A stretch of DNA of 51,807 nucleotides from a virus: IMG/VR virus record IMGVR_UViG_3300048919_000084, positions 1 through 51,807 of that record. The stretch is one strand, 5' to 3'. Below, one piece after another: positions 1 to 51,807 of the stretch. The translations under genes were made by a program, and so were the position numbers. Within the stretch, counting starts at the first letter, position 1. The number at the start of each line of letters is the position of its first letter. The notes under the pieces were generated by a model. That model saw only the letters and a program-made list of their open reading frames with translations. It did no database searches and had not been told where the DNA came from.

Positions 1-127
1 GTGGCTTCGCTGCTGGCGACATTGTGTTGGCAGAATTGTTTTCTGATGGTGACGCGGTTGTTGAAAATTCGGACTTTGACCGCGCACTTTGGGAGGGTTT
101 TATCTACCTTGACGCTGGAGAATTTGA
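1..127. repeat. 127-bp terminal direct repeat, copy 1 (identical to 51681-51807); closure overlap of a circular or circularly permuted assembly
   Basis: Read directly. Bases 1-127 (gtggcttcgctgctgg...ggagaatttga) recur exactly at 51681-51807. Confidence 0.9.
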
Positions 128-143
128 GGTGGTAAATGACTAA
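1..143 (+). CDS. hypothetical protein, 3' part of a 71-aa ORF crossing the window junction (5' part at 51608-51807)
   Basis: The frame is continuous through the overlap. Stop TAA at 141-143. Confidence 0.5.
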   Translation, partial: GFAAGDIVLAELFSDGDAVVENSDFDRALWEGFIYLDAGEFEVVND

Positions 144-309
144 GTGGATTCACATCTTCAAGGTTGCTTCTGGAAAGGGTAAACGGACGGTAAGCCACAT
201 GTACACTGATGAGCGACGCGCTATGATGGCTCTTGATTTGTGCGGTGGTCGCCTTGAGGTGGTTGAGGTGAAAGAGGTTATCCGCAAGGGGGAAAGCCGT
301 GTGCTCTGA
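136..309 (+). CDS. hypothetical protein (57 aa)
   Basis: ATG at 136 overlaps the preceding stop (ATGACTAA). Open to TGA at 307-309. Below the ORF-track cutoff. Confidence 0.4.
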   Translation: MTKWIHIFKVASGKGKRTVSHMYTDERRAMMALDLCGGRLEVVEVKEVIRKGESRVL

Positions 310-412
310 GTGGTGCTTTCGTAAAATGCTGGATGCTCAGGCTAAAGGCGATCTAAATGCTGTTGCAGATTATTGGCAGCTTGCTCAAGACTGGAATCAG
401 AAGGGGTTATAA
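299..412 (+). CDS. hypothetical protein (37 aa, GTG start)
   Basis: GTG lies 5-6 nt after GGGGGA. The stop TAA abuts the ATG at 413. Confidence 0.25.
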   Translation: MCSEWCFRKMLDAQAKGDLNAVADYWQLAQDWNQKGL

Positions 413-667
413 ATGTTTGGACTTAGCGAGGCTCATTACAACCTATGCAAGCAGGCAGCTCGTCGATGCAGTGATGACTTGCAAGAGCAGATAAACGCAT
501 CTGGCAAAAGCGCTCGCCAGCGCGCAAAGGCTTACCATGAGCTTGCCAAGCCATGCATTGACAAGCATTACAAGAATGTGGCAACCCTGATGCCAAGATT
601 AACCTTTCAGTGGTTGATTGGAAGCGTCAACGACAGGTTTGGTCATGATTCAGGCGAGTACGAATAA
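413..667 (+). CDS. hypothetical protein (84 aa)
   Basis: ORF track. Translationally coupled to the upstream ORF. Confidence 0.55.
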   Translation: MFGLSEAHYNLCKQAARRCSDDLQEQINASGKSARQRAKAYHELAKPCIDKHYKNVATLMPRLTFQWLIGSVNDRFGHDSGEYE

Positions 668-689
668 TAACCGGTCAGAGCAAATGCAC

Positions 690-718
690 TTGCAATAACA
701 ACCACCATGCAATAATAT
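690..718 (+). promoter_or_regulatory. sigma70-like promoter TTGCAA-17-TAATAT
   Basis: TTGCAA at 690-695, 17-bp spacer, TAATAT at 713-718. It lies in the 175-bp non-coding gap before the 842 ORF. Confidence 0.45.
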
Positions 719-841
719 TCAAATCGTCGGGCGGCAAAGGTCGAATGAACCGATAGCGGCACATCAAGTCGCGAAAAACAAATCGGAGGATTGTGAAACC
801 TCGCCGGATTCCGTAACCGGCACATATTCAGGAGTCAAAAA

Positions 842-1027
842 GTGAAACTGTTTGATATTAAAGTAACGGTAAGAAAAATGGGCAGGAAGTGCCCGACCTG
901 TATTCAACGAGCAAACGGTAAGTATCATGCCGAAACGGCAGAGGGTGCAATTGCTCTGATGAAGCAGAAGTTAAATGTCGATCTGGACACTCACCAGATT
1001 TCAATCAACTATATCCGCGAGGTTTAA
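842..1027 (+). CDS. hypothetical protein (61 aa, GTG start, CPTC motif)
   Basis: GTG lies 8 nt after AGGAG. ORF track. Confidence 0.55.
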   Translation: MKLFDIKVTVRKMGRKCPTCIQRANGKYHAETAEGAIALMKQKLNVDLDTHQISINYIREV

Positions 1028-1028
1028 A

Positions 1029-1280
1029 ATGAATGCTTTGCTTATCATTCTACTTTCTGTTTTTGCGTTTGGCTTGGGTGTATTCGCAACCCTGGTTTTA
1101 TGTGCTGGCGCGTTGCTTGTCCAGGCAAAGAAAGGAAAGGCGGTTCTTGCAACCTACAGCAAATCAAAAGGTCGCTGGGTGATTACCGGAAACCTTCTCT
1201 CTATCGCAGCAAACGTTGCTGATCGATTGCGAACATCTGACCCAAAATCGCCATGTGAATCTGTTCACTACACGCAATAA
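1029..1280 (+). CDS. small membrane protein (83 aa)
   Basis: ATG at 1029 after gaggtttaaa. N-terminal hydrophobic stretch ALLIILLSVFAFGLGVFATLVLCAGALLV. Confidence 0.6.
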   Translation: MNALLIILLSVFAFGLGVFATLVLCAGALLVQAKKGKAVLATYSKSKGRWVITGNLLSIAANVADRLRTSDPKSPCESVHYTQ

Positions 1281-1283
1281 ACT

Positions 1284-1307
1284 AAACCCGCTTCGGCGGG
1301 TTTTTTT
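1284..1307 (+). terminator. intrinsic terminator
   Basis: aaacccgc-ttcg-gcgggttt hairpin followed by T7. Confidence 0.75.
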
Positions 1308-1319
1308 ACGTCTGAATTT

Positions 1320-1328
1320 TGCTATACT
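1320..1328 (+). promoter_or_regulatory. extended -10-like box TGcTATACT immediately after a terminator
   Basis: TG at 1320-1321 and TATACT at 1323-1328. No -35 box. Lies 30 nt before terS. Confidence 0.35.
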
Positions 1329-1358
1329 CACGCCAACATTAACAAAGGAGTATTAACC

Positions 1359-1889
1359 ATGGCATCGAACAAAGGTCCAACGGCCAAGGAGCATATTGAG
1401 CAGGGTAGCTTTAAAGCTCTGTACAACAAAAGATATGGTGATATCGCCAGGGTTGGTAAAAACCGCGAGCTTACGCCAGAGCAAGTATTTGACCTGGCTG
1501 TGAGTTATTTCAGTTGGGCAGAATCTAACTCGCTAAAAACAGTCGAGACCGCATCTTTTCAGGGTGATGTTTACGAGAGCAAGACTCACAAGGCTCGTAT
1601 CTTTACCATCAAAGGGTTCCTGCTTTTTGCCTGCCTAAGCCCGGCATGCCTGCAGCGCTGGAGAAAAGAGGATGGATACAAAGAAGTGATTGAATTTGTC
1701 GATAACGTAATTTACGAGCAGAAATATCAGATGGCAGCAACCAACACGGCAAATGCTAACTTCCTCGCTAAAGATCTGGAAATTGACAAGGGCACATCAA
1801 TCACCGTCAACAATGGCGACGAGAATGCAGTAAGCAAAGAAGATTTAGCCGATGCTGTAAGCTCCGTGCTGGGCGCTTTAGGGGATTAA
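1359..1889 (+). CDS. terS: terminase small subunit (positional call)
   Basis: 176-aa ORF immediately upstream of, and coupled to, the large terminase gene. RBS aaaggag. Confidence 0.55.
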   Translation: MASNKGPTAKEHIEQGSFKALYNKRYGDIARVGKNRELTPEQVFDLAVSYFSWAESNSLKTVETASFQGDVYESKTHKARIFTIKGFLLFACLSPACLQRWRKEDGYKEVIEFVDNVIYEQKYQMAATNTANANFLAKDLEIDKGTSITVNNGDENAVSKEDLADAVSSVLGALGD

Positions 1890-1890
1890 A

Positions 1891-3453
1891 ATGCTGATAT
1901 GGGAAAACCTTACGCCAGCTGAAAAGCTGGCAATTAAGGGGCTGAGTGAGGCCTCTTTTGAGAAGATGATCAGGATTTGGTTTGAGCTGATTCAGGCTCA
2001 GAAGTTTCAGCCAAACTGGCATCATCTTTACCTTTGCCATGAGGTTGAGGAAATCATTGCTGGACGCAGGAAGGATACGATCTTTAACGTCACACCCGGC
2101 TCCGGTAAGACTGAGATATTCTCAATCCATCTTCCGCCATACGCCAAGATAAAACTGCCAAAAGTAAGGAATCTCAACCTTTCATTTGCTGACAGTCTCG
2201 TTAAGCGTAACTCAAAGCGAATCAGGGAAATCATCTCATCTGGAGAGTGGCAGGAGTTATGGCCTAGCAAATTTGCCACAGCGAAAGATGATGAGATCAA
2301 GATCCTCAACAAGAACGGCAAACCATGGGCCGAGATAATCTCAAAAGCGGCGGGAGGTCAGGTTACGGGTTCGCGTGGCGGGTACATGACGGAGGAGTTC
2401 TCCGGGATGGTGATGCTGGACGATATCGATAAACCTGATGATATGCTCTCAAAGGTAAAGCGCGAGAAAACGCACATGCTTTTGAAGAACACCATCCGAT
2501 CACGACGCATGAGGGACAGCACTCCGGTTATCGCCATACAGCAGCGCCTGCACACTCAGGATTCAACCTGGTTTATGATGAATGGCGGCATGGGTATTCA
2601 GTTTGACCAGATATCAATCCCGGCCATGGTTACGCGTGAATACATGGACACTCTTCCTGACTGGTTAAAACCTCACTTTGAGCGTGATGTTTTGTCGTCT
2701 GAGTTTGTGGAAGTTGATGGCGTAAAGCATTACTCATTCTGGCCCTCCAAAGAGTCAATACATGATCTTGTTAAGCTGAAGGAAGCCGATCCATATACGT
2801 TTATGTCGCAGTACCAGCAAGCTCCGTTTGCGCTTGGCGGCAACGTATTCAACACGGATTGGTGGCGTTATTATGGAGAATCTGATAAGTGCATGGAGTT
2901 TGCACCTGACAAATTCGATTACCGCTTTATCACTGCGGATACCGCTCAGAAAACGAAGGAGATTAACGACTACTCTGTGTTTGTCCTTTGGGGCCGGGTT
3001 GGAGATAAGATCTACTTCATTGACGGGGTGCGAGGGAAGTGGGAAGCTCCAGACTTGAGAACCAATTTCGAGGCTTTCATAAATCAGAGCTGGAGAGACA
3101 ATAAGGCCAAAGGAACTCTGAGGAAAATTTACGTGGAAGATAAGGCCAGCGGAACGGGCTTGATACAGGATCTGGCAAAGAAAACCCCGGTCAATATAAC
3201 ACCTGTTCAGCGCGACAAGGACAAAACAACAAGGGCAATGGATGCGCAACCAGTAATCAAGGCTGGAAGGGTTTATCTTCCAGATAACCACCCAATGATT
3301 GCTGAATTCGTTGCTGAGCACGCGGCGTTTACATACGATGATTCGCATAAAAATGATGACATTGTTGATAACACCCTTGACGCTGTAAACATTGAGTTGA
3401 ACATCGCTGATGATCCGGTTTCAAGAATGAAGAAGCTGGCTGGTTTAAAGTAA
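1891..3453 (+). CDS. terL: terminase large subunit
   Basis: Walker A TPGSGKTE and Walker B VMLDDIDKPDD, with a C-terminal nuclease-like half. 520 aa. Confidence 0.9.
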   Translation: MLIWENLTPAEKLAIKGLSEASFEKMIRIWFELIQAQKFQPNWHHLYLCHEVEEIIAGRRKDTIFNVTPGSGKTEIFSIHLPPYAKIKLPKVRNLNLSFADSLVKRNSKRIREIISSGEWQELWPSKFATAKDDEIKILNKNGKPWAEIISKAAGGQVTGSRGGYMTEEFSGMVMLDDIDKPDDMLSKVKREKTHMLLKNTIRSRRMRDSTPVIAIQQRLHTQDSTWFMMNGGMGIQFDQISIPAMVTREYMDTLPDWLKPHFERDVLSSEFVEVDGVKHYSFWPSKESIHDLVKLKEADPYTFMSQYQQAPFALGGNVFNTDWWRYYGESDKCMEFAPDKFDYRFITADTAQKTKEINDYSVFVLWGRVGDKIYFIDGVRGKWEAPDLRTNFEAFINQSWRDNKAKGTLRKIYVEDKASGTGLIQDLAKKTPVNITPVQRDKDKTTRAMDAQPVIKAGRVYLPDNHPMIAEFVAEHAAFTYDDSHKNDDIVDNTLDAVNIELNIADDPVSRMKKLAGLK

Positions 3454-3467
3454 TGCTGATACAATCA

Positions 3468-3492
3468 AGGCTGGATAATTCCAGCCTTTTTT
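3468..3492 (+). terminator. intrinsic terminator
   Basis: aaggctgga-taat-tccagcctt hairpin followed by T6. Confidence 0.7.
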
Positions 3493-3507
3493 ATTTGGAG
3501 TGGCAAA

Positions 3508-4830
3508 ATGAAAAACATTAAGTCAGATGGTTATACCAATCTTTTCGGGCCTGACATGACAGCGAATCACGTAAGCGCTGGCGGGTTTGAATTGAGCAGC
3601 AATAAGGGCGTTGAAAATCTTTACGCCAACAACGAGATCGCGAGACGAATCGTAGATGTTGTGCCGGAGGAAATGGTAGCTCCGGGATTCAAGATTAACG
3701 GCATTGAAGATGACAGCGCATTCCGTTCAATGTGGACAGGGCTTAAACTTGATCAGTCAATCGTAGATTTGCTTTGCTGGTCTCGCCTTTCTGGGCGCTC
3801 GGGAATGCTGCTGATGATTAACGATGGCCGTTCCTTAACCTCACCTGCGGTGGGCGGAGGTAAGCTGGAATATGTCAGGATTTACGAAAAGGCAGAGTTC
3901 AAGGTTGATTCACACGAAACCAATCAGCGCAACGTGAGGTTTGGCTTGCCAAAGTTTTACCGGGTTACGCCTCACCAGGGCAATGAGTTCAAAGTCCACT
4001 ACACTCGCTTTTATGTCCAGGAGGGTCGCAGGCTCCCGAATAGCCTTATGACGCGAGACAGTGGAGGGGCCAGCGTATTGTCATCATCCCTGGTTCACGC
4101 CATCCTTGATTACTCAGAGTGTCATCGACTTGCAACTCAGGTGTTGAAGCGCAAACAGCAGGCAGTGTGGAAAGCCAAGGGGCTTGCGGCGCTGTGTGAT
4201 GACACAGAAGGTGAATATGCGGCAAGACTTCGCCTGGCTCAGGTAACTGACAATGCTGGCATTGATAAGCCAATCGGCATTGATGCAGACGATGAGGAGT
4301 ATGACATTCTTCAGGGTGATGTTTCTGGCATCCCTGAGTTTTTATCGACAAAGATGGATCGTATTGTTGAGCTTTCGGGTATTCATGAAATCATCCTGAA
4401 AAACAAAAATACGGGCGGGGTTAGCGCAAGCCAGAATACGGCTCTGCAGACTTTCTACAAGCTGATTGATCGCGAGCGAAAAGACAACCTTCACCCCATT
4501 CTTGAGTTCTTGATTCCCTTTGTGATCGATGAGCAGGAGTGGGACATTGAGTTTGAACCGCTGTCTATTCCATCGGATACGGAGAAAGCAGCCGTGCTTA
4601 AGTCTGTTGCGGAGACCCTGACTCAGCTGATCGATAACCAGACAATTGATGTTGAGGAGTCTCGCGACACCCTTGATTCAATGAATCTTGGCGTTAAGCT
4701 CAAGAAAAAACCCGGACCACTGCCAACGCGTGAGGACGTGGAAGCAGCAAAGCAACAGCTGAATGACTCACAGAAAAATCAGAATCCAACAGGCGAGGGT
4801 GAGGGTAATGAAAATCAGGGGAACGATTAA
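3508..4830 (+). CDS. portal protein
   Basis: 440 aa. Position directly after terL, with an acidic/Gln-rich C-terminus. Confidence 0.8.
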   Translation: MKNIKSDGYTNLFGPDMTANHVSAGGFELSSNKGVENLYANNEIARRIVDVVPEEMVAPGFKINGIEDDSAFRSMWTGLKLDQSIVDLLCWSRLSGRSGMLLMINDGRSLTSPAVGGGKLEYVRIYEKAEFKVDSHETNQRNVRFGLPKFYRVTPHQGNEFKVHYTRFYVQEGRRLPNSLMTRDSGGASVLSSSLVHAILDYSECHRLATQVLKRKQQAVWKAKGLAALCDDTEGEYAARLRLAQVTDNAGIDKPIGIDADDEEYDILQGDVSGIPEFLSTKMDRIVELSGIHEIILKNKNTGGVSASQNTALQTFYKLIDRERKDNLHPILEFLIPFVIDEQEWDIEFEPLSIPSDTEKAAVLKSVAETLTQLIDNQTIDVEESRDTLDSMNLGVKLKKKPGPLPTREDVEAAKQQLNDSQKNQNPTGEGEGNENQGND

Positions 4831-5569
4831 ACCCTGGCGATTCCCGGAAGCGAGCGAGCGGGCTTTGTCCCGCTCCATGATCAAGGCTACTGAGGATGCC
4901 ATTGAGGTTTTAAAGCGCAACACCGCAAAGCTAAAATTTGACGCAACTGATGATGAGATTCAGTCTCAGGAAGATGAAAGCGAGGCGGAGGTGATCGCAA
5001 TATTCCTTGCGCTGGTTGCTTCATTATCAAGTCTTGGATTTGCAATCTACAAGTTCAACACTCAGCAGTTTTTGCTGATGGCTCTTTCTACTGGTGGCGC
5101 TGATAACCCATCGGTTGCACTTCTGAATCAGACTGGCGCTACCGGCTCCGAGCCGTGGCTCTATGAGGATCTGAAGATGTGGCAAACCACAAGCCAGAAC
5201 TCCATGATAAAGATTGCAAGGGATATCGTCGCTGACTGGTCAACGCAGGTTCGCCTGGCGGTAGCAAGAGAGTCAGATGATATTCAGGTTAGCGACATAT
5301 TGAAGGGCCGCTACTCAACCTATAAGAGCTGGTCTGCAAATCGGGCCTCTGGTATAGTTAGCACGTTCAATTCCCGCCTGATGCGTCAGAGGCTCAAAGA
5401 TGCCAACGTTTCCCGGTACATCTGGCGCGGAAAGATGGATGATAGAGAGCGAGAGTCGCATATTGCTTTACAGAACAAATCAAGGACGCCAGATCAGTTT
5501 CCTTTCCCTGGCGAAGAATATAACTGCCGGTGCTGGGCCATACCAGACTGGAAAACCAGATACAGGTGA
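4808..5569 (+). CDS. head morphogenesis protein (Mu F / SPP1 gp7-like)
   Basis: Position after the portal gene. C-terminal ...YNCRCWAIP motif. ATG at 4808 preferred over the track start at 4763. Confidence 0.7.
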   Translation: MKIRGTIKPWRFPEASERALSRSMIKATEDAIEVLKRNTAKLKFDATDDEIQSQEDESEAEVIAIFLALVASLSSLGFAIYKFNTQQFLLMALSTGGADNPSVALLNQTGATGSEPWLYEDLKMWQTTSQNSMIKIARDIVADWSTQVRLAVARESDDIQVSDILKGRYSTYKSWSANRASGIVSTFNSRLMRQRLKDANVSRYIWRGKMDDRERESHIALQNKSRTPDQFPFPGEEYNCRCWAIPDWKTRYR

Positions 5570-5573
5570 TAAA

Positions 5574-6710
5574 ATGAAGAAGGTACAAAGATTTGACACG
5601 GCACGCGTGAAAGCCCGATTTGATGACAACGGGTTTTTGATTGACACACCCCTGGTTGCTCGAATCGGCTTGCAGGTTTATCAGACGGCAACAGGTGGTG
5701 AGCGTAGAGAGTTCCGACCTGCAGCTGAGGTATTCAAGGCTGACTCTCTTGCCTCTTACCAGGGTAAGCCGATTACGCTAGGGCATAAAACTGTAAACTC
5801 AAAGAACGCCAAAGGTAACATTGTTGGTGCCTGCGCTGGCCCAGGTGTTCGTGATGGAATTGGTGTTGGCGTGCCGGTTGTCGTTTATGATGACGATTCA
5901 ATCAGTAAGGCGAAGAAAAAGATCGCAGCCGAGCTGTCAGTCGGTTACTCGTCAGTGGACATTGAAGAGTCTGGCTGGGGCAACGAGGTGACTGGTGATT
6001 ACCTTCTTGATAAAGACGCACCTGGTGATAAGTCTGATTCTGCTGAAAATTATCCGCCAGCGCCGGACGAGAGCGGAAATTGGGTAAGGTTTGATGCGGT
6101 TCAGACTGACATTGAAGTAAATCATGTTGCAATGGTATTCAAGGGTCGGGCTGGAATTGCTAAATTAAACCTAGACAGTGAGCAGGAGTTCCCTTATCAT
6201 TCAGCCGTATCTAAAACAAACGCAAAGGGTGATTCAAAAATGAAAACTATCAAAATTGATGGTGTGGACGTAGAAGTGACTCCAGAAGTTGCGGCGCACG
6301 TTGCTACTATCTCAGCAGAAGCGCAAACTACCGCAGCAGAGCGCGATCAGCTCAAGGCAAAGGTAGATGGTTTCCCGGCTCAGCTTGATGCCGCAGTGAA
6401 CACTGCAGTTCAGAAAGCAAAGGCTGATGCTGCTGAGCATGTTGAGCTGGTAAACTTCGCTGGCGAGCTGGGTGTAAAAACTGATGGACTTGACGCTAAG
6501 CAGATTAAAATTGCATGCATCAAGCAAGCATCCGGCGTTGATGCATCAGCTAAGACTGATGCCTATATCGACACCGCCTTTGATATGGTAAAAACCTCTG
6601 ACAAGTTAGGCGCTAATCGCCTGCAAGTCATGGGTGGCAAGCCAGCAAATGCGAAGGACGACAGCGCAGACTCTGGCATCACCGATCCGCAAATGCGATT
6701 CCGCAAGTAA
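5574..6710 (+). CDS. prohead scaffold/protease-like protein
   Basis: ATG at 5574 after caggtgataaa. Ala/Lys/Asp-rich coiled C-terminal half. Position before the capsid genes. Confidence 0.55.
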   Translation: MKKVQRFDTARVKARFDDNGFLIDTPLVARIGLQVYQTATGGERREFRPAAEVFKADSLASYQGKPITLGHKTVNSKNAKGNIVGACAGPGVRDGIGVGVPVVVYDDDSISKAKKKIAAELSVGYSSVDIEESGWGNEVTGDYLLDKDAPGDKSDSAENYPPAPDESGNWVRFDAVQTDIEVNHVAMVFKGRAGIAKLNLDSEQEFPYHSAVSKTNAKGDSKMKTIKIDGVDVEVTPEVAAHVATISAEAQTTAAERDQLKAKVDGFPAQLDAAVNTAVQKAKADAAEHVELVNFAGELGVKTDGLDAKQIKIACIKQASGVDASAKTDAYIDTAFDMVKTSDKLGANRLQVMGGKPANAKDDSADSGITDPQMRFRK

Positions 6711-6767
6711 TACCGTTCAGGGGTGATTGTCAATCGCCCCAAATCAAAATAAACAGGAGCATTAAAA

Positions 6768-7274
6768 ATGGCACTTATTAACGCAACGTACACAGTCAAT
6801 CGCGCACAAGCCTACGCAGGTCAGATTGCTGATACTTCTCTTTATAACATCGACGGCACTTGCGCACACAACCCGAATGCAACCGCAAACTTGCAGATTG
6901 GCGTGCTGGTATCTGTTCTTTCCGTTCAGCCAATTGACGGTCACAAAGTCGTGGCGGCTGGCGCACCAGCGAACTCGACTCCGCTGGGTATCGGTATCAT
7001 GTCAAGCGTATACTCTCCGGGCGGTGAATATGAGCCGGGCCGAGCAGTTAACGTTATGACTCATGGCCGCGTGTGGGTTCTCGCCCTTGCTGCACTGACT
7101 GATGCTCAGGCCGCATACGGTTTGCCGGTTAGCTTCAATGCTGATGGCATTGTCGAAAATGGCGGTGCAGTCGATACCGGCTGGAAGTTCACAGGCGAAG
7201 TGCTGCCATCTTCTAACCCGGCTTACAAGCTGGTGAAGATTCAGGTGCTGCAGAACGCGCCAGTTCCGGCGTAA
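6768..7274 (+). CDS. capsid accessory/decoration-like protein
   Basis: 168 aa, Gly/Ala/Val-rich. Lies between the scaffold and major capsid genes. RBS caggag. Confidence 0.5.
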   Translation: MALINATYTVNRAQAYAGQIADTSLYNIDGTCAHNPNATANLQIGVLVSVLSVQPIDGHKVVAAGAPANSTPLGIGIMSSVYSPGGEYEPGRAVNVMTHGRVWVLALAALTDAQAAYGLPVSFNADGIVENGGAVDTGWKFTGEVLPSSNPAYKLVKIQVLQNAPVPA

Positions 7275-7279
7275 TTAGA

Positions 7280-7305
7280 AAGGGGGCTTCGGCCTCCTTT
7301 TTTTA
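7280..7305 (+). terminator. intrinsic terminator
   Basis: aagggggc-ttcg-gcctcctt hairpin followed by T7. Confidence 0.75.
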
Positions 7306-7319
7306 TGCATAAATTTATG

Positions 7320-7347
7320 TTGATTGCTTAACAAAAAATGCTATCAT
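7320..7347 (+). promoter_or_regulatory. promoter TTGATT-16-(TGc)TATCAT ahead of the major capsid gene
   Basis: TTGATT at 7320-7325, TG at 7339-7340, TATCAT at 7342-7347. Confidence 0.5.
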
Positions 7348-7390
7348 GAGCGCGTGTTAACAAATCACCATTCCATAAGGATTAAATAAA

Positions 7391-8335
7391 ATGACGATGA
7401 AATTAGATTCATTCGAGCAGAACGACATTACTGCTGGACTTCGCAAGATGGGTGTCGCTCATGACAAAGTTGACGCTGTTGGCGCTTGGACTGTTGAGCA
7501 GATGAAGCAGGTTCTAAACCGCCAGTACGAGGCGATGTACCCGCAAACGTCAGCGTTGGCGCTTTTCCCGGTAACTACCGAGCTTAGCCCAACCACTAAC
7601 CTCTTTGAGTATCGCACCTTTGACGGCGTAACCTCTGCGAAAATCATCGCCGATTACACTGACGATCTGCCAACCGTTGAGGCAATGTCAACGCCTGCTT
7701 TCGGTCGCGTTCATCGCATGGGTAACGCATGGTTGATTTCCAAAGATGAGATTGCAACCGGCGCAGCAATGGGCAGCTCACTGTCTGATCGCAAGGCGTC
7801 TCTGGCCCGCGAAGGTCACGAAACCCTGGTTAACCGCCTGGTGTTTAAAGGTTCAGCGCCTCATAACATCCTGAGCGTTTTCAATCACCCTAACGTTACT
7901 CGTATCGTTTCGGCTGGCTGGGGAGCTGATGCTGAAGTTGCAAACGACGAGCTGGAGGATCTGATTGAGCAGATCGAAACTCTGACCAACGGCCAGAACC
8001 GAGTGACTGACATTGTCATTCCGCCGTCCAAGCGTCGCCTGCTGGCTAAGCGCATGCCTGAAACAACTCAGTCATACCTGCAGTACTTCCAGTCCCAGAA
8101 TGCTGGCATCACCATTAGCTCAATCGCTGAGCTGGAAGATATCGACGGTGCAGGAACAAAATCGGTGCTGGCATATGAGAAAAACCCTCTCAACATGTCA
8201 ATTGAGATCCCGGAGGTGTTTAACATGCTTCCGATGCAGCCTAAAGACCTGCATTTCAAGGTGCCTTGCACCTCTAAGGCTACCGGCCTGCTGATTTATC
8301 GTCCCCTGACGATTGCATTACTGACCGGCGTGTAA
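7391..8335 (+). CDS. major capsid protein
   Basis: 314 aa. Position and size fit, and it has its own promoter and terminator. Confidence 0.8.
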   Translation: MTMKLDSFEQNDITAGLRKMGVAHDKVDAVGAWTVEQMKQVLNRQYEAMYPQTSALALFPVTTELSPTTNLFEYRTFDGVTSAKIIADYTDDLPTVEAMSTPAFGRVHRMGNAWLISKDEIATGAAMGSSLSDRKASLAREGHETLVNRLVFKGSAPHNILSVFNHPNVTRIVSAGWGADAEVANDELEDLIEQIETLTNGQNRVTDIVIPPSKRRLLAKRMPETTQSYLQYFQSQNAGITISSIAELEDIDGAGTKSVLAYEKNPLNMSIEIPEVFNMLPMQPKDLHFKVPCTSKATGLLIYRPLTIALLTGV

Positions 8336-8341
8336 TAAGAT

Positions 8342-8369
8342 GAGCCTCACTTAATTGTGAGGCTTTTTT
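8342..8369 (+). terminator. intrinsic terminator
   Basis: gagcctcac-ttaatt-gtgaggctt hairpin followed by T-run. Confidence 0.75.
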
Positions 8370-8393
8370 CAATCCCAAAAGAGGTTAAATATC

Positions 8394-8729
8394 ATGGCTA
8401 CCAAGACCAATAAAGAAAACACCACTGAGAACAACGCTGCTAACGAGCAGGAAGTTACCTTGCCAAAAACCAATACGGTTAAAGTTATTGGAGCGTGCCT
8501 AGTCAAGCTCAAAGGTGAAAAATATTCACACGGCAGTGAATTCGAGCTTACTGATCAAGAGCTGAAATCAAAAGGCGTTACATACCTGTTTGCTGCAAAA
8601 ATCCTGGCATTAAAGGATAACGAAACAAAAACGCAACAGATCATCGAAAAGCATCGCGCTAACGCCAAGCCTGACCCAAACGAAGGTAAAACTACGGAAC
8701 AGCTGGAAAGCGGCGGCGAGTTTAAGTAG
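8394..8729 (+). CDS. hypothetical structural-module protein (111 aa)
   Basis: ORF track. RBS agaggt. Bounded by terminators on both sides. Confidence 0.5.
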   Translation: MATKTNKENTTENNAANEQEVTLPKTNTVKVIGACLVKLKGEKYSHGSEFELTDQELKSKGVTYLFAAKILALKDNETKTQQIIEKHRANAKPDPNEGKTTEQLESGGEFK

Positions 8730-8734
8730 TATTA

Positions 8735-8761
8735 AGGGACGCATATTGCGTCCCTTTTTTA
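8735..8761 (+). terminator. intrinsic terminator
   Basis: agggacgca-tat-tgcgtccct hairpin followed by T7. Confidence 0.75.
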
Positions 8762-8774
8762 TTGGAGAATTATC

Positions 8775-9164
8775 ATGAATGATTCAGTCATAGCAATCAT
8801 CCGTGGCATAGCGCCACCATTCAAAAAGATGCCGGATGAGAATATTGATGCTTGGGTAGAGATGGCAAAGATTTTCATCTGTGAGGGCAGGTTCGGTGAT
8901 CAATATGATCGCGCTTTAGCCCTTTACACGCTGCACCTAATGACGCTTGATGGCGCTGCAAAAGGTGAGAAAGAGAGCGTGGGAGATTACTCTCGCAGGC
9001 TGGCCAGCTTCAGCTTGTCGGGTGAGTTTTCGCAAACCTTCGCCACTCTGAGCGGTGACACCACATCAATTCGCGCTACTCCGTGGGGCAAGATGTTTGA
9101 CCTGCTCAACAAAAGAAAGGGTGGCGGGTTCGGATTGATAACGGCAGCAAGTCGGGGGTGTTAA
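8775..9164 (+). CDS. head-tail connector/adaptor-like protein
   Basis: 129 aa. First gene of the coupled head-completion cluster. Confidence 0.5.
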   Translation: MNDSVIAIIRGIAPPFKKMPDENIDAWVEMAKIFICEGRFGDQYDRALALYTLHLMTLDGAAKGEKESVGDYSRRLASFSLSGEFSQTFATLSGDTTSIRATPWGKMFDLLNKRKGGGFGLITAASRGC

Positions 9165-9536
9165 GTGAACTATTCAGAAATTCAGGAAATGGCTTCGGCG
9201 GGGATCAACTTCTTCTCAGATGGTGATGGTGAGTATGTAATTATCATCAGCGGTGGCGGCGTTAAAGTCGTAAATGGAAAGGAAGTTACCATTCAGGAGC
9301 AACGCGGCACTGTAAAAGGACTCGTCCGTGACGTTAAGGACAGGGACATTAATGGAGAGTCAATTCTGGCAGGGGATAAGCGCGGGATATTCAACGCAGA
9401 CCAGGAGATTACCAAGGGCATGCGAATCATCGTTGATGATGAATACTACACGGTAACAAACGCAAGGCCAATAAAGCCAACTGGAACGGTTGTTGCTTAC
9501 AGGCCGATACTCAGAAGGATCGCAGTAAGTGGCTAA
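9165..9536 (+). CDS. head-tail joining protein (GTG start)
   Basis: GTG directly follows the preceding TAA. 123 aa. Confidence 0.5.
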   Translation: MNYSEIQEMASAGINFFSDGDGEYVIIISGGGVKVVNGKEVTIQEQRGTVKGLVRDVKDRDINGESILAGDKRGIFNADQEITKGMRIIVDDEYYTVTNARPIKPTGTVVAYRPILRRIAVSG

Positions 9537-9963
9537 CTACACAATCAGGAAATTCAAGGCTGACATTGATGAGTGGATAGAGGCGGCGGAGAATAACCTT
9601 TTCGAGATTGTGGAGGTTTCATGCGAGCAGGTTATTCGAGATCTGGTTATGCTCTCTCCTGTCGATACGGGCCGATTCCGTGGCAACTGGCAGATAACTT
9701 TCAATGAGCCAGCGCTTTACGCCCTCAATGAATATGATAAGCAGGGTGGCGCTACCATTAACGCTGGCAGGCGTGCTCTGAGCACTTATGTTAACACTCG
9801 CGGCGTTGGAATAACTTCTATCTACTTTTCAAACATGCTTGTTTATGCCAATGCGCTTGAGCATGGTTATTCTCAGCAGGCACCAGCTGGTGTGCTGGGT
9901 ATTGTTGCCGTGAGGCTTCGCTATTATTTTGCTTTCGCAGTGCGCGAGGCAAGGAGCAAGTAA
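9529..9963 (+). CDS. HK97 gp10-like neck/tail-completion protein
   Basis: SPVDTGRFRGNWQ motif typical of the family. GTG start overlaps the upstream gene. Confidence 0.6.
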   Translation: MANYTIRKFKADIDEWIEAAENNLFEIVEVSCEQVIRDLVMLSPVDTGRFRGNWQITFNEPALYALNEYDKQGGATINAGRRALSTYVNTRGVGITSIYFSNMLVYANALEHGYSQQAPAGVLGIVAVRLRYYFAFAVREARSK

Positions 9964-10403
9964 TGCATTTTGACCTATACCAGGCATCTCAGGAGGCCGT
10001 TTTTAAATGGTTTGGCAACACCTACTCAATCATGACAGAGAATGCTGAATTCACTCCGCCAGCTGACGGTAGCCCGTACCTGAAATTTGATTACATTGAA
10101 GCCAGCACGATGACCGTATCACTTGACCGCCTTTGCCGGGTTTACCTTGGGATCGTGCAGGTATCAGTTATCATTTCTCCTGGCTCTGGAGTTATGGCAG
10201 GAAGAAAGATTGCTGACGATGTAGCAAATCGTGCTATTGATGGTATAATGCTTACCGTCACCGATAGTGATGGGTTAAATCCCGTCGAGGTTGGTTATAT
10301 TGTTGATGCTGGCTCAGTTGAGCAGGTAGTCAAACATGATAGCGGGTGGTCAATTCCAGTCCGTTTTACAGTTCGCGCAGAGTCGCAAAAAATGAGGGTT
10401 TAA
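9963..10403 (+). CDS. tail terminator-like protein
   Basis: 146 aa. ATG overlaps the upstream TAA. Lies directly before the major tail protein. Confidence 0.5.
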   Translation: MHFDLYQASQEAVFKWFGNTYSIMTENAEFTPPADGSPYLKFDYIEASTMTVSLDRLCRVYLGIVQVSVIISPGSGVMAGRKIADDVANRAIDGIMLTVTDSDGLNPVEVGYIVDAGSVEQVVKHDSGWSIPVRFTVRAESQKMRV

Positions 10404-10405
10404 AA

Positions 10406-11071
10406 ATGCATCTTCCAAATGGAGCGCAAATTTTCGTGGAGTCTGGTCGTGGCGCGGAGATTGCAGTCACTGCTATTTCTAACGCAAAAGATCCAGTCTT
10501 TACTGTCGCCGATTCTGGTGATCTTGTTGCTGGTGATTACATCCTAGTAACTTACGCATCCTGGGGAAAAATGGCTGACCTGCAATTGCGGGTTAAGGCG
10601 GTAACGGACACCACCATTACCGTCGAGTCTTTTGACACTAGCGATCAGAACCAGTTCCCGGCAGGCGGCACGGCAACAATTGTGCCCTTGAATGCTTGGG
10701 TTGAAATCCCGTGCGTTCAGGATCTGGCTCAGGACGGCGGCGAGCAGCAGTATTACAACTATCAGTGTCTGGCTGATGACCGTGAGCAGCAGTTGCCCAC
10801 TTTCAAGTCTGCCGTTTCTCTGACCTACACCTTTGCTCACGAGTATGACAGCTTGCTTTACCCTGTCTTGCGTGCTGCAGATGATGGCGGCGAGGTTCGC
10901 GGATTGCGCATGTACGTACCAAAGGCTAAAGAAATGCGCATGTATTCTGGCGTTATGTCATTCAACGACATTCCTCAGACAACCATGAACGAAATGGAAA
11001 CCGTAAGTCTGGCGGTTGCACTGAAAGGTAAATTCATTTCAGTAGCCGCTGCCGGTTCAGACGCTGCGTAA
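10406..11071 (+). CDS. major tail (tube) protein
   Basis: ATG at 10406 after gagggtttaaaa. 221 aa. Followed by a terminator and the chaperone genes. Confidence 0.7.
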   Translation: MHLPNGAQIFVESGRGAEIAVTAISNAKDPVFTVADSGDLVAGDYILVTYASWGKMADLQLRVKAVTDTTITVESFDTSDQNQFPAGGTATIVPLNAWVEIPCVQDLAQDGGEQQYYNYQCLADDREQQLPTFKSAVSLTYTFAHEYDSLLYPVLRAADDGGEVRGLRMYVPKAKEMRMYSGVMSFNDIPQTTMNEMETVSLAVALKGKFISVAAAGSDAA

Positions 11072-11075
11072 TTTA

Positions 11076-11101
11076 AAGGGGGCTTGCGCCTCCTTTTTTT
11101 T
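11076..11101 (+). terminator. intrinsic terminator
   Basis: aagggggc-ttgc-gcctcctt hairpin followed by T8. Confidence 0.75.
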
Positions 11102-11105
11102 CGTG

Positions 11106-11111
11106 TATCAT
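11106..11111 (+). promoter_or_regulatory. -10-like TATCAT within the conserved TTTTTTTCGTGTATCAT 17-mer
   Basis: The same 17-mer recurs at 15150-15166. Confidence 0.3.
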
Positions 11112-11153
11112 CACACGGACAAATAGCAATTAACCACTCAGGAGCAATACAAA

Positions 11154-11471
11154 ATGGCCAAGTTTAAACTCAAACCAGTTGATGACTTCAAACTTCCTAT
11201 CGATTTCAATATGCCCAATGGTGAGCAGGCGCGTGTTGTTTTCACCGTCAAGCACAAGCGTGCGAAAGAAATTGGCGCTCTTTTCTCTGCAAATGAAAAT
11301 GAGAAGCCAAGCGATGAGGCTTTTGTCATGAACATCGCAACCGGCTGGGATCTTGAAGAGGAGTTCAATGCCGATAACGTGAAAGAGGCGGTTGATTTCT
11401 TCCCTGGCATGGTGATCGAATTCACCCGCGCATATATGAATGCGCTGGCAGGCGTCCGGGCAAAAAACTAA
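11154..11471 (+). CDS. tail assembly chaperone (lambda G analogue)
   Basis: 105 aa, directly upstream of the tape measure gene. Ends just after a slippery heptamer. Confidence 0.8.
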   Translation: MAKFKLKPVDDFKLPIDFNMPNGEQARVVFTVKHKRAKEIGALFSANENEKPSDEAFVMNIATGWDLEEEFNADNVKEAVDFFPGMVIEFTRAYMNALAGVRAKN

Positions 11472-11785
11472 AAAGGGCTGTTTCCCTTCTATATCGCAAA
11501 CCTCCGACTGATGAGGAGTTATCTCAGGTTGGCCTTTCTCGGGCTGATTATGATGATGATGAGCAGCAGGAGGAGGTTGAGTTTTTTAGCGACATGATCG
11601 AGTCGTGGGAAATGTTTTTGGCAATGTCTACACAGTGGAACTATTCACCGAATGGCATGCCATGCGGCATAAATTATAATAGCTTCCACACAGTCGCCAA
11701 AATCTATAGAATAGAGTGTGAGGAAACAGCCTTTAACGATTTGAGGATAATGGAGCAACAAGCTCTCGCAATTATCCGCAAGTAA
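11154..11785 (+). CDS. tail assembly chaperone G-T-type frameshift fusion product
   Basis: The -1 frame after 11468 has no stop until 11783-11785. It matches the frame of track ORF 11594..11785. Confidence 0.7.
11462..11468 (+). other. -1 programmed ribosomal frameshift slippery heptamer A_AAA_AAC
   Basis: The zero frame reads gcA AAA AAC TAA. The -1 frame is open from here to 11785. Confidence 0.75.
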
Positions 11786-11807
11786 GCGCCTCCGGGCGCT
11801 TTTTTTA
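11785..11807 (+). terminator. intrinsic terminator
   Basis: agcgcc-tccg-ggcgct hairpin followed by T7. Confidence 0.65.
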
Positions 11808-11819
11808 CATCTGGAGATC

Positions 11820-14771
11820 ATGAAAATGGCGGATAAAGTAGCAGGTCTAACGCTTGGGGTTGACGTATCCCAGGTTCAGCAGGCGACAAAATCTCTAAAG
11901 GAGTTCAAGCAGGCCAACACTGATACAGCTCAGGCTGTCGAGCAGTTAGGCCAGGCTGAGTCTTTGGCAAATGCTCAGGCGCGTCAGTTGCGTCAGGAGC
12001 AGAAGCAGACGGCGGCGGAAACGCGCAAGTTAAAGCAGGAGCTTTCAGGCGTCATTAACGTTATCGATCCACTTAGCGGAAAGATTAACAAACTCGCTGA
12101 AGCATCAAAGTTTCTTGACCGTGCGTGGGAGAAGGGAATCATCCCTGAAGATGAATTTTTCCGCCTGGGTGAGGTCATCGAAACCCAGACAAATGCTTTG
12201 CGCCAGACTCAGAAAGCATTAACGGCTGAGGGACAGGCGGCAGCGGCAGAAGCGGCAAGCAAAGAAAAAGCGGTTAGCGCGGGCAAGAGCTTTATTGCCG
12301 GGCTTCAGCAACAAGCAGATGCAATGGGTAAGAATGCTCATGAGCTTCTTGAAATGCGTGCAGCTCAGCTGGGTGTTAGCGAACAGGCAGCGCCATTAAT
12401 CGCGCAGCTTAAAACTCAGTCAAAGCAAATGAATGCTGCAGGTATTTCAGCTGGTCAGTATCGCAACGCAATGCGCCTCCTACCCTCTCAGATCACGGAC
12501 GTTGTAACCTCTCTGGCTTCCGGTATGCCGGTGTGGCTTATTGCAATCCAGCAGGGAGGTCAGATTAAAGACTCATTTGGCGGCGTGGGTAATACTTTCA
12601 AGGTTCTACTTTCATATCTAAATCCGGTTGTAATTGGGTTTGGTGCTCTGGCGGCAGTGACGGCAGCAATGGGCCTTGCAGCCTATGATGCATACAAGCA
12701 GCAGAACGATCTGACGAATGCACTTGTCCTGAGTGGTAACTTTGCCGGGGCTACAGTGGGCCAGTTTAATCAGATGACAGCCGCAATCGCTGAATCAAGT
12801 ACTGCGACGGCATCAAGCATTCAGGCCATTGCTACCAGCCTGGCGAAGTCAGGAAAGTACACGATTGATCAGATTAAGCAGATCACCACAGTCACAGCTC
12901 AGTGGGCCGAAGTCACTGGTGAAAAGTCTGAGTCTATCATTGGATACTTTGACAAGATCGCCAAGGACCCGGTTAAAGGACTTGCTGAACTAAATACGCA
13001 ATTCAACTTCCTCAGCGTGGGCCAGCTTACCTACATTGACAAGCTGAAGAAAACGCAGGGTGAAACAGCTGCAGCAACTGCGGCGACAAAAATTTTCTCC
13101 GATGTAATGGAGCAGAGACTCAGCAAAATCGCAGACAATGCAACCCCTCTTGAAAAGATGTGGAAAGACATTAAAAAGTGGGCTAGTGACGCGTGGGACA
13201 CAGTAGGCGAAAGGACGCTGGGTGCCCTGAACCTGATTACAGATGTTGTTGCAGGAACAGTGGAGCAGATCCAGTACCTGCTCAACCAGGGTGACATTAT
13301 CATCGGAGAGTTTGTTGCTAACACAGCAAAAACGCTAAGCAAAGTACCTGGCACTTCAGGATTCTTTGATGGCATTGCTAAGCAGCAGGAAGAGGTGGTT
13401 AAAAACGCCAAATCTCAAAATGAAGATTTGATTAAGTCCATCAATGATCGAAATGAGCGAATCAAAAAAGGTGAGCTTAGCTACGTGGCTGCAGCGAAAA
13501 ACTCAGCGGATGCGCAGGAGAAGTACAGTAAAAAGACCAAGGATGCGGTTGATAAAGAAGCTGAGGGGCTGGCTAAAAAAACAAAAGCTCAAAAGGTAAC
13601 TGTTGATCAGGGTGATAAAATCAGTGAGCAGTACCAGTCTGATATTATTGCCTTGCAGGCTCAGTTAAAGGTGCTTCAGGATCACAAGTCAGTTAATGAT
13701 CAGATCTCGCAGCAGCAAAAAACCTACTGGAATGACGTAGCAAAATTCCAGGTTCTTGAGGAGGCTGCAAAAACAAGAAGCCTCACGGTCAGTGAGAAGC
13801 AGTTGCTGGCAAACAAAGAAACAATCCTTGCTTACTCAAAGCAAAAAGCGGCGATTGGCGATCAGATTCTGCAGCAGGAAAGAAAGAACAAGTTGCAGGA
13901 TGATTCGACTAAATATGTCGATCAGATGACCCAAAAGACGGCGGCATATAATGCAACTCTGGCAATGGGAACCAAGGAGCAGGAGAGACAGGCGCAGCTT
14001 GCCAAGCTCCAAACTGACTGGACTGCAGCCGGTGGCAGCATTGGTGATCTTGGACTGCAGGAAAAGGAGAACGCACTGCGTGAGTTTTTCGCAACTCAAG
14101 ATCAGGCTACTCAGGATTGGCAGGCAGGATTGTCACACGCCTTTGAGGATTGGGGTGATAGCGTCAACAACATGTATCAGAACGTTGGTCAAATTGGCAC
14201 GGATGCGCTGAACGGTTTATCTTCACAGCTGACAAGTTTTGTTACTACCGGAAAAGCCACTTTTGGTGATTTCGCTAAGAGCATCATCTCTGATATCATC
14301 CAGATGACAATCAAGATGGCAATATTCAATGCGATAGCTGGATTTATGGGTGGTGGCGCAACAACCGGAAGCTCTAACAATGCATTCAGCGGCGGAAGCT
14401 ACAGCAATCTCAGCTTTGCTCGTGGCGGATATACCGGCTCCGGTGGAAAGTATGAGCCAGCGGGTACTGTTCATAAGGGTGAGTTTGTTTTCACCAAAGA
14501 AGCAACCAGCAGGATCGGCACGAAAAATCTGTATAAGATGATGCGCGGATATGCAAGCGGTGGCGCGGTTGGCGGAACTTACCAGTCAGGAAGCGGTGGC
14601 GGTGGCGGCGTTGCAATCTCAGTTGGCAATATCTCCATTGCAACATCAGGTGGTGGCGTTGATAAGCAGAGCGCAAAAGGACTTGAGACTGGTGTTCGCC
14701 AGATTGTAACAGACATGCTAAACACTGAATGCAGCCAGGGTGGACGCATTTATCAATTCGTTAAGGGGTAA
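11820..14771 (+). CDS. tail tape measure protein
   Basis: 983 aa, with coiled-coil Ala/Gln/Lys-rich segments, a central hydrophobic stretch and a Gly-rich C-terminus. Confidence 0.9.
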   Translation: MKMADKVAGLTLGVDVSQVQQATKSLKEFKQANTDTAQAVEQLGQAESLANAQARQLRQEQKQTAAETRKLKQELSGVINVIDPLSGKINKLAEASKFLDRAWEKGIIPEDEFFRLGEVIETQTNALRQTQKALTAEGQAAAAEAASKEKAVSAGKSFIAGLQQQADAMGKNAHELLEMRAAQLGVSEQAAPLIAQLKTQSKQMNAAGISAGQYRNAMRLLPSQITDVVTSLASGMPVWLIAIQQGGQIKDSFGGVGNTFKVLLSYLNPVVIGFGALAAVTAAMGLAAYDAYKQQNDLTNALVLSGNFAGATVGQFNQMTAAIAESSTATASSIQAIATSLAKSGKYTIDQIKQITTVTAQWAEVTGEKSESIIGYFDKIAKDPVKGLAELNTQFNFLSVGQLTYIDKLKKTQGETAAATAATKIFSDVMEQRLSKIADNATPLEKMWKDIKKWASDAWDTVGERTLGALNLITDVVAGTVEQIQYLLNQGDIIIGEFVANTAKTLSKVPGTSGFFDGIAKQQEEVVKNAKSQNEDLIKSINDRNERIKKGELSYVAAAKNSADAQEKYSKKTKDAVDKEAEGLAKKTKAQKVTVDQGDKISEQYQSDIIALQAQLKVLQDHKSVNDQISQQQKTYWNDVAKFQVLEEAAKTRSLTVSEKQLLANKETILAYSKQKAAIGDQILQQERKNKLQDDSTKYVDQMTQKTAAYNATLAMGTKEQERQAQLAKLQTDWTAAGGSIGDLGLQEKENALREFFATQDQATQDWQAGLSHAFEDWGDSVNNMYQNVGQIGTDALNGLSSQLTSFVTTGKATFGDFAKSIISDIIQMTIKMAIFNAIAGFMGGGATTGSSNNAFSGGSYSNLSFARGGYTGSGGKYEPAGTVHKGEFVFTKEATSRIGTKNLYKMMRGYASGGAVGGTYQSGSGGGGGVAISVGNISIATSGGGVDKQSAKGLETGVRQIVTDMLNTECSQGGRIYQFVKG

Positions 14772-14774
14772 CAG

Positions 14775-15125
14775 ATGGCAATAGACACTTTTAAATGGTG
14801 CACACAGATCCAGAATGGAGGTGGCGGGATGACCGTCACCAACAACATGCGATCTATTAGCATGGGTAACGGATATCGACAGGTTGCATCATCCGGGCTG
14901 AGAACAAACAGACGTCAATTCCAGATAGTTTACGGCGGAGATAAATATCTTGATGTTCTCGACTTCCTTTATAGTCATGTTGACACTCCGTTTATCTGGA
15001 CACCTCCAGACGGCAGGCCGGGTATTTTTATTGTTGTTCCTGACAGCATTGCGGCAAGTCCAAAGGCTAAAGGTCTGCAAGAGCTAACCTGCTCCTTTAC
15101 AGAGCAGTTCACCAGTATCAACTAA
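14775..15125 (+). CDS. minor tail protein (lambda M-like)
   Basis: 116 aa. F.W...GNGYRQ...GL...F.WTPPDG pattern shared with lambda M. Confidence 0.8.
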   Translation: MAIDTFKWCTQIQNGGGGMTVTNNMRSISMGNGYRQVASSGLRTNRRQFQIVYGGDKYLDVLDFLYSHVDTPFIWTPPDGRPGIFIVVPDSIAASPKAKGLQELTCSFTEQFTSIN

Positions 15126-15131
15126 CAAAGA

Positions 15132-15157
15132 GCCAGCTTTAATGCTGGCTTTTTTTC
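15132..15157 (+). terminator. intrinsic terminator
   Basis: agccagc-tttaat-gctggct hairpin followed by T7. Confidence 0.75.
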
Positions 15158-15160
15158 GTG

Positions 15161-15166
15161 TATCAT
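15161..15166 (+). promoter_or_regulatory. -10-like TATCAT within the conserved TTTTTTTCGTGTATCAT 17-mer
   Basis: Second copy of the 17-mer seen at 11095-11111. Confidence 0.3.
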
Positions 15167-15196
15167 TTGGAAACCAATTAAACAGGAGTCAGAGAA

Positions 15197-15952
15197 ATGA
15201 CACCAAATTTGAGCACTAAGTTTGTTAACTGCCTGCAGGATTTATACCCAGGCGAAATTATTACGCTCATCGAGATTGACGGGACAAAGTTCGGCGCTCA
15301 GGTTTACCGCTTCCATGGCGAGAACATCAGCTATTCGCCAGAGGAACTCATTGCTGCTCAGCAGACCGGAACTCTCGCCCCGAAGAACATCGTCTTTAAT
15401 GGTCATGAGTTCGGGCCACGCCCATTCGGTATTCAGGGTGTTCAGATGGCGGGAGATGGAAAGCCGGGCAAGCCGCAACTTACCGTTTCAAATATGGACG
15501 CCAAAGTAGCTGCACTGGTTCGCAGTTATAACGGCATGGCTCAGGCCAAGGTTACAATTTGGATTTTGGTTAAGTCCCTTTTGAACGAAGATGGCACTGT
15601 TGCAGAAGGTGATTATCGTCGCCTGGTTTATTTCATTGAGCGCCCAAACATGGCTGATAACTTGAGGGTTACGTTTGACTTGACCTCTCCTTACGACATG
15701 GATGGGTTAATGATTCCGGCGAGACTGACTCAGAGCGTTTGCTATTGGGCGCAGCGCGGCTGGTATAAGTCAGGTAAGGGGTGCTCATATAACGGTCAGA
15801 ATGGTTATTTTGACAAAGACAATAATCCTGTTGGCGATCCAAGCGCTGACGTTTGCCCCGGCGTTGTTTCCGCCTGCAAGATCCGGTTTGGTGAAGAGCC
15901 GATGGATTTTGGCGGTTGCGCGGCGGCATCTCTTGTGAGGAATAGATCATGA
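15197..15952 (+). CDS. minor tail protein (lambda L-like)
   Basis: 251 aa. Position in the M-L-K-I-J series. C-terminal Cys cluster. Confidence 0.8.
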   Translation: MTPNLSTKFVNCLQDLYPGEIITLIEIDGTKFGAQVYRFHGENISYSPEELIAAQQTGTLAPKNIVFNGHEFGPRPFGIQGVQMAGDGKPGKPQLTVSNMDAKVAALVRSYNGMAQAKVTIWILVKSLLNEDGTVAEGDYRRLVYFIERPNMADNLRVTFDLTSPYDMDGLMIPARLTQSVCYWAQRGWYKSGKGCSYNGQNGYFDKDNNPVGDPSADVCPGVVSACKIRFGEEPMDFGGCAAASLVRNRS

Positions 15953-16683
15953 TTAATGCAAAAGTTAAGTTGAAAATATTTGAGCACGCCAAGAAGGTTT
16001 ACCCGCAGGAATCCCTTGGGGTGGTTATGCAGAAGTCACGGGTGCAGAAATATTACCCGTTAGATAACATTCACCCGGAGCCGGAAAAGCATGGCGAGCC
16101 AGATCACCAGCAATACTATGACGCCACTCATGAGGATAACGGCACGATGATTGCCTTTGTTCATTCTCACCCTGGAGAGGGAGCAACCACACTTCCATCA
16201 GCTCACGACAAGTGCATGTGCAACGAGTGGCAGGTTCCCTTTGTTATCGTCAGCATTCCGGAAGGTGACATGCGTATAGTACAGCCAGAAACCATCCCGC
16301 TGATTGGTCGCCCGTGGTCGCTAGGATCATACGATTGCTGGGGTATGATAATGGCTTTCCACAAGCTGCATGGGATAGAATTGCCGGACTACCGCAAGCC
16401 CTATGAGTGGTGGAAGAATGGCGAGAACCTTTACCAGGACAACCTTGAGAAAGAAGGTTTCTTGCCAACAGGAAAGCCTCCAGAGTTCGGAGACACAATC
16501 ATCATGCAGCTTCAATCTGATGTGTGGAATCATTCAGGCATTTACGTTGGCGACAACCAGATCCTGCACCATTACACTAACCGTGTTTCTCGCCGGGATA
16601 TCTATTCTGGCTGGTATCAGGAAAAGACAGTTTTAGTTTGCAGACACAAGGATCTACCAAATGCAATCAGTAAAGACTATTAA
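15949..16683 (+). CDS. tail tip assembly protein (lambda K-like; JAB/MPN + NlpC/P60)
   Basis: JAMM motif FVHSHPGEGATTLPSAHD, then an NlpC/P60-like YDCWG...H region. Confidence 0.85.
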   Translation: MINAKVKLKIFEHAKKVYPQESLGVVMQKSRVQKYYPLDNIHPEPEKHGEPDHQQYYDATHEDNGTMIAFVHSHPGEGATTLPSAHDKCMCNEWQVPFVIVSIPEGDMRIVQPETIPLIGRPWSLGSYDCWGMIMAFHKLHGIELPDYRKPYEWWKNGENLYQDNLEKEGFLPTGKPPEFGDTIIMQLQSDVWNHSGIYVGDNQILHHYTNRVSRRDIYSGWYQEKTVLVCRHKDLPNAISKDY

Positions 16684-17260
16684 GTTAAGCGGCTCGCTTG
16701 GGCGTCGGTTTGGGGTGTTTCACAAGCTCGCTGTTGACTCATTCCCCGAAGCAATACGTGCGCTTTCATACCAGGTTCCGGGCTTCAGAGAGTTCATGAA
16801 TAGCTATGTGGGCCAGCGCATGAAGTTTGCCATCTTCGTTGACGGCGTTAACTGTCTCCCCAGCGACACTGACACGATGAAGTGCGGCAAGGATATTCGG
16901 TTGATCCCGATTCCTACCGTATCTAAGAATGGCGGGTTGATGCAGATCGTCATTGGCGCGGTAATCATGGTTGCCGCATTCTATACCGGTGGCGGTTCTC
17001 TGGCCCTAATGGGTGCATTTTCATCTGCAGCGTTTATGGCTGGCGGGTCCATGGTTCTTGGAGGTGTTGTGCAGATGATGTCTCCACAGAAAGGCGGAAT
17101 GCAAATGACGCCTAAGTCAGCAAGCAACAGGCCTTCATATGCATTTGGCGGCGCGGTAAACACCACTGCTGCAGGATACCCGGTTGCGCTTCCGTATGGT
17201 GAGCGAACTAACGGAGGGGCGGTCTGGTCTGCAGGCACTTACTCGGAAGATATAGCTTGA
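16661..17260 (+). CDS. tail assembly protein (lambda I-like)
   Basis: 199 aa with a Gly/Ala-rich hydrophobic C-terminal half. Overlaps the end of the K-like gene. Confidence 0.7.
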   Translation: MQSVKTIKLSGSLGRRFGVFHKLAVDSFPEAIRALSYQVPGFREFMNSYVGQRMKFAIFVDGVNCLPSDTDTMKCGKDIRLIPIPTVSKNGGLMQIVIGAVIMVAAFYTGGGSLALMGAFSSAAFMAGGSMVLGGVVQMMSPQKGGMQMTPKSASNRPSYAFGGAVNTTAAGYPVALPYGERTNGGAVWSAGTYSEDIA

Positions 17261-17264
17261 TACA

Positions 17265-17298
17265 AAACCCCTTCACTATGGTGCGGGGGTTTTTTTTC
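17265..17298 (+). terminator. intrinsic terminator
   Basis: aaaacccc...ggggtttt hairpin followed by T8. Confidence 0.6.
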
Positions 17299-17301
17299 GC
17301 T

Positions 17302-17307
17302 TATAAT
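17302..17307 (+). promoter_or_regulatory. -10 TATAAT directly after a terminator, ahead of the J-like gene
   Basis: cgcttataatgcc. No -35 box. Confidence 0.3.
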
Positions 17308-17332
17308 GCCTGCTCAATTAAGGGGGCATAAA

Positions 17333-20300
17333 ATGTCAAAAATTATCAGCGTCATGAAAGGCGGCGGAAGCACTCCGCACCAGCCTGTTGAACAGGATGA
17401 CAACCTGATTTCAAAGGATAAGATTAAGATCCTGTTGGCTGTATCAGATGGAGAGGTTGAGAACGAGGATTCTTACTCAATCCTCCAGAAGTTGCTGATC
17501 AATGACGTTCCTGTCATTGGTGCAAACGGCACTGTTAACTATCCGGGAGTTACTGCAGAGTTTCGCCCCGGCACGCAGACGCAGGATTACATTCAGGGTT
17601 TCACCGAGTCTAACAATGAGATTACCGTTCAGCGCCCACTTACAGTTGATAACCCGTTTATCATCAGCGCAACCAACCAGAACTTGAGCGCTATCCGCGT
17701 CAGAATCATGACTGACAGGCTTGTTCAGACTTTGGACAATGGCGACACGGTAGGTGCTCGCGTTGAGTTTCGCTTTGATATGGCGGTCGATGGTGGCCCA
17801 TATCAGACTGTTCTCACTGACGCATTTGACGGAAAAAATACCAGTGGATATGACAGAAGCATTCGCCTTAACCTGCCAATCTCTTACAGCCAGATTCTTA
17901 TCCGGGTTGTTCGCGTGACGCCGGACAGCACAACAGATCGCATCCAGGATGCAATCCGCGTGCAGGCTTACAGCGAAGTTATTGATGCAAAGTTCCGCTA
18001 TCCGCTGACTGGATTGCTTTACGTTGAGTTCGGTTCAGACCTTTTCCCGACTCAGCTACCAACAATTTCACTCAACAAGAAGTGGAAGATAATCCAGGTT
18101 CCTACCAATTACGATCCGGTACAGAGAACATATAGCGGAGCATGGGACGGAACGTTTAAATGGGCCTGGAGCAACAATCCGGCATGGGTAACGTATGACC
18201 TGATCATGAATCAGCGTTACGGACTGGATCAGCGAGAGCTTGGCATTGCTCTTGATAAGTGGAGCCTGTACGAGGCTGGCGTTTATTGTGACCAGCTGGT
18301 GCCAGACGGTCACGGCGGAACGGAGCCGCGTTATCTATGTGACATGGTTGTGCAGTCTCAGGTTGAGGCATACACCATAATCAGAGACATGTGCTCAATC
18401 TTCCGTGGTATGTCATTCTACAACGGTGAAAGTCTGTCAATCGTTATCGATAAGCCTCGCGATCCGGTTTACCTCTTCACCAATGACAACGTTGTTGATG
18501 GCTCTTTCGTTCGCACGTTTGCAAGTGACAAGAGCATGTACACAGCATGCAACGTGATGTTTGATGACCGTGAGAACATGTACAACCAGGACGTTGAGCC
18601 GGTTTTTGATACTGATGCCGCTCGCCGATTTGGCAACAACCCAACAGAGATAACAGCTATTGGGTGTACGCGCCGAAGCGAGGCTAATCGCCGTGGACGC
18701 TGGATTATCAAGACAAACCTCAGAAGCACTGTTGTGAACTTTGCAACCGGCCTTGAGGGAATGATTCCGATGATTGGCGATGTGATTTCAGTTGCAGACG
18801 CGCACTGGCAGTCAAACTATTTGCTGAATCTTTCTGGTCGTGTTGCTGAGGTTTCCGGCCTGCAGATTTTCACCAACTTCAGGGTTGATGGTCGTCCAGG
18901 TGATTTTGTGATTGTTAACCGTCCTGATGGCATTCCTCAGCGCCGGACAATTGCCAGCGTCACCCCGGATGGCAAGACAATGACGCTTAACACTGGATTT
19001 GGCTTTGAAGTTAAGCCTGATGCGGTATTTGCAATTGAACGTGTCGATCTGGCAATGGAAAAATATGTCGTCACCAAGATCGAGAAAGGCGATGATGATG
19101 AGGAGTTTGTTCACCGAATCACTGCCGTTGAGTACGATGAAACGAAATATGACGCTATTGATTACGGCGTCGTAATTGACAGCAGGCCAACAAGCGTTGT
19201 CGATCCTGATATCATGAAAGCTCCAGAGAACGTCCAGTTAAGTTCATTCTCTCGCCTTGTTCAGGGCATGAGCGTAGAAACGATGGTTGTTTCATGGGAT
19301 AAGGTGCCTTACGCGTCAGTTTATGAGGTTCAGTGGAGAAAAGACCAGAACAACTGGCAGAACGTGCCGCAAACGCCAACAACTGAGATTCAGCTTGAGG
19401 GTATCTACGCAGGCGTTTACCAGGTTCGAGTCAGGTCTGTTTCAGCTGGAGATAATGCCTCTCCATGGTCTGAGGTCGTATCTAAATCCCTGACCGGTAA
19501 AGTTGGCAAGCCAAACAAGCCGATCAATCTGACAGCGACTCAGGATGAGGTGTTCGGGATAAGGGTTAAGTGGGGAATGCCGGAAAACTCAGGAGACACA
19601 GCCTACATCGAGTTGCAGCAGTCAAAAACCGGTCAGGCTGATAACGCATCTTTGCTGAGCCTCATTCCTTACCCACAGGCTGAGTACTGGCATAGCATAT
19701 TGCCATCTGGCTTTACCAACTATTATCGAGCCAGGGCGATAGACAAGATCGGGAACTACTCTGACTTTACAGATTTCGTTTTCGGTATGGCGACAGATGA
19801 TTTTGACGCAATCGCTGAGGTAGTAAAAATTGATATTGAAAACAGCGACGCTTACAAGGAGCTTAAAAAGGATATCTTTGAAGTTCAGGATGAGGTAAGG
19901 CAGAACGCAGCCAAAACCAGAAATCAGGCCGAGTCAGCGATTGAGAATGCATTGGCAAACAATACTGACGTAATCAGGATGACCAAAGAGAACGGAGCAA
20001 GAAAGGCAGAGTACCGACAGGCCGTTCAGTTAATTGCCGATGAAACTCAGGCAAGAGCAAGCGCCATTACGCAGCTTTCTGTTGAGTTCGACGACAAGAT
20101 AACGGCATCTGTCACAAGGCTTGATGAGGCAATAGCAACCGAAGCTGAAGCGAGAGCGCAGGCAATAACGCAACTTAAAACAGAGATTGACGATGACATA
20201 AAATCAAGCATCACTGAAGTTCAGGAGTCCGTAAGTAATTTGGAGCAAAGTACGGCAACTACCTTCCAGCAGCTTGAAACAAGATTCCAAGACAACGAAT

Positions 20301-20863
20301 CATCCATTGTAAATAACCAGCAGGCGATCACTAATGAGACTCAGGCACGTGCGCAGGCAGACCAGAACTTAAACTCAACCATTAGTGGTGTTAGTGCTGC
20401 AGTTCAGACAAAGGTTAACACCTATGCAACTGAAAATGGCCAGGTTGGAGGTATTTATGCAGTAAACCTTGGTGCTAAAGTTAACGGACAGGCACTTCAG
20501 GCAGGATTCTCAATTGCAATTGACAACAGCAACGGACAGCTTAAAGCCAGGAGTTTTTGGGATGTAGATCAGTTTGCAATCGGAAGGGCCGGCCAAAATC
20601 TTGACTTGCCATTCTTCATCGACGGCGGGCAGGTTTACATGAGAAGTGCTATAATCAAGGACGGCTCAATTACCAACGCAAAAATTGGTAATACAATCCA
20701 GTCCAACAACTATCAGCCAAACGTTGCAGGCTGGTCACTTGATAAGGGTGGCAACTTTGCAATAAACGGAAGTGACGGTGCTGGTAGAATGGTTATTAAC
20801 AATACGCAGATTCTGGTTTACGATCAGGCAGGCGTTTTACGAGTAGTTTTAGGGAGGCAGTAA
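17333..20863 (+). CDS. tail tip / host specificity protein (lambda J-like)
   Basis: 1176 aa. FN3-like segment (SWDKVPYASVYEVQWRK...) and C-terminal ETQARA..ITQL repeats. ATG at 17333 after aaggggg. Confidence 0.9.
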   Translation: MSKIISVMKGGGSTPHQPVEQDDNLISKDKIKILLAVSDGEVENEDSYSILQKLLINDVPVIGANGTVNYPGVTAEFRPGTQTQDYIQGFTESNNEITVQRPLTVDNPFIISATNQNLSAIRVRIMTDRLVQTLDNGDTVGARVEFRFDMAVDGGPYQTVLTDAFDGKNTSGYDRSIRLNLPISYSQILIRVVRVTPDSTTDRIQDAIRVQAYSEVIDAKFRYPLTGLLYVEFGSDLFPTQLPTISLNKKWKIIQVPTNYDPVQRTYSGAWDGTFKWAWSNNPAWVTYDLIMNQRYGLDQRELGIALDKWSLYEAGVYCDQLVPDGHGGTEPRYLCDMVVQSQVEAYTIIRDMCSIFRGMSFYNGESLSIVIDKPRDPVYLFTNDNVVDGSFVRTFASDKSMYTACNVMFDDRENMYNQDVEPVFDTDAARRFGNNPTEITAIGCTRRSEANRRGRWIIKTNLRSTVVNFATGLEGMIPMIGDVISVADAHWQSNYLLNLSGRVAEVSGLQIFTNFRVDGRPGDFVIVNRPDGIPQRRTIASVTPDGKTMTLNTGFGFEVKPDAVFAIERVDLAMEKYVVTKIEKGDDDEEFVHRITAVEYDETKYDAIDYGVVIDSRPTSVVDPDIMKAPENVQLSSFSRLVQGMSVETMVVSWDKVPYASVYEVQWRKDQNNWQNVPQTPTTEIQLEGIYAGVYQVRVRSVSAGDNASPWSEVVSKSLTGKVGKPNKPINLTATQDEVFGIRVKWGMPENSGDTAYIELQQSKTGQADNASLLSLIPYPQAEYWHSILPSGFTNYYRARAIDKIGNYSDFTDFVFGMATDDFDAIAEVVKIDIENSDAYKELKKDIFEVQDEVRQNAAKTRNQAESAIENALANNTDVIRMTKENGARKAEYRQAVQLIADETQARASAITQLSVEFDDKITASVTRLDEAIATEAEARAQAITQLKTEIDDDIKSSITEVQESVSNLEQSTATTFQQLETRFQDNESSIVNNQQAITNETQARAQADQNLNSTISGVSAAVQTKVNTYATENGQVGGIYAVNLGAKVNGQALQAGFSIAIDNSNGQLKARSFWDVDQFAIGRAGQNLDLPFFIDGGQVYMRSAIIKDGSITNAKIGNTIQSNNYQPNVAGWSLDKGGNFAINGSDGAGRMVINNTQILVYDQAGVLRVVLGRQ

Positions 20864-20864
20864 A

Positions 20865-21929
20865 ATGGCTTATGGACTCAGGGTGACAAATGATGACGGG
20901 CGCATGATGACACTTGATGGATCAATGCGTTTCGCATCATACCTTGGGACGGTTCAAGCGGTTTCAGGAGGGAACGCCGGTGGCGTTTCCCGCCCGATTC
21001 TTGCGGGGGCATCCCCGCTTATCGTTCCTAGAGAGATGGTTTTTATTGCTTCTGCTGGTAGCGGCAGCGGTCCTGGAATGTCTGTAATAACCGGACTTTC
21101 ATTCTCTGGAAACACGCTAAACTATTCAACAAAGCAATTTAACAACCTTGGAAATGGCGTTCCAATTGGAAATATAGACGTTTTCTCAGTTCAGGGCGCG
21201 GCCTCTCATCAAGGGTATGGAATGTCAATTTTTGGTGGTTCAAACTTTGTCGAGATCAATGACACCTCATATTGTGGCGTCGTTACTTACATCGACACAG
21301 TTAACATCAATGGATGGTGGCCCGTCCCGGCGAATATAGTTGCAATGGGTAACTACGTTGTTTTTGCCAGATGGAACAACACGGACAACCCTCTATTTTT
21401 TGACCGTGCAAATAATGGTATATCGGTATGGAGTGGATTTAGCTCAGCTGATGGGGCGGTGCAGCAAGGTGTAGTTAACGGCGTTCAGATCGTGATTGTG
21501 TCTTGCGGATTCAGCCCAGCCCCTCCAGCCTCCGGTTACGGACTGACAATCAGAAACGCATCGGGACAAATAACATACAGCAGCAAGTATGCTCCAGTTG
21601 CATGGACTGATGCCTACTACAGCATGCCTGGATATGAGGAGTACAGCGGTTCTAATGGGGACGTAAATAAATGGGTTGGTCCAACAGGCACGGTTGCTTA
21701 CCCAATGGTCCCGTTGTGCACTCTTGGCTTTGGTAGGGGTGATTACTCAAGGAACCAGCAGAACATCTATTACTTTTATAAATCACTGTTGACGGGTTTT
21801 AAAATGTCTGGAAATCAGATCACCAACTCACGGTGTAAGCCAAGGGGGGAAATCGAAAGATACATCAGCCCAAGGGCGTGTGCGGCGGCGGTAAACCTTC
21901 CATGTATTGATGCTGCTTATTACTTCTAA
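20865..21929 (+). CDS. hypothetical tail-associated protein (354 aa)
   Basis: Coupled to the end of the J-like gene. Gly/Ser/Asn-rich. Confidence 0.5.
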   Translation: MAYGLRVTNDDGRMMTLDGSMRFASYLGTVQAVSGGNAGGVSRPILAGASPLIVPREMVFIASAGSGSGPGMSVITGLSFSGNTLNYSTKQFNNLGNGVPIGNIDVFSVQGAASHQGYGMSIFGGSNFVEINDTSYCGVVTYIDTVNINGWWPVPANIVAMGNYVVFARWNNTDNPLFFDRANNGISVWSGFSSADGAVQQGVVNGVQIVIVSCGFSPAPPASGYGLTIRNASGQITYSSKYAPVAWTDAYYSMPGYEEYSGSNGDVNKWVGPTGTVAYPMVPLCTLGFGRGDYSRNQQNIYYFYKSLLTGFKMSGNQITNSRCKPRGEIERYISPRACAAAVNLPCIDAAYYF

Positions 21930-21931
21930 AT

Positions 21932-21956
21932 AAAAAGGGGCTTTCGCCCCTTTCTT
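21932..21956. terminator. bidirectional terminator between convergent genes
   Basis: aaaaggggc-tttc-gccccttt with A/T runs on both sides. Confidence 0.7.
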
Positions 21957-21957
21957 G

Positions 21958-22182
21958 TTACCAGCTTTTTGTTTTGGTGCTGACTGTTCCGGAAATTTCA
22001 TTTCCAGATTTAACAAGGCCAGTGTATCGCATGTCAACATCACCCGATGGAACTGACTCACCATCCATATAGGTCAGTACGCAGGTGCCGCCTACAGCAG
22101 TGATACAATCCCCGTTTTTGTGGTTAGATGCGCAACCGGTCAGGGCTGATACGATCACAAACAGAGAGATTAACTTTTTCAT
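21958..22182 (-). CDS. small lipoprotein, candidate receptor-blocking superinfection-exclusion factor (Cor/Llp-like)
   Basis: Signal peptide plus lipobox MKKLISLFVIVSALTGC. 74 aa. Opposite strand, next to the receptor-binding genes. Confidence 0.6.
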   Translation of the reverse strand: MKKLISLFVIVSALTGCASNHKNGDCITAVGGTCVLTYMDGESVPSGDVDMRYTGLVKSGNEISGTVSTKTKSW

Positions 22183-22223
22183 GGGATTTCCTATTTTTGA
22201 GATTAAATTGTTTTGCTTCGATG

Positions 22224-22232
22224 TGGTAGACT
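22224..22232 (+). promoter_or_regulatory. extended -10-like TGgTAGACT ahead of the tail fibre gene
   Basis: Overlaps the minus-strand TATAGT of E16 face to face. Confidence 0.25.
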
Positions 22233-22272
22233 ATACATCAACCAAAATTTGGGTTTTAACAAAAAGTGCTAA
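22230..22272 (-). promoter_or_regulatory. marbox-type promoter cassette E16 (drives the lipoprotein gene)
   Basis: Minus strand reads TTAGCACTTTTTGTTAAAAC, 17 bp, TATAGT. 12/14 marbox positions. ATG 48 nt downstream. Confidence 0.55.
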
Positions 22273-22282
22273 GGGGTAAAAG

Positions 22283-24193
22283 ATGGCAATTTACAGAGAT
22301 GGTACGGCTTCGCTTTCAGCCAATGGCAAGGCAACCGGGACCGGTACACAGTGGACTAAACCGCTCTCGCTTATCCGTGTTGGGGCAACTGTAATATTCC
22401 TGAGCGGTTCTAAGCCAGTATTGGGAACTATCTCAGAGATCCTGAGTGATACCGAGATGAATCTCACGTCAACAAACGGTGAACAGGCTGCTGATGGTGA
22501 GTATGCAATTCTTGTTCATGATAGCTTAACTGTTGAGGGGCTTGCTCAGGATGTTACCGAAACGCTAAGGTATTACCAAAGCAGCGAGACGGCAGTTTCA
22601 GATGGGCTTGAAAGCGTAGGGCAATTCGTTACTGAAGCAAAAAATAGTGCCACTGCAGCAAAGCAGAGTGAAAAAAACTCAAAGACTAGCGAGACAAACG
22701 CAAAGTCAAGCGAAAATTATGCATACAACTCATCGCAAGAAGCAAAAACTAGCGAGACAAACGCAAAGTCAAGCGAAAATTATGCATACAACTCATCGCA
22801 AGAAGCAAAAACTAGCGAGGTGAATGCTGCAGCCAGTGCAAGGACTGCTCAAGAGGGAGCCGCTACAGTCGCAAACAAGGCAAATAAAGGAGTTAACTCA
22901 GACATAACAAAACTTAAAGGCCTTGTATCCGATGGATCCACATGGCTGGAAGAGGCCGATCTAAACGCCGGTGAGGGTGAAAGAGGAGTTAATCTTACAT
23001 CCACAAACAGCGTTGGTGTCAGTTTTGGCACCGAAAGCCAGAACGGTGGTGCATCTGTATTCCATAACTTCACTAAAGGAGTAGGTGGGGCTAATACTAA
23101 AGATAAAGCTATCATAGGGGGGTATGGTTCGCGTCCATGGGACGGTATTAACTACACAGCGCATTCCAACGCGGCGATACACTTTGTGCAGGATGGCGAT
23201 ACCACCACCACCAACCACGGAGGCTGGTTACGCCTTTTGGTTACGCCTAAAGGTAAAACCGTTAATAACCGGTATTCTCCATTTATTTTAAGCAACAATG
23301 GCGACACGATTATAGGTAAAGATGTGCCTCTTCACGGCTTTAACGGCGCAGCTTTTCAGGCTAATTTTTCTGATTTTGAAGGTAGAGGCCTGAAGCAGGT
23401 AGTTAATAATGTAAATGAATTACAGCTGTTGACCGGCATAACCCAGGGATCTAGCTGCTCCGGCAACATCAGGTTCAACGCATGCGGTGGATCTCCTCTC
23501 AACCCGGGACCGTTGCAGGCAAACTCCAGCATGTACTTCTCAATGGCGGGTTTCGATGGATCGGCATGGGTTTCTGCTGGTGCTATTATGCAGATGTCAG
23601 CGCCAACATCGTGGAGCACAACTAACCGAGGCTGTGAGATAACGTTTGGCACAACAGCCAATGGAACCATAACGCGATATAACCGATGGGTTATTCAAAA
23701 TGATGGACATTTGGCCCCTTCATTTGATAATAACGTTTCTGTCGGTTGGGCACAGAAAAGGGTTACTGCTGTTTATGCGGTTAATGGAACTGTTCAGACC
23801 TCTGATGGAAGGCTAAAAACTGAGGTTCGTGAATTCTCAGATGCTGAGGTTGCAGCTGCTTGTGCTCTTTCAAAAGAGATCGGGTTTTGGAAGTGGCGGG
23901 AAAAAGTAGCTATCGAGGGAGATCAGGCGAGATCGCATGTTGGTATGACGGTTCAGAGAGCTATTGAAGTGATGGAGTCTTTTGGTCTTGACCCGATGAG
24001 CTACGGATTTATTTGCTATGACTCATGGGACGAATCGACAGAGGTTAACGAATTTGACTCTGATGGAAATGGAATTGAAAACAAATTGCCCGCCGGAGAC
24101 CGTTACAGCTTCAGGTATGAGCAGTTGAACTTATTTATTGCTCGTGGATTTGAGAAGAGACTGAGTGATATTGAGGAAATGCTGAAAAAATAA
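22283..24193 (+). CDS. side tail fibre with C-terminal S74-type intramolecular chaperone domain
   Basis: SDGRLKTEV Ser-Lys motif near residue 507. Repeated SETNAKSSENYAYNSSQEAKT. 636 aa. Confidence 0.8.
   Translation: MAIYRDGTASLSANGKATGTGTQWTKPLSLIRVGATVIFLSGSKPVLGTISEILSDTEMNLTSTNGEQAADGEYAILVHDSLTVEGLAQDVTETLRYYQSSETAVSDGLESVGQFVTEAKNSATAAKQSEKNSKTSETNAKSSENYAYNSSQEAKTSETNAKSSENYAYNSSQEAKTSEVNAAASARTAQEGAATVANKANKGVNSDITKLKGLVSDGSTWLEEADLNAGEGERGVNLTSTNSVGVSFGTESQNGGASVFHNFTKGVGGANTKDKAIIGGYGSRPWDGINYTAHSNAAIHFVQDGDTTTTNHGGWLRLLVTPKGKTVNNRYSPFILSNNGDTIIGKDVPLHGFNGAAFQANFSDFEGRGLKQVVNNVNELQLLTGITQGSSCSGNIRFNACGGSPLNPGPLQANSSMYFSMAGFDGSAWVSAGAIMQMSAPTSWSTTNRGCEITFGTTANGTITRYNRWVIQNDGHLAPSFDNNVSVGWAQKRVTAVYAVNGTVQTSDGRLKTEVREFSDAEVAAACALSKEIGFWKWREKVAIEGDQARSHVGMTVQRAIEVMESFGLDPMSYGFICYDSWDESTEVNEFDSDGNGIENKLPAGDRYSFRYEQLNLFIARGFEKRLSDIEEMLKK
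22685..22810 (+). repeat. perfect 63-bp tandem duplication (2 copies plus 9 bp of a third) inside the tail fibre gene
   Basis: 22685-22747 equals 22748-22810 exactly (actagcgagacaaacgc...gaagcaaaa). Confidence 0.9.
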
Positions 24194-24222
24194 AAAAGGA
24201 GCCGAAAGGCTCCTTTTCTTTT
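24193..24222. terminator. bidirectional terminator (tail fibre / ssb)
   Basis: aaaaaggagcc-gaaa-ggctcctttt. Confidence 0.75.
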
Positions 24223-24223
24223 A

Positions 24224-24676
24224 TCAAAATGGAATGTCGTCGTCGAAATCCATTGGTGGTTGCCCGCCTGAGTGATTGGATACACCGCCGTTACTTTGCT
24301 GTCGCTGTTGCTGTTGCTGTGGCTGTGGCTGTTGAGGCTGTCCCCACCCATTTTGCTGTTGCCCCTGGTTTGCGTCCATCTGTCCAAACTCAAGGTTAGC
24401 GAAACCCGCAGCCTGCAGTGTGATGTAAGTCGTGCCGTTATGCTCTCGCTGGTTAACCTTCAGCTTGTCACACGTGACAGTTACGACTTTGCCAACTTTC
24501 AATGCGCTATCATACCAGCGCTGCATACCTTCTGAGTTAGCCTTGAAAAAGAAAGCATAGTTCGTATAGTGACGATTACCTTCTCGGTCTTTGTAAGACT
24601 CAGCCAGCTCAACAATTAGAGTGCCATTATCCAGGCGTCGCGGTTCTTTTCTGATTTCACCAGTGATTACGTGCAT
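24224..24676 (-). CDS. ssb: single-stranded DNA-binding protein
   Basis: OB-fold-like N-terminus, Gln/Pro/Gly-rich linker, canonical C-terminal DFDDDIPF. Confidence 0.9.
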   Translation of the reverse strand: MHVITGEIRKEPRRLDNGTLIVELAESYKDREGNRHYTNYAFFFKANSEGMQRWYDSALKVGKVVTVTCDKLKVNQREHNGTTYITLQAAGFANLEFGQMDANQGQQQNGWGQPQQPQPQQQQQRQQSNGGVSNHSGGQPPMDFDDDIPF

Positions 24677-24715
24677 TTGATACCTCGTTAATTTGCGGCC
24701 AGCAGGCCGCTGTTG

Positions 24716-25387
24716 TTATTCGAAACTTTCAATGGATTGCGGATTGGATTGTACAGGCTCAGCAGTGGGTGATGCAACCTGAGCGGAAACGTTTTGTTTG
24801 TCACCCTTCTTGGCTGGCTGGAATCCGCCCTTTGCTTGCGGTACTGACATTGATGCTTTGCGCTGCTCGTAGTGACTCTGGACGACAGGGCGACTCGCGG
24901 CGTCGCTACCGGCCCAAGCCTTTTTAAATTCTTCCTGCAGATCCTCAAGGGTCTCGCATTTGTCGAGAGATTTTTTCCAGTCACTTGCCTTTTTGATTGA
25001 GCGTTCAGCATCATCATCAGCCTGGCTAAGACCAAAGCACGCCGCAAGGGCATATCGACGGGCGTAAGTGAAAGCAGATCCAGTGCCCTGAGCATCTTTC
25101 TTTGAAACGGGCATTACTGTGAAGTAGCTGATCCATTGGCCTGATGAGTGGCGAACAGTGGTTATCACTTTAAGCATGTCAATAGTTGAATCTTCCGTCA
25201 TTGACTGCTCAATCCAAAGCTCATTAGCAGTTAGCGGCGGCTCAATCGTATCAAGGACGCTATCAAGGGTTGCATAGCTGGCTTTAGTGTGACCGTTAAC
25301 CTTATCCTTAAGTACTTTCACGAAACCCACGCGAGCCTTAAAAAGTGCCGGGAAAAGTAATTCGGTCTTTTCTGATGTTTGTTGCAT
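24716..25387 (-). CDS. erf: ERF-family single-strand annealing protein
   Basis: ASYATLDSVLDTIEPPL and GSAFTYARRYALAACFGLSQADDDAE match the conserved blocks of P22 Erf. Confidence 0.8.
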   Translation of the reverse strand: MQQTSEKTELLFPALFKARVGFVKVLKDKVNGHTKASYATLDSVLDTIEPPLTANELWIEQSMTEDSTIDMLKVITTVRHSSGQWISYFTVMPVSKKDAQGTGSAFTYARRYALAACFGLSQADDDAERSIKKASDWKKSLDKCETLEDLQEEFKKAWAGSDAASRPVVQSHYEQRKASMSVPQAKGGFQPAKKGDKQNVSAQVASPTAEPVQSNPQSIESFE

Positions 25388-25447
25388 TTTGAGTCTCCTT
25401 TGAAAGTGAGGGCAATTATATCATCTGCCCTCACAATTTATTAGCTT

Positions 25448-26476
25448 TTAGTGCTGTTGAAAAATGTCTTTATGCTGGAACTTAACAAAGTCAGGGGTTG
25501 GCAGCTTAACAGATGGCGCGTTGTTTTCGTATCCTGGCCACACATCAGCCGCCTGGCATGCGTTGAACTGGTGGATTACGCTCACGTACTGCTTGCGGCC
25601 CAACTGAATTTGCTCATCATCAAAAATGAATCCCATCGGCAAGAAAGGCTCTTTTTTCTCTTGAGCGAGCAGCTGAACGATGATGGGGCAAGTTTCTTTG
25701 AATGCTGCTTTAAACAGGTCTCGCTGCAGCGCCATTTTCAAGTAGTAACCAAAGTTATAAGCGTGGCGTCCGAATTCGGATGGCTTTACGCTCTGAGTGG
25801 TCTTGTAATCGGTTATAACTACAACTTCATCATAATGCACGCCATCAATAACGACGTCATACAGCTTGTCTACGTGGTCAATACGGACCTTAACTTTTAC
25901 GCCAAAAATTACGCCAAAAATTGAGATTTCACGTTGAGCAGTTTGGCTGTTGATGATGGCTGCGTGCTCAGGGATATTTAGCAGAGTTGCACGCATAGCG
26001 ATGCACTTATCGTAATCTTCACCTTTTACAAGCTCAACGCCATCACGGCGAGCCTCTGATTCCTGAATCTGTTCAATTAGCCACATAACATTAAGGTCGA
26101 TTTCATTTTTAACCATCATTTCAATCAGATCTGGATACTGCTTGCCTGACGTACCAATCAGGCCACAGGCTTTCAGCTTCGATGCCAGTGCGGTTTGTGA
26201 CGTTATTGCATCCTTGATCTCATCGGCAACGGCAGCGCGGCGATAGGTTGAGTTGAATCGCTCAATCTCAAGCATGATCGTGTGCGACTGAGTACCAAAC
26301 TCCAGAGCCTTTCCTGGTTCTCGAACTGCAAATCGCCATGCAGCCGGGCAGGTTGAGTAGATATCTGAAAGGCTCGATCCTGAAACGTACTCAGCACACC
26401 ATGAGTCTTTGCTGTGATACTCATCGTTTGAAAGCTGGTCATTGGTAAAGATTTTGAACTCTGAATTAGTGTTCAT
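25448..26476 (-). CDS. PD-(D/E)XK (RecB/Cas4-like) exonuclease
   Basis: IDHVD...VVITDYKTT nuclease motif. Start taken at the ATG 8 nt after GGAG (26476), not the track start. Confidence 0.7.
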   Translation of the reverse strand: MNTNSEFKIFTNDQLSNDEYHSKDSWCAEYVSGSSLSDIYSTCPAAWRFAVREPGKALEFGTQSHTIMLEIERFNSTYRRAAVADEIKDAITSQTALASKLKACGLIGTSGKQYPDLIEMMVKNEIDLNVMWLIEQIQESEARRDGVELVKGEDYDKCIAMRATLLNIPEHAAIINSQTAQREISIFGVIFGVKVKVRIDHVDKLYDVVIDGVHYDEVVVITDYKTTQSVKPSEFGRHAYNFGYYLKMALQRDLFKAAFKETCPIIVQLLAQEKKEPFLPMGFIFDDEQIQLGRKQYVSVIHQFNACQAADVWPGYENNAPSVKLPTPDFVKFQHKDIFQQH

Positions 26477-26505
26477 TGCTATTACTCCGTGTTGTCTGTG
26501 CGGTG

Positions 26506-26549
26506 ATACTACTTTCCAGCCAGGTCCATTGCAAGTCAAAAAGTGCTAT
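26506..26549 (-). promoter_or_regulatory. marbox-type promoter cassette E13 (recombination operon)
   Basis: ATAGCACTTTTTGACTTGCA, 18 bp, TAGTAT. The RE1 half is intact and the RE2 half is replaced by TTGACT (10/14). ATG 30 nt downstream. Confidence 0.5.
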
Positions 26550-26553
26550 TTGA

Positions 26554-27042
26554 TTTGTCCCAACGTATCCGGGACAAATTTACTGCCTTGAAATTTTGTC
26601 CAAGGACAAATTCTGAAGAAAAAACCTTTATAAATCAAAGTAACAAACCATCAAAAACACCTTGTCCCAAAAAGTGCCCCGGATTTTCCTGCACCCCTAT
26701 ATATTTTTGTTTTTACCGAGCGCCAAGCAGGAGAGCAGACACTGCACATTAGTAAAATTTAAAGGGGTGTATATATATTTCCGGTGCAGAAAACGGGACA
26801 AATGGGACAACTATAGATAAATATAATAATAATAATCTTGATTATCATATACTTAAGAGCAATATATTTGTCCCATATTTGTCCCATTTCGAACTAAAAA
26901 GTGCGGCATTGAAATCCGGGGCACTTTTTGGGACAAACTTTTGGCGCTCTCTAAAATATGATTTGTAAGGAGTTTTTTTTGATATTTGTCCAAGGACAAA
27001 ATTTCACGCCTTGCCGCAAAAAATGGGACAAAAACGGGACAT
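26554..27042. repeat. non-coding island A: quasi-palindromic array of GGGACAA/TTGTCCC boxes around an A+T-rich core; inverted copy of island B
   Basis: Boxes at 26555, 26571, 26662, 26795, 26804, 26868, 26878, 26930, 27025 and 27036. TTTGTCC-AA-GGACAAA at 26595-26610 and 26985-27000. AT core about 26811-26867. Confidence 0.85.
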
Positions 27043-27056
27043 TAATTCCTGACGGC

Positions 27057-27081
27057 AATAAAAAACCCGCCGAAGCGGGTG
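27057..27081 (-). terminator. intrinsic terminator after the primase gene
   Basis: Minus strand acccgc-ttcg-gcgggt hairpin followed by T-run. Confidence 0.75.
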
Positions 27082-27099
27082 TGTTTGATAACTGATTGA

Positions 27100-28035
27100 T
27101 CAGATAAGTTCCGAGGCATTGAAGAGTTGACGCCTCATTCCTGACCGGTATCCTCCATCATTGGGGATTAGGACTTTTAGCGCCCTGTCATCCGCCATGT
27201 AAAGTGTCTCCTTGTCTGATGGCATGCACGCAACCCTCATCTCCCGATCACCTTTGTAACGACTGGCAACCATCTCAAGATTCTCAGGAGTAAAGCAAGT
27301 CCATACCTCCTGGCCTGTAGTCAGGTTAACGTGCTGTGAGTCGATCCAGTCAACAACGAGATATATCGCTTTTTCAGTTTTACCAGTCACGGCAACCGAC
27401 CCGTAAGTCACCTTCTTTCCATAGAATGACTGAGATCCAGTATCAGCATTAATCATGAGAACATTAACCACCTCATCATCGTCAGGCCCATCCGATGTTA
27501 CCAGGTGGCATGGAATTACGTGGGTTAGGCTCTCAGAGCCATCAGGCAGAGACTTCACCCCAACCCGATACGACTCACCCCCCAACCCCTCAAAAATCGT
27601 CAGAGGCGTTACAGCTAGCTCTATTGTTCGCTGCATTAATGCCGAGCACTTCTCTGGTTCGACTGATGCGCTAAAGCTGTACCCTGGATCTCGTGATGCG
27701 ATGCGGTTCTTTTTGATAACGTACTCTTGAGGCTGCTTACCCAGGAATCGACCAATGATATTCACACACTCGCTGTAAGGCTCTCCGGTCAGCTTCATCA
27801 GCCAGCCAATGCCGTCAGTGTTCCCGCATGCGTTACAGACCGCTCCGCCGTCGCCCTTTTCGTTAACCTTGTCGGTCCATCTGAATCGGTCATTTCCTCC
27901 GCAATGAGGGCATGGCTGGTGCTTCTTGTTGAAAACTTCTGGCTTAAGCCCGCAAACTGATTTAAGGATTTCCTCCCACATGCCCCTTGTGTAGGGCATC
28001 ACATCCTCTTTCTGGTAATAAAGCGGCTGGTTCAT
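27100..28035 (-). CDS. DNA primase (zinc-ribbon + TOPRIM-type)
   Basis: CPHCGGNDRFRW...CNACGN zinc-binding motif as in P4-alpha-type primases. 311 aa. Confidence 0.8.
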   Translation of the reverse strand: MNQPLYYQKEDVMPYTRGMWEEILKSVCGLKPEVFNKKHQPCPHCGGNDRFRWTDKVNEKGDGGAVCNACGNTDGIGWLMKLTGEPYSECVNIIGRFLGKQPQEYVIKKNRIASRDPGYSFSASVEPEKCSALMQRTIELAVTPLTIFEGLGGESYRVGVKSLPDGSESLTHVIPCHLVTSDGPDDDEVVNVLMINADTGSQSFYGKKVTYGSVAVTGKTEKAIYLVVDWIDSQHVNLTTGQEVWTCFTPENLEMVASRYKGDREMRVACMPSDKETLYMADDRALKVLIPNDGGYRSGMRRQLFNASELI

Positions 28036-28048
28036 TACTTTCCTCCAA

Positions 28049-28083
28049 TAAAAAAAAAGCCAGCCTACATAGTAGACCGGCTA
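28049..28083 (-). terminator. intrinsic terminator between the HTH gene and primase
   Basis: Minus strand agccggtc-tactatg-taggctggct hairpin followed by T9. Confidence 0.6.
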
Positions 28084-28113
28084 TAATCGCGAGCGTTAAC
28101 CAGAAAATGCTAT
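28069..28113 (-). promoter_or_regulatory. degenerate marbox-type cassette E17, with the -10-like TACTAT in the terminator loop
   Basis: ATAGCATTTTCTGGTTAACG, 19 bp, TACTAT. 11/14 marbox positions. Confidence 0.3.
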
Positions 28114-28523
28114 TTCTTGATAAATTCTTTGCGCAGGTTTCTACCGCCAACGCACTTGCCATTTGTGTCAAACTTCAAGTCTGGACGACAGAATGATGCG
28201 GTAAATCCCACTCGACCATTCTTTTTATAATCACGATGGATGCGACGCGCACCTTCTGGTGAGATTCGCCCGCGAGCAAGCCACCAACGGACAGCTCCAT
28301 GCGTCATTCCAAGGCGTCGCACCAGGTTATTAGTGTTGCCATAATATTCAATGACCATCTCCATTCGCTTTCTCAGACCGGCTTTAGCTTCATCCGTCAG
28401 GTCATTAAGAACGGCAGCTTTCTTGCGGGGCTTCTTGTCAGGGCCGCGCCGGGTTCCGTTGTTGCCGTTCTTTGTTCTCTTATCGACTTCACCCGTTGAA
28501 ACTGCTATTTTTTCGTTTTCCAT
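28110..28523 (-). CDS. basic HTH DNA-binding protein (137 aa)
   Basis: Lys/Arg-rich N-terminus. HTH-like LVRRLGMTHGAVRWWLARGRIS. Confidence 0.55.
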   Translation of the reverse strand: MENEKIAVSTGEVDKRTKNGNNGTRRGPDKKPRKKAAVLNDLTDEAKAGLRKRMEMVIEYYGNTNNLVRRLGMTHGAVRWWLARGRISPEGARRIHRDYKKNGRVGFTASFCRPDLKFDTNGKCVGGRNLRKEFIKK

Positions 28524-28533
28524 TTTCTCATCT

Positions 28534-28578
28534 CCAGCACGATTAGTTAAAGATTGTGTATCAAGTGGATGCTATTAT
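28534..28578 (+). promoter_or_regulatory. marbox-type promoter cassette E14 (helicase operon)
   Basis: CCAGCACGATTAGTTAAAGA, 19 bp, (TGc)TATTAT. 12/14 marbox positions. ATG 37 nt downstream. Confidence 0.55.
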
Positions 28579-28579
28579 A
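28574..28579 (-). promoter_or_regulatory. -10 TATAAT for the leftward HTH/primase transcript
   Basis: Complement of attata at 28574-28579. Overlaps the rightward TATTAT (28573-28578). Confidence 0.35.
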
Positions 28580-28614
28580 GCGTGATGATTTTATTTTCAT
28601 AGAGGATTATTTGA

Positions 28615-30630
28615 ATGACAAAGAGCATCAGAAAGCAGATCGCAGAGCTGACAGCAGAGCAGATGCAGGCCGTAAAAGACCGCTTCCGTGTGGGCAACAT
28701 CACTCCTTATGACTATCAGGTTGTGATGTACCTTGAGACAGCAAAGCGGATCAAGAATTATGAGCATCCATTTTACTTAAAGGCTTCGGTTTCTGCAGGA
28801 AAGACGCTGTTCTTTGCCATGGTTGCGGCTCAGTGCCAGCGCATGAATATTCCAATGTTAATCCTCGCTCGCCAGGCTGAAATCGTGGAGCAGGATTCAA
28901 TTGAGCTGACAAATCTGGCAGTAAAGAACTCAGTATATTGCGCCGGTTTAAACACTAAATCAGCTTATTTCCCTATCGTTGTTGGATCAGAGGGTACGGT
29001 AATCGGCGGAATCGATAAGGCGCTGGGTGACTATTATCCGATGGTAATCGGGATAGATGAATGCCATCAGCTCGACTGTGAGGATTTGGCTGATGCGATT
29101 GAGCACAAAGAATCACGCGATCAGATGGAGCGTGAGAAAACTCAGCCTTACATGGTAAATGGCGTGGTGGTTGATAAAGACTATGTGCCAAGCGGATTTG
29201 ATACGGTAGCGTGGGGAACAAAGCGAAGCCAGTACACGATTATCATCATGGAGTTTATGAGCCGTTGCCGTGAGCGGTATGGGAGAGAGCTTCGGATATT
29301 TGGCGCGACTGGATCAGAGTTTCGCGGCGTCGTTCCAATCTTAGTGGAAGATAAGAGCCGACCTGGATTCTGGCGCGAGCAGGTAACGGATATCAACACT
29401 GATTACCTGGTCGAATTCGGCTCAGTAGTTCCGACAAACTTTGGCGACGTTGAAGGACTTGGTTATGACTTAAGTGATTTCCATGTGTCCGGTCAGGATG
29501 GCGTGCAGGACTTCACGCAGAAGCAATTAAACGCCATGCAGAAGATCATCAACGATGATGCAAAGATGACTGAAAAAATCATGCATAAAGTCGTGGCGAT
29601 CTGCAAGAACAGGAATAGCGTGCTGATAACATGTGCCGGTAAGCGACATTGTGAGGAAGCCGCGAGCTACTTACCACCAGGATCAACCTATTGCATTATT
29701 ACTGGCACCACTGGAGAGAAGCAGAGAAAGGCCTACCTTGACGCTATCTTTAAAGGAGAAATTAAATACTGCTTTCAGGTTAACGCATTGACAACAGGAG
29801 TCAACCAACCCCTATGGGATACGAGTGTAATCCTGAGAAAGATCGCAAGCCTTACGCTTCTGATTCAGCTTTTAGGCCGTGGCATGCGACAGCTTAAGCA
29901 GTGTCATATTGATTGGGGTTTCAGTAAAGAAGATCACCTTGTTCTGGATTTTGCCGGGTGCATGGATGAAATGGGGCAACTCTACTTCAACCCAATACTC
30001 GAACAGCAGCAATTTCAAAATAAATTCAGAAACGGCAAAGATCCTAAAAAATGCGAGATTTGCGGAACTATGAACAGCTATTACGCTCGCCGCTGCATGC
30101 ATGTTGATTCGGCGGGTTCCCGCTGTGAGCATTTCTGGACATTCCAGACATGTGAGGATCAGCGAGATGAGCGAACAAATAAAATGATCGTGAAAGGTTG
30201 TGGTGCCAAAAACGATGTTGTAGCCAGGATTTGCCGTTGCTGTGATGTGTCTCTGAAAGACCCAAACGAAGCTCTGAGCAATAAGCACTACACTAAATCA
30301 GACTGGTTTGGCGTACTTGGGATGAGCATTTCACCAACTAAAAACCAGCGCGGAGTGGTGGTTACTTATCAGCTCGAAAAGGATGGTGATGTATTCAGTG
30401 CGACGGAGAGATTTTTCCCTGAGTCTGAAAGCAACATTTGCCGCATCAAGTGGCGAGAGTTCTGCAAAGACCACATTGAAGATCCTGCTCAGGCTAAGCT
30501 GGTTGGCTCATACAAAAATGGCATCAAGTGCGTTAGTATGGCTCATCTTTTCCGGACGCCATCGCGCACAACCCACCGCCGCACTGAGAAGAGTGGCGAC
30601 ATTTTAGCTAAGAAGGAGTTCAGGTTGTGA
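28615..30630 (+). CDS. SF2 (DExH) DNA helicase with C-terminal zinc ribbons
   Basis: Walker A SAGKT and DExH box GIDECHQL. CEICG...C.H and CGAKN...CRCC clusters. Confidence 0.85.
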   Translation: MTKSIRKQIAELTAEQMQAVKDRFRVGNITPYDYQVVMYLETAKRIKNYEHPFYLKASVSAGKTLFFAMVAAQCQRMNIPMLILARQAEIVEQDSIELTNLAVKNSVYCAGLNTKSAYFPIVVGSEGTVIGGIDKALGDYYPMVIGIDECHQLDCEDLADAIEHKESRDQMEREKTQPYMVNGVVVDKDYVPSGFDTVAWGTKRSQYTIIIMEFMSRCRERYGRELRIFGATGSEFRGVVPILVEDKSRPGFWREQVTDINTDYLVEFGSVVPTNFGDVEGLGYDLSDFHVSGQDGVQDFTQKQLNAMQKIINDDAKMTEKIMHKVVAICKNRNSVLITCAGKRHCEEAASYLPPGSTYCIITGTTGEKQRKAYLDAIFKGEIKYCFQVNALTTGVNQPLWDTSVILRKIASLTLLIQLLGRGMRQLKQCHIDWGFSKEDHLVLDFAGCMDEMGQLYFNPILEQQQFQNKFRNGKDPKKCEICGTMNSYYARRCMHVDSAGSRCEHFWTFQTCEDQRDERTNKMIVKGCGAKNDVVARICRCCDVSLKDPNEALSNKHYTKSDWFGVLGMSISPTKNQRGVVVTYQLEKDGDVFSATERFFPESESNICRIKWREFCKDHIEDPAQAKLVGSYKNGIKCVSMAHLFRTPSRTTHRRTEKSGDILAKKEFRL

Positions 30631-31052
30631 TTACAGATAAGGGGCAGTACCTAGAATTTTATGAACCTGACGATTCAGATCGTCGAAAGGAGTCTCCTCA
30701 CCAGATTGAGGCTTACACTCACCTTAAAATAAGCCATTCGGACTGGCTTAGCTGGCACACCAAAGGCGAGGGCTTGAAGTCAAAGGCTACAGCCATGATT
30801 GACCAGCAGGAGGGGCTGCTAAAGGGTGTTTCAGATCTGGTGATCTTGACTGGTTTTATTGGCTGCAAGTACCCTTTTGCAGCTATTGAGATGAAGCGAG
30901 TGAACAAGTCGGGGCCGGGAAAGGCAACGGCAGTAAGTAAGGAGCAAAAGGTTTTCCTTGGGCGCGTGCGCGAGATGGGTGGATTCTCTGCAGTTTGCTA
31001 CGGCTCAGACCAGTTCAAGGTGGCAATCGAATATATGGTTTCACAGCACTAA
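30627..31052 (+). CDS. VRR-NUC domain nuclease
   Basis: GVSDLVIL...AIEMKR...SKEQKVFLGRVREMGGFSAVCYG (D...ExK). GTG start overlaps the helicase stop. Confidence 0.8.
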   Translation: MITDKGQYLEFYEPDDSDRRKESPHQIEAYTHLKISHSDWLSWHTKGEGLKSKATAMIDQQEGLLKGVSDLVILTGFIGCKYPFAAIEMKRVNKSGPGKATAVSKEQKVFLGRVREMGGFSAVCYGSDQFKVAIEYMVSQH

Positions 31053-31086
31053 TTGCTAAACATGCCCGGATATATTCGGGCATTAT
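31043..31086 (+). promoter_or_regulatory. marbox-type promoter cassette E1
   Basis: ACAGCACTAATTGCTAAACA, 18 bp (hairpin GCCCG/CGGGC), CATTAT. 14/14 marbox positions. ATG 27 nt downstream. Confidence 0.65.
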
Positions 31087-31112
31087 TGCCTCATCGAAAA
31101 GAGGGTTTAAAA

Positions 31113-31325
31113 ATGCTCAACAAAAAAACAATCAAGTCAGAATTTATCAACGGAATCACAGTGATTATCTCTAAACAGTGGATGATTGATGCAAGCGAAA
31201 ATGATTGCTGTTACAAAATCATTCGCAGTGATGAAAATAAGTTTGGCACATGCTACATGCCTGCAGAGGCTGAAATTTACTTCAACATGGTTTGCGATGA
31301 AATTCGCGGCGAAATTCCAATCTGA
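31113..31325 (+). CDS. hypothetical protein (70 aa)
   Basis: ATG after gagggtttaaaa. The track start at 31053 lies inside the promoter cassette. Confidence 0.5.
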   Translation: MLNKKTIKSEFINGITVIISKQWMIDASENDCCYKIIRSDENKFGTCYMPAEAEIYFNMVCDEIRGEIPI

Positions 31326-31337
31326 GAGGCGTTTAAA

Positions 31338-32078
31338 ATGAAAGACGAAAACGATGTTCAAACAGAAGATGCATTCATTACCTTTGAAGAACTTGAGCGT
31401 CAGGATTTGGTTATTACATCTCTTGCAACTGGCGGTCATTACCAGGCAGTTAAACCAGCAACGTCACTTAAAGTTTCGGGCCGACGCTTCCTTGGAAGCA
31501 ACACGCCGGATGCAATCAAAGATTTATGGTCAACTCCGGGTGAGCTTGTAGATTTCATGGAAAATCGATACGGGCCATACGATCTTGATGCGGCAGCCAG
31601 CGCTAACAACGCAGTGTGCGAAAAGTTCTTTGACGAGAAAACAAACTGCCTTAAGCGTTGGTGGGGTAGCAAAAAGCACGTTTGGCTAAACCCACCATTC
31701 AGCAATCCGTTACCATTCGTTGAAAAGGCAGCGGAGCAGGCTCGAAACGGAAATCAGATTGATGTTCTTCTGAATGCTGACAGCTCAACCGCCTGGTTCC
31801 GGCTTGCGCAAATGAGAGCTTCTGAAATCATCTGGATTGTTGCCGATATTGATTATCACATCACTGATGATGAGGTGGTGATTGACACAGCCCACTCAGG
31901 CCGATTAGCTTTTACCAACGCTGACTCTGGCGAGGCTGTTTCCGGCAACAGCAAAGGTCAGGTTATGTTCATCTTCCGTGAAATGAAAGAGGGTGAGCAG
32001 CAGCAGACTCATTACATCTCGATTGGTGAAATTTGCCCATCGGTTAAAAATAAACGCAAACGCAAGGTATCACGTTAA
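31338..32078 (+). CDS. dam: DNA N6-adenine methyltransferase (phage Dam family)
   Basis: Catalytic motif VWLNPPFS. 246 aa. Confidence 0.8.
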   Translation: MKDENDVQTEDAFITFEELERQDLVITSLATGGHYQAVKPATSLKVSGRRFLGSNTPDAIKDLWSTPGELVDFMENRYGPYDLDAAASANNAVCEKFFDEKTNCLKRWWGSKKHVWLNPPFSNPLPFVEKAAEQARNGNQIDVLLNADSSTAWFRLAQMRASEIIWIVADIDYHITDDEVVIDTAHSGRLAFTNADSGEAVSGNSKGQVMFIFREMKEGEQQQTHYISIGEICPSVKNKRKRKVSR

Positions 32079-32311
32079 TGGATATTGTTAAGACTGTAGA
32101 GTTAACAGAAGAGGGCGCATTTCTTTTATTCCGCGCAATCGCAACTGAGGCTTTGATTAATGTCGGGTTTAAGGGAGATGCATGGAAAGAAACAGAGCTT
32201 TTTGACCTGTCTTTTTCTGAGATCTTAGATGAGCCTCTTGAGAATTGGGAAAAAATTATCCTCAATGACGCTGAGGAATATAAAGTTTCCTCACCAGAGG
32301 ATTTTGACTGA
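32078..32311 (+). CDS. hypothetical acidic protein (77 aa)
   Basis: ATG overlaps the dam stop. Confidence 0.55.
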   Translation: MDIVKTVELTEEGAFLLFRAIATEALINVGFKGDAWKETELFDLSFSEILDEPLENWEKIILNDAEEYKVSSPEDFD

Positions 32312-32353
32312 ATAATCGGCTCGCTTAGGCGGGCCTTTGCCAGTAGGTGAATA

Positions 32354-32608
32354 ATGAATATTGAATCAGGACGGCAGGCAGTTTGGCAGCACGCAAAAGA
32401 AGCTGGAATATCAGATGACATATCCTTGATTGCGAAATATTTTGATATCAAGGAAGTCAATATTTTTACTCCCGAAAATGGCGGGAAACTGACATTCATT
32501 GAGCAACGACTTGCGAAGCATGACCGAATTGCCGTAGCCACAAAAACAAGCATGACAACCAAGGATGTGATAAACACCGCCAAGGTTGAAAATAAGAGGC
32601 TGAAATGA
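32354..32608 (+). CDS. hypothetical protein (84 aa)
   Basis: ORF track. RBS taggtg. Confidence 0.5.
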   Translation: MNIESGRQAVWQHAKEAGISDDISLIAKYFDIKEVNIFTPENGGKLTFIEQRLAKHDRIAVATKTSMTTKDVINTAKVENKRLK

Positions 32609-32853
32609 AAACTTTCAATCCGCTCGAGTATGCTCCATACAACGGAGAAATTTACGACGACTCAGATTACAGAGTCATACCTTGCTCTGACTGGTTGCCT
32701 GCAGATTTTGAATCTGTGATGCTTATGGTTTCTGGTTATGAGAAACTGAACTTCGCATACTATTCACCATCTCACCACTGCTTCTTCCGTGAGTGCAGTG
32801 GCGCGAAAATAGAGATCACCAACGCTGAATACTGGTTGAAGAAATTACCTTAA
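32605..32853 (+). CDS. hypothetical protein (82 aa)
   Basis: ATGA overlap with the upstream gene. Confidence 0.55.
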   Translation: MKTFNPLEYAPYNGEIYDDSDYRVIPCSDWLPADFESVMLMVSGYEKLNFAYYSPSHHCFFRECSGAKIEITNAEYWLKKLP

Positions 32854-32899
32854 TAAAGTAATGTGTCCCGGCAAATTAACCAACAAAACAGGCTTTAAA

Positions 32900-34024
32900 A
32901 TGAAACAGAAAATTAGTGACGAGCAGTTCCTGGTAGAGAGAGAGGCCGGCCTAACCCTCAAGCAGATCGCGGAAAAGTACAGCATGAACATCCGCACGGT
33001 TGAAGCTCGCAGCTCAAAGCTGGCCCGATCTGGTCACGGACATGGAAACGAGCACGTTTCGAAACACATCCCGGAAGGTTTTGCCGTCAAAGGCACATCA
33101 ACCATGATTCGCGGTAACGGAGAGGAGGTTGTTCGTTGGGTCAAGTCCGAGGTTGACCGCAATAAAATCATTGCACTGATGAATGCGGCAGCTGATGCAT
33201 TCGCAAGCGAGCTACCACGCACCGAGCCGGTTCAGGAAGTTAAGCAGGATTATTCAGACACTCTGGCTCTTTATCCGGTATTCGATCTGCATATCGGAGC
33301 ACTGGCGCACAAGCATGAGTCAGGTGAAAGCTATGATACCAACCTGGCAGAGCAGACAATGAATAGCTTCTTTGAGTATGGTGTTCAGGCTGCACCAAAC
33401 TCACGCAGGGCTGTTTTATTAATCGGTGGTGATCTGCTTCACTCTGACGGCCTGGACGCGGTAACGCCAGCCAGCGGTCACGTACTGGACCAGGACAGCC
33501 GATATGCCAAACTGGTTTACGTGGCTATCAGATCTCTTCGCCGCGCCGTGAAAACGATGCTCAATAAGCACCAGCAGGTTGAAATTGAGATTATTGAAGG
33601 TAATCACGATCAGGCAACAATGGTTTGCTTGCGTGCTGCTATGGCTGCATTTTATGAAGATGATGATCGCGTGCTGGTCAACGTTTCTCCTGCAATCATG
33701 CACGTAACGCGATTTGGCAAAACGCTACTTGGTTACACACATGGCCACACCATGAAAAAGCCAGAGGCAAGACTCTCAGCGCTCGCAGTAGATCACTCCG
33801 AAGCGTGGGGGCAATCCTCTTACCGCTACACTCACAGCGGTCACTTCCATCACGTCACAGTTACTGAGCACTCGCTCGGGATTGATGAAGTTCACGGTGC
33901 GCTCGCGGCTAAGGATGCATATTCAGCACGCGGAGGATGGCGCTCATACCGTCAGGCGGCGGTGATTATCTATAGCCCTGAGTTTGGCGAGATCGCAAGA
34001 CACATCTATAAGCCGGGTATGTAA
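32900..34024 (+). CDS. HTH domain fused to a calcineurin-like metallophosphoesterase (Mre11/SbcD-like motifs)
   Basis: N-terminal LTLKQIAEKYSMNIRTVEARS, then FDLHIG, GGDLLHSDG, EGNHDQ, GYTHGH and HSGHFHH. Confidence 0.7.
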   Translation: MKQKISDEQFLVEREAGLTLKQIAEKYSMNIRTVEARSSKLARSGHGHGNEHVSKHIPEGFAVKGTSTMIRGNGEEVVRWVKSEVDRNKIIALMNAAADAFASELPRTEPVQEVKQDYSDTLALYPVFDLHIGALAHKHESGESYDTNLAEQTMNSFFEYGVQAAPNSRRAVLLIGGDLLHSDGLDAVTPASGHVLDQDSRYAKLVYVAIRSLRRAVKTMLNKHQQVEIEIIEGNHDQATMVCLRAAMAAFYEDDDRVLVNVSPAIMHVTRFGKTLLGYTHGHTMKKPEARLSALAVDHSEAWGQSSYRYTHSGHFHHVTVTEHSLGIDEVHGALAAKDAYSARGGWRSYRQAAVIIYSPEFGEIARHIYKPGM

Positions 34025-34066
34025 AATAAAAGGGCGGCTAACGTCGCCCATAACTGGAGATTTAAA

Positions 34067-34594
34067 ATGAAACACTTATTTGATGATGTTGAACCTATTA
34101 AATTGCCGCGTGTGGTTATTTGGGATTATGACGGCACCCTTTCATGTGGCAAGCATCGCCTGCACGCTCTGCCAACCAAAGACCTGCACCTTGTTGAATC
34201 ATGGTCAGAGTTCAACGGTTTATGCGTTTACGATGATCCAATACAGGATAATATTGACATTATGAATGCAATGTATGATGCAGGGCTATACGTGGTTATC
34301 CTGACCGGTCGATCAGATGAAGTTCGAAGCGAGTCGCTCAAATGGCTCAAGGATAAGGGCGCTCGCTTTCACATGCTGGAGATGCGCAAGAAGTCCGATA
34401 ATCGCAAGGACACGATCATTAAGGAAGAGTTCTTGCGTGAAAAGGTTGGGCTGAAAAACATTGTTGCGGCATGGGACGACTCACCATCAGTTATTGCGCA
34501 CTTTAGAAGCCTTGGTATCACAACTTATCAGGTAGTTGATTACGGCGACTCTCAACGTTCAGACCTCAAATCACATGGAGTAGAGAAACTATGA
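34067..34594 (+). CDS. HAD-superfamily phosphatase
   Basis: Motif I VVIWDYDGTL, motif II VVILTGRS, motif IV AAWDDS. Confidence 0.7.
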   Translation: MKHLFDDVEPIKLPRVVIWDYDGTLSCGKHRLHALPTKDLHLVESWSEFNGLCVYDDPIQDNIDIMNAMYDAGLYVVILTGRSDEVRSESLKWLKDKGARFHMLEMRKKSDNRKDTIIKEEFLREKVGLKNIVAAWDDSPSVIAHFRSLGITTYQVVDYGDSQRSDLKSHGVEKL

Positions 34595-35157
34595 AAACGG
34601 TAATCATCCTCAACGGGCCTCCTGGGTGCGGAAAGGACACCATTCAGCGAGTTATGTCTCAACGCTATAACCTTGAATCACGCAGCATGAAAGAGCCAAT
34701 GTTTGATCTGGTTCGGGCCATGCTTGGCGAAACCATGTTCAAGCGATTTATGCTTGATTATGATGACCGGACGCAAAAGGAGTCTCCGCAGGAATACCTT
34801 GGCGGAAAGTCACCTAGACAGTTTATGATCTGGATTAGCGAGAGCGTAATCAAACCGCAGTTCGGAAAGCGGCATTTAGGCAACCTGGCGGCTGAAAAGC
34901 TGAAGGTTGAGAAGAGTACGGCAATCTTCAGTGATGGTGGATTCCCGGATGAAGTTGAGGCGATTGTCGAAGCTGGTTTTAAAGTGAAGCTAATCCGGCT
35001 GCATCGTGACGGCTTCACCTTTGACGGCGACTCACGTGATTACATCCATATCCCCCACCTCCTTGGTGGTTGGAATTATGCAGAGAAAGACGTGACACTT
35101 TGCGATGGTGAGATTTACCACGGCGTAAACCATGTTTACCGTGCCGCATTCGGATAG
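34591..35157 (+). CDS. P-loop kinase (T4 gp1 dNMP-kinase-like)
   Basis: Walker A LNGPPGCGKDT. 188 aa. ATGA-coupled to the phosphatase. Confidence 0.65.
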   Translation: MKTVIILNGPPGCGKDTIQRVMSQRYNLESRSMKEPMFDLVRAMLGETMFKRFMLDYDDRTQKESPQEYLGGKSPRQFMIWISESVIKPQFGKRHLGNLAAEKLKVEKSTAIFSDGGFPDEVEAIVEAGFKVKLIRLHRDGFTFDGDSRDYIHIPHLLGGWNYAEKDVTLCDGEIYHGVNHVYRAAFG

Positions 35158-35197
35158 CACCAATTGCTAAACAGGCCCGGATTATTCCGGGCATAAT
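35154..35197 (+). promoter_or_regulatory. marbox-type promoter cassette E2
   Basis: ATAGCACCAATTGCTAAACA, 18 bp (hairpin GCCCGG/CCGGGC), CATAAT. 14/14 marbox positions. The TAG of the box is the kinase stop codon. Confidence 0.65.
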
Positions 35198-35231
35198 CAC
35201 CACATCAAAAATAAATACAGAGGGCCGGTAA

Positions 35232-35351
35232 GTGAAAGATTTTATCAATTCAGCAACACGAGCAATGATTAATGTCGGGCTTGGCTGCATAGTAACTGGC
35301 GCTCTGATTTGGGTTATCATGCTGGCCTCAAACTTCAAAGGTTTTTTCTAA
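35232..35351 (+). CDS. small membrane protein (39 aa, GTG start)
   Basis: GTG 35 nt after the -10 box. Hydrophobic core VGLGCIVTGALIWVIMLA. Below the track cutoff. Confidence 0.4.
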   Translation: MKDFINSATRAMINVGLGCIVTGALIWVIMLASNFKGFF

Positions 35352-35530
35352 TGCGAGATTTTTTAGTTAAATGCACGCGGAACACTTCTCAGACTCTTCC
35401 TTATTGCGAGGGTGAAACTTACCAGGCAAAGTACGAGGGTAAAGGACTGGTTAAGGTGTTCGACGAAAAAGGCAGTTTTATTCAATGTCCTCTCAATGGG
35501 TTTTATCTGGATTTCGAAGAAATTAAATAG
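35351..35530 (+). CDS. hypothetical protein (59 aa)
   Basis: ATG overlaps the preceding TAA (TAATG). Confidence 0.5.
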   Translation: MRDFLVKCTRNTSQTLPYCEGETYQAKYEGKGLVKVFDEKGSFIQCPLNGFYLDFEEIK

Positions 35531-35555
35531 CCCGCATAATCAGTGATTAACATAC

Positions 35556-35579
35556 GGCTGCACTTTGTGCGGCCTTTTT
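35556..35579 (+). terminator. intrinsic terminator
   Basis: ggctgcac-tttg-gtgcggcc hairpin followed by T5. Confidence 0.6.
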
Positions 35580-35583
35580 GCGT

Positions 35584-35613
35584 TTGATTAATTTCGCTAC
35601 AAGGTGTTATCAT
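35584..35613 (+). promoter_or_regulatory. lysis-cassette promoter TTGATT-18-(TGt)TATCAT
   Basis: TTGATT at 35584-35589, TG at 35605-35606, TATCAT at 35608-35613. Same box types as the capsid promoter at 7320. Confidence 0.5.
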
Positions 35614-35658
35614 CCCGTCAAATTGAACCACTTAAAACACACAGGATTAGAGGCTATT

Positions 35659-35877
35659 ATGATGCGCGATTTTGTCAACGCAACCACCATGACTTCGGGT
35701 GGTGTAACACTAACAGGGGCTGCTTCCGGGCAGTTGGTTATCGGTATTTTGGGTTTGGTTTTCATGATCCTTTTTGGTGTATTTGGTGCCTGGCTGAGGC
35801 TAAAAGACTCCCGCGCATTACGCCGCGCTCTTGAGGTTGGTGATATCAAAACTGCAATGCAGATCAGGAGCAAATAA
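35659..35877 (+). CDS. holin
   Basis: 72 aa, MMRDF... with hydrophobic [23 protein letters not shown] and a charged C-terminus. Immediately precedes the endolysin. RBS GAGG. Confidence 0.7.
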
Positions 35878-35878
35878 T

Positions 35879-36373
35879 ATGGGCATCATCAACCGTTACA
35901 CTGCTGGCACTGCATTCGCCGCAGCTCTGGCATTGACGCCAAAGCTACTTGGGGACGTTGAAGGAACCAGCTACTCGCCATACATTGATATTGCTGGGGT
36001 GCCAACCGTTTGTGAGGGAATTACCGGACCCGATGTGGTTATGGGTAAGAAATACTCAAGACAGGAGTGTGACAACCTGCTTTATAAGCATATCGCCGTA
36101 GCTAAAAAGGCTGTCGATGATTCGGTTAAGGTTAAGATCCCGGACACAATGAGAGCGTCGCTGTACAGCTTCACCTACAACGTTGGCGGTGGCGCTTTCA
36201 GATCTTCAACCATGCTAAAGCTGATCAACAAAGGCCAGCTGTTGAAAGCATGCGATCAGCTATTTGTATGGGAGAAGTTCACCGACCCAAAGACAAAGAA
36301 AAAAGTCCACTCGAAAGGGCTGCATAACCGCCGCCTGGTAGAGTTCTCTTATTGCGTTAAGGATCTTAAATGA
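35879..36373 (+). CDS. endolysin (T4-lysozyme/GH24-like, probable SAR type)
   Basis: Weakly hydrophobic N-terminus [14 protein letters not shown], then the catalytic pattern EG..Y.PY.D..GV.T.C.G.T. Confidence 0.85.
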
Positions 36374-36771
36374 AACGATTAATTGTTATCGCATTTGCTT
36401 CAATCCTGCTACTTGGGTGCGCGTCGAATCCTCTGGATATCGTCAGCGCCGTGACCGGTTCAAAACCTGACATGACAGCTCAGGTTGGTGCAACAAACAC
36501 CAAGCAGGCGGTTGGCCTGACGGCTAACACTGACGCCAGCAATGAGACCGACGCCACGGTAAAGGATTCAACAGTAGGAAGCCTGGATAGCTCCAGCGGG
36601 AAAAAACTGAGCGCCACCAGTATCAGTGCCGGGATTATCAAAGCTGACACCATCCAGATCACAAACGCCAGCAGCGAATCAGGATGGCAGTGGCTGGCAT
36701 TTGGAGTCGCTTTCCTTATAGTAGCCGGTCTTGTCATACATTGGATTTTTCAACGTAAGAAAGCCCCATAA
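36370..36771 (+). CDS. unimolecular spanin (T1 gp11-type)
   Basis: Lipobox LLLGC at the N-terminus and a C-terminal [23 protein letters not shown]. 133 aa. Confidence 0.8.
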
Positions 36772-36784
36772 GGGGCTTTTTTTA
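36759..36784. terminator. bidirectional terminator (lysis genes / leftward operon)
   Basis: aaagcccc-ataa-ggggcttt hairpin followed by T-run. Confidence 0.75.
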
Positions 36785-36955
36785 TTCGTACAGCCTGACG
36801 TGAATTATACAAACACCATCCTCGTCGTTTAGTCCGTGCTCAAGCTCTCCAGAAGCCCTCATTGATGAAGCCATAAGCTGAAGCAGCGCCATGTTAAGAG
36901 CGCCTCCCGAAATCTGATTGATGGCGCAACACTCAATTATGGCGTCTATTACCAT
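36782..36955 (-). CDS. hypothetical protein (57 aa; start uncertain)
   Basis: The internal ATG at 36955 avoids a 59-nt overlap with the upstream gene. Confidence 0.35.
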   Translation of the reverse strand: MVIDAIIECCAINQISGGALNMALLQLMASSMRASGELEHGLNDEDGVCIIHVRLYE

Positions 36956-36962
36956 CTGACTT

Positions 36963-37319
36963 TCATGAAAGCTGCTTGTCGATTTCACCAAAAATCTCCT
37001 CATCGTCCATCTTGCCAACATTCAGCATAAGTCTGATGTAGTTGCTTTTCTTCGCGTCGATGGAGTGCAGGTCAAACATAAATGGCCTGCGAGCTTTATC
37101 CTTGACCCAAACCAAACCCCGATTCATATCAAGATACCCCTCCGTGCAAAGTCTGGGTATAAACTCACGAGCAACGCACGCCGCAAACTGCTTAGCCGTT
37201 ATGTCAGCGTGCCTGGCCAGCCTTTCACAGTCTCTGTGTGAATAGACATAACCCGCCAAATCCTGGCGGGTGAAGTTCTTGTGTGATTCGCAGTAACGGA
37301 ACAGATCGAATAAAAACAT
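36963..37319 (-). CDS. hypothetical protein (118 aa)
   Basis: ORF track. Closely follows the 526-aa gene. Confidence 0.55.
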   Translation of the reverse strand: MFLFDLFRYCESHKNFTRQDLAGYVYSHRDCERLARHADITAKQFAACVAREFIPRLCTEGYLDMNRGLVWVKDKARRPFMFDLHSIDAKKSNYIRLMLNVGKMDDEEIFGEIDKQLS

Positions 37320-37322
37320 CTC

Positions 37323-38903
37323 TTACCGCCCTAAGAATGCCGGGTTAATAAAAACGTCCTGATTGATGACGCACACATAATTCATCTCTTCCAGCTTGGC
37401 AAGAAGATGATCGCGAACCTTGGTTGTCACGCCAGCCTGGCCAGAGAAAGGCTTAACTTTTCGAGCCATCTCAATCAGAGTGCGCATCTTAATTACACCT
37501 TTTGAGGTTGGGCCGCGCTTAATGATGACGTCAATCAGAGCGCGAATCTCAGCATCCTCACCAGCGTGACCGGCAGCATTCGCCGCTGACAGGTATGTTT
37601 TGCTCAGCTCGTAAAACATCATGATTGCTTCCTGCATTGTCTCAAACTCAATCGTCTTTGACTTCTGAGCGCTTGAGTTAGGTGAATGCCAGTTGCGGAT
37701 CACATGAAGAACTGACGCAATCCTGATTGCCTGCTTATCGAATTTACCCATCGCACCACGAAGCATTGAGTGTGAGTATCGACCGCCATCCGATAAATCT
37801 TTTTCCATCTCCTGACGAGCTTTGTTGAGTAACCGCTCAGCAGCCGAACTAACTTTCAGGTTGACCTCAGTCTCTGTCATGATCTCGTGAATGAGCTTGT
37901 AATACTCTGCAACCAGAGACTTATCCACGCTCTCAAAAGTTGAGTTACCATTCTCATCAATGAACTGTCGCCGACCAAGGAAAGACTCCTCTCGAACCAA
38001 CAGGAATCGCTCTGAAACACCAATACCTCGCGAGCCGGCAGACATGATGGAATCAATGGTTTCGTCCTGAGCAATGACCGCAATGGCACCCATGGCAACA
38101 AAGCTCATGTTGTTATCAGCGTTGGCACGAGCGATAGAAACGTGACCGCTATCCCATGCTTTAAGCACGAGTTCACTGTTTGTTTTGCGAGAGCTATCCT
38201 GGTAAGTCAGACCAAGCAAGCTGTTGATACTGGTTGCCTCATCCGAGATAACGGAGAAGTTTCCTTGCCGATAGTTGATGCGTGCCAGACCTTCTGGCGT
38301 GGTATCGGAAACCGGAAAAATAACGTCACCCAGCTTTTCGAGCTTCTCCTGTAAATCCTCCTGCTCAGCATAAAGATCGGCAAGCTCAGTCTTTGACTTC
38401 TCCCCCTTCATTTCGTTTTTAAGTGCTGACAGCTTGGCGAGCACTGTCTTTCTCTCCTTCTTCCTGAGTTCATTGATACGCTCTGACTCAGCAACCATCG
38501 GCGCAATTGCCAGGCTGTTGATCGCAGACTTACCTGTTGACGGCGGCTGGCTTGTCACAACGTAAAGTGCTGTTGGCTGCTTTGTCCCGTGATAGTCAAC
38601 GGTAAAGCGCCCAAGCATTGCTGAGCTGACACAGGCCAGGAAGTGAATATAGGCTGATGACTCTGGGAACTGGATAGAGCGAGAAGCATTGCCAGCCAGC
38701 TTGCCAACAATGTCAACGTCATTGCCAAGTGAGATTGCCGGGTACTTTTCCGCACCGGTTTCAACGTCAGCAGCATCACCCCAAAAGTTAGCGGCGTAAG
38801 CATATCCACCTTCTGAGATCGCAACGCGCAGAGGGCTAAGGCCAGACTGGTTTGCAATTTCGATAATTTGTTGTGGGCTGATTCGCGCCTGAAATAAATT
38901 CAC
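37323..38903 (-). CDS. large P-loop-containing protein of unknown function (526 aa)
   Basis: Walker-A-like SQPPSTGKSA. GTG start 7 nt after GGAG. Confidence 0.6.
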   Translation of the reverse strand: MNLFQARISPQQIIEIANQSGLSPLRVAISEGGYAYAANFWGDAADVETGAEKYPAISLGNDVDIVGKLAGNASRSIQFPESSAYIHFLACVSSAMLGRFTVDYHGTKQPTALYVVTSQPPSTGKSAINSLAIAPMVAESERINELRKKERKTVLAKLSALKNEMKGEKSKTELADLYAEQEDLQEKLEKLGDVIFPVSDTTPEGLARINYRQGNFSVISDEATSINSLLGLTYQDSSRKTNSELVLKAWDSGHVSIARANADNNMSFVAMGAIAVIAQDETIDSIMSAGSRGIGVSERFLLVREESFLGRRQFIDENGNSTFESVDKSLVAEYYKLIHEIMTETEVNLKVSSAAERLLNKARQEMEKDLSDGGRYSHSMLRGAMGKFDKQAIRIASVLHVIRNWHSPNSSAQKSKTIEFETMQEAIMMFYELSKTYLSAANAAGHAGEDAEIRALIDVIIKRGPTSKGVIKMRTLIEMARKVKPFSGQAGVTTKVRDHLLAKLEEMNYVCVINQDVFINPAFLGR

Positions 38904-38969
38904 AGTATGACTCCATGGTGAAGCGCCGCAAAATCGCGACGCACAATGTTAACTCAACAGCTTTAGATC

Positions 38970-39401
38970 TTACAAATATTTAGCCTGGAACTTTGCAACA
39001 GCACACTCAAATCCAACCTCGGAACGGTAAAGGGTATAGCCGTAACCCTCATCATCAAAAATACGGCCCGCAACGGCACCAAGAGCGCGCCCTGATTCAA
39101 TCTGATACCGATGGCCAGGCTTGAAGCTGTCGGCCTTCTGAGGCCCGATTACGCGCATACATTTGAGCGTCTTTGATTTCAGAATGACAAAGCGTGCTTC
39201 GAGTGCATTCCCGTCGCCACGCTCTCCGATCATCTGCATGGTTTCAGAGTTAAGCTCGTGCTTGACGCCGTAATCGTCCTTGATGGTGATAATTCCATTT
39301 CCCTCATTCAGCTTTGCCTTATACAGGCGATCTGCAGTGAAGAAGTTTTTCATGGTTGAGAATTTGCACAGAACTTTGATTGACTTTGACATTTTAACCA
39401 T
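38970..39401 (-). CDS. hypothetical protein (about 143 aa; start 39401 or 39392)
   Basis: The track ORF is shortened to remove its overlap with the methyltransferase gene. Confidence 0.5.
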   Translation of the reverse strand: MVKMSKSIKVLCKFSTMKNFFTADRLYKAKLNEGNGIITIKDDYGVKHELNSETMQMIGERGDGNALEARFVILKSKTLKCMRVIGPQKADSFKPGHRYQIESGRALGAVAGRIFDDEGYGYTLYRSEVGFECAVAKFQAKYL

Positions 39402-39453
39402 CCGTTGTGTTGTTTGTGAAACAAATATACCCGCAACAGTGTGCGGGCGTTTG

Positions 39454-40158
39454 TCATTTCGTGCTGTTGGCTTCAAATACTGCGCGAGCAAAACCACGAG
39501 GTGTAAGGGATCGAATCAGCTTGGTTCGCTGGCTCTTACCTCCGAGATTTTTCCAGCCTGGATTGCTGTTTCCTGAATTTTGCACCGCCATAACATCCGG
39601 CATCACAAACCCATTACCAAACCAAAGGCAGGTTGTTTTCTGATATCCGTCACGGGCTGGGATAATGTCAGGAAATGCCGGGTGAACATCATCCTCAGAC
39701 AGGTAGCCACCATACTGGAAAGGCTGAAAGATAACGTCCGGCTTGCGCCACATTGACGACAGCTTGCCCACCGGATTCTCGATCATGTACGGGCAACCGA
39801 ATGAATCAGCAACAGACTCAGCAATCCTGCACACAGCAACAGCTTTCTCCTGGAATAGCGCATCAGCAACTGCCTTACTCGCCCAATGTCGTGAGCCAGC
39901 GTTAGTGATATCTGTACAGGGTGGAAAGGCAAACACCATGTCCGGGTGAGGAATTCCCGACTTTGCCAGGAAATGCATGAAGCCCGTGTCAATCCAGCAC
40001 TCAACGTAAGTGATGTTTGGATGCTCAATCCTGACCGGTTCATAACCTCCATGATCGCCAGAGGTTGCATTGAAGCAGTAACACTTATGGCCTGCTTCAG
40101 CCCAATCCTTCACCATGTAACCACTGCCGTCAAACAGGCTGTAAATTACTTTTTTCAT
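39454..40158 (-). CDS. C5-cytosine DNA methyltransferase-like protein
   Basis: Motif I LFDGSG, motif IV FPPCTD and motif VI MIENP, in canonical order. Confidence 0.6.
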   Translation of the reverse strand: MKKVIYSLFDGSGYMVKDWAEAGHKCYCFNATSGDHGGYEPVRIEHPNITYVECWIDTGFMHFLAKSGIPHPDMVFAFPPCTDITNAGSRHWASKAVADALFQEKAVAVCRIAESVADSFGCPYMIENPVGKLSSMWRKPDVIFQPFQYGGYLSEDDVHPAFPDIIPARDGYQKTTCLWFGNGFVMPDVMAVQNSGNSNPGWKNLGGKSQRTKLIRSLTPRGFARAVFEANSTK

Positions 40159-40167
40159 TATTGATCC

Positions 40168-40419
40168 TTAAAATGGAATGCAGTGGTCACAGTAATCATC
40201 TGGATCTGAACAGGAGCACATAAATTCTGTGTTTCCACATTCATCACAGAACTCATCGCATGGCAGGCTCTCATCGTCCATATCCATAGAACCGAGCGCA
40301 TCAGTCAGGCTGCAGTCACCACGACCAACCTTGTGACACCACTCCTCGTTGAGTCCGGCAAACATGGCCGCATTAAATCGCGCACGATATAAATCAGATG
40401 TTGGGGCATTACGCATCAT
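40168..40419 (-). CDS. Cys-rich acidic protein ending in ...CIPF (83 aa)
   Basis: CDEFCDECGNTEFMCSCSDPDDYCDHCIPF. Confidence 0.55.
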   Translation of the reverse strand: MMRNAPTSDLYRARFNAAMFAGLNEEWCHKVGRGDCSLTDALGSMDMDDESLPCDEFCDECGNTEFMCSCSDPDDYCDHCIPF

Positions 40420-40478
40420 TCATCTCGCTTTGGTAATCGGGCCGGAACATCCGACCCATGGTGTTGGTTTTAAACCGC

Positions 40479-40709
40479 TCAGGAATGCATTGCCAGAATA
40501 TGACCTTCCAATCCCCTGGCCATCGACAGGAACTGGTCATGGCTGACTTTCGTGATCGGAGTTTGGTTGCGAATGCAGACAGCAATTGCGCCATCCTGCA
40601 ACCGGGTAAAGCGAACGTACCCGATTCCATTGAGGTCCGTCTTGACGCCAACACCGCCCTCTTCATTCAGTGCGCAGATAATATTTTTGCTGGTCTTGCT
40701 CTTGCTCAT
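40479..40709 (-). CDS. hypothetical protein (76 aa)
   Basis: ATGA overlap with the upstream gene. Preferred over the alternative frame 40409..40666. Confidence 0.5.
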   Translation of the reverse strand: MSKSKTSKNIICALNEEGGVGVKTDLNGIGYVRFTRLQDGAIAVCIRNQTPITKVSHDQFLSMARGLEGHILAMHS

Positions 40710-41206
40710 TTCAAATCCTTAGTTGTCAGGCCATCAAAGGCCGAAAAGTTAAACGACATAATAGCTTTTGCGCCATCATAAAGCAATTCATTCCAGCGCC
40801 ACTCGCAAACCCGCTCGCCAGTTTGATTGCAGATAATCCACGCATAATCATACACATCGGCAAACCGGCACATTGAGAACATCTCAGGACTGAATCCTTC
40901 AAGTTTGTGAGCGTGACGATAAGCATCTGTCGCCCTTTTAACCTCTATAGCCAGATCGCGAGCCGCCTTATCACGCGCCCGGTTGCGTATCATCATTTCA
41001 ACAGAAGCCTGGCGGATAGCCTCATGAATCTCTTCGCCGCGAGCTTTCCAGTCGATAGCGTCAATCCTTTGCGTAATGTCATGATTTACGCCAGCGCCAA
41101 CAACCGGAAAGGAGAAGTCAGGTTGTGCCGGTAAATAACCAGTTAGTCCAGATGTGTTACGACGCCCAATTGCACAATCAATCTGGCCGGGTAAGAATTT
41201 CTTCAC
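40706..41206 (-). CDS. hypothetical protein (166 aa)
   Basis: ORF track. Coupled to both neighbouring genes. Confidence 0.55.
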   Translation of the reverse strand: MKKFLPGQIDCAIGRRNTSGLTGYLPAQPDFSFPVVGAGVNHDITQRIDAIDWKARGEEIHEAIRQASVEMMIRNRARDKAARDLAIEVKRATDAYRHAHKLEGFSPEMFSMCRFADVYDYAWIICNQTGERVCEWRWNELLYDGAKAIMSFNFSAFDGLTTKDLK

Positions 41207-41439
41207 TTCGCACCTCCGTTATAGCAATGCCAGAAAACCTCACGCTGCTCACCGTCAGCATGCATGTGACTCAGAGCTTCCGCCGCCTGTTCGCGATCAA
41301 TGCCAGAATCACGCAACTCTGCCGCCGCAATACAAAGACTCATCTGGCGATCATCTTTCAGTGATGCTGCGGACTGGCCAACATAGCACGAGCCGATAAA
41401 GCAAATGGATGCAATCGCAATTGCCGTTACACGTTTCAT
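41203..41439 (-). CDS. secreted protein or lipoprotein (78 aa)
   Basis: MKRVTAIAIASICFIGSC signal/lipobox-like N-terminus. ATG 6 nt after GGAG. Confidence 0.5.
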   Translation of the reverse strand: MKRVTAIAIASICFIGSCYVGQSAASLKDDRQMSLCIAAAELRDSGIDREQAAEALSHMHADGEQREVFWHCYNGGAK

Positions 41440-41469
41440 TTCAATCTCCGTTGTTTCCGATGTGACTGC

Positions 41470-41514
41470 AGTATGCCCCATTGCATTGCTGAGTGGTTAG
41501 GCAAAAAGTGCTAT
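41470..41514 (-). promoter_or_regulatory. marbox-type promoter cassette E12
   Basis: ATAGCACTTTTTGCCTAACC, 19 bp, CATACT. 13/14 marbox positions. The TAG of the box is the stop of the peptidase gene. Confidence 0.6.
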
Positions 41515-41888
41515 CGCTTAATCCACAATGCCTGGCCGGGAAATGGCATCTCATAGCAATCCAGTGATTCCCGCCTGCCATACCACGGACACCAGATTGA
41601 TTCATCCGGATACATCACGATCCAGTGTGAATGGCTGGAGCCTCTTTCCTGCCGGACTCGAACGATTCGCTTACTGCCAATCGTCTTACTGAATGGAACG
41701 CGCTCCATATCCAGGCAGAAGAAGTCACCAACAGCAATCAGATCTTTATAGCTGGATGCGTTCGGGCCTCGGTCAAGCGCACCACGCCAGCCAATCTCAA
41801 TCTCAAAGTAACTGACACCAAGCAGAGTAGCCAGAGCAGCAACCCCGCAATCATCTTTCTTACGCTGATGAATGAATGTCTCGATCAT
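41511..41888 (-). CDS. papain-fold cysteine peptidase, C39-like
   Basis: KKDDCGVAALATLLG (catalytic Cys context) and SHSHWIVMYPDE (His). ATG 8 nt after GGAGG. Confidence 0.55.
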   Translation of the reverse strand: MIETFIHQRKKDDCGVAALATLLGVSYFEIEIGWRGALDRGPNASSYKDLIAVGDFFCLDMERVPFSKTIGSKRIVRVRQERGSSHSHWIVMYPDESIWCPWYGRRESLDCYEMPFPGQALWIKR

Positions 41889-41917
41889 ATCCAAATCCTC
41901 CAGTTGGGTGAGACTGA

Positions 41918-41961
41918 AGCATAACGCCATTCATTCCTGATCGGTAGGCAAAAAGTGCTAT
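41918..41961 (-). promoter_or_regulatory. marbox-type promoter cassette E11
   Basis: ATAGCACTTTTTGCCTACCG, 18 bp, TATGCT. 12/14 marbox positions. ATG 30 nt downstream. Confidence 0.55.
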
Positions 41962-42250
41962 TTCATGAGTGCAGTTACATAGCACGCAATTGAATAGCGC
42001 GTTAGTTAATAGTGAGCGATTGAATAGTGTATGTGTTGTCACCTGACAACTCTTATTGCTTTCAAATCCTTATACTCCCGATCCAGATGTGTATCGTATT
42101 GCGGTACAGCTGTATCACATCGTGGGTTTAGTTATGTATCGGTCATTACATTATTGAGTTTGTGTATGGGTTGATGTGATGAATACACCCACCACGCCGG
42201 ACAATTTTTCCATAATTCCCAGCCAAAAGTATCATGCCAGGCTGGTGAGT

Positions 42251-42719
42251 TTGTCCCATTTGTCCCATTTTCCTGCAATTTTGAGAGTGGGACAAATCGT
42301 GAAAATTTATCCTTATAAAGTAGTAACTTGCGAGCTTGTCCCAACTTGTCCCAAAAAGTGCGGAAAAAAATCCGGGGCACTTTTTAGTGCGAAATGGGAC
42401 ACGATTGGGACAAATATATCTCCCTTAAGTATATGATAATAAAGATTATTATTATTATATGTATATATACTCGTCCCATTTGTCCCATTATCTGCCCCGG
42501 AAATATGAGGGGTGGCATATTGTGGGGAGAAATCTGAATGATAATTCCGGGTTGTTCCGCGCACAAAATATATAAGGGGGGTGGAAAAATCCGGGGCACT
42601 TTTTGGGACAAGGCATTTTTGGGGGTGTCGGCATCTGATTTATAAGGAGTTTTTTGCTCAAATTTGTCCTTGGACAAAAATGTTGACCCAAAAGTTTGTC
42701 CCGGATACAATGGGACAAA
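42251..42719. repeat. non-coding island B: inverted copy of island A (GGGACAA/TTGTCCC array around an A+T-rich core)
   Basis: Boxes at 42251, 42260, 42289, 42336, 42346, 42386, 42397, 42472, 42480, 42605, 42696 and 42712. TTTGTCC-TT-GGACAAA at 42663-42678. The reverse complement of A aligns along its whole length. Confidence 0.85.
42683..42711 (+). promoter_or_regulatory. strong sigma70 promoter TTGACC-17-TACAAT (rightward early promoter)
   Basis: TTGACC at 42683-42688 and TACAAT at 42706-42711. The -10 lies between TTTGTCCC (42695-42702) and GGGACAAA (42712-42719). Confidence 0.7.
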
Positions 42720-42757
42720 TAAATCACAGACCATTGGCACAATAGAGGAAAAAATCC

Positions 42758-43207
42758 ATGCGTGAGAGTAAGTTAGCGTTCAGACACTTCCTGCAGCAGG
42801 CAGCAATGAAGCTCGCGGCGGGTGAAGTCGAAAAGATTGAGTTCAATGCACAGCAGATTAGCATTCGATATGAGGGCCTGGAAAACCCTCCTCAGCACTA
42901 TTTTCGCAATGCCATTAACTCGTACAAGCCGTTTAAGGATGCAGGCCATCTCTGCAAGGTCACAAAGCGCGGCGAGGATTACATGATTACCCTGGTCGAA
43001 GGTGGTCAGGCTTCAATCCGGCCCCGCAATGGATACAGCTCGAACGATATGAGTGACGTGATCGTGAAGGTGGTTCAGGCAGTGATGAGCGCGAAGGTTG
43101 ACGCATCACATCTGACCGGTAAGCAGGCGGAAGCATTCCAGGCTGGTGCTGATGCATATCGTGAGGCGCTGGCTGCAACTCTGGGGGAGATGACCAGTCA
43201 TGGCTAA
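42758..43207 (+). CDS. hypothetical protein (149 aa), first gene of the rightward operon
   Basis: RBS GAGGA. ORF track. Confidence 0.6.
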   Translation: MRESKLAFRHFLQQAAMKLAAGEVEKIEFNAQQISIRYEGLENPPQHYFRNAINSYKPFKDAGHLCKVTKRGEDYMITLVEGGQASIRPRNGYSSNDMSDVIVKVVQAVMSAKVDASHLTGKQAEAFQAGADAYREALAATLGEMTSHG

Positions 43208-43415
43208 AATCTACATTGACTCCACGACAGGGGAAATCCTTGAGAACGTGGTTGAGATTCGCGAGCAGGCCTCAAAGCCACGCGGGCGCATGGTGAAGGT
43301 TACGTGCGGCGCACCAGGTTGCACTAATCAGAAAGACGTGCGCCCGGCTGACCTGGCTCGTGGGTGGGGTAAGTTCTGCAGCAAATCATGCGCAATGAAA
43401 TCGAGGCAATCATGA
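43200..43415 (+). CDS. small Cys4 zinc-binding-like protein (71 aa)
   Basis: CGAPGC...CSKSC. Overlaps the upstream gene by 8 nt. Confidence 0.55.
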   Translation: MAKIYIDSTTGEILENVVEIREQASKPRGRMVKVTCGAPGCTNQKDVRPADLARGWGKFCSKSCAMKSRQS

Positions 43416-43615
43416 GTAATAAACCAGTATTTTGCCGCATCCGTAAAATCGGAGCACACAGCGCAATGAGTGCCATCCATGACGGTCGCATTTATATCAG
43501 ACTTAAAGGCAGGGGTTTTATCTCTGTTGAGGATAAGCCAGGAATTGCTGACTATGTTGCAAGCCAGGTTAAATACAACAAAGACCACTACTTTTATCTA
43601 AAATCTTCCAGTTAG
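43412..43615 (+). CDS. hypothetical protein (67 aa)
   Basis: ATGA overlap with the upstream stop. Confidence 0.5.
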   Translation: MSNKPVFCRIRKIGAHSAMSAIHDGRIYIRLKGRGFISVEDKPGIADYVASQVKYNKDHYFYLKSSS

Positions 43616-43655
43616 CACTTTTTGCTAAACACGCGGGAAAGGATTCCCGTATTAT
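43612..43655 (+). promoter_or_regulatory. marbox-type promoter cassette E3
   Basis: TTAGCACTTTTTGCTAAACA, 18 bp (hairpin CGGGA/TCCCG), TATTAT. 13/14 marbox positions. TAG is the upstream stop. Confidence 0.65.
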
Positions 43656-43702
43656 CTACTCATCGGCAGCAGACAGCAGCCACCAACCAGAGAGATAAAA
43701 AA

Positions 43703-43984
43703 ATGACTACAGCATTCAAAATTGCAGCACTGAACGCACTTTCCAAATCAAACAAATCAAGTGACATTCTGGCAGTTGCATCAATAAGAGTGCGCACCAA
43801 AGCGAAAGAGCTGAAAGTTGGCGATATCGTTAAAAACATCATCACCAAAGAATTCTATCCGGTTGCCAGCATCGACAAAGACAGCCTCTGCTACCTGGTT
43901 ACTCTCGACTGTTGCACATCAGTTGGTGGTAGCGCATTCACTATGGATCTGGTAGGCGATTTCGTTGACGTCTACGCCGCTTAA
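43703..43984 (+). CDS. hypothetical protein (93 aa)
   Basis: ATG after agagagataaaaa. The track TTG start lies inside the promoter box. Confidence 0.55.
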   Translation: MTTAFKIAALNALSKSNKSSDILAVASIRVRTKAKELKVGDIVKNIITKEFYPVASIDKDSLCYLVTLDCCTSVGGSAFTMDLVGDFVDVYAA

Positions 43985-44027
43985 TAGCACGAATTGCAAA
44001 ACCCGGATCGGATGGTTCGGGTATTAT
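43984..44027 (+). promoter_or_regulatory. marbox-type promoter cassette E4
   Basis: ATAGCACGAATTGCAAAACC, 18 bp (hairpin CCCGGA/TTCGGG), TATTAT. 13/14 marbox positions. Confidence 0.65.
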
Positions 44028-44065
44028 CTACTCATCGGCAGTAAAAACTAATCAAGGGGTATATC

Positions 44066-44203
44066 ATGTTCAAACTTTACGTTAAGCACTTCGGCTGTGA
44101 TTATGAGCTGGAGGATACATTCAACAGCAAAGCTGAGGCTGTATCTGCTGGTAAGTTCATGCTTTCCAATGTTCGCGGCGTAGTCAACTACCGCGTCGAA
44201 TAG
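44066..44203 (+). CDS. hypothetical mini-protein (45 aa)
   Basis: ATG 39 nt after the -10 box, RBS aagggg. Stop TAG is part of the next cassette. Confidence 0.4.
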   Translation: MFKLYVKHFGCDYELEDTFNSKAEAVSAGKFMLSNVRGVVNYRVE

Positions 44204-44243
44204 CACGAATTGCAAAACATCGCCCCGCTCAGTGGGGCATAAT
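44200..44243 (+). promoter_or_regulatory. marbox-type promoter cassette E5
   Basis: ATAGCACGAATTGCAAAACA, 18 bp (hairpin GCCCC/GGGGC), CATAAT. 13/14 marbox positions. Confidence 0.65.
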
Positions 44244-44273
44244 CACCACTGAAACAAGCAAAGAGAATTCACC

Positions 44274-44645
44274 ATGCAGCAGATCACCAATGCACTTGAG
44301 CTTTTCAATGCGGCAAATGATTATGGCGACAGCGTTACACCTAAAGATGTTCGTATTGAAAGCAGAAACCACGTCAACCACCATTTCATCAATCGCGCAC
44401 AGTTTATCGCAATGGACAGTGACGGGAAGGTGTACACATACGCACTGAACCCGGCAAGCCTTATCCATGGAGACAGCAAGGAAGGTGATTCGGTGGAGAT
44501 GGAGTGGGAGAATGACTATTGGTGTGCAATGAACGGAACCGTTGCTCGTTACATCGGCACACTCAAGGGGGAGCTTCGTGAACTAATAACCTCAAAGGCA
44601 GCATGCTTCCCAATCGACGACAACTTTTACCCGCTGGGGGAATGA
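44274..44645 (+). CDS. hypothetical protein (123 aa)
   Basis: ORF track. RBS agagaa. Confidence 0.6.
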   Translation: MQQITNALELFNAANDYGDSVTPKDVRIESRNHVNHHFINRAQFIAMDSDGKVYTYALNPASLIHGDSKEGDSVEMEWENDYWCAMNGTVARYIGTLKGELRELITSKAACFPIDDNFYPLGE

Positions 44646-44782
44646 TGAAAACTGTATGCACTTTTTGCGGTGGTTATGGTTGCCACCAAGAACTGGCTCA
44701 AGACTCGGAAGGAAGCGACTTTTGGGTTGAGGAGCAGTGTGAAGACTGCGAAGGAACAGGAGTGATTGACGATGAAGATTAA
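44642..44782 (+). CDS. 46-aa mini-protein with two DnaJ-type CxxCxGxG zinc-finger motifs
   Basis: CTFCGGYG and CEDCEGTG. ATGA overlap with the upstream gene. Confidence 0.5.
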   Translation: MMKTVCTFCGGYGCHQELAQDSEGSDFWVEEQCEDCEGTGVIDDED

Positions 44783-44951
44783 ACTGCATCGCGGTGATTT
44801 CGGTTGGTGGTTCGGCATATCAACTAAATTCAAGCGCGGCATGATGTGGAACCGATGCAGCATTGTGTATGACGGTTGCAGAATGCATGCGCTATGGGTT
44901 CTTGGTGTTGGCTTCCAGTTGTGGGAAGCAGGAAAGGACGGCGAAGTATGA
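44772..44951 (+). CDS. hypothetical protein (59 aa)
   Basis: ATG 9 nt after GGAG. Overlaps the previous ORF by 11 nt. Confidence 0.4.
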   Translation: MKIKLHRGDFGWWFGISTKFKRGMMWNRCSIVYDGCRMHALWVLGVGFQLWEAGKDGEV

Positions 44952-45052
44952 AACATGACTCGCACTACAAAGCCTGGATGATACGCCGCATGGTGGATGC
45001 ATTCCTGTACCATAAGGCGCGGGAGGGGCTTGAGAAGATAATGACCCGATAG
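44948..45052 (+). CDS. hypothetical mini-protein (34 aa)
   Basis: ATGA overlap. Stop TAG embedded in cassette E6. Confidence 0.35.
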   Translation: MKHDSHYKAWMIRRMVDAFLYHKAREGLEKIMTR

Positions 45053-45092
45053 CACTTTTTGCAAAACGCCGCCTGACGTAATCAGGCATAAT
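45049..45092 (+). promoter_or_regulatory. marbox-type promoter cassette E6
   Basis: ATAGCACTTTTTGCAAAACG, 18 bp (hairpin GCCTGA/TCAGGC), CATAAT. 13/14 marbox positions. Confidence 0.65.
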
Positions 45093-45121
45093 TAACACTC
45101 AATCAAAAACGGAGCGGTAAA

Positions 45122-45595
45122 ATGAAAATCAAGGTTAATTTCGGTTTCTGGGATGTGGTTCAATTTCTCCTGAACTGCGCGATCTCAATGCAGACAGGTG
45201 CGCTTGTCGGTAAGATGGTTGTCAGGAGCTTGGAGGGTAGCGGAGCGCCACCAATGGTAACGCTGCTCACCTCTCTGCTGGCAATACTGGCGACAGTGAT
45301 TATCACGGCGAAAGCGCTTTTCAGTTTCGATGCATGGATTAATTCCTTTGTCGAAAGCAAGCGGGGCCGCAAGTACCGAATCCAGATCCTAAACATCCCG
45401 CAAGCATGGTCAATCTGGTTGGTCGATAAGAGCACGACAAACAAGAGCGCATTCAGCGAGGCTGAAGGTTATGGGGTGTTTGGGATCGGGTTCTTCAAGC
45501 ATAAATATGGTGACAAGCTGTTTAATGTTTGCCGCCGAACGCACTTCACAGCTTACCGCTTCTGGCGCTTCTCGGTAGAGATTGGCAAGCGATAG
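45122..45595 (+). CDS. membrane protein (157 aa)
   Basis: Two or three hydrophobic helices (VVQFLLNCAISMQTGALVG; PMVTLLTSLLAILATVIITA). Confidence 0.6.
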   Translation: MKIKVNFGFWDVVQFLLNCAISMQTGALVGKMVVRSLEGSGAPPMVTLLTSLLAILATVIITAKALFSFDAWINSFVESKRGRKYRIQILNIPQAWSIWLVDKSTTNKSAFSEAEGYGVFGIGFFKHKYGDKLFNVCRRTHFTAYRFWRFSVEIGKR

Positions 45596-45635
45596 CACGA
45601 ATTGTTAAACGTGCCCGGCTAATGTCGGGTATTAT
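45592..45635 (+). promoter_or_regulatory. marbox-type promoter cassette E7
   Basis: ATAGCACGAATTGTTAAACG, 18 bp (hairpin CCCGG/TCGGG), TATTAT. 14/14 marbox positions. Confidence 0.65.
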
Positions 45636-45664
45636 TTTATCTCAACCAATCAGGAGTAATGACC

Positions 45665-46198
45665 ATGCAAAAACTGAATGAATTGTTAGAGCAAGCAACG
45701 GAAATTTCCGCCACTCACGGCAGCGAATGGAGCAGCGCACTTTCTCAGGATAAATACGGGAATCAAGCGCACGAGATAATCTGCGATAGCCACGGTGAAA
45801 CTGTAGTTTCAACTGGCAGCAACTCAAATGATGCATCATGGCTTTGTGACTACCTGGAACTTTGCAGCCCACACAATATTCTCGCCATTGCCAAAGAATT
45901 CAGTGCGATGGAGAAGCAGCGTGACGCGCTGGCGGCTGAGAATGTTGCTATGAAGCGTAGCCTTAAAGTTATCGCCTCATCAGAGCAATTGGACGGGGAG
46001 ACTGTTGTGTGCGACTTCGACTCACTTGTATCTGTAGCTGCCGGAGCAGTCAAAACCCCAGCCACCGACACCCACCTGAACTCTGTGCGTGAGAGCTTTT
46101 TGGATGAGGCAATCCATGCACTCGTTGCATCTGGAGCGCAAAGTTTTGGTGATTGCATGGTCGCATTAAACCAACTCCGCGCAGGAGAGCCATCATGA
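45665..46198 (+). CDS. hypothetical protein, paralogue of 46437..47123 (possibly ead/Ea22-like)
   Basis: MQKLNELLEQATEIS...NILAIAKEFSAMEKQ parallels MKELNELFELAKEIS...NILAISEAFRALEQR. Confidence 0.6.
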   Translation: MQKLNELLEQATEISATHGSEWSSALSQDKYGNQAHEIICDSHGETVVSTGSNSNDASWLCDYLELCSPHNILAIAKEFSAMEKQRDALAAENVAMKRSLKVIASSEQLDGETVVCDFDSLVSVAAGAVKTPATDTHLNSVRESFLDEAIHALVASGAQSFGDCMVALNQLRAGEPS

Positions 46199-46437
46199 CA
46201 AGCGAAGAGAAGCAGGCGCTGATTAAGTTTGCTGAAAGCGTTTTGGCTAACTATGAAAGCGGCAGTTATATGGCTGGTACAAAAAGCGAATCGTTAATTC
46301 GAATCGCACTCGCCACCCTCACCGCGCAGCCGGTTAAATGCCAATCTTTTGACGACTATAAACCACACGCTGCGGAAGAGCTTCGTGCCGCATTTATCGC
46401 GGCCATCCGTGCAACAGGCTATGAGGTACAGGAATAA
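46195..46437 (+). CDS. hypothetical protein (80 aa)
   Basis: ATGA overlap. RBS AGGAG 8 nt upstream. Confidence 0.55.
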   Translation: MTSEEKQALIKFAESVLANYESGSYMAGTKSESLIRIALATLTAQPVKCQSFDDYKPHAAEELRAAFIAAIRATGYEVQE

Positions 46438-47123
46438 TGAAAGAGCTGAATGAATTATTTGAGCTGGCGAAAGAAATCAGTTCCAAGCAATGGTTTCTTA
46501 ATGCCGATGAAGAAGTAATCGCGGTCGATAATGATGCGGGGCCGGATGATTCAGGTGAGGCTTTTATCGGATGTGCTGCCAACATTCAGTTGGCAAATTA
46601 TATTGCGGCTGCATCGCCTGAAAACATCCTCGCCATTTCCGAAGCATTCCGGGCGCTGGAGCAGCGAGCAGAAGCAGCAGAGGCTGAGTGCTCAAGACTG
46701 AATCGAGAGTCGCAAAACCTCAGCAGCCAGCTTGGGCAATGTGACCGCGAACGGCGTGTGGCTTTGTCGAAGCTGGCAGGGCTGGTGAAGCAGAAGCCGG
46801 TTGGAACTGTCAGCATCGCTATGGATTGGAACACTCACCGTAATGTTGCGACAGTTAATATGCGCCCTGATCTTGTGGTGTCAGAAATGAAAGACGGTGA
46901 TGAACTATTCACCCGCCCCGCGCCCGCCGTCAGCCTGGCTGAGCTGGTGCCGGATGAATCAGCACTAGCAGATAAGCATATTGAGTGGTTAAGCACTCTA
47001 CAGCGACCAATGTTCTCTGATGAAGATTGGGAAGAGTTAACACTCTATACATGGCTGGCTTTCAGGGACTCTGCAAGGGTTCAACGCGCTGAGATTCTGC
47101 GCAACATTGAGGAGTCAAAATGA
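46437..47123 (+). CDS. hypothetical protein, paralogue of 45665..46198
   Basis: Shared N-terminal and coiled-coil blocks (see 45665). Confidence 0.6.
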   Translation: MKELNELFELAKEISSKQWFLNADEEVIAVDNDAGPDDSGEAFIGCAANIQLANYIAAASPENILAISEAFRALEQRAEAAEAECSRLNRESQNLSSQLGQCDRERRVALSKLAGLVKQKPVGTVSIAMDWNTHRNVATVNMRPDLVVSEMKDGDELFTRPAPAVSLAELVPDESALADKHIEWLSTLQRPMFSDEDWEELTLYTWLAFRDSARVQRAEILRNIEESK

Positions 47124-47458
47124 AAATCGGAACACTTACAACTCAGACTATGGAATCCGGCTCAATGCAGGATGACAAAACCTACAACCTTTATATTCAG
47201 GTTGAATCAATTCCATTTATGTTTGTTCGTGATGAGGGTGGGGTGATTTTAACAGATCAGCTTTCATCAGCTGGAATTCATTTCAGAATGGACCAGTCAA
47301 TGCAATATGACGGCGTGCCGGTTTTAATTACGGGATTAATGTCAGGGGCTGCGATTGTTGTTGTTCAGGAAAAGATGGAGTGGCACTCCTCGCCTGATGT
47401 TGGTGACAAGATGTGGATTAACTTAGATGACCCATACCTGAAATACACTGGAGAATAA
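47120..47458 (+). CDS. hypothetical protein (112 aa)
   Basis: ATGA overlap. Confidence 0.55.
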   Translation: MKIGTLTTQTMESGSMQDDKTYNLYIQVESIPFMFVRDEGGVILTDQLSSAGIHFRMDQSMQYDGVPVLITGLMSGAAIVVVQEKMEWHSSPDVGDKMWINLDDPYLKYTGE

Positions 47459-47460
47459 TC

Positions 47461-47688
47461 ATGCGTCGCCACCAGGTAACATGCACATGCCAGGCTTACG
47501 AGTTCCCTCACAGATTTGGTGGCGGAGCTTGCAGCGGCATGTCAGTAGTTGAGTCTGCCATTGGTGGCGAGCACTGCCAGTCATGCCACCTGCTAAACGG
47601 TGGTTGCGAAGTTCTCAAAGGTCAGGAGCATCCGAGAGAATGCCCTGCTGTCCAGGATTTCATTCAGTATTGGGAAATAAAGCTATAG
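47461..47688 (+). CDS. Cys/His-rich small protein (75 aa)
   Basis: CTCQAYEFPH...C...HCQSCH...C. Confidence 0.55.
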   Translation: MRRHQVTCTCQAYEFPHRFGGGACSGMSVVESAIGGEHCQSCHLLNGGCEVLKGQEHPRECPAVQDFIQYWEIKL

Positions 47689-47728
47689 CACTTTTTGCAA
47701 AACATGCCCGCCGCCGTGCGGGTATTAT
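47685..47728 (+). promoter_or_regulatory. marbox-type promoter cassette E8
   Basis: ATAGCACTTTTTGCAAAACA, 18 bp (hairpin CCCGC/GCGGG), TATTAT. 13/14 marbox positions. Confidence 0.65.
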
Positions 47729-47759
47729 TCTATCAACGCAAACAAATGGAGATTAACCA

Positions 47760-48086
47760 ATGCCAAAACGCAAAGCATTCATTCGCCTCCTGGGTCCAAG
47801 CATTTACAGTGACTCAGCGATAACCAACCTGAATTACCCCATCGTGGTTCAGGCTGAAATTTGCGATATTCTCACTCATCACGCTCACGTGCCGGGTCGA
47901 GTCATGCGAAAGATGTTGGGTTGGGGTTTCTGGGCGGACAGCCTCATCTGGTTCAACCCGATGTATGATGGTGACGGAGAGGTGAGTTGGGAGGAGGTTG
48001 AGATCAATCCATTCACAGCTTGGAACAACCTCAAATCATCGCGAGATGTTGGCGCAATGCCTGCTACGCTCGACGTAATCCGATAA
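47760..48086 (+). CDS. hypothetical protein (108 aa)
   Basis: ORF track. RBS tggaga. Confidence 0.55.
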   Translation: MPKRKAFIRLLGPSIYSDSAITNLNYPIVVQAEICDILTHHAHVPGRVMRKMLGWGFWADSLIWFNPMYDGDGEVSWEEVEINPFTAWNNLKSSRDVGAMPATLDVIR

Positions 48087-48162
48087 GGCGATAAATCACC
48101 AAGGCAAAATATGCACCTCTTAGAATGTCTTTGAGGTGCCTTAAATTAAGGCGAAAAACGCA

Positions 48163-48471
48163 ATGAAATTGAAAGTGACTAAATCTGAGCATCCATCATT
48201 CAAAAAGGGTGATGTTGTCGAGGCAAACAATCCTCAATGGCTGGACAATAAGTACATAATCTCCGGGGTGGGTAACTGGACATTCTTTGCCAATAGAAGC
48301 GGTAACAGATTCTCCATCGGTGGCAAGTTTGGCGATCCTATCGTTAACCTGGTGCCAGTTAAACCTGAGCTGTCCGATTATGAAAAGGCAAAGCGTCGTG
48401 ACATGTGGATTGAGATCGGCGTAGTTGCAGTTGCATCAATCATCCTTCTGGTTGCGGGGTTTATGAAATGA
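48163..48471 (+). CDS. hypothetical protein with C-terminal TMD (102 aa)
   Basis: C-terminal IEIGVVAVASIILLVAGF. Confidence 0.55.
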   Translation: MKLKVTKSEHPSFKKGDVVEANNPQWLDNKYIISGVGNWTFFANRSGNRFSIGGKFGDPIVNLVPVKPELSDYEKAKRRDMWIEIGVVAVASIILLVAGFMK

Positions 48472-48869
48472 AACCATTAAATCTGCGTTGCGTTATAGCG
48501 CCAACTAGATACGACATGCCGGAAGAGCTGGGAGAGCAGGTTCGCGCCAGCTTCCGTGTCGGAAAAACATACCTTGCCTATCTGGTAACTGACAAGCCGG
48601 AGGGTTGGGAGCCGACCTGGACGCTTAGTCACTTCAATATGCCTTTCAGCGTGTTGCGTGATAAGAATAAGCATTACTATTACACTCCTGGAATACCTGG
48701 CCTTTGGTTCTGTGATAAGCCATCTCCTCTTGAAGTTCGCGACACGCGACGTAATTCGGATTGGTATAAGCTGCAGGATAAGCGGGTTGTGCGTCGAATG
48801 CATCGACAGATGGCAAAGACATTTGCTGGTGCAACAGACCTTAAAACAGCCAGAAATCACAAGCGCTAA
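48468..48869 (+). CDS. hypothetical basic protein (133 aa)
   Basis: ATGA overlap. Confidence 0.55.
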   Translation: MKPLNLRCVIAPTRYDMPEELGEQVRASFRVGKTYLAYLVTDKPEGWEPTWTLSHFNMPFSVLRDKNKHYYYTPGIPGLWFCDKPSPLEVRDTRRNSDWYKLQDKRVVRRMHRQMAKTFAGATDLKTARNHKR

Positions 48870-48871
48870 TA

Positions 48872-48900
48872 AAAAAGCCTCCATTGCGGAGGCTTTGTCG
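48872..48900. terminator. bidirectional terminator between convergent genes
   Basis: aaagcctcc-attg-cggaggcttt. Confidence 0.7.
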
Positions 48901-48901
48901 T

Positions 48902-49147
48902 TTATTGGGCTGGAACAGATGCGTAAACAAACTCACCGGAGCCGCGCACCCAGGCGCTGGTGGTTGGAGAGATTGGGCCAATGATTTCACCCTGCTTGAA
49001 AGTGAATTCAGGATCACCAATTTCCGGGGCGGATGAACCGATGTGGACGCGAGCGTAACCATCCTTGGCCTGAGCGGTAACAACCCCAGAGCCGTCAGCA
49101 AATTTAAACCATGCGTCCGGGGCCAGATTCGTTTTTAGTGTAGCCAT
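48902..49147 (-). CDS. hypothetical small beta-rich protein (81 aa)
   Basis: ORF track. Follows the 293-aa gene by 6 nt. Confidence 0.55.
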   Translation of the reverse strand: MATLKTNLAPDAWFKFADGSGVVTAQAKDGYARVHIGSSAPEIGDPEFTFKQGEIIGPISPTTSAWVRGSGEFVYASVPAQ

Positions 49148-49153
49148 TTTGAT

Positions 49154-50035
49154 TTACTCCATTGTGATTTTTGTGATAAAGCGCTTTGACCAGTCAAGGC
49201 TCGTGACGGGGATTGTAATGTGTCCGTCTCTCGCCTGCAAACTTGCTGTACTGCCATCGCTGAACTCAACCAGAGCTGAGGCTGCCAGCGGCTCGTCAAT
49301 GTATGCAGACATTGCCACTCGCGAACCGTAAACCGGCGAGGTTGCGTTGCTCCCGATCTCAATCTGCGCCAGGCTATGACGGTACTGGTCGTTGCTTGAG
49401 GTGAATGGCAACCTGATACTTGAAAACGTCACATTGCCAGATGGGAACATGCCAGAGTAGTAGACATAGTTTGCCGAATCCTGGCGAGCCGTATAGAATC
49501 GACCCTGAGCTATCGGTTTGTTTGCTGGAATTGAACCCATCATGGAAATCCTTTCCCATCCACCCGTAAGCGCCTGAACATTCCAGGGGGTTGAGTCCGG
49601 CAGCAGCCACGCGCTCCCATCATAAACACCGCCCTTGCTGTAGTTCCGAACCGTCAATATAGATGGGCCTCCATCTATACCTCCAATTTGGTCCAGGCCG
49701 CCAAGACCTCCACCAACAAGCGTCCACTGGTCAGCAATTGCCGTCCCTGTCGTCTTGCTGAAATGGGGATCGAGAAGGTAGTTCTGAGTCGCCCTCTCTG
49801 GCTCGTGCCGCCCAACCGCAACTCCGTTACGGAACTCTAAAGGCCACTGGTTAGCTGCCGATTGCTTAAGTCGCCCATCCTGAGCAAGATACGCATGCGC
49901 CGGGGCGGATAGCACAACTCGCGGATCGAGTGATGCTGACATAAAATCAATGATGGGATTCTGCAGGCCGCCACCAGAGGCGGGGCGCAGGCCGAACATG
50001 TATGGATTCAAGATCCCAAATCTGTTACCTTTCAT
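49154..50035 (-). CDS. hypothetical protein (293 aa), fibre/lectin-like composition
   Basis: ATG at 50035, 8 nt after GGAG. Gly/Ser/Asn-rich sequence (WPLEFRNGVAVGRHEPERATQNYL...). Confidence 0.6.
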   Translation of the reverse strand: MKGNRFGILNPYMFGLRPASGGGLQNPIIDFMSASLDPRVVLSAPAHAYLAQDGRLKQSAANQWPLEFRNGVAVGRHEPERATQNYLLDPHFSKTTGTAIADQWTLVGGGLGGLDQIGGIDGGPSILTVRNYSKGGVYDGSAWLLPDSTPWNVQALTGGWERISMMGSIPANKPIAQGRFYTARQDSANYVYYSGMFPSGNVTFSSIRLPFTSSNDQYRHSLAQIEIGSNATSPVYGSRVAMSAYIDEPLAASALVEFSDGSTASLQARDGHITIPVTSLDWSKRFITKITME

Positions 50036-50062
50036 TGGTATTACTCCTCTATAAAGAGCGTG

Positions 50063-50071
50063 AATTATAGC
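50063..50071 (-). promoter_or_regulatory. extended -10 promoter TGcTATAAT for the leftward two-gene cassette
   Basis: Complement of aattATAGCAC, so it shares bases with the RE1 half of cassette E9. ATG 28 nt downstream. Confidence 0.5.
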
Positions 50072-50109
50072 ACTAATTGCTAAACGCCCGAAATACAAAA
50101 CATGCATAA
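50066..50109 (+). promoter_or_regulatory. marbox-type promoter cassette E9 (no hairpin)
   Basis: ATAGCACTAATTGCTAAACG, 18 bp, CATAAT. 14/14 marbox positions. ATG 36 nt downstream. Confidence 0.65.
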
Positions 50110-50144
50110 TCTAACCATCAACAACACAACCAAAGGATGTAAAA

Positions 50145-50759
50145 ATGAAACGATTTATTCCTCAAGGCGATAAGATTATCGTGACGGAGGCTAGTTTTAT
50201 CGCACCTCAGAATTCAGAAGGTTTTACCGCCAACCAGCGATATGACCTTTATTGCGTAAGTACAAGCCCCAAAATTCATCACGGATTTACTTCTTTCTTC
50301 AATCACAAAGAGGGCGATCCGGTTTATGGTCTGGCTGAAAATGATGACGGCGTTGAATTTCTAGTTGGCAACATTGATGCGAAGATAAATAGCCACGTAG
50401 GTCGCCGGTTATTCTCCGAGCTGGTGGTTTTTAATGTCGAATCATCATACGACAACCACCGCGCCCAAAAGAAATCTATGCGTTTCCGACACATGCTTAT
50501 CCGGGCTTTCGTTAAGCTGGGTTATAGCTACGGATGGTGCGACACCAAAAAGCGGGCAAGTTGCTTTACTATCAATCGTAAACGTGGTTATAAACATTCT
50601 ATCCACAACATCAATGAGTGGGCGCGACAGATGGCTTCACCTTACTTTACCGAAGATGGCTCACTTGATCGCCATTCATTCATGATCGGCACTCCAGATC
50701 ATGAAATTAATCAGGAGTTCTTTGATGAACTCGCCTATGAAGAATTAAGCAGCTGGTAA
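50145..50759 (+). CDS. hypothetical protein (204 aa)
   Basis: ORF track. RBS aaaggatg. Confidence 0.6.
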   Translation: MKRFIPQGDKIIVTEASFIAPQNSEGFTANQRYDLYCVSTSPKIHHGFTSFFNHKEGDPVYGLAENDDGVEFLVGNIDAKINSHVGRRLFSELVVFNVESSYDNHRAQKKSMRFRHMLIRAFVKLGYSYGWCDTKKRASCFTINRKRGYKHSIHNINEWARQMASPYFTEDGSLDRHSFMIGTPDHEINQEFFDELAYEELSSW

Positions 50760-50800
50760 GCACTAATTGCTAAAAGCCGGTCATTCAGATCGGCTATATT
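50757..50800 (+). promoter_or_regulatory. marbox-type promoter cassette E10
   Basis: TAAGCACTAATTGCTAAAAG, 18 bp (hairpin GCCG/CGGC), TATATT. 11/14 marbox positions. Confidence 0.55.
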
Positions 50801-50830
50801 AACCACTCACCCAACAAAGAGAGATTCAAA

Positions 50831-51550
50831 ATGAAAACTGAAAATATGTGCGTAACCTTCCTTGGAAAAACAGATAACCAGCACACTAAAGGAAAGAGCT
50901 ATGCAGTCAAAAGCTGCATCAACACGCGGGATGGACATGAATTCCCGATTGAGCTTCTGATTGAAACTGATCTATCAAATGATTTTAAAAGAATCTGGAT
51001 GCCAGCCACGATGAAAAGCGGTGATAAGTCAATCTCAACCCTGTATGAATTGGTTGTTTTGCCCGGATACACCATCGGCGCTACAATGCAGATGGACGCC
51101 AACATTGCAAAGCCAGTGCTTGACAAGCAATTAAAAGAATCTGTTGAAAAAATTATTGCTGATTCCCTTTTCAAGCCTGTAGCTATCACTGGCGCGGGAT
51201 TTGAAATTGGTTGTTGTGAACAAACAGAAAACGGACTTATCAAGCAGCAAAATGAGGATGGGACAGTGAGTTACTTTTTAGATCCTGTTCACAGATCTCC
51301 ATTAAGTGAGCGAGGTGATCAATTAACTTCAGATGAAGTACTGATGGAGTTGCGTAACGTACTCCGCTGCCCTGATGGTGCAAATATCGTCATCTGGGCT
51401 GAAATCCTTGCTGCTGGCTACTTCGGTGAGAAGCATCGCAAAGGCGGGGCCATTGAGGACGCGATCCACTATAAGAAGATGGGCGCATATAGCGATGAGG
51501 CGCTGGGTAAAATCCTGGCGGCTATCGTGAACGATGGCACGAAAAGCTAA
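50831..51550 (+). CDS. hypothetical protein (239 aa)
   Basis: ORF track. RBS agagag. Confidence 0.6.
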   Translation: MKTENMCVTFLGKTDNQHTKGKSYAVKSCINTRDGHEFPIELLIETDLSNDFKRIWMPATMKSGDKSISTLYELVVLPGYTIGATMQMDANIAKPVLDKQLKESVEKIIADSLFKPVAITGAGFEIGCCEQTENGLIKQQNEDGTVSYFLDPVHRSPLSERGDQLTSDEVLMELRNVLRCPDGANIVIWAEILAAGYFGEKHRKGGAIEDAIHYKKMGAYSDEALGKILAAIVNDGTKS

Positions 51551-51577
51551 AACTCTCTGGTGGGGCTGCGCTATAGT
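51534..51577 (+). promoter_or_regulatory. marbox-type promoter cassette E15 (-10 in a hairpin loop)
   Basis: ATGGCACGAAAAGCTAAAAC, 18 bp, TATAGT. 13/14 marbox positions. GGGGCT/AGCCCC stem encloses the -10. Confidence 0.6.
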
Positions 51578-51607
51578 AGCCCCAATGAAACGCAACGGAG
51601 AATGGAA

Positions 51608-51807
51608 ATGCAAAAGGTAAAAATCAAGATCTTAAATGCCCACACAGCTAACGACTGCCAGACAGACACTTTAGCTGATTGTGGCTTCGCTGCTGGCGAC
51701 ATTGTGTTGGCAGAATTGTTTTCTGATGGTGACGCGGTTGTTGAAAATTCGGACTTTGACCGCGCACTTTGGGAGGGTTTTATCTACCTTGACGCTGGAG
51801 AATTTGA
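51608..51807 (+). CDS. hypothetical protein, 5' part of the junction-spanning 71-aa ORF (continues at 1-143)
   Basis: ATG 7 nt after GGAG and 31 nt after the E15 -10 box. Confidence 0.5.
   Translation, partial: MQKVKIKILNAHTANDCQTDTLADCGFAAGDIVLAELFSDGDAVVENSDFDRALWEGFIYLDAGEF
51681..51807. repeat. 127-bp terminal direct repeat, copy 2
   Basis: Exact copy of 1-127. It lies inside an ORF that continues across the junction. Confidence 0.9.

Follow-up and report, generated by a model that had tools for sequence, protein, structure and literature searches.

A non-coding stretch between the primase and recombination genes of a T1-like phage carries an array of short boxes, mirrored around an A+T-rich centre, and it raises the question whether such an array serves to start DNA replication, to control transcription, or both. 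The DNA analysed, called the window here, is the whole of IMG/VR virus record IMGVR_UViG_3300048919_000084 (51,807 nucleotides), and it represents a complete T1-like (Drexlerviridae) phage genome of about 51.7 kb. T1 belongs to the seven classic T phages, and Drexlerviridae, with more than 800 sequenced members, include therapy phages as well as notorious laboratory and fermenter contaminants. Among GenBank phages this genome has no close DNA relatives; the nearest one is Pantoea phage AAS23 (about 68%), and anything closer comes from raw-read assemblies only. In the literature searched, T1-like phages have no reported origin, iterons or origin-binding protein, and recent genome papers say outright that these were looked for in vain (PMC11447400, PMC7718038, PMC8004638).

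An earlier note on this DNA had called positions 26554-27042 an origin-like or multi-operator array. Its description of a box array around an unwinding-prone core held up, its origin stays a matter of interpretation, and each of the two functional readings seems to fit a different part of the module. As argued below, the island and an inverted second copy of it may be the best candidate so far for the replication origin of T1-like phages, a reading to which we assign a probability of roughly 0.45.

Island A is a gene-free array of boxes

The most likely start of recE is the ATG at 26476 (minus strand), with GGAG ahead of it, and the primase terminator begins at 27065 (and ends at 27080); the non-coding stretch thus spans 26477-27064. 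The proposed location between the primase terminator and the recombination operon is well supported. It had also been supposed that no ORF here is real, in agreement with which none of the ORFs of this stretch, including a small one in the right arm, is conserved in the relative L213. A search for Rfam RNA families returned zero matches across the whole window. The elements of the island, from left to right, are the following.

26477-27064, no strand: island A, the entire non-coding stretch, from the recE start to the primase terminator
26534-26554, minus strand: 21-nt family-wide repeat AATAGCACTTTTTGACTTGC, a promoter-associated element about 60 nt upstream of recE
26555-26577, no strand: boxes TTGTCCC-N9-GGGACAA, an inverted outer pair whose paralogue in island B encloses the -10 of promoter P_R
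26595-26610, no strand: left palindrome TTTGTCCAAGGACAAA, 16 bp, shaped like the operator of a dimeric binding protein, kept in L213 and in island B
26618-26636, minus strand: GATTTATAAAGG plus T-run element, left copy
26662-26686, minus strand: AAATCCGGGGCACTTTTTGGGACAA, left copy, in which a box is joined to a GCACTTTTT element; it points outward
26689-26782, no strand: left-arm insert of about 80 bp, bounded by the inverted pair CACCCCTATATAT / GGGGTGTATATATAT
26795-26810, plus strand: inner-left tandem boxes GGGACAA-AT-GGGACAA (GGGACAAATGGGACAA), 9-bp step, kept in L213 and in island B
26811-26867, no strand: A+T core, 57 bp, 84.2% A+T, candidate DNA-unwinding element or bending site
26868-26885, minus strand: inner-right tandem boxes TTGTCCC-ATAT-TTGTCCC (TTGTCCCATATTTGTCCC), 11-bp step
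26912-26957, plus strand: right copy of AAATCCGGGGCACTTTTTGGGACAA (26912-26936) with an outward promoter-like site, TTGGGA-18-TAAAAT, and no gene downstream
26960-27000, plus strand: GATTTGTAAGGAG plus T8 (26960-26980), then the right 16-bp palindrome (26985-27000)
27025-27042, plus strand: outer-right direct pair, GGGACAA (27025-27031) and a GGGACAT variant (27036-27042)
27065-27080, no strand: bidirectional stem-loop terminator, which ends the primase operon and would also halt rightward transcripts from the island

The 21-nt repeat has been described for phage TLS (PMC11447400). Exact GGGACAA/TTGTCCC heptamers occur nine times in 26554-27042, next to the single GGGACAT variant, which matches the earlier manual count of ten boxes, nine of them exact; the chance expectation given there, 0.06, is also right (about 0.057 per 489 bp from shuffles). 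Enrichment over the whole genome, proposed in the same place as a check, is evident: the window holds 23 exact heptamers as compared with 6.06 +/- 2.47 in shuffles, and 0 of 100 shuffles reached 23. As many as 19 of these 23 are located in two non-coding islands of about 480 bp (A, 26555-27042, and B, 42251-42718). The six-nucleotide core GGACAA is found 13 times in island A, 12 times in island B and 15 times in the other 50.7 kb.

Altogether, the boxes of island A number 13-14, and tandem neighbours are spaced by steps of 9 or 11 bp. Direct repeats make up the majority of boxes, and each island has two 16-bp palindromes; in island A these are the two TTTGTCC-AA-GGACAAA units noticed previously, at 26595-26610 and 26985-27000. 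The tandem pairs next to the core had been placed at 26795-26810 and 26868-26884, with boxes 9-10 bp apart. For the left pair both the position and the step (9 bp) are correct, whereas the right pair ends at 26885 and its step is 11 bp. Similarly, the outer elements are mirrored to different degrees: the left AAATCCGGGGCACTTTTTGGGACAA copy is the reverse complement of the right one, but the left mirror at 26618-26636 reads TAAAGG and is therefore merely an approximate copy of GATTTGTAAGGAG. The island as a whole is indeed a quasi-palindrome, as its single-stranded DNA folds with -91.9 kcal/mol, compared with -46.8 +/- 4.1 in shuffles (z = -10.9). The interior of the left-arm insert shows the lowest conservation within island A; CCCCTATA elements resembling this insert are present in AAS23 and in the relatives L200 and L142.

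Island B is an inverted copy placed over an early promoter

Island B lies 15.5 kb away; over about 500 bp it is about 80% identical to island A read in reverse complement.

42251-42718, no strand: island B, inverted paralogue of island A, with 10 exact boxes and a core at 42415-42472, between divergent early operons
42683-42718, plus strand: early promoter P_R, TTGACC-17-TACAAT (42683-42711), near-consensus sigma-70

Boxes are found in the spacer of P_R (42696-42702) and at its +1 (42712-42718), and a palindrome (42663-42678) is situated just ahead of the -35; this arrangement is kept in the relatives L216 and L218. Because a near-consensus early promoter is overlapped by outer boxes in island B, we regard outer boxes as putative operators, and such operator geometry shows that the module is, at least in part, transcriptional. 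In island A, the outer pair at 26555-26577 overlies a degenerate version of the island B promoter. In relatives, a second type of repeat array adjoins island B.

The module is conserved while its box varies by lineage

Box columns are 88-91% identical when island A is compared with its orthologue in L213 or with island B, whereas the non-box island columns are 54-57% identical in those comparisons (Fisher p = 1.7e-8 and 5e-11), and four-fold degenerate sites of the flanking genes are 38% identical. The right arm of island A is 65-66% conserved, with every element retained, though it faces a terminator only. Purifying selection on an arm that serves no gene looks like what might be expected of an origin.

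The core and its phased flanking boxes are syntenic in 57 of the 57 related loci with the recE start covered. The box itself differs between lineages, being GGGACAA, GTGTAACA, GGTAAGAT, GCGG(A/T)(A/G)GAT or G(A/G)nAACA. In T1, TGTAACA occurs six times in total, always inside the two islands, and in the Klebsiella phage Sin4 an inverted box pair surrounds the core in both islands. Conservation of the core and of several elements while the box varies by lineage implies a phage-encoded reader protein. All T1-like phages examined carry the module at two places, ahead of the recE-erf-ssb operon and where the early operons diverge. In T1-type genomes the island travels with recE, not with the primase; in T1 itself it lies between the divergent genes cor and recE.

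The cores are the least stable DNA of the genome

The core that had been described as some 57 bp of about 85% A+T corresponds to 26811-26867 (84.2% A+T). It is directional, and its sequence is kept across genera (ATAGATA..TATAATAATAA..CTT.ATT.TCATATA). When 60-bp windows of the genome are ranked by computed duplex stability, the core of island A comes out as the least stable and that of island B as the next, with -59 and -58 kcal/mol against a genome mean of -83.7 (SD 4.6), that is, more than 5 SD away. The island cores of T1 and Sin4 likewise rank first and second, again more than 5 SD from the mean. A conserved and extremely unstable core with inner tandem boxes on its flanks looks like an origin. 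A conserved sigma-70 promoter was not found within the core, where only weak, chance-level matches occur. An exact IHF consensus is present in 8 of 48 distinct cores, in one orientation throughout, as compared with 1.2 expected, and the core of the phage analysed here carries it with one mismatch.

Two proteins are candidates for the box reader

Two phage proteins are candidates for reading the boxes.

28110-28523, minus strand: candidate 1, homologue of T1 gp23, with a basic N-terminal arm, a Cro-fold helix-turn-helix and a C-terminal motif
42758-43207, plus strand: candidate 2, DUF7174 protein, product of the gene that comes first after P_R

The gp23 homologue matches Xfaso-1 Cro with a Foldseek probability of 1.0 (TM-score about 0.7, target-normalised), and every family member encodes this Cro-fold protein. 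Its N-terminal arm and C-terminal motif are conserved and its recognition helix is variable; however, the recognition helices of phages with very different boxes (e.g. Webervirus and the GAnAACA groups) are nearly alike. On plasmids, where gp23 homologues might have hinted at an initiator role, a single match was found, in a record listed as a Paraclostridium plasmid of 49,647 bp, which we suspect to be a T1-like phage genome. The model of the DUF7174 protein has a winged-helix-like domain at the N terminus and long helices behind it, towards the C terminus. Its putative recognition helix is identical among phages sharing the same box, although the whole proteins are just 66-71% identical.

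We also assessed covariation (a Mantel-type test on 53 islands) between boxes and segments of gp23, helicase, primase and RecE. Partial correlations of 0.15-0.24 were obtained for every segment, and none rose above the shared-ancestry signal once relatedness was controlled. No further DNA-binding domains were detected in the early genes by Pfam or PHROGs. Two helicases were considered as origin binders and rejected. The SF2 helicase (28615-30630), a possible counterpart of UL9, is a RadD homologue (6jde, E = 2.6e-32), and its C-terminal indel subtypes do not track the box class. The C-terminal part of the DUF3987 helicase, considered as an origin-binding domain similar to that of P4 alpha, shows no local divergence from AAS23 despite the different boxes; a sequence search for PDB relatives of this part gave none.

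Origin, operators or another function

If the islands were purely transcriptional, they would be the two principal promoter regions for early and middle genes, with the boxes as operators at which a Cro-like protein acts as shut-off repressor or switch, a lytic-phage counterpart of lambda OL/OR. The core would then be a promoter, an UP-element or bending DNA (e.g. an IHF site), the arms might be folded into a repressosome, and replication would begin elsewhere or by recombination. We find this quite possible, though short of an even chance. It is consistent with the position of boxes on TTGACC-17-TACAAT (one in the spacer, one at +1) and of the palindrome ahead of its -35, all kept in two relatives, and with 16-bp palindromes shaped like classic dimeric helix-turn-helix operators, in a family whose members all encode a protein with a confident Cro fold. 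Location fits as well: island B sits between divergent early operons, and the other island stays with recE across gene orders, as expected of a promoter region, with cor and recE divergent in T1. The excess of exact IHF sites in the cores, all in one orientation, points the same way, and so does the failure to find signals specific for replication. Cumulative GC and AT skew curves follow gene orientation only, and since skew follows transcription, they are uninformative on the origin; neither island contains a GATC site, and no DnaA box turned up in island A even when one mismatch was allowed. As these three signals give no support, the origin is something that we infer. On the other hand, some 13 mirror-symmetric sites over about 490 bp far exceed what one or two promoters need, and the right arm of island A, which serves no gene and meets a terminator only, is nevertheless conserved against the 38% neutral background. 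Moreover, the core is 100-150 bp away from the outward promoters, too far for an UP element, promoter scans of the islands give no more sites than shuffled sequence, and a purely transcriptional role does not predict that the two most meltable genome sites are the cores in three genera.

Two further explanations concern neither replication initiation at the core nor promoters. The islands might serve another DNA transaction, being pac sites for the small terminase subunit or places where RecE/Erf start recombination or recombination-dependent replication, which we hold to be improbable. A box array around a bendable centre recalls the pac site of phage P1, the GenBank records of T1 and Sin4 begin inside the equivalent of island B, position 1 of T1 is annotated as the start of a 2.8-kb terminal repeat, the recE-erf-ssb operon always adjoins island A, and the other type of repeat array that adjoins island B in relatives would suit such a function too. 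However, T1 and TLS package by headful series from a single start in one direction (PMC11447400), to which inverted copies 15.5 kb apart are a poor fit. Variation of the boxes by lineage also argues against this explanation, their overlap with a promoter serves no packaging role, and the position where a record starts is possibly approximate only. Still far less probable is a selfish or decaying palindromic repeat (MITE-like, in two copies), or a chance cluster, functionless for the phage. Although a quasi-palindrome in two inverted copies could suggest it, synteny of the module in all 57 loci, with lineage-specific boxes, and selection acting specifically on boxes effectively refute it; in addition, no shuffle reached the observed box count, and the genome contains neither further copies nor a transposase.

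We thus return to the origin reading and propose how the module could work; this whole explanation is, in our view, as probable as the origin reading itself. Each island would be a cis site for the assembly of a nucleoprotein complex, present in two inverted paralogous copies. A phage-encoded, sequence-specific protein may bind about 13 lineage-specific boxes per island (here TGGGACAAAT), which form tandem pairs with a spacing of one helical turn, inverted pairs and 16-bp palindromes, mirror-symmetric about the core. The outer boxes would act as operators of the outward-facing early promoters, and the inner tandem boxes would load the binding protein to the left and right of the core. Being the easiest melting site of the genome, the core could then open to start replication by means of the phage primase and DUF3987 helicase. 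A more speculative version, which we consider rather unlikely to hold in full, is that a twin inverted origin pair flanks the block of replication genes and is fired by a small phage protein, either gp23 or DUF7174. The same protein, placed on the outer boxes, would shut early promoters, and the early-to-middle switch would in this way be coupled to the start of replication by a single lineage-specific protein.

What the module offers for work on T1-like phages

The module supplies two cis sites, the box of each lineage and a pair of candidate binders. If the islands are origins, their cloned copies should replicate when the phage is present, or shield cells from it by titrating out a factor that replication needs. 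In that case, lineage-specific boxes would also define groups of replication or "immunity" specificity in the family, useful for phage engineering and as decoys. If they are operator arrays only, they would still constitute the first defined regulatory circuit of T1-like phages.

Comparison with known systems

Lambda OL and OR are two inverted operator arrays of three lineage-specific sites each, placed over early promoters and bound by Cro and CI. The islands resemble them in being two inverted paralogous arrays with palindromes and lineage-specific sites over early promoters, in a genome encoding a Cro-fold protein, and at P_R (42683-42711) the sites do overlap the promoter, in its spacer and at +1. 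Unlike OL and OR, they have about 13 sites per array instead of three, many direct tandem repeats and a conserved A+T core inside. While arrays of the Cro/CI type all control flanking genes, one arm here, the right arm of island A, controls none; furthermore, the phage is strictly lytic and its Cro-fold gene adjoins neither array.

In herpes simplex virus, the protein binding oriS and oriL is UL9, an SF2 helicase with a C-terminal DNA-binding domain. These origins share with the islands a palindrome with an A+T centre, inverted boxes, a location between divergent replication or early promoters, and more than one copy, including an inverted one. They differ in that the phage has as its SF2 helicase a RadD homologue, the C-terminal part of which does not follow the boxes; the two systems are not homologous, and their hosts come from different domains of life.

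In phage SPP1, oriL and oriR are bound by G38P, and in P4, ori and crr are bound by the alpha protein. In both, as proposed for the phage analysed here, one phage protein has short repeats of the same kind at two cis sites far apart, beside A+T-rich DNA. The difference is that neither G38P nor the C-terminal domain of alpha has a detectable homologue in our phage, whose primase also lacks the helicase and DNA-binding parts of alpha. SPP1 is cited in PMC8004638.

A search for the motif itself led to unrelated, uncultivated viral contigs (L093/L065, L113, L025, L044, L080 and L056) in which GGGACAA arrays, both tandem and inverted, lie directly next to the 3' end of a primase-helicase gene, an independent precedent that favours the origin reading. 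They show the same heptamer, the 9-10-bp tandem step and inverted sets around a spacer of about 60 bp; unlike in the islands, the arrays abut the 3' end of the presumed initiator gene, and the spacers are not always A+T-rich. By phmmer and blastp, no protein was common to our phage and the phages with these arrays. The resemblance is probably convergent, because no protein is shared and both the spacers and the location differ.

At iteron origins (lambda ori with O; plasmids pPS10, F and P1) direct iterons initiate replication, inverted half-sites form the operator of the initiator gene, and lambdoid iterons vary along with O. The islands depart from this scheme in having boxes on both sides of the A+T segment, mirrored, in two copies per genome, without DnaA boxes, and neither inside nor beside an identified initiator gene; the set of host-factor sites (DnaA, GATC, IHF) that is common, not universal, at iteron origins was not found. 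What they share with it is the short repeats spaced by about one helical turn and varying by lineage, next to an easily melted A+T-rich segment that is, by calculation, the least stable duplex, and the reuse of the same box, inverted, over a promoter.

The boxes upstream of recE form a quasi-palindrome

The ATG at 26476 is the likely start of recE, so the non-coding stretch runs from 26477 to 27064. Within it lies island A, a box-rich segment (26554-27042) in which an earlier note had counted ten boxes, that is copies of the 7-mer GGGACAA/TTGTCCC. Nine of these proved exact and the tenth is a GGGACAT variant, while the whole genome holds 23 exact boxes against 6.06 +/- 2.47 in shuffled sequences. 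All features described in that note were found, with only small coordinate corrections:

26595-26610 and 26985-27000: two 16-bp palindromes, TTTGTCCAAGGACAAA
26662-26686 and 26912-26936: mirrored 25-mers
26795-26810: tandem box pair with a 9-bp step
26811-26867: A+T-rich core, 57 bp, 84.2% A+T
26868-26885: second tandem pair

A spacing of 9-10 bp had been proposed for both pairs; it holds for the first one, but the second has an 11-bp step and extends to 26885. Single-stranded DNA folding of the island (-91.9 kcal/mol vs -46.8 +/- 4.1 for shuffled sequences; z = -10.9) pairs the left arm with the right arm and thus confirms the quasi-palindrome. A poorly conserved insert (26689-26782) makes the left arm some 80 bp longer than the right. 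This extra DNA is bordered by the inverted pair CACCCCTATATAT (26689-26703) and GGGGTGTATATATAT (26763-26782). Elements of the type CCCCTATA(G/T)ATA, which are also present in Pantoea phage AAS23 and the related loci L200 and L135 and directly flank the core in L142, appear to be one more conserved site.

Island A has an inverted twin

Positions 1-127 are identical to 51681-51807. The genome is therefore complete, at about 51.7 kb, and the record is either a circularly closed assembly or terminally redundant, its unique coordinates ending at 51680. The gene layout is that of T1-like phages (Drexlerviridae), and the closest GenBank phage is AAS23, with a DNA identity of only about 68%.

Gene order in the window
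Structural genes, plus strand
ssb, erf and recE, minus strand, then island A
Primase and a small helix-turn-helix protein, minus strand
SF2 helicase, VRR-NUC nuclease and Dam-type methylase, plus strand
DUF3987 helicase operon, minus strand, then island B
Many small early genes, plus strand, beyond island B

The tail-fibre gene (22283-24193) carries a near-perfect 63-bp tandem duplication (22680-22805, 98% identity), which adds 21 in-frame residues.

Only four exact boxes lie outside island A and a second island, island B (42251-42718), whose reverse complement is about 80% identical to island A over some 500 bp. Core, tandem pairs, 25-mer, TAAGGAG/T-run element, palindromes and an outer inverted pair are common to both. 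As island B is an inverted copy, island A is one half of an element pair; the two stand 15.5 kb apart in inverted orientation, with most replication genes between them.

Just left of island B (41960-42250) there is another kind of repeat, an array whose AATAGCnnGC / ATTGCGYGC units recur about every 15 bp and are clearest in relatives (L216 2150-2215, L200 6560-6640, L201 7080-7160). Another protein may bind there, e.g. the small terminase subunit or an ATAGCAC-reading factor. The T1 equivalent of island B has extra repeats of its own, GATTACG and GATTAAC. The first gene to the left (41511-41930, minus strand), found in L200 and L216 and missing from AAS23, encodes 139 residues with the motif DCGVAALATLLG, which we take, from its sequence and without a family match, to resemble a papain/C39-type cysteine peptidase.

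The boxes are under selection and the design is shared by the whole family

Closer relatives were available only in public sequencing-run assemblies: L213, which has island A with the same boxes (helicase 93%, primase 87% identical), and L216, L217 and L218, which have island B. Between this phage and L213 the flanking genes agree at only 38% of their four-fold degenerate sites, and island A is 49-73% identical depending on the segment. Box columns are 88% identical in the comparison with L213 and 91% in that with island B, whereas other island columns reach 54-57% (Fisher p = 1.7e-8 and 5e-11, respectively); aligning non-coding DNA raises identity somewhat, but the contrast within one alignment is unaffected. 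The right arm of island A points at nothing but the primase terminator, yet it is 65-66% identical and keeps all its elements, while a small ORF in it is not conserved in comparison with L213.

The family comparison covered the whole T1 and Sin4 genomes, 75 loci at the SF2 helicase and 14 at the DUF3987 helicase. The same design stands upstream of recE in 57 of the 57 loci covering its start: about 50-100 bp of A+T core with short repeated boxes on both flanks; those towards recE are tandem, and those beyond the core are often inverted. The cores are alike in sequence (ATAGATA...AATAAATAAACTnTT...TTTnATnTATA) and constant in orientation to recE. Other elements that recur across genera are ATTTGCGG/ATTTACGCC, CCCCTATAGATA and a TAAGGAG with a T-run behind it; the readers of these conserved elements would be host proteins or conserved proteins of the phages. 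The boxes differ by lineage.

Box by lineage
GGGACAA: this phage
GTGTAACA/GGTTACAA: T1
GGTAAGAT: Klebsiella weberviruses
GCGG(A/T)(A/G)GAT: AAS23 and relatives
G(A/G)nAACA: most other loci

In T1 (48.8 kb) all six copies of TGTAACA fall inside its two islands. Island A of Sin4 has 12 copies of the box, and in island B of Sin4 an inverted pair flanks the core. The island B core is the reverse complement of the island A core in this phage, T1 and Sin4. The twin modules are real, under selection and a hallmark of the whole family, with lineage-specific boxes around a conserved A+T core.

An exact IHF consensus, WATCAANNNNTTR, was seen in 8 of 48 distinct island cores (L126, L137, L139, L140, L141, L173, L179 and L190) against 1.2 expected, always in the same orientation; the core of this phage has it with one mismatch (TATCATATACTTA, 26843-26855).

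The outer boxes have the geometry of an operator

The first early gene is preceded by a near-consensus promoter, P_R (TTGACC-17-TACAAT, 42683-42711), which reads out of island B at its right end. This promoter has one box in the spacer, one right after the -10 and a palindrome ending 4 bp upstream of the -35. This arrangement is kept in L216 (TTGACA-17-TATAGT) and L218, the +1 box is kept in L217, and at the equivalent place in T1 its own box forms an inverted pair. A protein bound to these boxes would block RNA polymerase. The outer boxes show the classic geometry of an operator, irrespective of other island roles.

T1-like phages have a 21-nt repeat, aaATAGCACnnnTTGnTAAAA (described for TLS in PMC11447400), of which the window contains about 14 copies, each oriented along transcription:

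22260, 26537, 41502, 41949: minus-strand copies
31045, 35156, 43614, 43986, 44202, 45051, 45594, 47687, 50069, 50759: other copies

Eight copies are followed by a G+C hairpin and a TATTAT/CATAAT hexamer; the hexamer lies about 22 bp from TTGCTA, which exceeds the spacing of a normal -35/-10 pair. The arms of the islands contain GGGGCACTTTTTGGGACAA, in which this repeat and the box are fused.

The inner boxes and core are a candidate origin

According to the papers searched, no origin, iterons or origin-binding protein is known for T1-like phages (PMC11447400, PMC7718038, PMC8004638). Of all 60-bp duplex windows in the genome, the two cores are by far the least stable (-58.2 and -59.0 kcal/mol; mean -83.7, SD 4.6; next window -68.7), and in T1 and Sin4 the island cores likewise rank first and second. 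Tandem boxes one helical turn apart abut both core edges in opposite orientation, an arrangement typical of initiator sites that surround an unwinding element. When viral contigs were searched with the tandem box, several unrelated phages proved to carry such arrays of GGGACAA, tandem and inverted, which directly adjoin or overlap the 3' end of large primase/helicase genes, the usual place of an origin.

GGGACAA arrays in unrelated contigs of uncultivated viruses
L093 9439-9640
L113 2758-3050
L025 3600-3910
L044 154-430
L080 10015-10250
L056 181-400

These arrays are probably the origins of their phages; the precedent comes from a motif search and not from homology, and none of the proteins of these contigs resembles any protein of this phage. 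Cumulative GC skew of the genome tracks transcription only and lends an origin no support, neither island has a GATC site, and island A has no DnaA box.

The earlier note had left the choice between an origin and a multi-operator array; the operator part stands for the outer boxes, while the origin(s) of T1-like phages have no better candidate at present than the inner boxes with the core. We favour a combined origin and operator, with a probability of roughly 45%. That the islands serve transcriptional control only is somewhat less probable and would be our second choice. On one hand, the recE module is inverted in T1-type genomes and the island travels with recE, not with the primase, which is how a promoter region behaves. 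On the other hand, about 13 mirror-symmetric sites over 490 bp, including a conserved gene-less arm, exceed what promoter control requires. A role in packaging or recombination seems very unlikely, and a selfish repeat or chance is hardly credible.

Two proteins are candidate readers of the boxes

Because different boxes occur in phages of one host species, the reader, i.e. the putative box-binding protein, should be phage-encoded. No protein other than the homologue of T1 gp23 (28110-28523) has a sequence-specific DNA-binding domain that can be recognised. In its model (pLDDT 82.5), residues 44-101 form a Cro-type helix-turn-helix, best matched by the Cro proteins of Xfaso-1 and N15. Across the phage family the basic N-terminal arm and a C-terminal motif of this protein are nearly invariant and the recognition helix is variable. 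However, this helix is almost the same in weberviruses and GAnAACA-type phages, whose boxes are very different, and in this phage it differs from that of L213 at 4 of 10 positions despite shared boxes.

The DUF7174 gene (42758-43207) is the first after P_R, the position held by cro in lambda. The model of its product shows an N-terminal domain of winged-helix-like topology, predicted with confidence (pLDDT about 90), and then long C-terminal helices. Its structural matches, mostly winged-helix proteins, are weak (best E = 0.15); the top one is CtsR, which binds tandem heptamers. The putative recognition helix is identical in four box-sharing phages whose whole proteins are only 66-71% identical, and different in AAS23, L200 and T1. 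In a formal covariation test over 53 islands, no protein segment stood out from the general relatedness signal. The SF2 helicase, a RadD homologue, was rejected as reader, as was the C-terminal part of the DUF3987 helicase, in which phages with different boxes show no divergence.

The twin modules make the old origin question of T1-like phages directly testable. Their design is a variation on known kinds, namely iteron origins, operator arrays and palindromic viral origins, and is not categorically new.

Follow-up and report, generated by a model that had tools for sequence, protein, structure and literature searches.

Intergenic cassettes that combine a promoter with a stem-loop have been described in T4-like myoviruses as PeSL (promoter-early-stem-loop) and PmSL elements (Arbiol et al., 2010, PMC2839356; Comeau et al., 2014, PMC4122927). 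Most PeSL stem-loops sit in the interval separating the -35 from the -10 or overlap the -10; one of them lowered expression of a downstream lacZ gene as much as the rrnB T1 terminator did, and the stem-loop is where PeSL crossovers were placed (PMC2839356). The PmSL elements of phage nt-1 consist of a Mot box, a -10 and a stem-loop (PMC4122927). A further described element is a 21-nt intergenic direct repeat, aaATAGCACnnnTTGnTAAAA, which occurs in TLS, T1, Rtp and Rogue1 and lies about 76 nt before the start codon in TLS. Its function is treated as an open question, and a fixed -10, a marbox match and hairpins go unmentioned (PMC11447400).

The window, the whole 51,807-nt stretch of viral DNA analyzed here, amounts to an entire T1-like (Drexlerviridae) genome, in which a cassette occurs 15 times. 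The cassette is composed, in order, of ATA-GCACnnnTTGCnAAAC, a 19-nt spacer, a (T/C)AT(A/T)AT hexamer and a conserved C-A(+1)TCGAAAC. The spacing is fixed, with a -10-like hexamer exactly 19 nt away in 78% of unbiased box instances. An 18-bp spacer had been proposed from the sequence, which holds when the usual extra 3' base of the marbox is counted, whereas a box read as GCAC...AAAC leaves 19 nt. Transcription is predicted to start in the conserved CA, on its A, 7 nt past the -10, and every window cassette has a GGAG-like motif and an ATG or GTG 25-50 nt after the -10. The start codon lies about 67-88 nt from the box. The stop codon of the upstream gene lies inside the box, usually as the TAG of aTAGCAC. 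Among 20 early ORFs scanned, 19 had no Pfam match at E<=0.001 and none had one at the curated cut-off; the single match at E<=0.001 was a helix-turn-helix protein (28110-28523).

By its sequence, the box is identified with the published T1/TLS repeat, which it also resembles in its intergenic site, its orientation relative to transcription and its distance from the start codon; the -10, the marbox match and the hairpins are added here. The box fits the marbox consensus gcannwwntgnnaaa at 11/11 positions in forward orientation, and its center, at about -40 from the predicted start, falls within the -36 to -55 range of class II MarA/SoxS/Rob promoters of Enterobacteria (PMC12052159). A host activator of the MarA/SoxS/Rob/RamA type may act at this box. 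Neither tblastn nor Pfam scans of 20 early ORFs revealed a phage homologue of MarA, and no spacer hairpin was found described for host marbox promoters in the literature examined. The 15 cassettes comprise ten with a hairpin in the spacer, one with a stem in a second register that encloses the -10, and four without a hairpin:

31046..31086 (+): spacer-hairpin cassette; box 31046-31061, containing the upstream ORF stop TAA at 31050-31052; hairpin 31064-31081, GCCCGGA/TTCGGGC; -10 CATTAT 31081-31086; -9.7 kcal/mol, equaled by 1/200 shuffles.
35157..35197 (+): spacer-hairpin cassette; box 35157-35172, with the upstream stop as the TAG in aTAGcac; hairpin 35175-35192, GCCCGGA/TCCGGGC; -10 CATAAT 35192-35197; -13.7 kcal/mol, 0/200 shuffles.
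39424..39464 (-): spacer-hairpin cassette; box 39464-39449; hairpin 39448-39429, GCCCGCA/TGCGGGT; -10 TATATT 39429-39424; -11.6 kcal/mol.
43615..43655 (+): spacer-hairpin cassette; box 43615-43630; hairpin 43633-43650, GCGGGAA/TTCCCGT; -10 TATTAT 43650-43655; -9.3 kcal/mol.
43987..44027 (+): spacer-hairpin cassette; box 43987-44002; hairpin 44001-44022, nine pairs including G.U, its first bases being the last two of the box; -10 TATTAT 44022-44027; -12.6 kcal/mol.
44203..44243 (+): spacer-hairpin cassette; box 44203-44218; hairpin 44222-44238, GCCCCGC/GTGGGGC; -10 CATAAT 44238-44243; -12.1 kcal/mol.
45052..45092 (+): spacer-hairpin cassette; box 45052-45067; hairpin 45071-45087, GCCTGA/TCAGGC; -10 CATAAT 45087-45092; -8.0 kcal/mol.
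45595..45635 (+): spacer-hairpin cassette with the richest T tail of the set; box 45595-45610; hairpin 45613-45630, GCCCGGC/GTCGGGT with G.U; -10 TATTAT 45630-45635; -11.7 kcal/mol.
47688..47728 (+): spacer-hairpin cassette with the weakest z-score (33/200 shuffles equal the native fold); box 47688-47703; hairpin 47706-47723, GCCCGC/GCGGGT; -10 TATTAT 47723-47728; -10.0 kcal/mol.
50760..50800 (+): spacer-hairpin cassette; box 50760-50775; hairpin 50775-50795, AGCCGGTC/GATCGGCT; -10 TATATT 50795-50800; -12.1 kcal/mol, 0/200 shuffles.
51537..51583 (+): second-register cassette; box 51537-51552; stem 51562-51569 / 51576-51583, GGGGCTGC/GTAGCCCC; -10 TATAGT 51572-51577; -15.8 kcal/mol, 0/200 shuffles.
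50070..50110 (+): no hairpin; heads a transcription unit, with the upstream gene (49154-50035) on the opposite strand; 0 kcal/mol.
41918..41958 (-): no hairpin; heads the leftward unit that runs out of the 41.96-42.76 kb control region.
41471..41511 (-): stem-less, with a weak -10; its upstream gene is co-oriented.
22230..22269 (-): no hairpin; 18-nt spacer; heads a leftward unit of one gene amid rightward tail genes.

The spacer hairpins are GC-rich, have 6-9 bp and arms that differ between copies, and their folding energies over 24 nt run from -8.0 to -13.7 kcal/mol. Each of the seven arm pairs that the sequence-only reading quoted was located: GCCCG/CGGGC at 31064-31081, GCCCGG/CCGGGC at 35175-35192, CGGGA/TCCCG at 43633-43650, GCCCC/GGGGC at 44222-44238, GCCTGA/TCAGGC at 45071-45087, CCCGC/GCGGG at 47706-47723, and GCCG/CGGC at 50775-50795, the last of which falls outside the range of 31062-47722 assigned to the set. 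Three spacer hairpins, at 44001-44022, 45613-45630 and 39448-39429 (minus strand), extend the list. In related phages, 46% of 371 unique cassettes fold at -8 kcal/mol or below, compared with 2.7% of shuffled spacers. Because so few shuffled spacers reach this value, at least 10 of 15 would be expected with a probability under 1e-6, even if p were set at 0.1; p-values from the wider cassette data set are inflated because cassettes of related phages are not independent. Most stems (101/110) end on the first base of the -10, and the four non-flush stems are all followed by a T-run within the spacer.

The pairing itself is under selection, and base composition does not account for it. The mean fold of native arms is -11.1 kcal/mol, whereas 5'/3' chimeras with unchanged position-specific composition reach -5.8 kcal/mol. 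A covariance-model alignment of 59 distinct relatives supports covariation: 95.7% of pairing cells are paired, compared with 80.8% in shuffles, two-sided changes occur at 6/7 pairs, and the covariation score of 0.429 (0.174 in shuffles) was matched by 0/500 shuffles. Six orthologous hairpins of Pantoea phage AAS23 differ by three compensatory, two one-sided pair-keeping and no disruptive changes, next to nine changes in loops; two compensatory G-C to C-G swaps fall in the 43633-43650 hairpin and one compensatory swap in the 39448-39429 hairpin. These three lines of evidence agree with the earlier proposal that selection acts on structure rather than on sequence. They also largely refute the idea that the stems reflect a promoter preference for G at -14/-13, a C-rich partner and copying of one ancestral cassette. 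G at these positions is indeed kept even in stem-less cassettes (62% and 57%), and many arms read CCCG.../...CGGG, but GCCTGA/TCAGGC, GCGCCAA/TTGGCG and GCGGGG/CCCCGC depart from that pattern, chimeras of the same composition fold much worse, and orthologues change in a compensatory manner while their loops evolve freely. Such an origin is hardly credible.

The molecule that folds is most likely RNA of the sense strand rather than a DNA cruciform, because both G.U pairs and GNRA loops are strand-specific. Internal non-Watson-Crick positions on the sense strand comprise 21 G.U and 0 A.C, and 18 of 49 tetraloops are GNRA and three UNCG, compared with no GNRA on the antisense strand. A cruciform would require both strands to pair, and this asymmetry therefore weighs against DNA-level inverted repeats that tune promoter geometry, sense supercoiling or serve structure-specific recombination moving the cassettes. 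Stems of 6-9 bp with loops of 4-6 nt extrude poorly, and cassettes that open units lack stems even though they are likewise promoters. A DNA-level role, which we consider quite improbable, would nevertheless fit the many stems with the -10 in or at the loop and the mapping of PeSL crossovers to the stem-loop (PMC2839356). It would also fit the homology breaks between related phages, 105 of 781 of which fall in cassettes against 26 expected by length, a 4-fold excess uncontrolled for intergenic bias.

Hairpins track the gene upstream. In the window, 11/12 cassettes with a co-oriented upstream gene have a stem, compared with 0/3 without one, and among 345 related cassettes a co-oriented ORF ends in the box in 95% of spacer-hairpin but 51% of stem-less cassettes. 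The cassettes that open units (50070+, 41958-, 22269-) are all stem-less, as had been noted. Of two further cassettes reported to lack a hairpin, 41511- is truly stem-less, the only such cassette in the window with a co-oriented upstream gene, whereas 51537 has a stem enclosing the -10. The stem lies upstream of the predicted start site and is therefore contained in read-through RNA only, as the sequence-only reading had proposed, so that it would mark the upstream message's 3' end.

The stem at 51537 encloses most of the -10, outside the spacer position, and belongs to a second, common register that had been overlooked. The 371 cassettes of relatives include 181 spacer stems and 130 stems enclosing the -10, and the latter register also occurs in AAS23 and T1. 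Downstream of these stems there is almost no T (0.55 per 8 nt), so they cannot terminate transcription canonically, and a single terminator role therefore does not fit all stems.

Spacer hairpins share several features with intrinsic terminators: a GC-rich stem-loop with a folding energy of -8 to -14 kcal/mol, situated 18-25 nt past the stop of a co-oriented gene and, in relatives, loops that are often GNRA or UNCG. The GenBank record of T1 labels three such hairpins rho-independent terminators, and the TLS terminators T62 and T57 adjoin repeats DR12 and DR10. Unlike terminators, the cassettes lack a U-tract, and the tail consists of the -10 (AUAAU/AUUAU), most commonly CATAAT among hairpin cassettes, and then a C/A-rich leader. 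None of the ten window hairpins passes canonical intrinsic-terminator criteria; by a d'Aubenton-Carafa-type score, all ten are sub-threshold at -20 to -57 (nT 0.65-1.9), compared with +12.9 by the same score for the phage's own canonical terminator at 35556-35574. T is not enriched after the stem in hairpin relative to stem-less cassettes. Either form of the suggestion, a 3' stabilizer or a weak terminator, may therefore apply.

The hairpins are best explained, with a probability of roughly 0.6, as parts, acting at the RNA level, of a cassette that combines promoter and stem-loop and that corresponds in Drexlerviridae to the PeSL/PmSL motifs of T4-type phages. The earlier reading, a PeSL-like 3' hairpin or attenuator on read-through RNA, is largely supported because the pairing is selected, the sense strand folds as RNA and hairpins track a co-oriented upstream gene. 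The cassette forms a compact intergenic module in which the stop codon lies in the box and the hairpin occupies those promoter positions that are free in sequence. Behind it come the -10, the predicted start site 7 nt on, a C/A-rich leader without structure, a Shine-Dalgarno sequence and then the next gene. A polymerase arriving from the upstream gene would transcribe the hairpin and directly thereafter the A/U-rich -10 sequence, whereas one starting at the cassette's own -10 would not. We infer that the hairpin probably causes partial termination (attenuation), blocks 3' exonucleases after read-through RNA has been cut, or both, so that less transcription would build up where small co-oriented genes stand in arrays. 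A search for transcript 3' ends, start sites or RNA stability measurements in T1-like phages found none.

A pure 3' stabilizer or processing mark without termination is possible but unlikely. Polycistronic read-through RNA would be cut in the A/U-rich, unstructured -10 and leader, and the hairpin would block 3'-5' exonucleases from anywhere between stop codon and start site, hence both registers. Both do sit between stop codon and leader, the U-tract is not selected, and GNRA/UNCG loops add RNA stability; however, an exonuclease block needs neither stems nearly always flush with an A/T-rich -10 nor the T-run of the few non-flush ones. It is less probable still that both registers are a structure-based switch or mobility signal of marbox-type phage cassettes and not terminators. 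Read-through transcription or supercoiling could then fold the promoter region and gate the next activator-dependent promoter, or the stems could be crossover sites that make each unit of promoter and small gene mobile. If true, this role, together with wholesale use of a host MarA/SoxS/Rob-type activator, would answer the question posed by the T1/TLS 21-nt repeat. Recognition by a trans-acting RNA- or DNA-binding factor, for instance as an antitermination site of the nut/boxB kind or the operator of a dimeric repressor, would suit the fixed position within a regulatory cassette; it is very improbable, as arm and loop sequences both lack conservation and Rfam 15 gave no match at the gathering threshold, its sole E<1 match being unrelated.

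Among known systems, PeSL/PmSL cassettes compare most closely with the composite cassette favored here. Both are repeated intergenic modules in which a promoter and a stem-loop are joined to a Shine-Dalgarno sequence and a start codon, with stems that vary in sequence and lie in the spacer or over the -10, and the placement between an upstream element and the -10 agrees with the PeSL likeness first suggested (PMC2839356). PeSL/PmSL cassettes flank small genes annotated without function in variable regions and form homology islands where genes are gained, lost or replaced, and those of the window may do likewise; here, homology with AAS23 at 42-48 kb shrinks to cassette islands, and the 31046 cassette itself contains one break. 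An activator box had been put forward as a distinguishing trait, but PmSL elements already pair a Mot box, which replaces the -35, with a stem-loop (PMC4122927). The differences are that the window phage is a T1-like siphovirus of another family, that its upstream element is a perfect marbox-like 16-20-mer rather than a sigma70 -35 or Mot box, and that its cassettes embed the stop codon in the box and have stems flush with, and including, the -12 base. Terminator activity and mini-circle formation are described for PeSL/PmSL cassettes. Because the phage is Drexlerviridae-like and the box marbox-like, the window cassettes are to be regarded as an analogue of PeSL/PmSL cassettes and not as members by descent. 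The spacer-hairpin design is real, and it has a precedent in the PeSL/PmSL cassettes of T4-type phages.

The genome is that of a T1-like siphophage and is complete at 51.8 kb. Among deposited sequences, Pantoea phage vB_PagS_AAS23 (Drexlerviridae, Sauletekiovirus; AAS23 below) is closest to it, the nucleotide identity being approximately 74% across the genes for replication and lysis. T1-like phages, which are abundant, serve as model systems and in phage therapy. Repeat finding and pattern scans identified 11 plus-strand and 4 minus-strand copies of a cassette, named here by box start and strand, which consists, in order, of the box (A)ATA-GCACnnnTTGCnAAAC, 19 nt of spacer, the -10 hexamer (T/C)AT(A/T)AT, about 5 nt, and C-A-TCGAAAC. 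The numbering E1-E14 of the sequence-only reading is not unambiguously mappable onto these copies; E1-E8 fit the eight plus-strand copies 31046-47688, E9 fits 50070 and E10 fits 50760. Among 375 box instances outside the retrieval pattern, a -10-like hexamer lies at exactly 19 nt in 78%; position 2 is A in 84%, and position 6 is T in 83%. Because boxes that do not fit the retrieval pattern mostly still have a -10, the hexamer is a genuine part of the element rather than a product of filtering. Transcription is predicted to start at the conserved CA, 7 nt 3' of the -10, so that the box would span -47 to -32; the predicted 5' end is the A of CATCGAAAC. The motif C-A(+1)TCGAAAC is conserved at this position, 12 nt downstream of where each -10 begins (e.g., 31093, 43662, 50117), and the leader from there to the Shine-Dalgarno sequence is C/A-rich and G-poor. 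Together, the start motif and this leader would give all cassette mRNAs a common, unstructured 5' end.

In phages TLS, T1, Rtp and Rogue1, the box is known as the 21-nt direct repeat aaATAGCACnnnTTGnTAAAA, whose function was posed as an open question in 2024 with no mention of a -10, a marbox or hairpins (PMC11447400). It fits the marbox gcannwwntgnnaaa at 11 of 11 specified positions; its forward orientation and its centre near -40 correspond to the class II layout (PMC12052159). The match extends from 31046-31061 to all other boxes (e.g., 35155-35157, 44201-44203, 47686-47688). Neither tblastn nor Pfam scans of 20 ORFs found a phage-encoded MarA-like activator, which makes a host activator acting at the box plausible. 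The only DNA-binding candidate among those 20 ORFs is a 137-aa frame at 28110-28523 (minus strand) with a sub-threshold Cro/NinH-like helix-turn-helix; its homologues in AAS23 and T1 carry the annotation 'transcriptional regulator'. Literature searches returned no link between marbox or Rob and T1-like phages, nothing relevant on the motif text, and no Drexlerviridae start-site or RNA-seq data, the sole RNA-seq candidate being a T5-like phage. MarA's distortion of base pairs in promoters (PMC12781870) was considered and has no bearing on the spacer hairpins. Elsewhere, there are 23 copies of the heptamer TTGTCCC/GGGACAA where 6.3 would be expected. They cluster at 26555-27031 and 42251-42718, two control regions with few genes, and frequently form tandem or inverted pairs around a sigma70-like TTGACC-17-TACAAT (42683-42711). 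These heptamers resemble operators or iterons for a DNA-binding protein of the phage.

Ten cassettes carry a hairpin in the spacer, one of them on the minus strand (39448-39429), with 6-9 pairs and energies of -8.0 to -13.7 kcal/mol over 24 nt. All seven arm pairs listed in the sequence-only reading were found, including GCCG/CGGC, which lies at 50775-50795, beyond the range to which it had been assigned. Individual z-scores are moderate (-1.2 to -6.4), since short GC-rich sequences fold readily after shuffling; collectively, they are far from chance. In a wider set of 371 unique cassettes from 105 IMG/VR stretches (contigs nearly all 47-52 kb) and AAS23, energies are bimodal, and 46% reach -8 kcal/mol or lower compared with 2.7% of shuffles.

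The hairpin is a real and statistically robust feature that is selected for RNA pairing, and four independent lines of sequence comparison indicate selection on the pairing. Chimeras, in which the 5' half comes from one cassette and the 3' half from a different one, retain position-specific composition, and they average -5.8 kcal/mol against -11.1 for the ten native hairpins of the window; only 26% of them reach -8 kcal/mol, which excludes a composition artefact as the source of the hairpins. Covariation between the arms had been claimed from the window's own copies, and the larger alignment of relatives bears it out. In that alignment, built with a covariance model (17 seeds, 90 sites, 59 of them distinct) and, being fitted to structure, leaning towards it, 95.7% of cells pair versus 80.8% in shuffles, two-sided changes occur at 6 of 7 pairs, the covariation score is 0.429 versus 0.174 (0 of 500 shuffles equal it), and sliding the register lowers the paired fraction to 23-52%. 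Between the window and AAS23, six orthologous hairpins show three compensatory swaps, two one-sided changes that keep the pair and no disruptive change, along with nine loop and two flank changes. Orthologous families of other phages likewise vary freely in the loop, their stems being retained or swapped for different stems. The pairing extends to the first base of the hexamer, at -12, which covaries with the 5' foot of the stem (C with G, T with A), so that a base of the core promoter appears to be under constraint from the hairpin. This base (e.g., 31081, 35192, 44238, 45087) is a non-consensus C in 47% of spacer-hairpin cassettes versus about 30% of the others.

The selected molecule could in principle be DNA, through extrusion in the supercoiled or single-stranded state, which the sequence-only reading had offered as an alternative. 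Non-Watson-Crick positions inside the stems are G.T or T.G in 21 cases and A.C in none, and G.T positions on the sense strand are mismatches on the opposite one. The sense strand gives the better fold in 74 of 98 cases. Among 49 distinct tetraloops, 18 are GNRA and 3 UNCG (expected about 3% and 1.6%) and none is GNRA in antisense, an argument that depends on relatives because the window itself has no GNRA loop. At the level of sequence, the G.T bias, the sense-strand folding and the GNRA/UNCG loops are signatures of sense-strand RNA, and the sense-only G.T pairs and GNRA loops argue against a symmetrical cruciform.

Transcription is predicted to start downstream of the stems, which agrees with the earlier proposal that only read-through RNA from the preceding gene would contain them. 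In every hairpin cassette of the window, a co-oriented upstream ORF stops inside or at the box, usually at the TAG of aTAGcac, so that coding sequence overlaps the candidate activator site. Twelve cassettes have a co-oriented upstream gene: ten with a spacer stem, one with a stem enclosing the -10 (51537) and one with none (41511-). As had been noted, cassettes that open a transcription unit (50070+, 41958-, 22269-) are without a stem. This association between stem and upstream gene gives Fisher p = 0.009. Across the wider set, long co-oriented frames finish at the box in 95% of spacer-hairpin, 73% of -10-enclosing and 51% of stem-less cassettes; kinship among these cassettes inflates the p-values.

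The -10-enclosing stem is a second register, common in cassettes that lack a spacer hairpin and overlooked in the sequence-only reading. Its 5' arm lies in the 3' half of the spacer (e.g., CGATCGGGGTA), its 3' arm in the discriminator and the bases transcribed first (TACCCCATCG), and the -10 in or at the loop. At least five pairs across the -10 form in 55% of non-spacer-hairpin cassettes, the figure being 28% for chimeras and 20% for arm shuffles. The register covaries and predominates in phage T1.

Stem and cassettes in the second register
51562-51583 of the window, plus strand: second-register stem, -15.8 kcal/mol
Phage T1 (L107), e.g., 1453, 2272, 3538 and 6534: second-register cassettes
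Stretch L001, 33057 and 49635: second-register cassettes

Almost no T follows the second-register stems, so they are not intrinsic terminators. For the spacer stems, termination has to be weighed more closely. In favour of termination, three of the four spacer hairpins of T1 are annotated as rho-independent terminators in its GenBank record, and the TLS terminators T62 and T57 adjoin repeats DR12 and DR10. Moreover, 101 of 110 distinct spacer stems finish exactly on the first -10 base, and four that are not flush are all followed by TTTT or TTCT within the spacer; an A/T-rich tract thus always follows the stem. Against canonical termination, what comes after the stem is AUAAU or AUUAU and then the C/A-rich leader, the commonest -10 being CATAAT, and T is no more frequent in or after the -10 of hairpin cassettes than of stem-less ones. 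On a d'Aubenton-Carafa-type score, all ten window hairpins are negative (-20 to -57) while a canonical phage terminator at 35556-35574 scores +12.9; antisense scores are no better and also negative, and a canonical terminator was accordingly rejected for either strand. Canonical hairpin-plus-T-run terminators occur at 35556-35574 (plus strand), before the lysis genes, and at 48874-48896 (both strands), between convergent genes. With ordinary terminators elsewhere in the genome, the cassette stems form a distinct class. A boxB/nut-like site or operator was discarded because both arms and loops vary, and Rfam contained no family matching the hairpins. Weighing tails, T content and annotation, an attenuator and/or a 3'-end protective hairpin is favoured over an efficient terminator. 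The earlier proposal of a 3' stabiliser or weak terminator for the upstream gene is the best available mechanism and appears largely supported, if indirectly, by these sequence patterns; a reading as a canonical terminator fails.

In function, the nearest analogues are the PeSL elements of T4-like phages, promoter and stem-loop cassettes that mediate modular gene shuffling and of which one stem-loop cut lacZ expression as strongly as rrnB T1 (PMC2839356); in the PmSL variants a Mot activator box is present (PMC4122927). The PeSL likeness drawn in the sequence-only reading is consistent with the homology pattern against AAS23, which at 42-48 kb shrinks to cassette-sized islands between unrelated small ORFs.

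Homology islands and extra gene relative to AAS23
31084-31335
43614-43710
45592-45667
47685-47759

The small gene directly 3' of the 31046 cassette is extra relative to AAS23. Homology breaks inside this cassette, and in its 3' half the likeness is to another cassette of AAS23. Among related loci, breakpoints fall in cassettes at four times the length expectation, a count that may include intergenic bias. Islands and an extra gene are the pattern that would be expected if cassettes mediate gene shuffling. Parts of the cassette are already annotated piecemeal, as a repeat in TLS and as 'terminators' in T1; the stems are not plain rho-independent terminators, nor are the cassettes plain repeats. 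If the repeat is taken to be the upstream half of a compact promoter, in which the -10 is fixed, the start is conserved and the free positions hold a selected RNA hairpin, testable predictions follow. The cassette is PeSL/PmSL-like, but it belongs to a different phage family and has a marbox-type upstream element. T4-like and T1-like phages, two unrelated lineages, have thus reached the same promoter-with-stem-loop module for small accessory genes, which suggests a general solution for insulating and shuffling them.

Follow-up and report, generated by a model that had tools for sequence, protein, structure and literature searches.

The Bacillus phage SPP1, a virulent pac-type siphovirus, carries the same short repeats by an A+T-rich stretch in two distant regions, oriL and oriR, and both sets are bound by one phage protein, the origin-binding protein G38P. 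Theta replication of SPP1 depends on oriL (PMC5737612). Iteron plasmids (pPS10, pSC101, F, and R6K) place iterons beside an A+T-rich unwinding element and have an inverted-repeat operator over the promoter of an adjacent gene for a winged-helix protein. Such interleaving of a promoter with an iteron palindrome is the autoregulation logic of the plasmid Rep proteins. Phage P4 has two iteron clusters kilobases apart, ori and crr, of which crr is a direct-repeat pair without an origin core; the iterons are bound by the C-terminal winged-helix domain of the P4 alpha protein, not by its zinc motif. In herpes simplex virus (HSV), oriS and oriL have an A+T-rich center with inverted flanking binding sites and lie between divergently transcribed genes, and the genome has oriS twice, the copies inverted relative to each other. 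The HSV replication proteins are described elsewhere (PMC8539067). The operators OL and OR of phage lambda are two multisite clusters for one regulator at divergent early promoters kilobases apart, with a specificity that varies by lineage, and the pac sites of P1 and SPP1 have short repeats on both sides of a central region.

For Drexlerviridae, no origin-binding protein is known, and recent genome papers say outright that neither iterons nor an origin could be located (PMC11447400, PMC7718038, and PMC8004638). The window analyzed here (the whole stretch of 51,807 nucleotides, a circular assembly with a 127-bp overlap) comes from a T1-like siphovirus of this family, virulent and pac-type like SPP1, whose nearest relative is Pantoea phage AAS23. 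With its own primase, DUF3987 helicase, and SSB, the phage is expected to have an origin. We find two noncoding islands, A and B, that share features with each of the systems above, and we tentatively regard them as origin-like early-control modules of about 0.5 kb, at which a protein-DNA complex could assemble throughout the T1-like phages.

A single module is present twice, as islands A and B

The two islands repeat a single module that would bind protein. A sequence-only reading of this DNA had described B as an inverted copy of A, at an identity of roughly three-quarters judged by eye. Global alignment of the reverse complement of A (27042-26540) with B (42251-42719) agrees: 366 of 450 ungapped columns are identical (81%), or 70% of all 522 columns when gaps are included, so the estimate by eye was fair. 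The alignment scores 271, against 2.5 ± 2.0 (maximum of 8) for 100 shuffles, and island A in forward orientation gave no alignment with B. All five shared strings quoted in that reading were located, among them the 17-mer CTTAAGTATATGATAAT (42424-42440 in B; 26841-26857, minus strand, in A). An independent repeat search recovered the inverted A/B pairs I1 (130 nt, 88%), I2 (105 nt, 77%), I5 (32 nt, 88%), I11, and I15, and found each island to be internally an imperfect palindrome as well (I3, I4, and I20). An exact-match scan of IMG/VR with the 17-mer gave seven matches, all unrelated and chance-like; a 25-mer scan of metagenome contigs gave none, and an Rfam search of the whole window returned zero family matches.

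The two clusters lie 15.2 kb apart. Homology to the annotated AAS23 genome, by which we assigned the genes between them, confirms the claimed content of the bracketed segment: replication, nuclease, methylase, and lysis genes and a leftward operon. The bracketing itself is incidental, because the islands of T1-type genomes are direct repeats and none of ~85 related loci has them flanking an inverted segment. The genes most relevant here, with the first gene right of island B, are as follows:

27100-28035, minus strand: primase (311 aa; homology to AAS23)
28110-28523, minus strand: conserved HTH regulator (PHROG 2856), second candidate iteron binder
28615-30630, plus strand: SF2 helicase (homology to AAS23)
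37323-38903, minus strand: DUF3987 helicase (homology to AAS23)
42758-43207, plus strand: DUF7174-family gene, first of the rightward early operon and prime candidate binder

The segment also encodes a VRR-NUC nuclease, a Dam methylase, a DNA-repair exonuclease, a polynucleotide kinase (PNK), lysis proteins, and a cytosine methylase, together with the leftward operon of small genes. GATC occurs 211 times in the genome, near expectation, and stretches of about 1 kb without it are common.

Island B occupies part of a noncoding gap of about 41931-42757 and has the following features:

42250-42719: homologous module of island B
42250-42352: distal arm, with iteron pairs (42250-42266 and 42335-42352), GGGACAAAT (42289), and a TTTATAAGGA box (42310-42319, minus strand)
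42346-42385: palindrome AAAAAGTGC...GCACTTTTT
42396-42413, plus strand: tandem iteron pair GGGACACGATTGGGACAA, distal core flank
42414-42471: A+T-rich core (85% A+T), with the 17-mer (42424-42440) and (ATT)n
42472-42486, minus strand: tandem iteron pair CGTCCCATTTGTCCC, proximal core flank, inverted relative to 42396-42413
42497-42579: CCGGAAATAT box, then a B-specific segment including TGTTCCGCGC (42553-42562), then ATATATAAGGGG
42587-42613, plus strand: AAATCCGGGGCACTTTTTGGGACAAGG box, inside the longest exact A/B match (28 bp, AAAATCCGGGGCACTTTTTGGGACAAGG)
42636-42678: TGATTTATAAGGAG box and tight palindrome TTTGTCCTTGGACAAA
42683-42719, plus strand: rightward sigma-70 promoter TTGACC-17-TACAAT (10 of 12 positions match the consensus), into which an iteron palindrome is interleaved

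Island A lies ahead of the exo-erf-ssb operon and has the following features:

26477-27099: whole noncoding gap, from the exo start codon (26476, minus strand) to the primase stop
About 26540-27042: homologous module of island A, inverted relative to B
26534-26554, minus strand: 21-mer-type box ATCAAATAGCACTTTTTGACT, directly upstream of exo, with no counterpart at the equivalent position of B
26554-26578: gene-proximal palindromic iteron pair TTTGTCCC-N9-GGGACAAA, sigma-70 hexamers degenerate
26595-26610: tight palindrome TTTGTCCAAGGACAAA, proximal arm
26662-26686, minus strand: GGGGCACTTTTTGGGACAA box, proximal arm, half 21-mer fused to an iteron
26705-26774: A-specific segment, in the place of the B-specific segment
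26795-26810, plus strand: tandem iteron pair GGGACAAATGGGACAA, exo-proximal core flank, center of the internal palindrome of A
26811-26866: A+T-rich core (85% A+T over 60 bp), with (ATT)n and the 17-mer, conserved across genera
26867-26885, minus strand: tandem iteron pair TTTGTCCCATATTTGTCCC, distal core flank, inverted relative to 26795-26810
26896-26936: palindrome AAAAAGTGC...GCACTTTTT and an iteron, distal arm
26959-27041: distal end, with a TGATTTGTAAGGAG box, a tight palindrome (26985-27000), and an iteron pair (27025-27041)
27060-27086: intrinsic terminator (bidirectional), primase 3' end

Small "hypothetical protein" open reading frames (ORFs), such as gp28, gp29, and gp60 of AAS23, have been annotated within the islands. 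These are probably not genes.

Inverted iteron arrays flank an A+T-rich core

Each island carries 13 to 14 copies of the 7- to 8-bp iteron TTTGTCCC/GGGACAAA, arranged as inverted arrays on either side of the core, so that TGTCC(C)/GGACA sites number 13 to 14 per island over ~470 bp. Across the 51.8 kb scanned, 10 of 12 copies of TTGTCCC and 9 of 11 copies of GGGACAA fall inside the two islands, which are the top two clusters of any short repeat genome-wide. Each core spans ~55 bp at 85% A+T, and each island has several further conserved boxes. Of all 60-bp windows genome-wide, the two cores also have the highest A+T content (51/60), and the core TAAGTATATGATAA...ATTATTATTAT is conserved across genera. 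Both islands combine two of the features of iteron origins, a cluster of repeated short sites and an adjacent A+T-rich stretch of the kind that serves as a DNA-unwinding element.

The arrangement differs in detail from its closest parallels. Whereas oriL of SPP1 lies inside the initiator gene and has direct repeats, the islands are intergenic, palindromic around the core, and located in promoter regions, with a putative binder and a presumed origin activity. Unlike the iteron plasmids, the islands have iterons inverted on both sides of the core and no DnaA boxes: neither island contains the DnaA consensus TTATNCACA (allowing up to one mismatch) or the integration host factor (IHF) consensus WATCARNNNNTTR. 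We rejected GC skew as an indicator of the origin, as it tracks only the direction of transcription.

Promoter overlap and motifs without a promoter

Island B qualifies as a genuine divergent control region. Its promoter, TTGACC(42683)-17-TACAAT(42706), overlaps the iteron pair TTTGTCCC-N9-GGGACAAA (42695-42719), so that binding sites cover the −35 and −10 elements, and promoter and palindrome are both conserved in loci L006, L007, and L008. In island A, the proximal palindrome is retained even though its sigma-70 hexamers have decayed. The distal end of A faces the primase terminator and thus has no gene to drive; despite this, the distal arm retains all of its motifs. That motifs are kept without a working promoter on one side or a gene on the other indicates that the iteron arrays do more than control these promoters. 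The earlier proposal of duplicated divergent control regions consequently holds only in part. It fits the divergent layout of B, with its strong conserved sigma-70 promoter in a palindrome, and the position of A ahead of exo-erf-ssb, but not the distal arm of A or a shared module that is centered on the A+T core.

The same observations bear on a purely transcriptional role, under which the islands would be duplicated operator/promoter modules, like OL/OR of lambda or the p4 switch region of phi29, through which one regulator represses or switches the early rightward, leftward, and exo-erf-ssb operons with no role in replication. Both islands lie at operon 5' ends, in B the strong conserved promoter and a palindromic iteron pair are interleaved, and lineage-specific operator/regulator pairs are typical among phage regulators. 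Furthermore, island A is also a divergent control region in T1-type genomes (between cor and exo), and the islands carry half-copies of a family-wide 21-mer promoter-associated box. We nevertheless consider this role rather unlikely, because 13 to 14 sites over ~470 bp, together with a conserved A+T core ~250 bp upstream of the genes, far exceed the needs of an operator. No convincing conserved sigma-70 promoter was found within the core, the distal arm of A is conserved though it has no gene to control, and the part common to A and B in Webervirus-like genomes is the core with its flanking iterons, whereas the promoter-proximal parts are not shared. Compared with lambda OL/OR, there are far more sites and a conserved A+T core here, and the phage is virulent, without a repressor or lysogeny module.

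Paired islands are conserved across the T1 family

Relatives carrying only one island had been named as evidence that would count against the sequence-only reading. We instead found paired islands in T1, in AAS23, and in about 14 genomes of Webervirus-like phages (15 when AAS23 is counted); they are family-wide. Beyond the window, ~15 loci have an inverted pair of 42 to 133 nt, 73 to 88% identical, at the A and B positions, and the islands of T1 align significantly in direct orientation (score of 66, against 23 ± 2.6 when shuffled). The layout of convergent iteron arrays around an A+T core recurs in AAS23, Webervirus-like phages, T1, and other lineages, with a different iteron in each. The flanking repeat may be GGGACAA, GCGGTAGA, GTAAGAT, or GTGTAACA, and it is identical in both islands of one genome; the sites of AAS23, GCGGTAGAT, are completely unlike the repeats of the window. 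A repeat that is specific to a lineage yet common to both islands of a genome implies one fast-evolving phage protein that binds both. Note that iterons in many lineages are too short or degenerate for automatic calling of iteron/protein covariation family-wide.

Across lineages, paralogous cores within one genome are 72% alike, versus 47 to 67% for orthologous cores between genomes. Among close relatives, orthologous islands are 92 to 98% identical and paralogous islands only 60 to 73%. There is thus no frequent exchange between A and B, and on these values, we rejected concerted evolution by frequent gene conversion on short time scales.

The islands had also been suggested as substrates for inversion of the 15.2-kb segment, whether homologous or site-specific, which would produce two genome isomers. 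They do bound the segment as inverted repeats (~470 bp at 81% identity, the longest exact match being 28 bp), the phage has its own exo/Erf recombination system, and the family has undergone a past inversion of the fibre-ssb-erf-exo block, one endpoint of which is at the outer border of island A. However, the relative orientation of the primase, SF2 helicase, DUF3987 helicase, and DUF7174 genes is invariant in ~85 related loci (counted wherever those genes fall inside the fetched stretch), and no inverted isomer of the segment was found among them. No resolvase, invertase, or integrase domain was detected in the scanned ORFs or the AAS23 annotation. Together with the direct repeats of T1-type genomes and the closer match of orthologous than paralogous islands, this makes segment inversion barely credible. 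Because none of these loci inverts the inter-island segment and T1-type islands are direct repeats, the inverted placement of the pair is incidental and reflects how the exo block is oriented. The phage pair also departs from that of HSV: host domain and proteins are unrelated, the SF2 helicase here is RadD-like rather than UL9-like, and within the phage family the islands do not keep one relative orientation.

Island B and packaging

The B-specific segment with TGTTCCGCGC is conserved among B orthologues. Covariation indicative of RNA structure was looked for in this segment and none was found; its conservation is therefore at the DNA level, and the segment (42497-42579) could serve a function peculiar to B, pac for example. 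This raises the possibility that the islands are packaging signals, with repeats acting as small-terminase (TerS) sites that flank a conserved cleavage region, like P1 pac or SPP1 pacL/pacC/pacR, where B would act as pac and A as an additional or vestigial one. The T1 record begins at the start of a 2.8-kb terminal redundancy, inside the gap equivalent to island B. A passage of the SU57 paper places the genome end and pac of T1 and T1-like phages in this untranslated region, with the end of SU57 in the equivalent gap (PMC7718038), so some features of B may serve packaging, and the ATATA repeats of the region were once proposed as pac, according to a passage of PMC8421802. The divergence of TerS (53% identical to its AAS23 counterpart, versus 87% for TerL) and the conserved B-specific segment point the same way.

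We nonetheless judge a packaging role for the pair improbable. T1 packaging is described in the classical literature as a single unidirectional series from one pac, whereas there are two full copies of the module per genome, inverted or direct according to lineage. Moreover, island B is ~11 kb and island A ~25 kb from terS, and an iteron palindrome overlaps a promoter; in all three respects, the islands differ from the pac sites of P1 and SPP1.

Candidate iteron-binding proteins

The best candidate binder is the winged-helix–like DUF7174 protein, whose gene directly follows island B on the right. Its family occurs throughout Drexlerviridae, and it is the first gene beside island B in the window, AAS23, and T1 (28 loci in total), with its sigma-70 promoter inside the palindromic iteron pair. 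The protein shares only 33 to 34% identity with the one in AAS23, against 65 to 90% for most proteins. Its N-terminal 80 aa have a predicted H-b-H-H-b-b winged-helix topology (pLDDT of ~88 to 90), an assignment made by topology alone. A Foldseek search of the Protein Data Bank (PDB) gave nothing significant (best E = 0.18), with winged-helix proteins among the nonsignificant matches, and searching PDB sequences with either DUF7174 or the DUF3987 helicase was uninformative. Unlike the two-domain Rep proteins of iteron plasmids, DUF7174 is much smaller, and it shows neither detectable sequence similarity nor a significant fold match to them. The gene directly to the right of island B in Webervirus-like genomes could not be recognized as a DUF7174 member, and hhalign of the DUF7174 profile with this gene from one such genome found no homology. 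The second candidate is the HTH regulator (28110-28523), whose HTH segment is its most diverged part (32% identity to AAS23); in this segment, the alternative binder is as diverged as DUF7174.

We rejected three other proteins. The C-terminal domain of the SF2 helicase, considered as a UL9-like origin binder, matches Escherichia coli RadD (E = 2 × 10−7), and this is therefore a repair-type helicase. Identity between the DUF3987 helicases of this phage and AAS23 is a uniform 81%, C terminus included. The primase is 72% identical to its AAS23 counterpart over the whole protein and 80 to 96% over its zinc ribbon, while the iterons of the two phages are unrelated.

These results bear on the first explanation offered for the pair, namely two cis sites bound by one protein on the model of P4. 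Its general form is supported, given that the same rare repeat is in both islands and is lineage-specific yet common to both; the link to P4 through the primase does not. The primase does have a zinc motif of the P4-alpha type, a PF08273 zinc ribbon as in P4 alpha and T7 gp4, the annotation of its T1 orthologue notes a similarity to alpha proteins of P4-like elements, and there are two iteron clusters kilobases apart. Even so, it is very improbable that the islands are an ori/crr pair, bound by the phage primase and looped to fire replication. Within the 311-aa primase, Pfam detects only the zinc ribbon, with neither a helicase nor a C-terminal winged-helix origin-binding domain, and both this ribbon and the DUF3987 helicase are too well conserved between phages with completely different repeats. 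Here, primase, helicase, and putative DNA binder are separate proteins, the primase is not the specificity determinant, and both islands are full copies with A+T cores, unlike ori and crr.

Proposed origin-like control modules in T1-like phages

The islands have a common repeat architecture that is conserved across the family, they change together from lineage to lineage, and their iterons overlap a promoter. From these features, we infer both the identity of the binder and an origin function. By analogy with the systems compared above, the island pair is a candidate iteron-type origin with a putative binder that is encoded adjacent and autoregulated. One phage-encoded protein of fast-evolving specificity, likeliest DUF7174, would bind the iterons of both islands. 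Iteron palindromes over the early DUF7174-operon promoter and upstream of exo-erf-ssb would then provide autoregulation and coordinated regulation, while the iteron-flanked A+T core would allow the duplex to be opened and the DUF3987 helicase and primase of the phage to be loaded there. The islands would thus be the so far unlocated replication origins of T1-like phages, and the module is the best candidate yet for the T1-family replication origin and early control region.

A more specific scenario, which we consider somewhat doubtful, is that T1-like phages have two palindromic origins recognized by a family of small winged-helix initiators (DUF7174) not characterized before, whose specificity has been repeatedly swapped along with both origins, in the manner of incompatibility or immunity groups. 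The same complexes would autoregulate the early and recombination operons, tying replication to recombination and to early transcription.

T1 belongs to the seven classical T phages, and its family, Drexlerviridae, is abundant and in wide use for therapy and in phage collections. The islands account for the breaking of T1-like phage assemblies at this locus, and they are a warning against trusting small "hypothetical protein" ORFs inside them. Our findings supply a conserved, testable pair of cis elements and two candidate binders for the origin and early regulation of T1-like phages, along with a natural specificity-swap series (GGGACAA, GCGGTAGA, GTAAGAT, and GTGTAACA) that is open to experimental use.

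Two repeat-rich islands form an inverted pair

From its sequence, the window phage is classed as a T1-like siphovirus (Drexlerviridae). In the phage collection, only Pantoea phage vB_PagS_AAS23 (hereafter AAS23) is closely related to it, with ~72% nucleotide identity and identical gene order; farther matches are hundreds of T1-like phages of Klebsiella, Escherichia, and Shigella. The 51.8-kb genome has an identical 127-bp sequence at 1-127 and 51681-51807. The most likely source is a k-mer overlap left by the assembler in a circular or permuted genome, and the window is thus uninformative on termini. The two islands occupy non-coding gaps:

25448-26476 (-): exo, first gene of the exo-erf-ssb operon
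26540-27042: island A, between the start of this operon and the bidirectional terminator (27060-27086) behind the primase gene
42251-42719: island B, between the leftward small-gene operon and a rightward operon
42758-43207 (+): DUF7174 gene, heading the rightward operon

Island B had been read from the sequence as an inverted copy of A, and alignment bears this out over the full length: the reverse complement of A matches B at 366 of 450 ungapped columns (81%), with a score of 271 versus 2.5 ± 2 for shuffled sequence. The longest exact stretch common to both is 28 bp. An independent repeat search of the window recovered inverted A/B pairs of 130 nt (88%), 105 nt (77%), and 32 nt (88%). All strings quoted in that sequence-only reading occur in the islands, and homology and domain searches, together with comparison to AAS23, found the inter-island gene content that it described. 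In the leftward operon, the first ORF of appreciable size (41511-41930, -) has no AAS23 counterpart and no Pfam or PHROG match; its 'DCGVAALATL' motif is reminiscent of C39-type cysteine peptidases.

The short repeat TGTCC(C)/GGACA is present in 13 to 14 copies per island. The islands hold 10 of the 12 genome copies of TTGTCCC, 9 of 11 of GGGACAA, and 7 of 15 GCACTTTTT half-boxes. Among clusters of any short repeat they rank first and second in the genome, and they contain its two most A+T-rich 60-bp windows (85% A+T). Their elements follow one order, common to both.

Order of elements in islands A and B, from the gene-proximal end through the core to the distal arm
1. Palindromic iteron pair TTTGTCCC-N9-GGGACAAA (gene-proximal end)
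2. Tight palindrome TTTGTCC-NN-GGACAAA
3. TGATTTATAAGGAG box
4. GGGGCACTTTTTGGGACAAGG box
5. Island-specific segment, 70-80 nt
6. CCGGAAATAT
7. Tandem iteron pair
8. A+T core
9. Inverted tandem iteron pair
10. Palindrome AAAAAGTGC...GCACTTTTT
11. Distal arm with the same boxes in mirror orientation

Island B carries a strong sigma-70 promoter, TTGACC-17-TACAAT at 42683-42711, whose elements interleave with those of the proximal palindrome. In A, this palindrome is intact, the matching promoter hexamers have decayed, and a copy of a family-wide 21-mer box follows just upstream of exo. The proximal palindrome sits across the spacer and start region of a strong, conserved promoter, and at least part of each island is a predicted operator.

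Islands in related phages

Both positions are occupied by islands in AAS23 as well; these are mutually inverted, have an A+T core, and use TTTTGCGGTAGAT as the short repeat. AAS23 gp28, gp29, and gp60 (24732-24833, 24991-25143, and 40167-40343) lie inside the island equivalents, have no homologues, and are probably not real genes. We surveyed 80 loci around the DNA-repair exonuclease gene by self-comparison. Inverted pairs of 42 to 133 nt (73 to 88% identical) were found exactly at the A and B positions in ~14 Webervirus-like genomes and AAS23. The Webervirus-like islands use GTAAGAT/ATCTTAC around a core (...TAAGTATATGATAAATAATAATATTATTATTATT...) nearly identical to that of the window; (ATT)3AT occurs in these genomes only in the islands, on the minus strand at A and the plus strand at B. 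Other lineages keep the layout of converging repeats around an A+T core with the motifs GTTACGC, GAAACA, ACAAC, or GTGAAC. In T1, GTGTAACA-type repeats and A+T cores are found upstream of both exo and ST77, and these two regions align significantly, in direct orientation (score of 66 versus 23 ± 2.6 shuffled).

Three closer relatives recovered from raw assemblies (loci L006 to L008; DUF7174 66 to 98% identical) retain the TTGTCCC-type repeat, the core, the boxes, and the promoter-plus-palindrome arrangement, and the loci of two distant DUF7174 members (L087 and L088) have a neighbouring island of like organisation. Four independent short-read Logan contigs (L007, L008, L087, and L088) end in or at the island B equivalent, which fits either a repeat-caused assembly break or a physical genome end. 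In a divergent relative (L003, ~15580-15790), the core is flanked by GTGAAC/GTTCAC repeats such as GTGTTCACC. These resemble the P4 type I iteron, TGTTCACC, which may be coincidence.

Among close Webervirus-like genomes, orthologous islands are 92 to 98% identical and paralogous ones 60 to 73%, so A/B exchange is infrequent. Across lineages this is reversed, with same-genome islands 72% alike versus 47 to 67% for orthologues, and both islands of a genome always carry the repeat of that lineage. This pattern suggests that both co-evolve with one phage-encoded specificity determinant; a host factor would not be expected to vary so between enterobacterial hosts.

Orientation of the pair

The sequence-only reading had the islands bracket a 15.2-kb segment, possibly as substrates for its inversion. 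The relative orientation of primase (-), SF2 helicase (+), DUF3987 helicase (-), and DUF7174 (+) is constant across the ~85 family loci compared, wherever these genes lie in the retrieved stretch, and the segment is therefore inverted in none of them. No recombinase was detected among the scanned window ORFs or in the AAS23 annotation. With both recombinase and isomers, the defining features of invertible segments, absent, we regard inversion substrates as extremely improbable.

The variable part is the block left of island A. The order fibre (+), ssb-erf-exo (-), island A, primase is found in the window, AAS23, and ~30 Webervirus-like loci; in at least 25 T1-type loci the whole block, island A included, is inverted, placing the island between cor and exo in direct orientation to B. 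Its left breakpoint is at 21958-22282: here the tail-fibre start codon directly adjoins a Cor-like lipoprotein gene (21958-22182, -), which has a 21-mer box of its own (22255-22277). Bracketing and inverted orientation are thus incidental, and each island travels with its own downstream operon. The tail-fibre gene itself contains a near-perfect 63-bp tandem repeat (22680-22819; 2.2 copies, 98% identical) that encodes a repeated 21-aa unit.

A pac site would hardly be expected as two copies whose relative orientation varies, and we consider it improbable that the islands are packaging signals. Several observations nevertheless point that way. The T1 record and its terminal redundancy begin inside the gap equivalent to island B, where the SU57 paper puts the genome end and pac of T1-like phages (PMC7718038); ATATA repeats were formerly proposed as pac, as a passage in PMC8421802 cites; and TerS is 53% identical to that of AAS23, versus 87% for TerL. 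The B-specific segment 42507-42567 (with TGTTCCGCGC at 42553-42562) is a better candidate for pac than is the shared module. This segment is unrelated to that of A, yet its DNA sequence is conserved among B orthologues from distant lineages (L006, L007, L008, L057, L087, and L088), and it is a candidate for a B-specific function such as the pac that the literature places in the T1 gap. No RNA covariation was detected in it among B orthologues.

The 21-mer box

The family-wide 21-mer, aaATAGCACnnnTTGnTAAAA, contains the dyad TAGCA-N5-TGCTA and is listed as an unsolved question in the TLS paper (PMC11447400). Its copies in the window are:

31045, 35156, 43614, 43986, 44202, 45051, 45594, 47687, 50069, 50759 (+): 21-mer copies
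22270 (-): copy at the Cor-like lipoprotein gene
26534-26554, 41499-41519, 41946-41966 (-): weaker copies

At a distance of 22 nt downstream there is a hexamer (CATTAT/CATAAT/TATTAT), and the interval often contains a G+C hairpin. With this hexamer as a -10 element, the dyad centre would fall at about -41.5, as in class II activator sites, so that the 21-mers are probably activator-dependent middle or late promoters. One candidate for the activator is a conserved HTH regulator (28110-28523).

Candidate iteron-binding proteins

All window ORFs were compared with AAS23, a phage with unrelated repeats, and the identity of most orthologues falls between 65 and 90%. The primase, proposed earlier as the binder in a parallel with P4 ori/crr, is too conserved to be the specificity protein (72%; zinc ribbon 80 to 96%). 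As the binder is not the primase-helicase, the point that defines P4 ori/crr, a P4-type mechanism is very improbable. The DUF3987 helicase is likewise too conserved (81% throughout, C-terminus included). The SF2 helicase (28615-30630) has a C-terminal extension (residues ~440-671) with two zinc-ribbon-like Cys clusters; it is diverged, and its tail matches E. coli RadD structures (Foldseek 7r7j, E = 2e-7), indicating a repair-type enzyme. The 'DNA helicase' of T1-like phages is RadD-like. Its last ~125 aa are the part most diverged from AAS23 and possibly co-evolve with the phage SSB.

The DUF7174 protein stands out, with only 33 to 34% identity to its AAS23 counterpart and very few homologues detectable by exhaustive HMMER search. 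It holds the first position right of B in the window, AAS23, T1 (ST77), and 28 loci in total, and fold comparison finds it across Drexlerviridae. Its N-terminal 80 residues have a predicted H-b-H-H-b-b, or winged-helix, topology (pLDDT ~88-90); the top Foldseek matches in the PDB are winged-helix proteins, none significant. DUF7174 membership was not detected, profile alignment included, for the first gene after B in Webervirus-like genomes. The second candidate is the HTH regulator, whose HTH segment is its most diverged part (32% versus AAS23).

Predicted function

That the islands are purely transcriptional control regions would suit their operator-like palindromes, but we judge it somewhat unlikely, since promoter control alone would not account for several features: the number of sites; the sequence-conserved A+T core, ~250 bp upstream of the genes and enclosed by inverted repeat pairs; the proximal palindrome of A, kept after its promoter decayed; the whole distal arm of A, kept despite facing a terminator; and the part shared by Webervirus-like A and B, which is the core with its flanking repeats. 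These features, the replication genes of the phage (primase, DUF3987 helicase, and SSB), and the standing of the islands as the only origin candidates in the genome by the usual criteria (repeat clusters and A+T windows) lead us to favour, tentatively, origin-like early-control modules. Weighing against an origin, no DnaA or IHF sites were found in either island, and GC skew gave no compositional origin signal in the genome.

The islands may function in the manner of iteron origins joined with operator clusters. Iteron plasmids similarly combine iterons and an unwinding element with an inverted-repeat operator that overlaps the promoter of the neighbouring gene for the binder, and duplicated modules would have parallels in SPP1 oriL/oriR and HSV oriS. 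According to the TLS, SU57, and AAS23 papers, neither the origin nor the origin-binding protein is known in this family (PMC11447400, PMC7718038, and PMC8004638), and iterons were explicitly reported absent from the whole TLS genome (PMC11447400). Our search of the searchable literature found no description of paired islands in T1-like phages. The long-standing question of where replication of these phages originates and which protein initiates it becomes directly testable, and the islands expose a natural series of specificity swaps.

Follow-up and report, generated by a model that had tools for sequence, protein, structure and literature searches.

The window (the whole analysed stretch of 51,807 nucleotides) represents a complete 51,680-bp genome of a T1-like phage of the Drexlerviridae, the nearest relative of which is Pantoea phage AAS23. 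A cassette comprising a box, a spacer and a -10 hexamer recurs about 19 times in this 52-kb genome. All 17 copies listed in the first-pass annotation are present, with one slip in position (50066, which should read 50067), and two forward cassettes (39467 and 25457, both on the minus strand) had been missed. Further unlisted copies of the box are intragenic (31673, plus strand) or reverse-oriented in the late region (7344 and 10237, minus strand). The features are given below, with spacer lengths between box and -10; x/14 denotes agreement with the marbox consensus AYnGCACnnWnnRYYAAAYn, and the scores are those of a matrix derived from 87 ChIP-seq sites in the literature for MarA/SoxS/Rob/RamA (PMC10268841).

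7320..7347, plus strand: sigma-70-type promoter of the major capsid gene, TTGATT, N16, TGcTATCAT
22230..22272, minus strand: cassette of the Cor-like lipoprotein gene, TTAGCACTTTTTGTTAAAAC, 17 bp, TATAGT
25415..25457, minus strand: cassette (previously unlisted) before the Erf-type recombinase gene, ACAGCACTAAAAGCTAATAA, 17 bp, TGaTATAAT; a 9-bp inverted repeat (GTGAGGGCA/TGCCCTCAC) flanks the -10
26506..26549, minus strand: degenerate cassette (10/14) before the exonuclease VIII gene, ATAGCACTTTTTGACTTGCA, 18 bp, TAGTAT
28069..28113, minus strand: degenerate cassette (11/14) before the primase gene, overlapped by a full intrinsic terminator
28534..28578, plus strand: weaker cassette of the helicase gene, CCAGCACGATTAGTTAAAGA, 19 bp, TGcTATTAT
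31043..31086, plus strand: cassette, ACAGCACTAATTGCTAAACA (14/14), 18 bp with hairpin, CATTAT
31673..31716, plus strand: intragenic box in the dam methylase gene, AAAGCACGTTTGGCTAAACC, 18 bp, TACCAT; kept in AAS23 and T1
35154..35197, plus strand: cassette before small ORFs and lysis genes, ATAGCACCAATTGCTAAACA (14/14), 18 bp with hairpin, CATAAT
39424..39467, minus strand: cassette (previously unlisted), ACAGCACGAAATGACAAACG, 18 bp with hairpin CCCGCA/TGCGGG, TATATT
41470..41514, minus strand: cassette of the leftward early operon, ATAGCACTTTTTGCCTAACC, 19 bp, CATACT
41918..41961, minus strand: cassette, first promoter of the leftward operon, ATAGCACTTTTTGCCTACCG, 18 bp, TATGCT
42683..42711, plus strand: sole canonical sigma-70 promoter of the early region, TTGACC-17-TACAAT, within TTGTCCCA repeats
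43612..43655, plus strand: cassette, TTAGCACTTTTTGCTAAACA, 18 bp with hairpin CGGGAA/TTCCCG, TATTAT; ATG at 43685; score 17.5; the upstream ORF ends at a TAG inside the box
43984..44027, plus strand: cassette, ATAGCACGAATTGCAAAACC, 18 bp, TATTAT; ATG at 44066; score 16.3
44200..44243, plus strand: cassette, ATAGCACGAATTGCAAAACA, 18 bp with hairpin GCCCC/GGGGC, CATAAT; ATG at 44274
45049..45092, plus strand: cassette, ATAGCACTTTTTGCAAAACG, 18 bp with hairpin, CATAAT; ATG at 45122; its core GCACTTTTTGCAAAA recurs exactly in a Salmonella site bound by RamA/SoxS
45592..45635, plus strand: cassette, ATAGCACGAATTGTTAAACG (14/14), 18 bp with hairpin, TATTAT; ATG at 45659
47685..47728, plus strand: cassette, ATAGCACTTTTTGCAAAACA, 18 bp with hairpin, TATTAT; ATG at 47760
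50067..50110, plus strand: cassette, ATAGCACTAATTGCTAAACG (14/14; core equal to the ChIP consensus), 18 bp without hairpin, CATAAT; ATG at 50145
50757..50800, plus strand: cassette, TAAGCACTAATTGCTAAAAG, 18 bp with hairpin, TATATT; ATG at 50831
51534..51577, plus strand: cassette, ATGGCACGAAAAGCTAAAAC, 18 bp, TATAGT; an inverted repeat (GGGGCT/AGCCCC) flanks the -10

The box agrees with two published definitions of the marbox. Against the consensus given above, the earlier tally was reproduced exactly (four copies at 14/14, seven at 13/14, three at 12/14, then 11, 11 and 10), the arithmetic behind its 0.025 expected perfect matches is correct, and the RE2 half TTTTGCTAAA is indeed that of the marRAB marbox as read on E. 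coli K-12, where the mar site, taken as its reverse complement, gives ATGCCACGTTTTGCTAAATC. The ChIP-derived marbox GCAnnWWnTGnnAAA has 14 exact matches versus 1.29 expected (PMC12052159). The phage-derived pattern ATAGCACnWWTTGCWAAAC, with up to three mismatches, has 16 matches versus 0.31 expected, a number reached by none of 100 shuffles. The consensus of the ChIP matrix, GCACTAATTGCTAAA, is the core of the phage box, and the boxes at 31046, 50070 and 50760 match it exactly; these score 18.3 bits, compared with 18.2 for the best ChIP site and 11.4 for the median. A matrix scan of the window and of other Drexlerviridae, along the lines proposed earlier, places strong sites far above expectation: those of at least 16 bits number 10 in the window (0.3 expected), eight in AAS23 (0.05) and 15 in T1 (0). 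Column correlation between the phage motif and the ChIP matrix is 0.84 in the forward register, at most 0.24 at other offsets and 0.55 for the reverse complement.

The cassette is family-wide, occurring in T1, TLS, Ec_L1, DTL and Vc1 and in about 645 phage records, nearly all of them 44–53 kb phages of Klebsiella, Escherichia, Shigella, Salmonella, Citrobacter, Enterobacter and Cronobacter. In 2024, a 21-nt direct repeat, aaATAGCACnnnTTGnTAAAA, was published for TLS, T1, Rtp and Rogue1 with its function left open and with a stoperator, an enhancer site and an UP element as suggestions (PMC11447400); it is the same element as the box in the window, and the repeat is therefore not new. That paper mentions neither a marbox, nor the fixed 18-bp link to the -10, nor the hairpins. 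The previous statement that no description of marbox-driven phage promoters is known thus holds in part: the repeat itself is already in print, whereas its identification as a marbox was not found in the searched literature and appears to be new. The same literature yielded no reports of binding, footprints, transcription starts or mutant hosts for the box. The marbox reading offers a testable explanation for the long-known, so far unexplained "T1 repeats".

The arrangement of the cassette resembles that of class II promoters, in which, according to the literature, a forward site lies near -41 with a normal -10 and without a -35. In the 17 copies listed earlier, the gap between box and -10 is 18 bp in 13, 19 bp in three and 17 bp in one, as had been described; across four phages, 54 of 62 cassettes have the 18-bp gap. 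The -10 in these 62 cassettes is an invariant TAnnnT (A-11 and T-7 in 62/62), accompanied by G-14 in 53, C-1 in 44 and A+1 in 46; a conserved C-A, 7 nt past the -10, is the start predicted from the sequence. A -35 element was sought in the cassettes and none was found, the best match reaching only 1–4 of six positions. The class-II-like placement inferred in the first-pass annotation (box forward, 18 bp from the -10), with a centre at about -41, corresponds to E. coli micF as read here (ACAGCACTGAATGTCAAAAC, 18 bp, TAGAAT, 7 nt, +1). An RBS and a start codon follow the -10 as claimed, but at a distance of 23–47 nt and not 27–48 nt. The gene coverage proposed earlier is supported: cassettes lie upstream of the helicase and recombination genes, the Cor-like lipoprotein gene, the leftward operon and the small-ORF region, and also of the primase gene.

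Taken together, the cassettes are probably sigma-70 promoters without a -35 in which the box is a predicted consensus site for host MarA/SoxS/Rob/RamA in the class II position, a reading that survives all in silico tests run. We infer both binding by the host proteins and dependence of transcription on them. A monomeric AraC-type host activator (MarA, SoxS, Rob or RamA) would occupy the forward-oriented box, which spans about -50 to -31 and is centred at about -41, and would take the place of the -35 in recruiting RNA polymerase. Being made constitutively, Rob is the most likely candidate when cells are not stressed, and would be supplemented by MarA, SoxS or RamA under stress. Nearly all early and accessory transcription units would in this way be transcribed from cassettes, both in the window phage and across the Drexlerviridae as a whole. 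Orthologues of Rob with 78% identity or more are present throughout the Enterobacterales, including an Erwiniaceae genome. However, MarA and SoxS are scarce without stress, Rob resides mostly in inactive aggregates, and cassettes are present in a Drexlerviridae phage listed with Vibrio cholerae as host. T1-like phages grow well in plain broth, and resistance to T1 in the classical mutants lies in fhuA and tonB and is not known to map to rob, mar or sox. Any dependence of the phage on Rob/Mar/Sox is probably partial or redundant.

It is improbable that the promoters act via the -10 or an extended -10 alone, with the box serving as a decoy that blunts the stress response by sequestering MarA/SoxS/Rob, or as a roadblock, insulator or stoperator-like element separating transcription units. 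With some 20 consensus sites in each genome and more made by replication, the phage could titrate these proteins, T1 boxes without a -10 adjoin start codons at 8362 and 25021, and the stoperator, enhancer and UP-element ideas of the TLS paper point in the same direction (PMC11447400). The TGn extended -10 is common among T1 cassettes, which also counts against host activation, and such cassettes might fire without an activator. However, neither a decoy nor a roadblock needs the fixed 18-bp spacing (54/62) and fixed orientation, and most window cassettes have neither TG at -15/-14 nor a -35 and should therefore be weak without an activator. An A+T-rich UP element is excluded by the invariant G and C positions of the box, and no L5-type repressor or lysogeny genes were found in the window phage.

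Certain features of the box depart from the host motif. Among the 62 cassettes, positions 3 (A) and 11 (T) are near-invariant though free in the marbox consensus, A is frequent at position 19, for which the consensus calls for Y, and a 5-bp dyad, TAGCA-N5-TGCTA, lies within the box with its centre at -42. This location suits a phage activator, most plausibly a dimeric helix-turn-helix protein, that would bind the dyad and activate in the manner of lambda cI (at PRM) or Mu Mor (at Pm), with the likeness to a marbox being coincidence or mimicry; we regard this as unlikely, although 48 of 62 boxes retain at least four of the five palindromic pairs and cassettes persist in the phage with a Vibrio host. 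Phages that rely on the polymerase of the host commonly supply activators of their own where promoters lack a -35. The sole regulator conserved in all five phages compared (the window, AAS23, T1, DTL and Ec_L1) is a Cro-like single helix-turn-helix protein, phrog_2856 (28110-28523, minus strand), yet its recognition helix differs in every phage (HGAVRWW, KQTINAW, NQTVQGW, PQAVEEW, HATLYEW) whereas the box is invariant. Conservation of the box is also asymmetric: G4 is present in 62/62 but its mirror C14 in only 42, and C7, T11, A17 and A18, all invariant or nearly so, break the dyad or fall outside it. In addition, the ChIP matrix fits far better forward than reversed, the orientation relative to the -10 is constant, and an unrelated protein would need to arrive independently at the optimal form of an asymmetric, 15-nt host motif and at the micF spacing as well. 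No AraC-type protein was found in the phages: searches with MarA (tblastn and phmmer, six frames of four phages) gave only noise, and Pfam detected no HTH_18 domain in 40 non-structural ORFs. The phage factor from the 42683 promoter that had been offered as an alternative is unlikely because box-bearing phages do not share the products of this promoter: DUF7174 recurs in AAS23 alone, with four relatives among 1.8 billion proteins, and T1 and DTL lack the zinc-ribbon protein.

The G+C-rich hairpins in the spacers belong to the 3' end of the upstream gene, and would form a separate part acting as its terminator or RNA-end stabiliser; a hairpin fits there because class II promoters make no sequence demands on the spacer. 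The hairpin and TATTTTAT tail of cassette 45592..45635 were flagged as terminator-like, the AAS23 orthologue of cassette 39424..39467 carries a compensatory hairpin change (CCCGGA/TCCGGG), and the gene upstream of the hairpin-free cassette 50067..50110 is on the opposite strand. The spacer of cassette 47685..47728 is identical to that of the AAS23 cassette 45698. Upstream genes frequently have their ends inside cassettes, and this, together with the placement of cassettes at gene boundaries in the mosaic small-ORF region, would also suit a repeat that plays no part in transcription and is selfish or linked to recombination, such as a miniature mobile element or the boundary of a module. Such an origin is very improbable, since the cassette lacks terminal inverted repeats and target duplications, is always directed at a gene with an RBS, and keeps orthologous positions across distant genera, with conservation confined to the box, -10 and start site while the spacer is free to vary.

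At the capsid promoter, the spacer and the first 3 nt of the -10 are the reverse complement of the box (7325-7344, minus strand). This reverse box fills the spacer in four phages (the window, AAS23, T1 and Ec_L1) and is absent from the capsid promoter of DTL. A marbox in a spacer is another arrangement already known from the host, and its occurrence here speaks for the marbox reading. E. coli pbpG similarly has a marbox within its promoter spacer and has MarA, SoxS and Rob as its repressors (PMC12052159); the phage capsid box differs in being reversed and extending into the -10.

Among phage systems, lambda cI at PRM, Mu Mor and T4 MotA/AsiA likewise place an activator site in the position of the -35 at many promoters, giving a temporal class. 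These activators are phage proteins, whereas the window and its relatives yielded no conserved candidate of constant specificity; symmetry marks the sites of cI and Mor, unlike the phage box, and the MotA box lies at -30, with no MotA or AsiA homologue in the window phage. Mycobacteriophage L5 stoperators resemble the box in being asymmetric sites that are present in many copies and all face the same way with respect to transcription, but lie within transcribed regions and are bound by the repressor of a temperate phage, whereas the boxes here are tied to a -10 in a phage without lysogeny genes. Class II MarA/SoxS/Rob/RamA promoters, of which micF of E. coli and Klebsiella is the archetype, share with the cassettes an asymmetric 20-bp forward box, 18 bp to a normal -10, a centre at about -41 and no -35 (micF, ACAGCACTGAATGTCAAAAC, 18 bp, TAGAAT; window, ACAGCACTAATTGCTAAACA, 18 bp, CATTAT), although the phage spacer, unlike that of micF-type promoters, usually holds a hairpin. 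Host marboxes are degenerate (median 11 bits), whereas the phage boxes lie at the motif optimum (16–18 bits), have A3 and T11 fixed in addition and, unlike host class II promoters, number about 19 within the 52 kb of a virulent phage.

The box, a marbox-like repeat of about 20 nt, matches ATAGCACnWWTTGCWAAAC with up to three mismatches 16 times in the window, against 0.31 expected matches, and none of 100 shuffled sequences came close to this number. All 17 copies listed in the first-pass annotation are present, with a single slip (50066, which should read 50067), and its tally over the 14 specified positions of AYnGCACnnWnnRYYAAAYn is exact: four copies match at 14 positions, seven at 13 and three at 12, and three are weaker. 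The gap between the box and the -10 hexamer in these copies is likewise as described there (18 bp in 13, 19 bp in three and 17 bp in one). Box, spacer and hexamer form a cassette ahead of a gene, and the ATG lies 67-82 nt from the start of the box in the window. That list lacked two further forward cassettes (39467 and 25457, both minus strand), a copy within a gene (31673) and, in the late region, two copies in reverse orientation (7344 and 10237, both minus strand). The dam methylase gene holds a box and a -10-like hexamer at the same place in three phages (window, 31673-31716; Pantoea phage vB_PagS_AAS23, 29573; coliphage T1, 39344), which could be an internal promoter or be kept solely through the protein sequence. 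In T1, the boxes at 8362-8381 and 25021-25040 directly adjoin the start codons of two genes, terS and the ST33 tail gene; there is no space for a -10, and these boxes are therefore not promoters of those two genes.

Megablast assigns the window to Drexlerviridae (T1-like phages). The nearest record, AAS23, has about 75% identity across the structural genes and little elsewhere, and the order of genes agrees with those of AAS23 and T1. The first 127 nt are identical to the last 127 nt (1-127 and 51681-51807), which looks like assembler overlap or circular permutation, and the window is therefore a closed genome of 51,680 bp. Its main landmarks are as follows.

1.4-24 kb, plus strand: genes from terminase to tail fibre
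41.9-36.8 kb: leftward operon
42000-42750: non-coding control region of 0.7 kb between the divergent early operons
42683-42711: the only canonical sigma-70 promoter in the early region

The tail fibre gene is followed, in order, by recombination, primase, regulator, helicase, dam and lysis genes, the leftward operon, the control region and small ORFs, and the rightward small ORFs form a long run beyond the control region.

Cassettes recur across the family, with at least 13 copies in AAS23, about 20 in T1, 19 in Enterobacter phage Ec_L1 and about 11 in DTL (Braunvirinae). A short-query BLAST search with the box returned 645 phage records, nearly all from phages of 44-53 kb, the hosts of which are nearly all Klebsiella, Escherichia, Shigella, Salmonella, Citrobacter, Enterobacter or Cronobacter. 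At least 10 cassettes of the same type are also carried by Vc1 (Jhansiroadvirus), a member of Drexlerviridae with Vibrio cholerae as its record host; this points to a suitable MarA/Rob-type protein in Vibrio, to a loosely assigned host, or to a box that is independent of enterobacterial regulators.

The box corresponds closely to the sites of the host regulators MarA, SoxS, Rob and RamA. A ChIP-derived definition of the marbox, GCAnnWWnTGnnAAA (PMC12052159), has 14 exact matches in the window where 1.29 are expected. The consensus of a matrix built from 87 published ChIP-seq sites for these four proteins (PMC10268841) is GCACTAATTGCTAAA, which is the core of the window boxes at 31046, 50070 and 50760; these boxes score 18.3 bits, compared with 18.2 for the best and 11.4 for the median ChIP site. 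The window has 10 sites that score 16 bits or more (0.3 expected), AAS23 has eight (0.05 expected) and T1 has 15 (0 expected). The information profile of 62 cassettes pooled from four phages (window, AAS23, T1 and Ec_L1) reads A1 T2 A3 G4 C5 A6 C7 k W W T T G Y T A A A m, and in the correct register it agrees with the ChIP matrix with a column correlation of 0.84 and a rank correlation of information content of 0.80, whereas all other offsets give 0.24 or less and the reverse complement 0.55. The E. coli K-12 mar promoter site in the same orientation is ATGCCACGTTTTGCTAAATC, which bears out the earlier remark that TTTTGCTAAA occurs in the marRAB marbox. In addition, the core GCACTTTTTGCAAAA (window boxes at 45052 and 47688) is letter-identical to a Salmonella site bound by RamA and SoxS, and this identity to bound Salmonella sites supports MarA, SoxS, Rob and RamA as putative binders of the candidate box. 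The Salmonella site, SL1344_2584, adjoins sites labelled gpP and cII in the Salmonella SL1344 ChIP table and is thus apparently located within a prophage; phage DNA may therefore carry marboxes more generally.

The geometry of the cassettes also follows that of known MarA-type promoters. In published class II promoters, a forward marbox overlaps the -35 position and is clustered near -41, the -35 element is not recognizable (1.9 matches on average) and the -10 element is normal; in structures at micF, sigma region 4 is displaced. Read directly, the E. coli micF promoter consists of ACAGCACTGAATGTCAAAAC, 18 bp, TAGAAT and 7 nt before the first base of MicF. The same 18-bp gap is the usual one in the phage cassettes (54 of 62, with 19 bp in five and 17 bp in three), and all 62 boxes are oriented as in micF, the AAA end facing the -10 and the GCAC end away from it. 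Alignment of the cassettes by their hexamers shows invariant A-11 and T-7 and a predominance of T-12 (52/62) and G-14 (53/62), and a C-A pair 7 nt past the hexamer (C-1 in 44 and A+1 in 46 of the 62) marks the predicted start site. With this start, the box spans -50 to -31, is centred near -41 and thus covers the -35 position, as in class II promoters. At spacers of 16-18 bp the best -35 match is 1-4 of six positions, which agrees with the poor or absent -35 and normal -10 of class II promoters. The predicted transcripts share a conserved A/C-rich, G-poor leader (CATCGAAAC or CATCAAC) that extends from +1 to +12 and reaches the ribosome-binding site.

Other promoter architectures were considered. 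The TTGCTA/TTGCAA within the box was rejected as a -35 element because it lies 22 bp from the -10, too long a spacer to be usable. Promoters of a phage RNA polymerase or sigma factor were rejected because no such gene was found in the synteny with AAS23 and T1 or in Pfam scans, and the authors of the re-annotation of phage TLS likewise argue against them (PMC11447400). UP elements are A+T-rich, alpha-contacted stretches at -40 to -60 with no fixed G or C; the box does not fit this type, as G4, C5, C7 and G13 are invariant or nearly so and it extends to -31. L5-type stoperators are phage repressor sites within the units of temperate phages; the box does not fit these either, as the searches turned up neither repressor nor integrase genes and the sites are locked to the -10. 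A middle promoter of the T4 MotA type, with its MotA box at -30, was also rejected, as the TGCTAAA part of the box is centred near -36 and Pfam detects no MotA or AsiA.

In 71% of cassettes, the stretch between the end of the box and a point shortly beyond the -10 folds much more stably than shuffled sequence (mean z -2.6). Stem sequences vary among cassettes, and orthologous cassettes show compensatory change (CCCGCA/TGCGGG in the window and CCCGGA/TCCGGG in AAS23). The box usually contains the end of the upstream gene: TAG at box positions 2-4 is a stop codon in 22 of 62 cassettes, which may explain the fixed A3, a position that is free in the marbox consensus, and further upstream-gene stops fall at box positions 1, 8, 11, 12 or 15. 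Mean folding energy is -12.0 kcal/mol where a co-directional gene ends upstream and -5.2 kcal/mol otherwise (Mann-Whitney p = 1.5e-5). Since hairpin strength tracks the presence of such a gene end, recognition of the hairpin as part of an N4-like promoter was rejected. Some hairpins qualify as terminators in a simple test, in which the T-rich -10 acts as the tail, and equivalent hairpins carry terminator annotation in the T1 GenBank record. We conclude that the hairpin is a 3'-end element of the upstream gene nested within the promoter spacer. In a subset of cassettes, an inverted repeat lacking a U-tract brackets the -10, at 51552-51590 and 25400-25437 (minus strand) in the window and at 2269, 3535, 4344 and 4864 in T1; its 3' arm stops at -1, adjacent to the predicted +1 A. 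This is no standard terminator. A search for known RNA families gave no Rfam match.

Two phage genes bear on the identity of the binding protein.

43200-43415: C4 zinc-ribbon protein of 71 aa (C36-x4-C41-x18-C60-x3-C64), in the operon of the canonical early promoter
28110-28523, minus strand: Cro-like single helix-turn-helix regulator, phrog_2856

Searched in all six frames with MarA as the query (tblastn and phmmer --max), the window, AAS23, T1 and Ec_L1 returned only noise (best E-value 0.1-2), and Pfam detected no HTH_18 domain in 40 non-structural ORFs; by these MarA searches and Pfam scans, the phages have no AraC-type protein. Rob itself has orthologues of at least 78% identity across Enterobacterales, one Erwiniaceae genome among them, a range that agrees with the host range of these phages. 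The first-pass annotation had offered as an alternative a phage factor expressed from the canonical promoter (42683), which is unlikely because the products of this promoter are not conserved among the window, AAS23, T1, Ec_L1 and DTL. Its first product, DUF7174, has four relatives in 1.8 billion proteins and no counterpart in T1, Ec_L1 or DTL, and the second gene is not the same in the window as in AAS23; both were rejected as the activator. The zinc-ribbon protein is 84.5% identical to AAS23 41130-41342, with a partial match in Ec_L1 and none in T1 or DTL.

Binding of the box by a phage-encoded activator is unlikely, and phrog_2856 is the only regulator common to all five phages. In principle, this Cro-like protein could use a 5-bp dyad in the box, TAGCA-N5-TGCTA, which is centred at -42, the position at which lambda cI sits at PRM, and would resemble the operator of a dimeric activator of the cI/PRM or Mor type. 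However, conservation is asymmetric: G4 is present in all 62 boxes and C14, its mirror, in 42, and three invariant bases (C7, A17 and A18) either break the dyad or fall beyond it. Moreover, the recognition helix of phrog_2856 differs in every phage, whereas the box is unchanged. The protein also has an invariant basic N-terminal arm (DKRxxNGNNGTRRGxDKKPRK). The -10 of the phrog_2856 gene (TATAAT) overlaps the TATTAT of the helicase cassette back-to-back.

The control region (42000-42750) contains at least 15 TTGTCCCA/TGGGACAA repeats in both orientations, several of which overlap the sigma-70 promoter at 42683-42711, and this repeat is essentially absent from AAS23, T1, Ec_L1 and DTL. The repeats may serve as operators for the Cro-like regulator that the phage encodes, or as a replication origin; these window-specific elements around the canonical promoter are a more natural target for phrog_2856 than the box. 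Half-marbox hybrids also occur, in which the GCACTTTTTG half-box is joined to a GGGACAA repeat, as GGGGCACTTTTTGGGACAA and as its inverted copy, and three ATAGCAC...TTGAATAG units spaced 15 nt apart lie just upstream of the leftward cassette (hybrids and units together: 42345-42361, 42374-42401, 42590-42611 and 41979-42027).

One promoter of the late region carries the box in reverse.

7320-7347, plus strand: good sigma-70 promoter of the major capsid gene, TTGATT-N16-TGcTATCAT

This is the sole TG-extended match in the late region, and its spacer together with the first three -10 bases is the reverse complement of the box (7325-7344, minus strand). The reverse box is kept in AAS23 (5950-5969), T1 (15067-15086, with TTGACG-N16-TATTAT as the capsid promoter) and Ec_L1 (30385-30404), and the DTL capsid promoter has none. 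The layout resembles that of E. coli pbpG, in which a marbox in the promoter spacer is the arrangement for repression by MarA, SoxS and Rob (PMC12052159). The same host factor could thus activate the early units and hold back the capsid gene.

On the sequence evidence, the cassettes are probably class II promoters activated by host MarA, SoxS, Rob or RamA. Involvement of MarA-family proteins is favoured by the identity of the box with an independently derived host motif and by the micF spacing, a combination that would be very unlikely if these proteins played no part. Several points count against a host activator. Unstressed cells contain little MarA or SoxS, and Rob is for the most part sequestered. 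T1-resistant mutants map to fhuA or tonB, and we know of none in rob. A family member listed under Vibrio still has cassettes, and many T1 cassettes have extended -10 elements. A mainly non-promoter role for the box, beside -10 promoters that work independently of any activator, is improbable, and that the boxes are a selfish repeat is barely credible.

More tentatively, and with the odds against it, host activation can be extended to Drexlerviridae as a whole, including T1 and therapeutic Klebsiella phages: recognition of early promoters would have been ceded to MarA, SoxS, Rob and RamA, with the capsid box as a repression site. One host protein would turn early genes on while keeping the capsid gene off; as phage genomes replicated, their sites, about 20 optimal ones per genome, would titrate this protein and flip the programme to late; and the efficiency of infection would follow the stress or antibiotic-resistance state of the host (e.g., bile salts, salicylate, oxidants, and marR or ramR mutants). 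Should the repeats prove to be class II marbox promoters, they would provide the first case found of a virulent phage that conducts its early programme through a stress and antibiotic-resistance regulon of its host. MarA-, RamA- or SoxS-overproducing strains of Klebsiella, Enterobacter and E. coli show multidrug resistance in the clinic, and Drexlerviridae, Klebsiella phages above all, are common therapy candidates. A link from resistance state, bile or drug exposure to phage gene expression would be relevant to phage-antibiotic combinations, and the cassettes would serve as compact, portable, inducible promoter-terminator modules. T1 is among the founding model phages, and the marbox reading is directly testable in it; under that reading, strains and proteins already available would suffice to test a puzzle two decades old.

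The literature search found no paper connecting T1-like phages with marboxes, Rob, MarA or SoxS, and no work on transcription starts or Rob dependence in these phages. The 2024 re-annotation of TLS describes a 21-nt direct repeat, aaATAGCACnnnTTGnTAAAA, which T1, Rtp and Rogue1 also have, and only three sigma-70-like promoters; the role of the repeat was left open as stoperators, enhancer sites or UP elements, and the term marbox is nowhere in that paper (PMC11447400). The repeat is thus already known, and its reading as an optimal class II marbox is new as far as searched and well supported in silico. The window boxes agree with the TLS/T1-type repeat of Drexlerviridae, which is present in many copies, intergenic, oriented along the direction of transcription and placed about 76 nt ahead of start codons.
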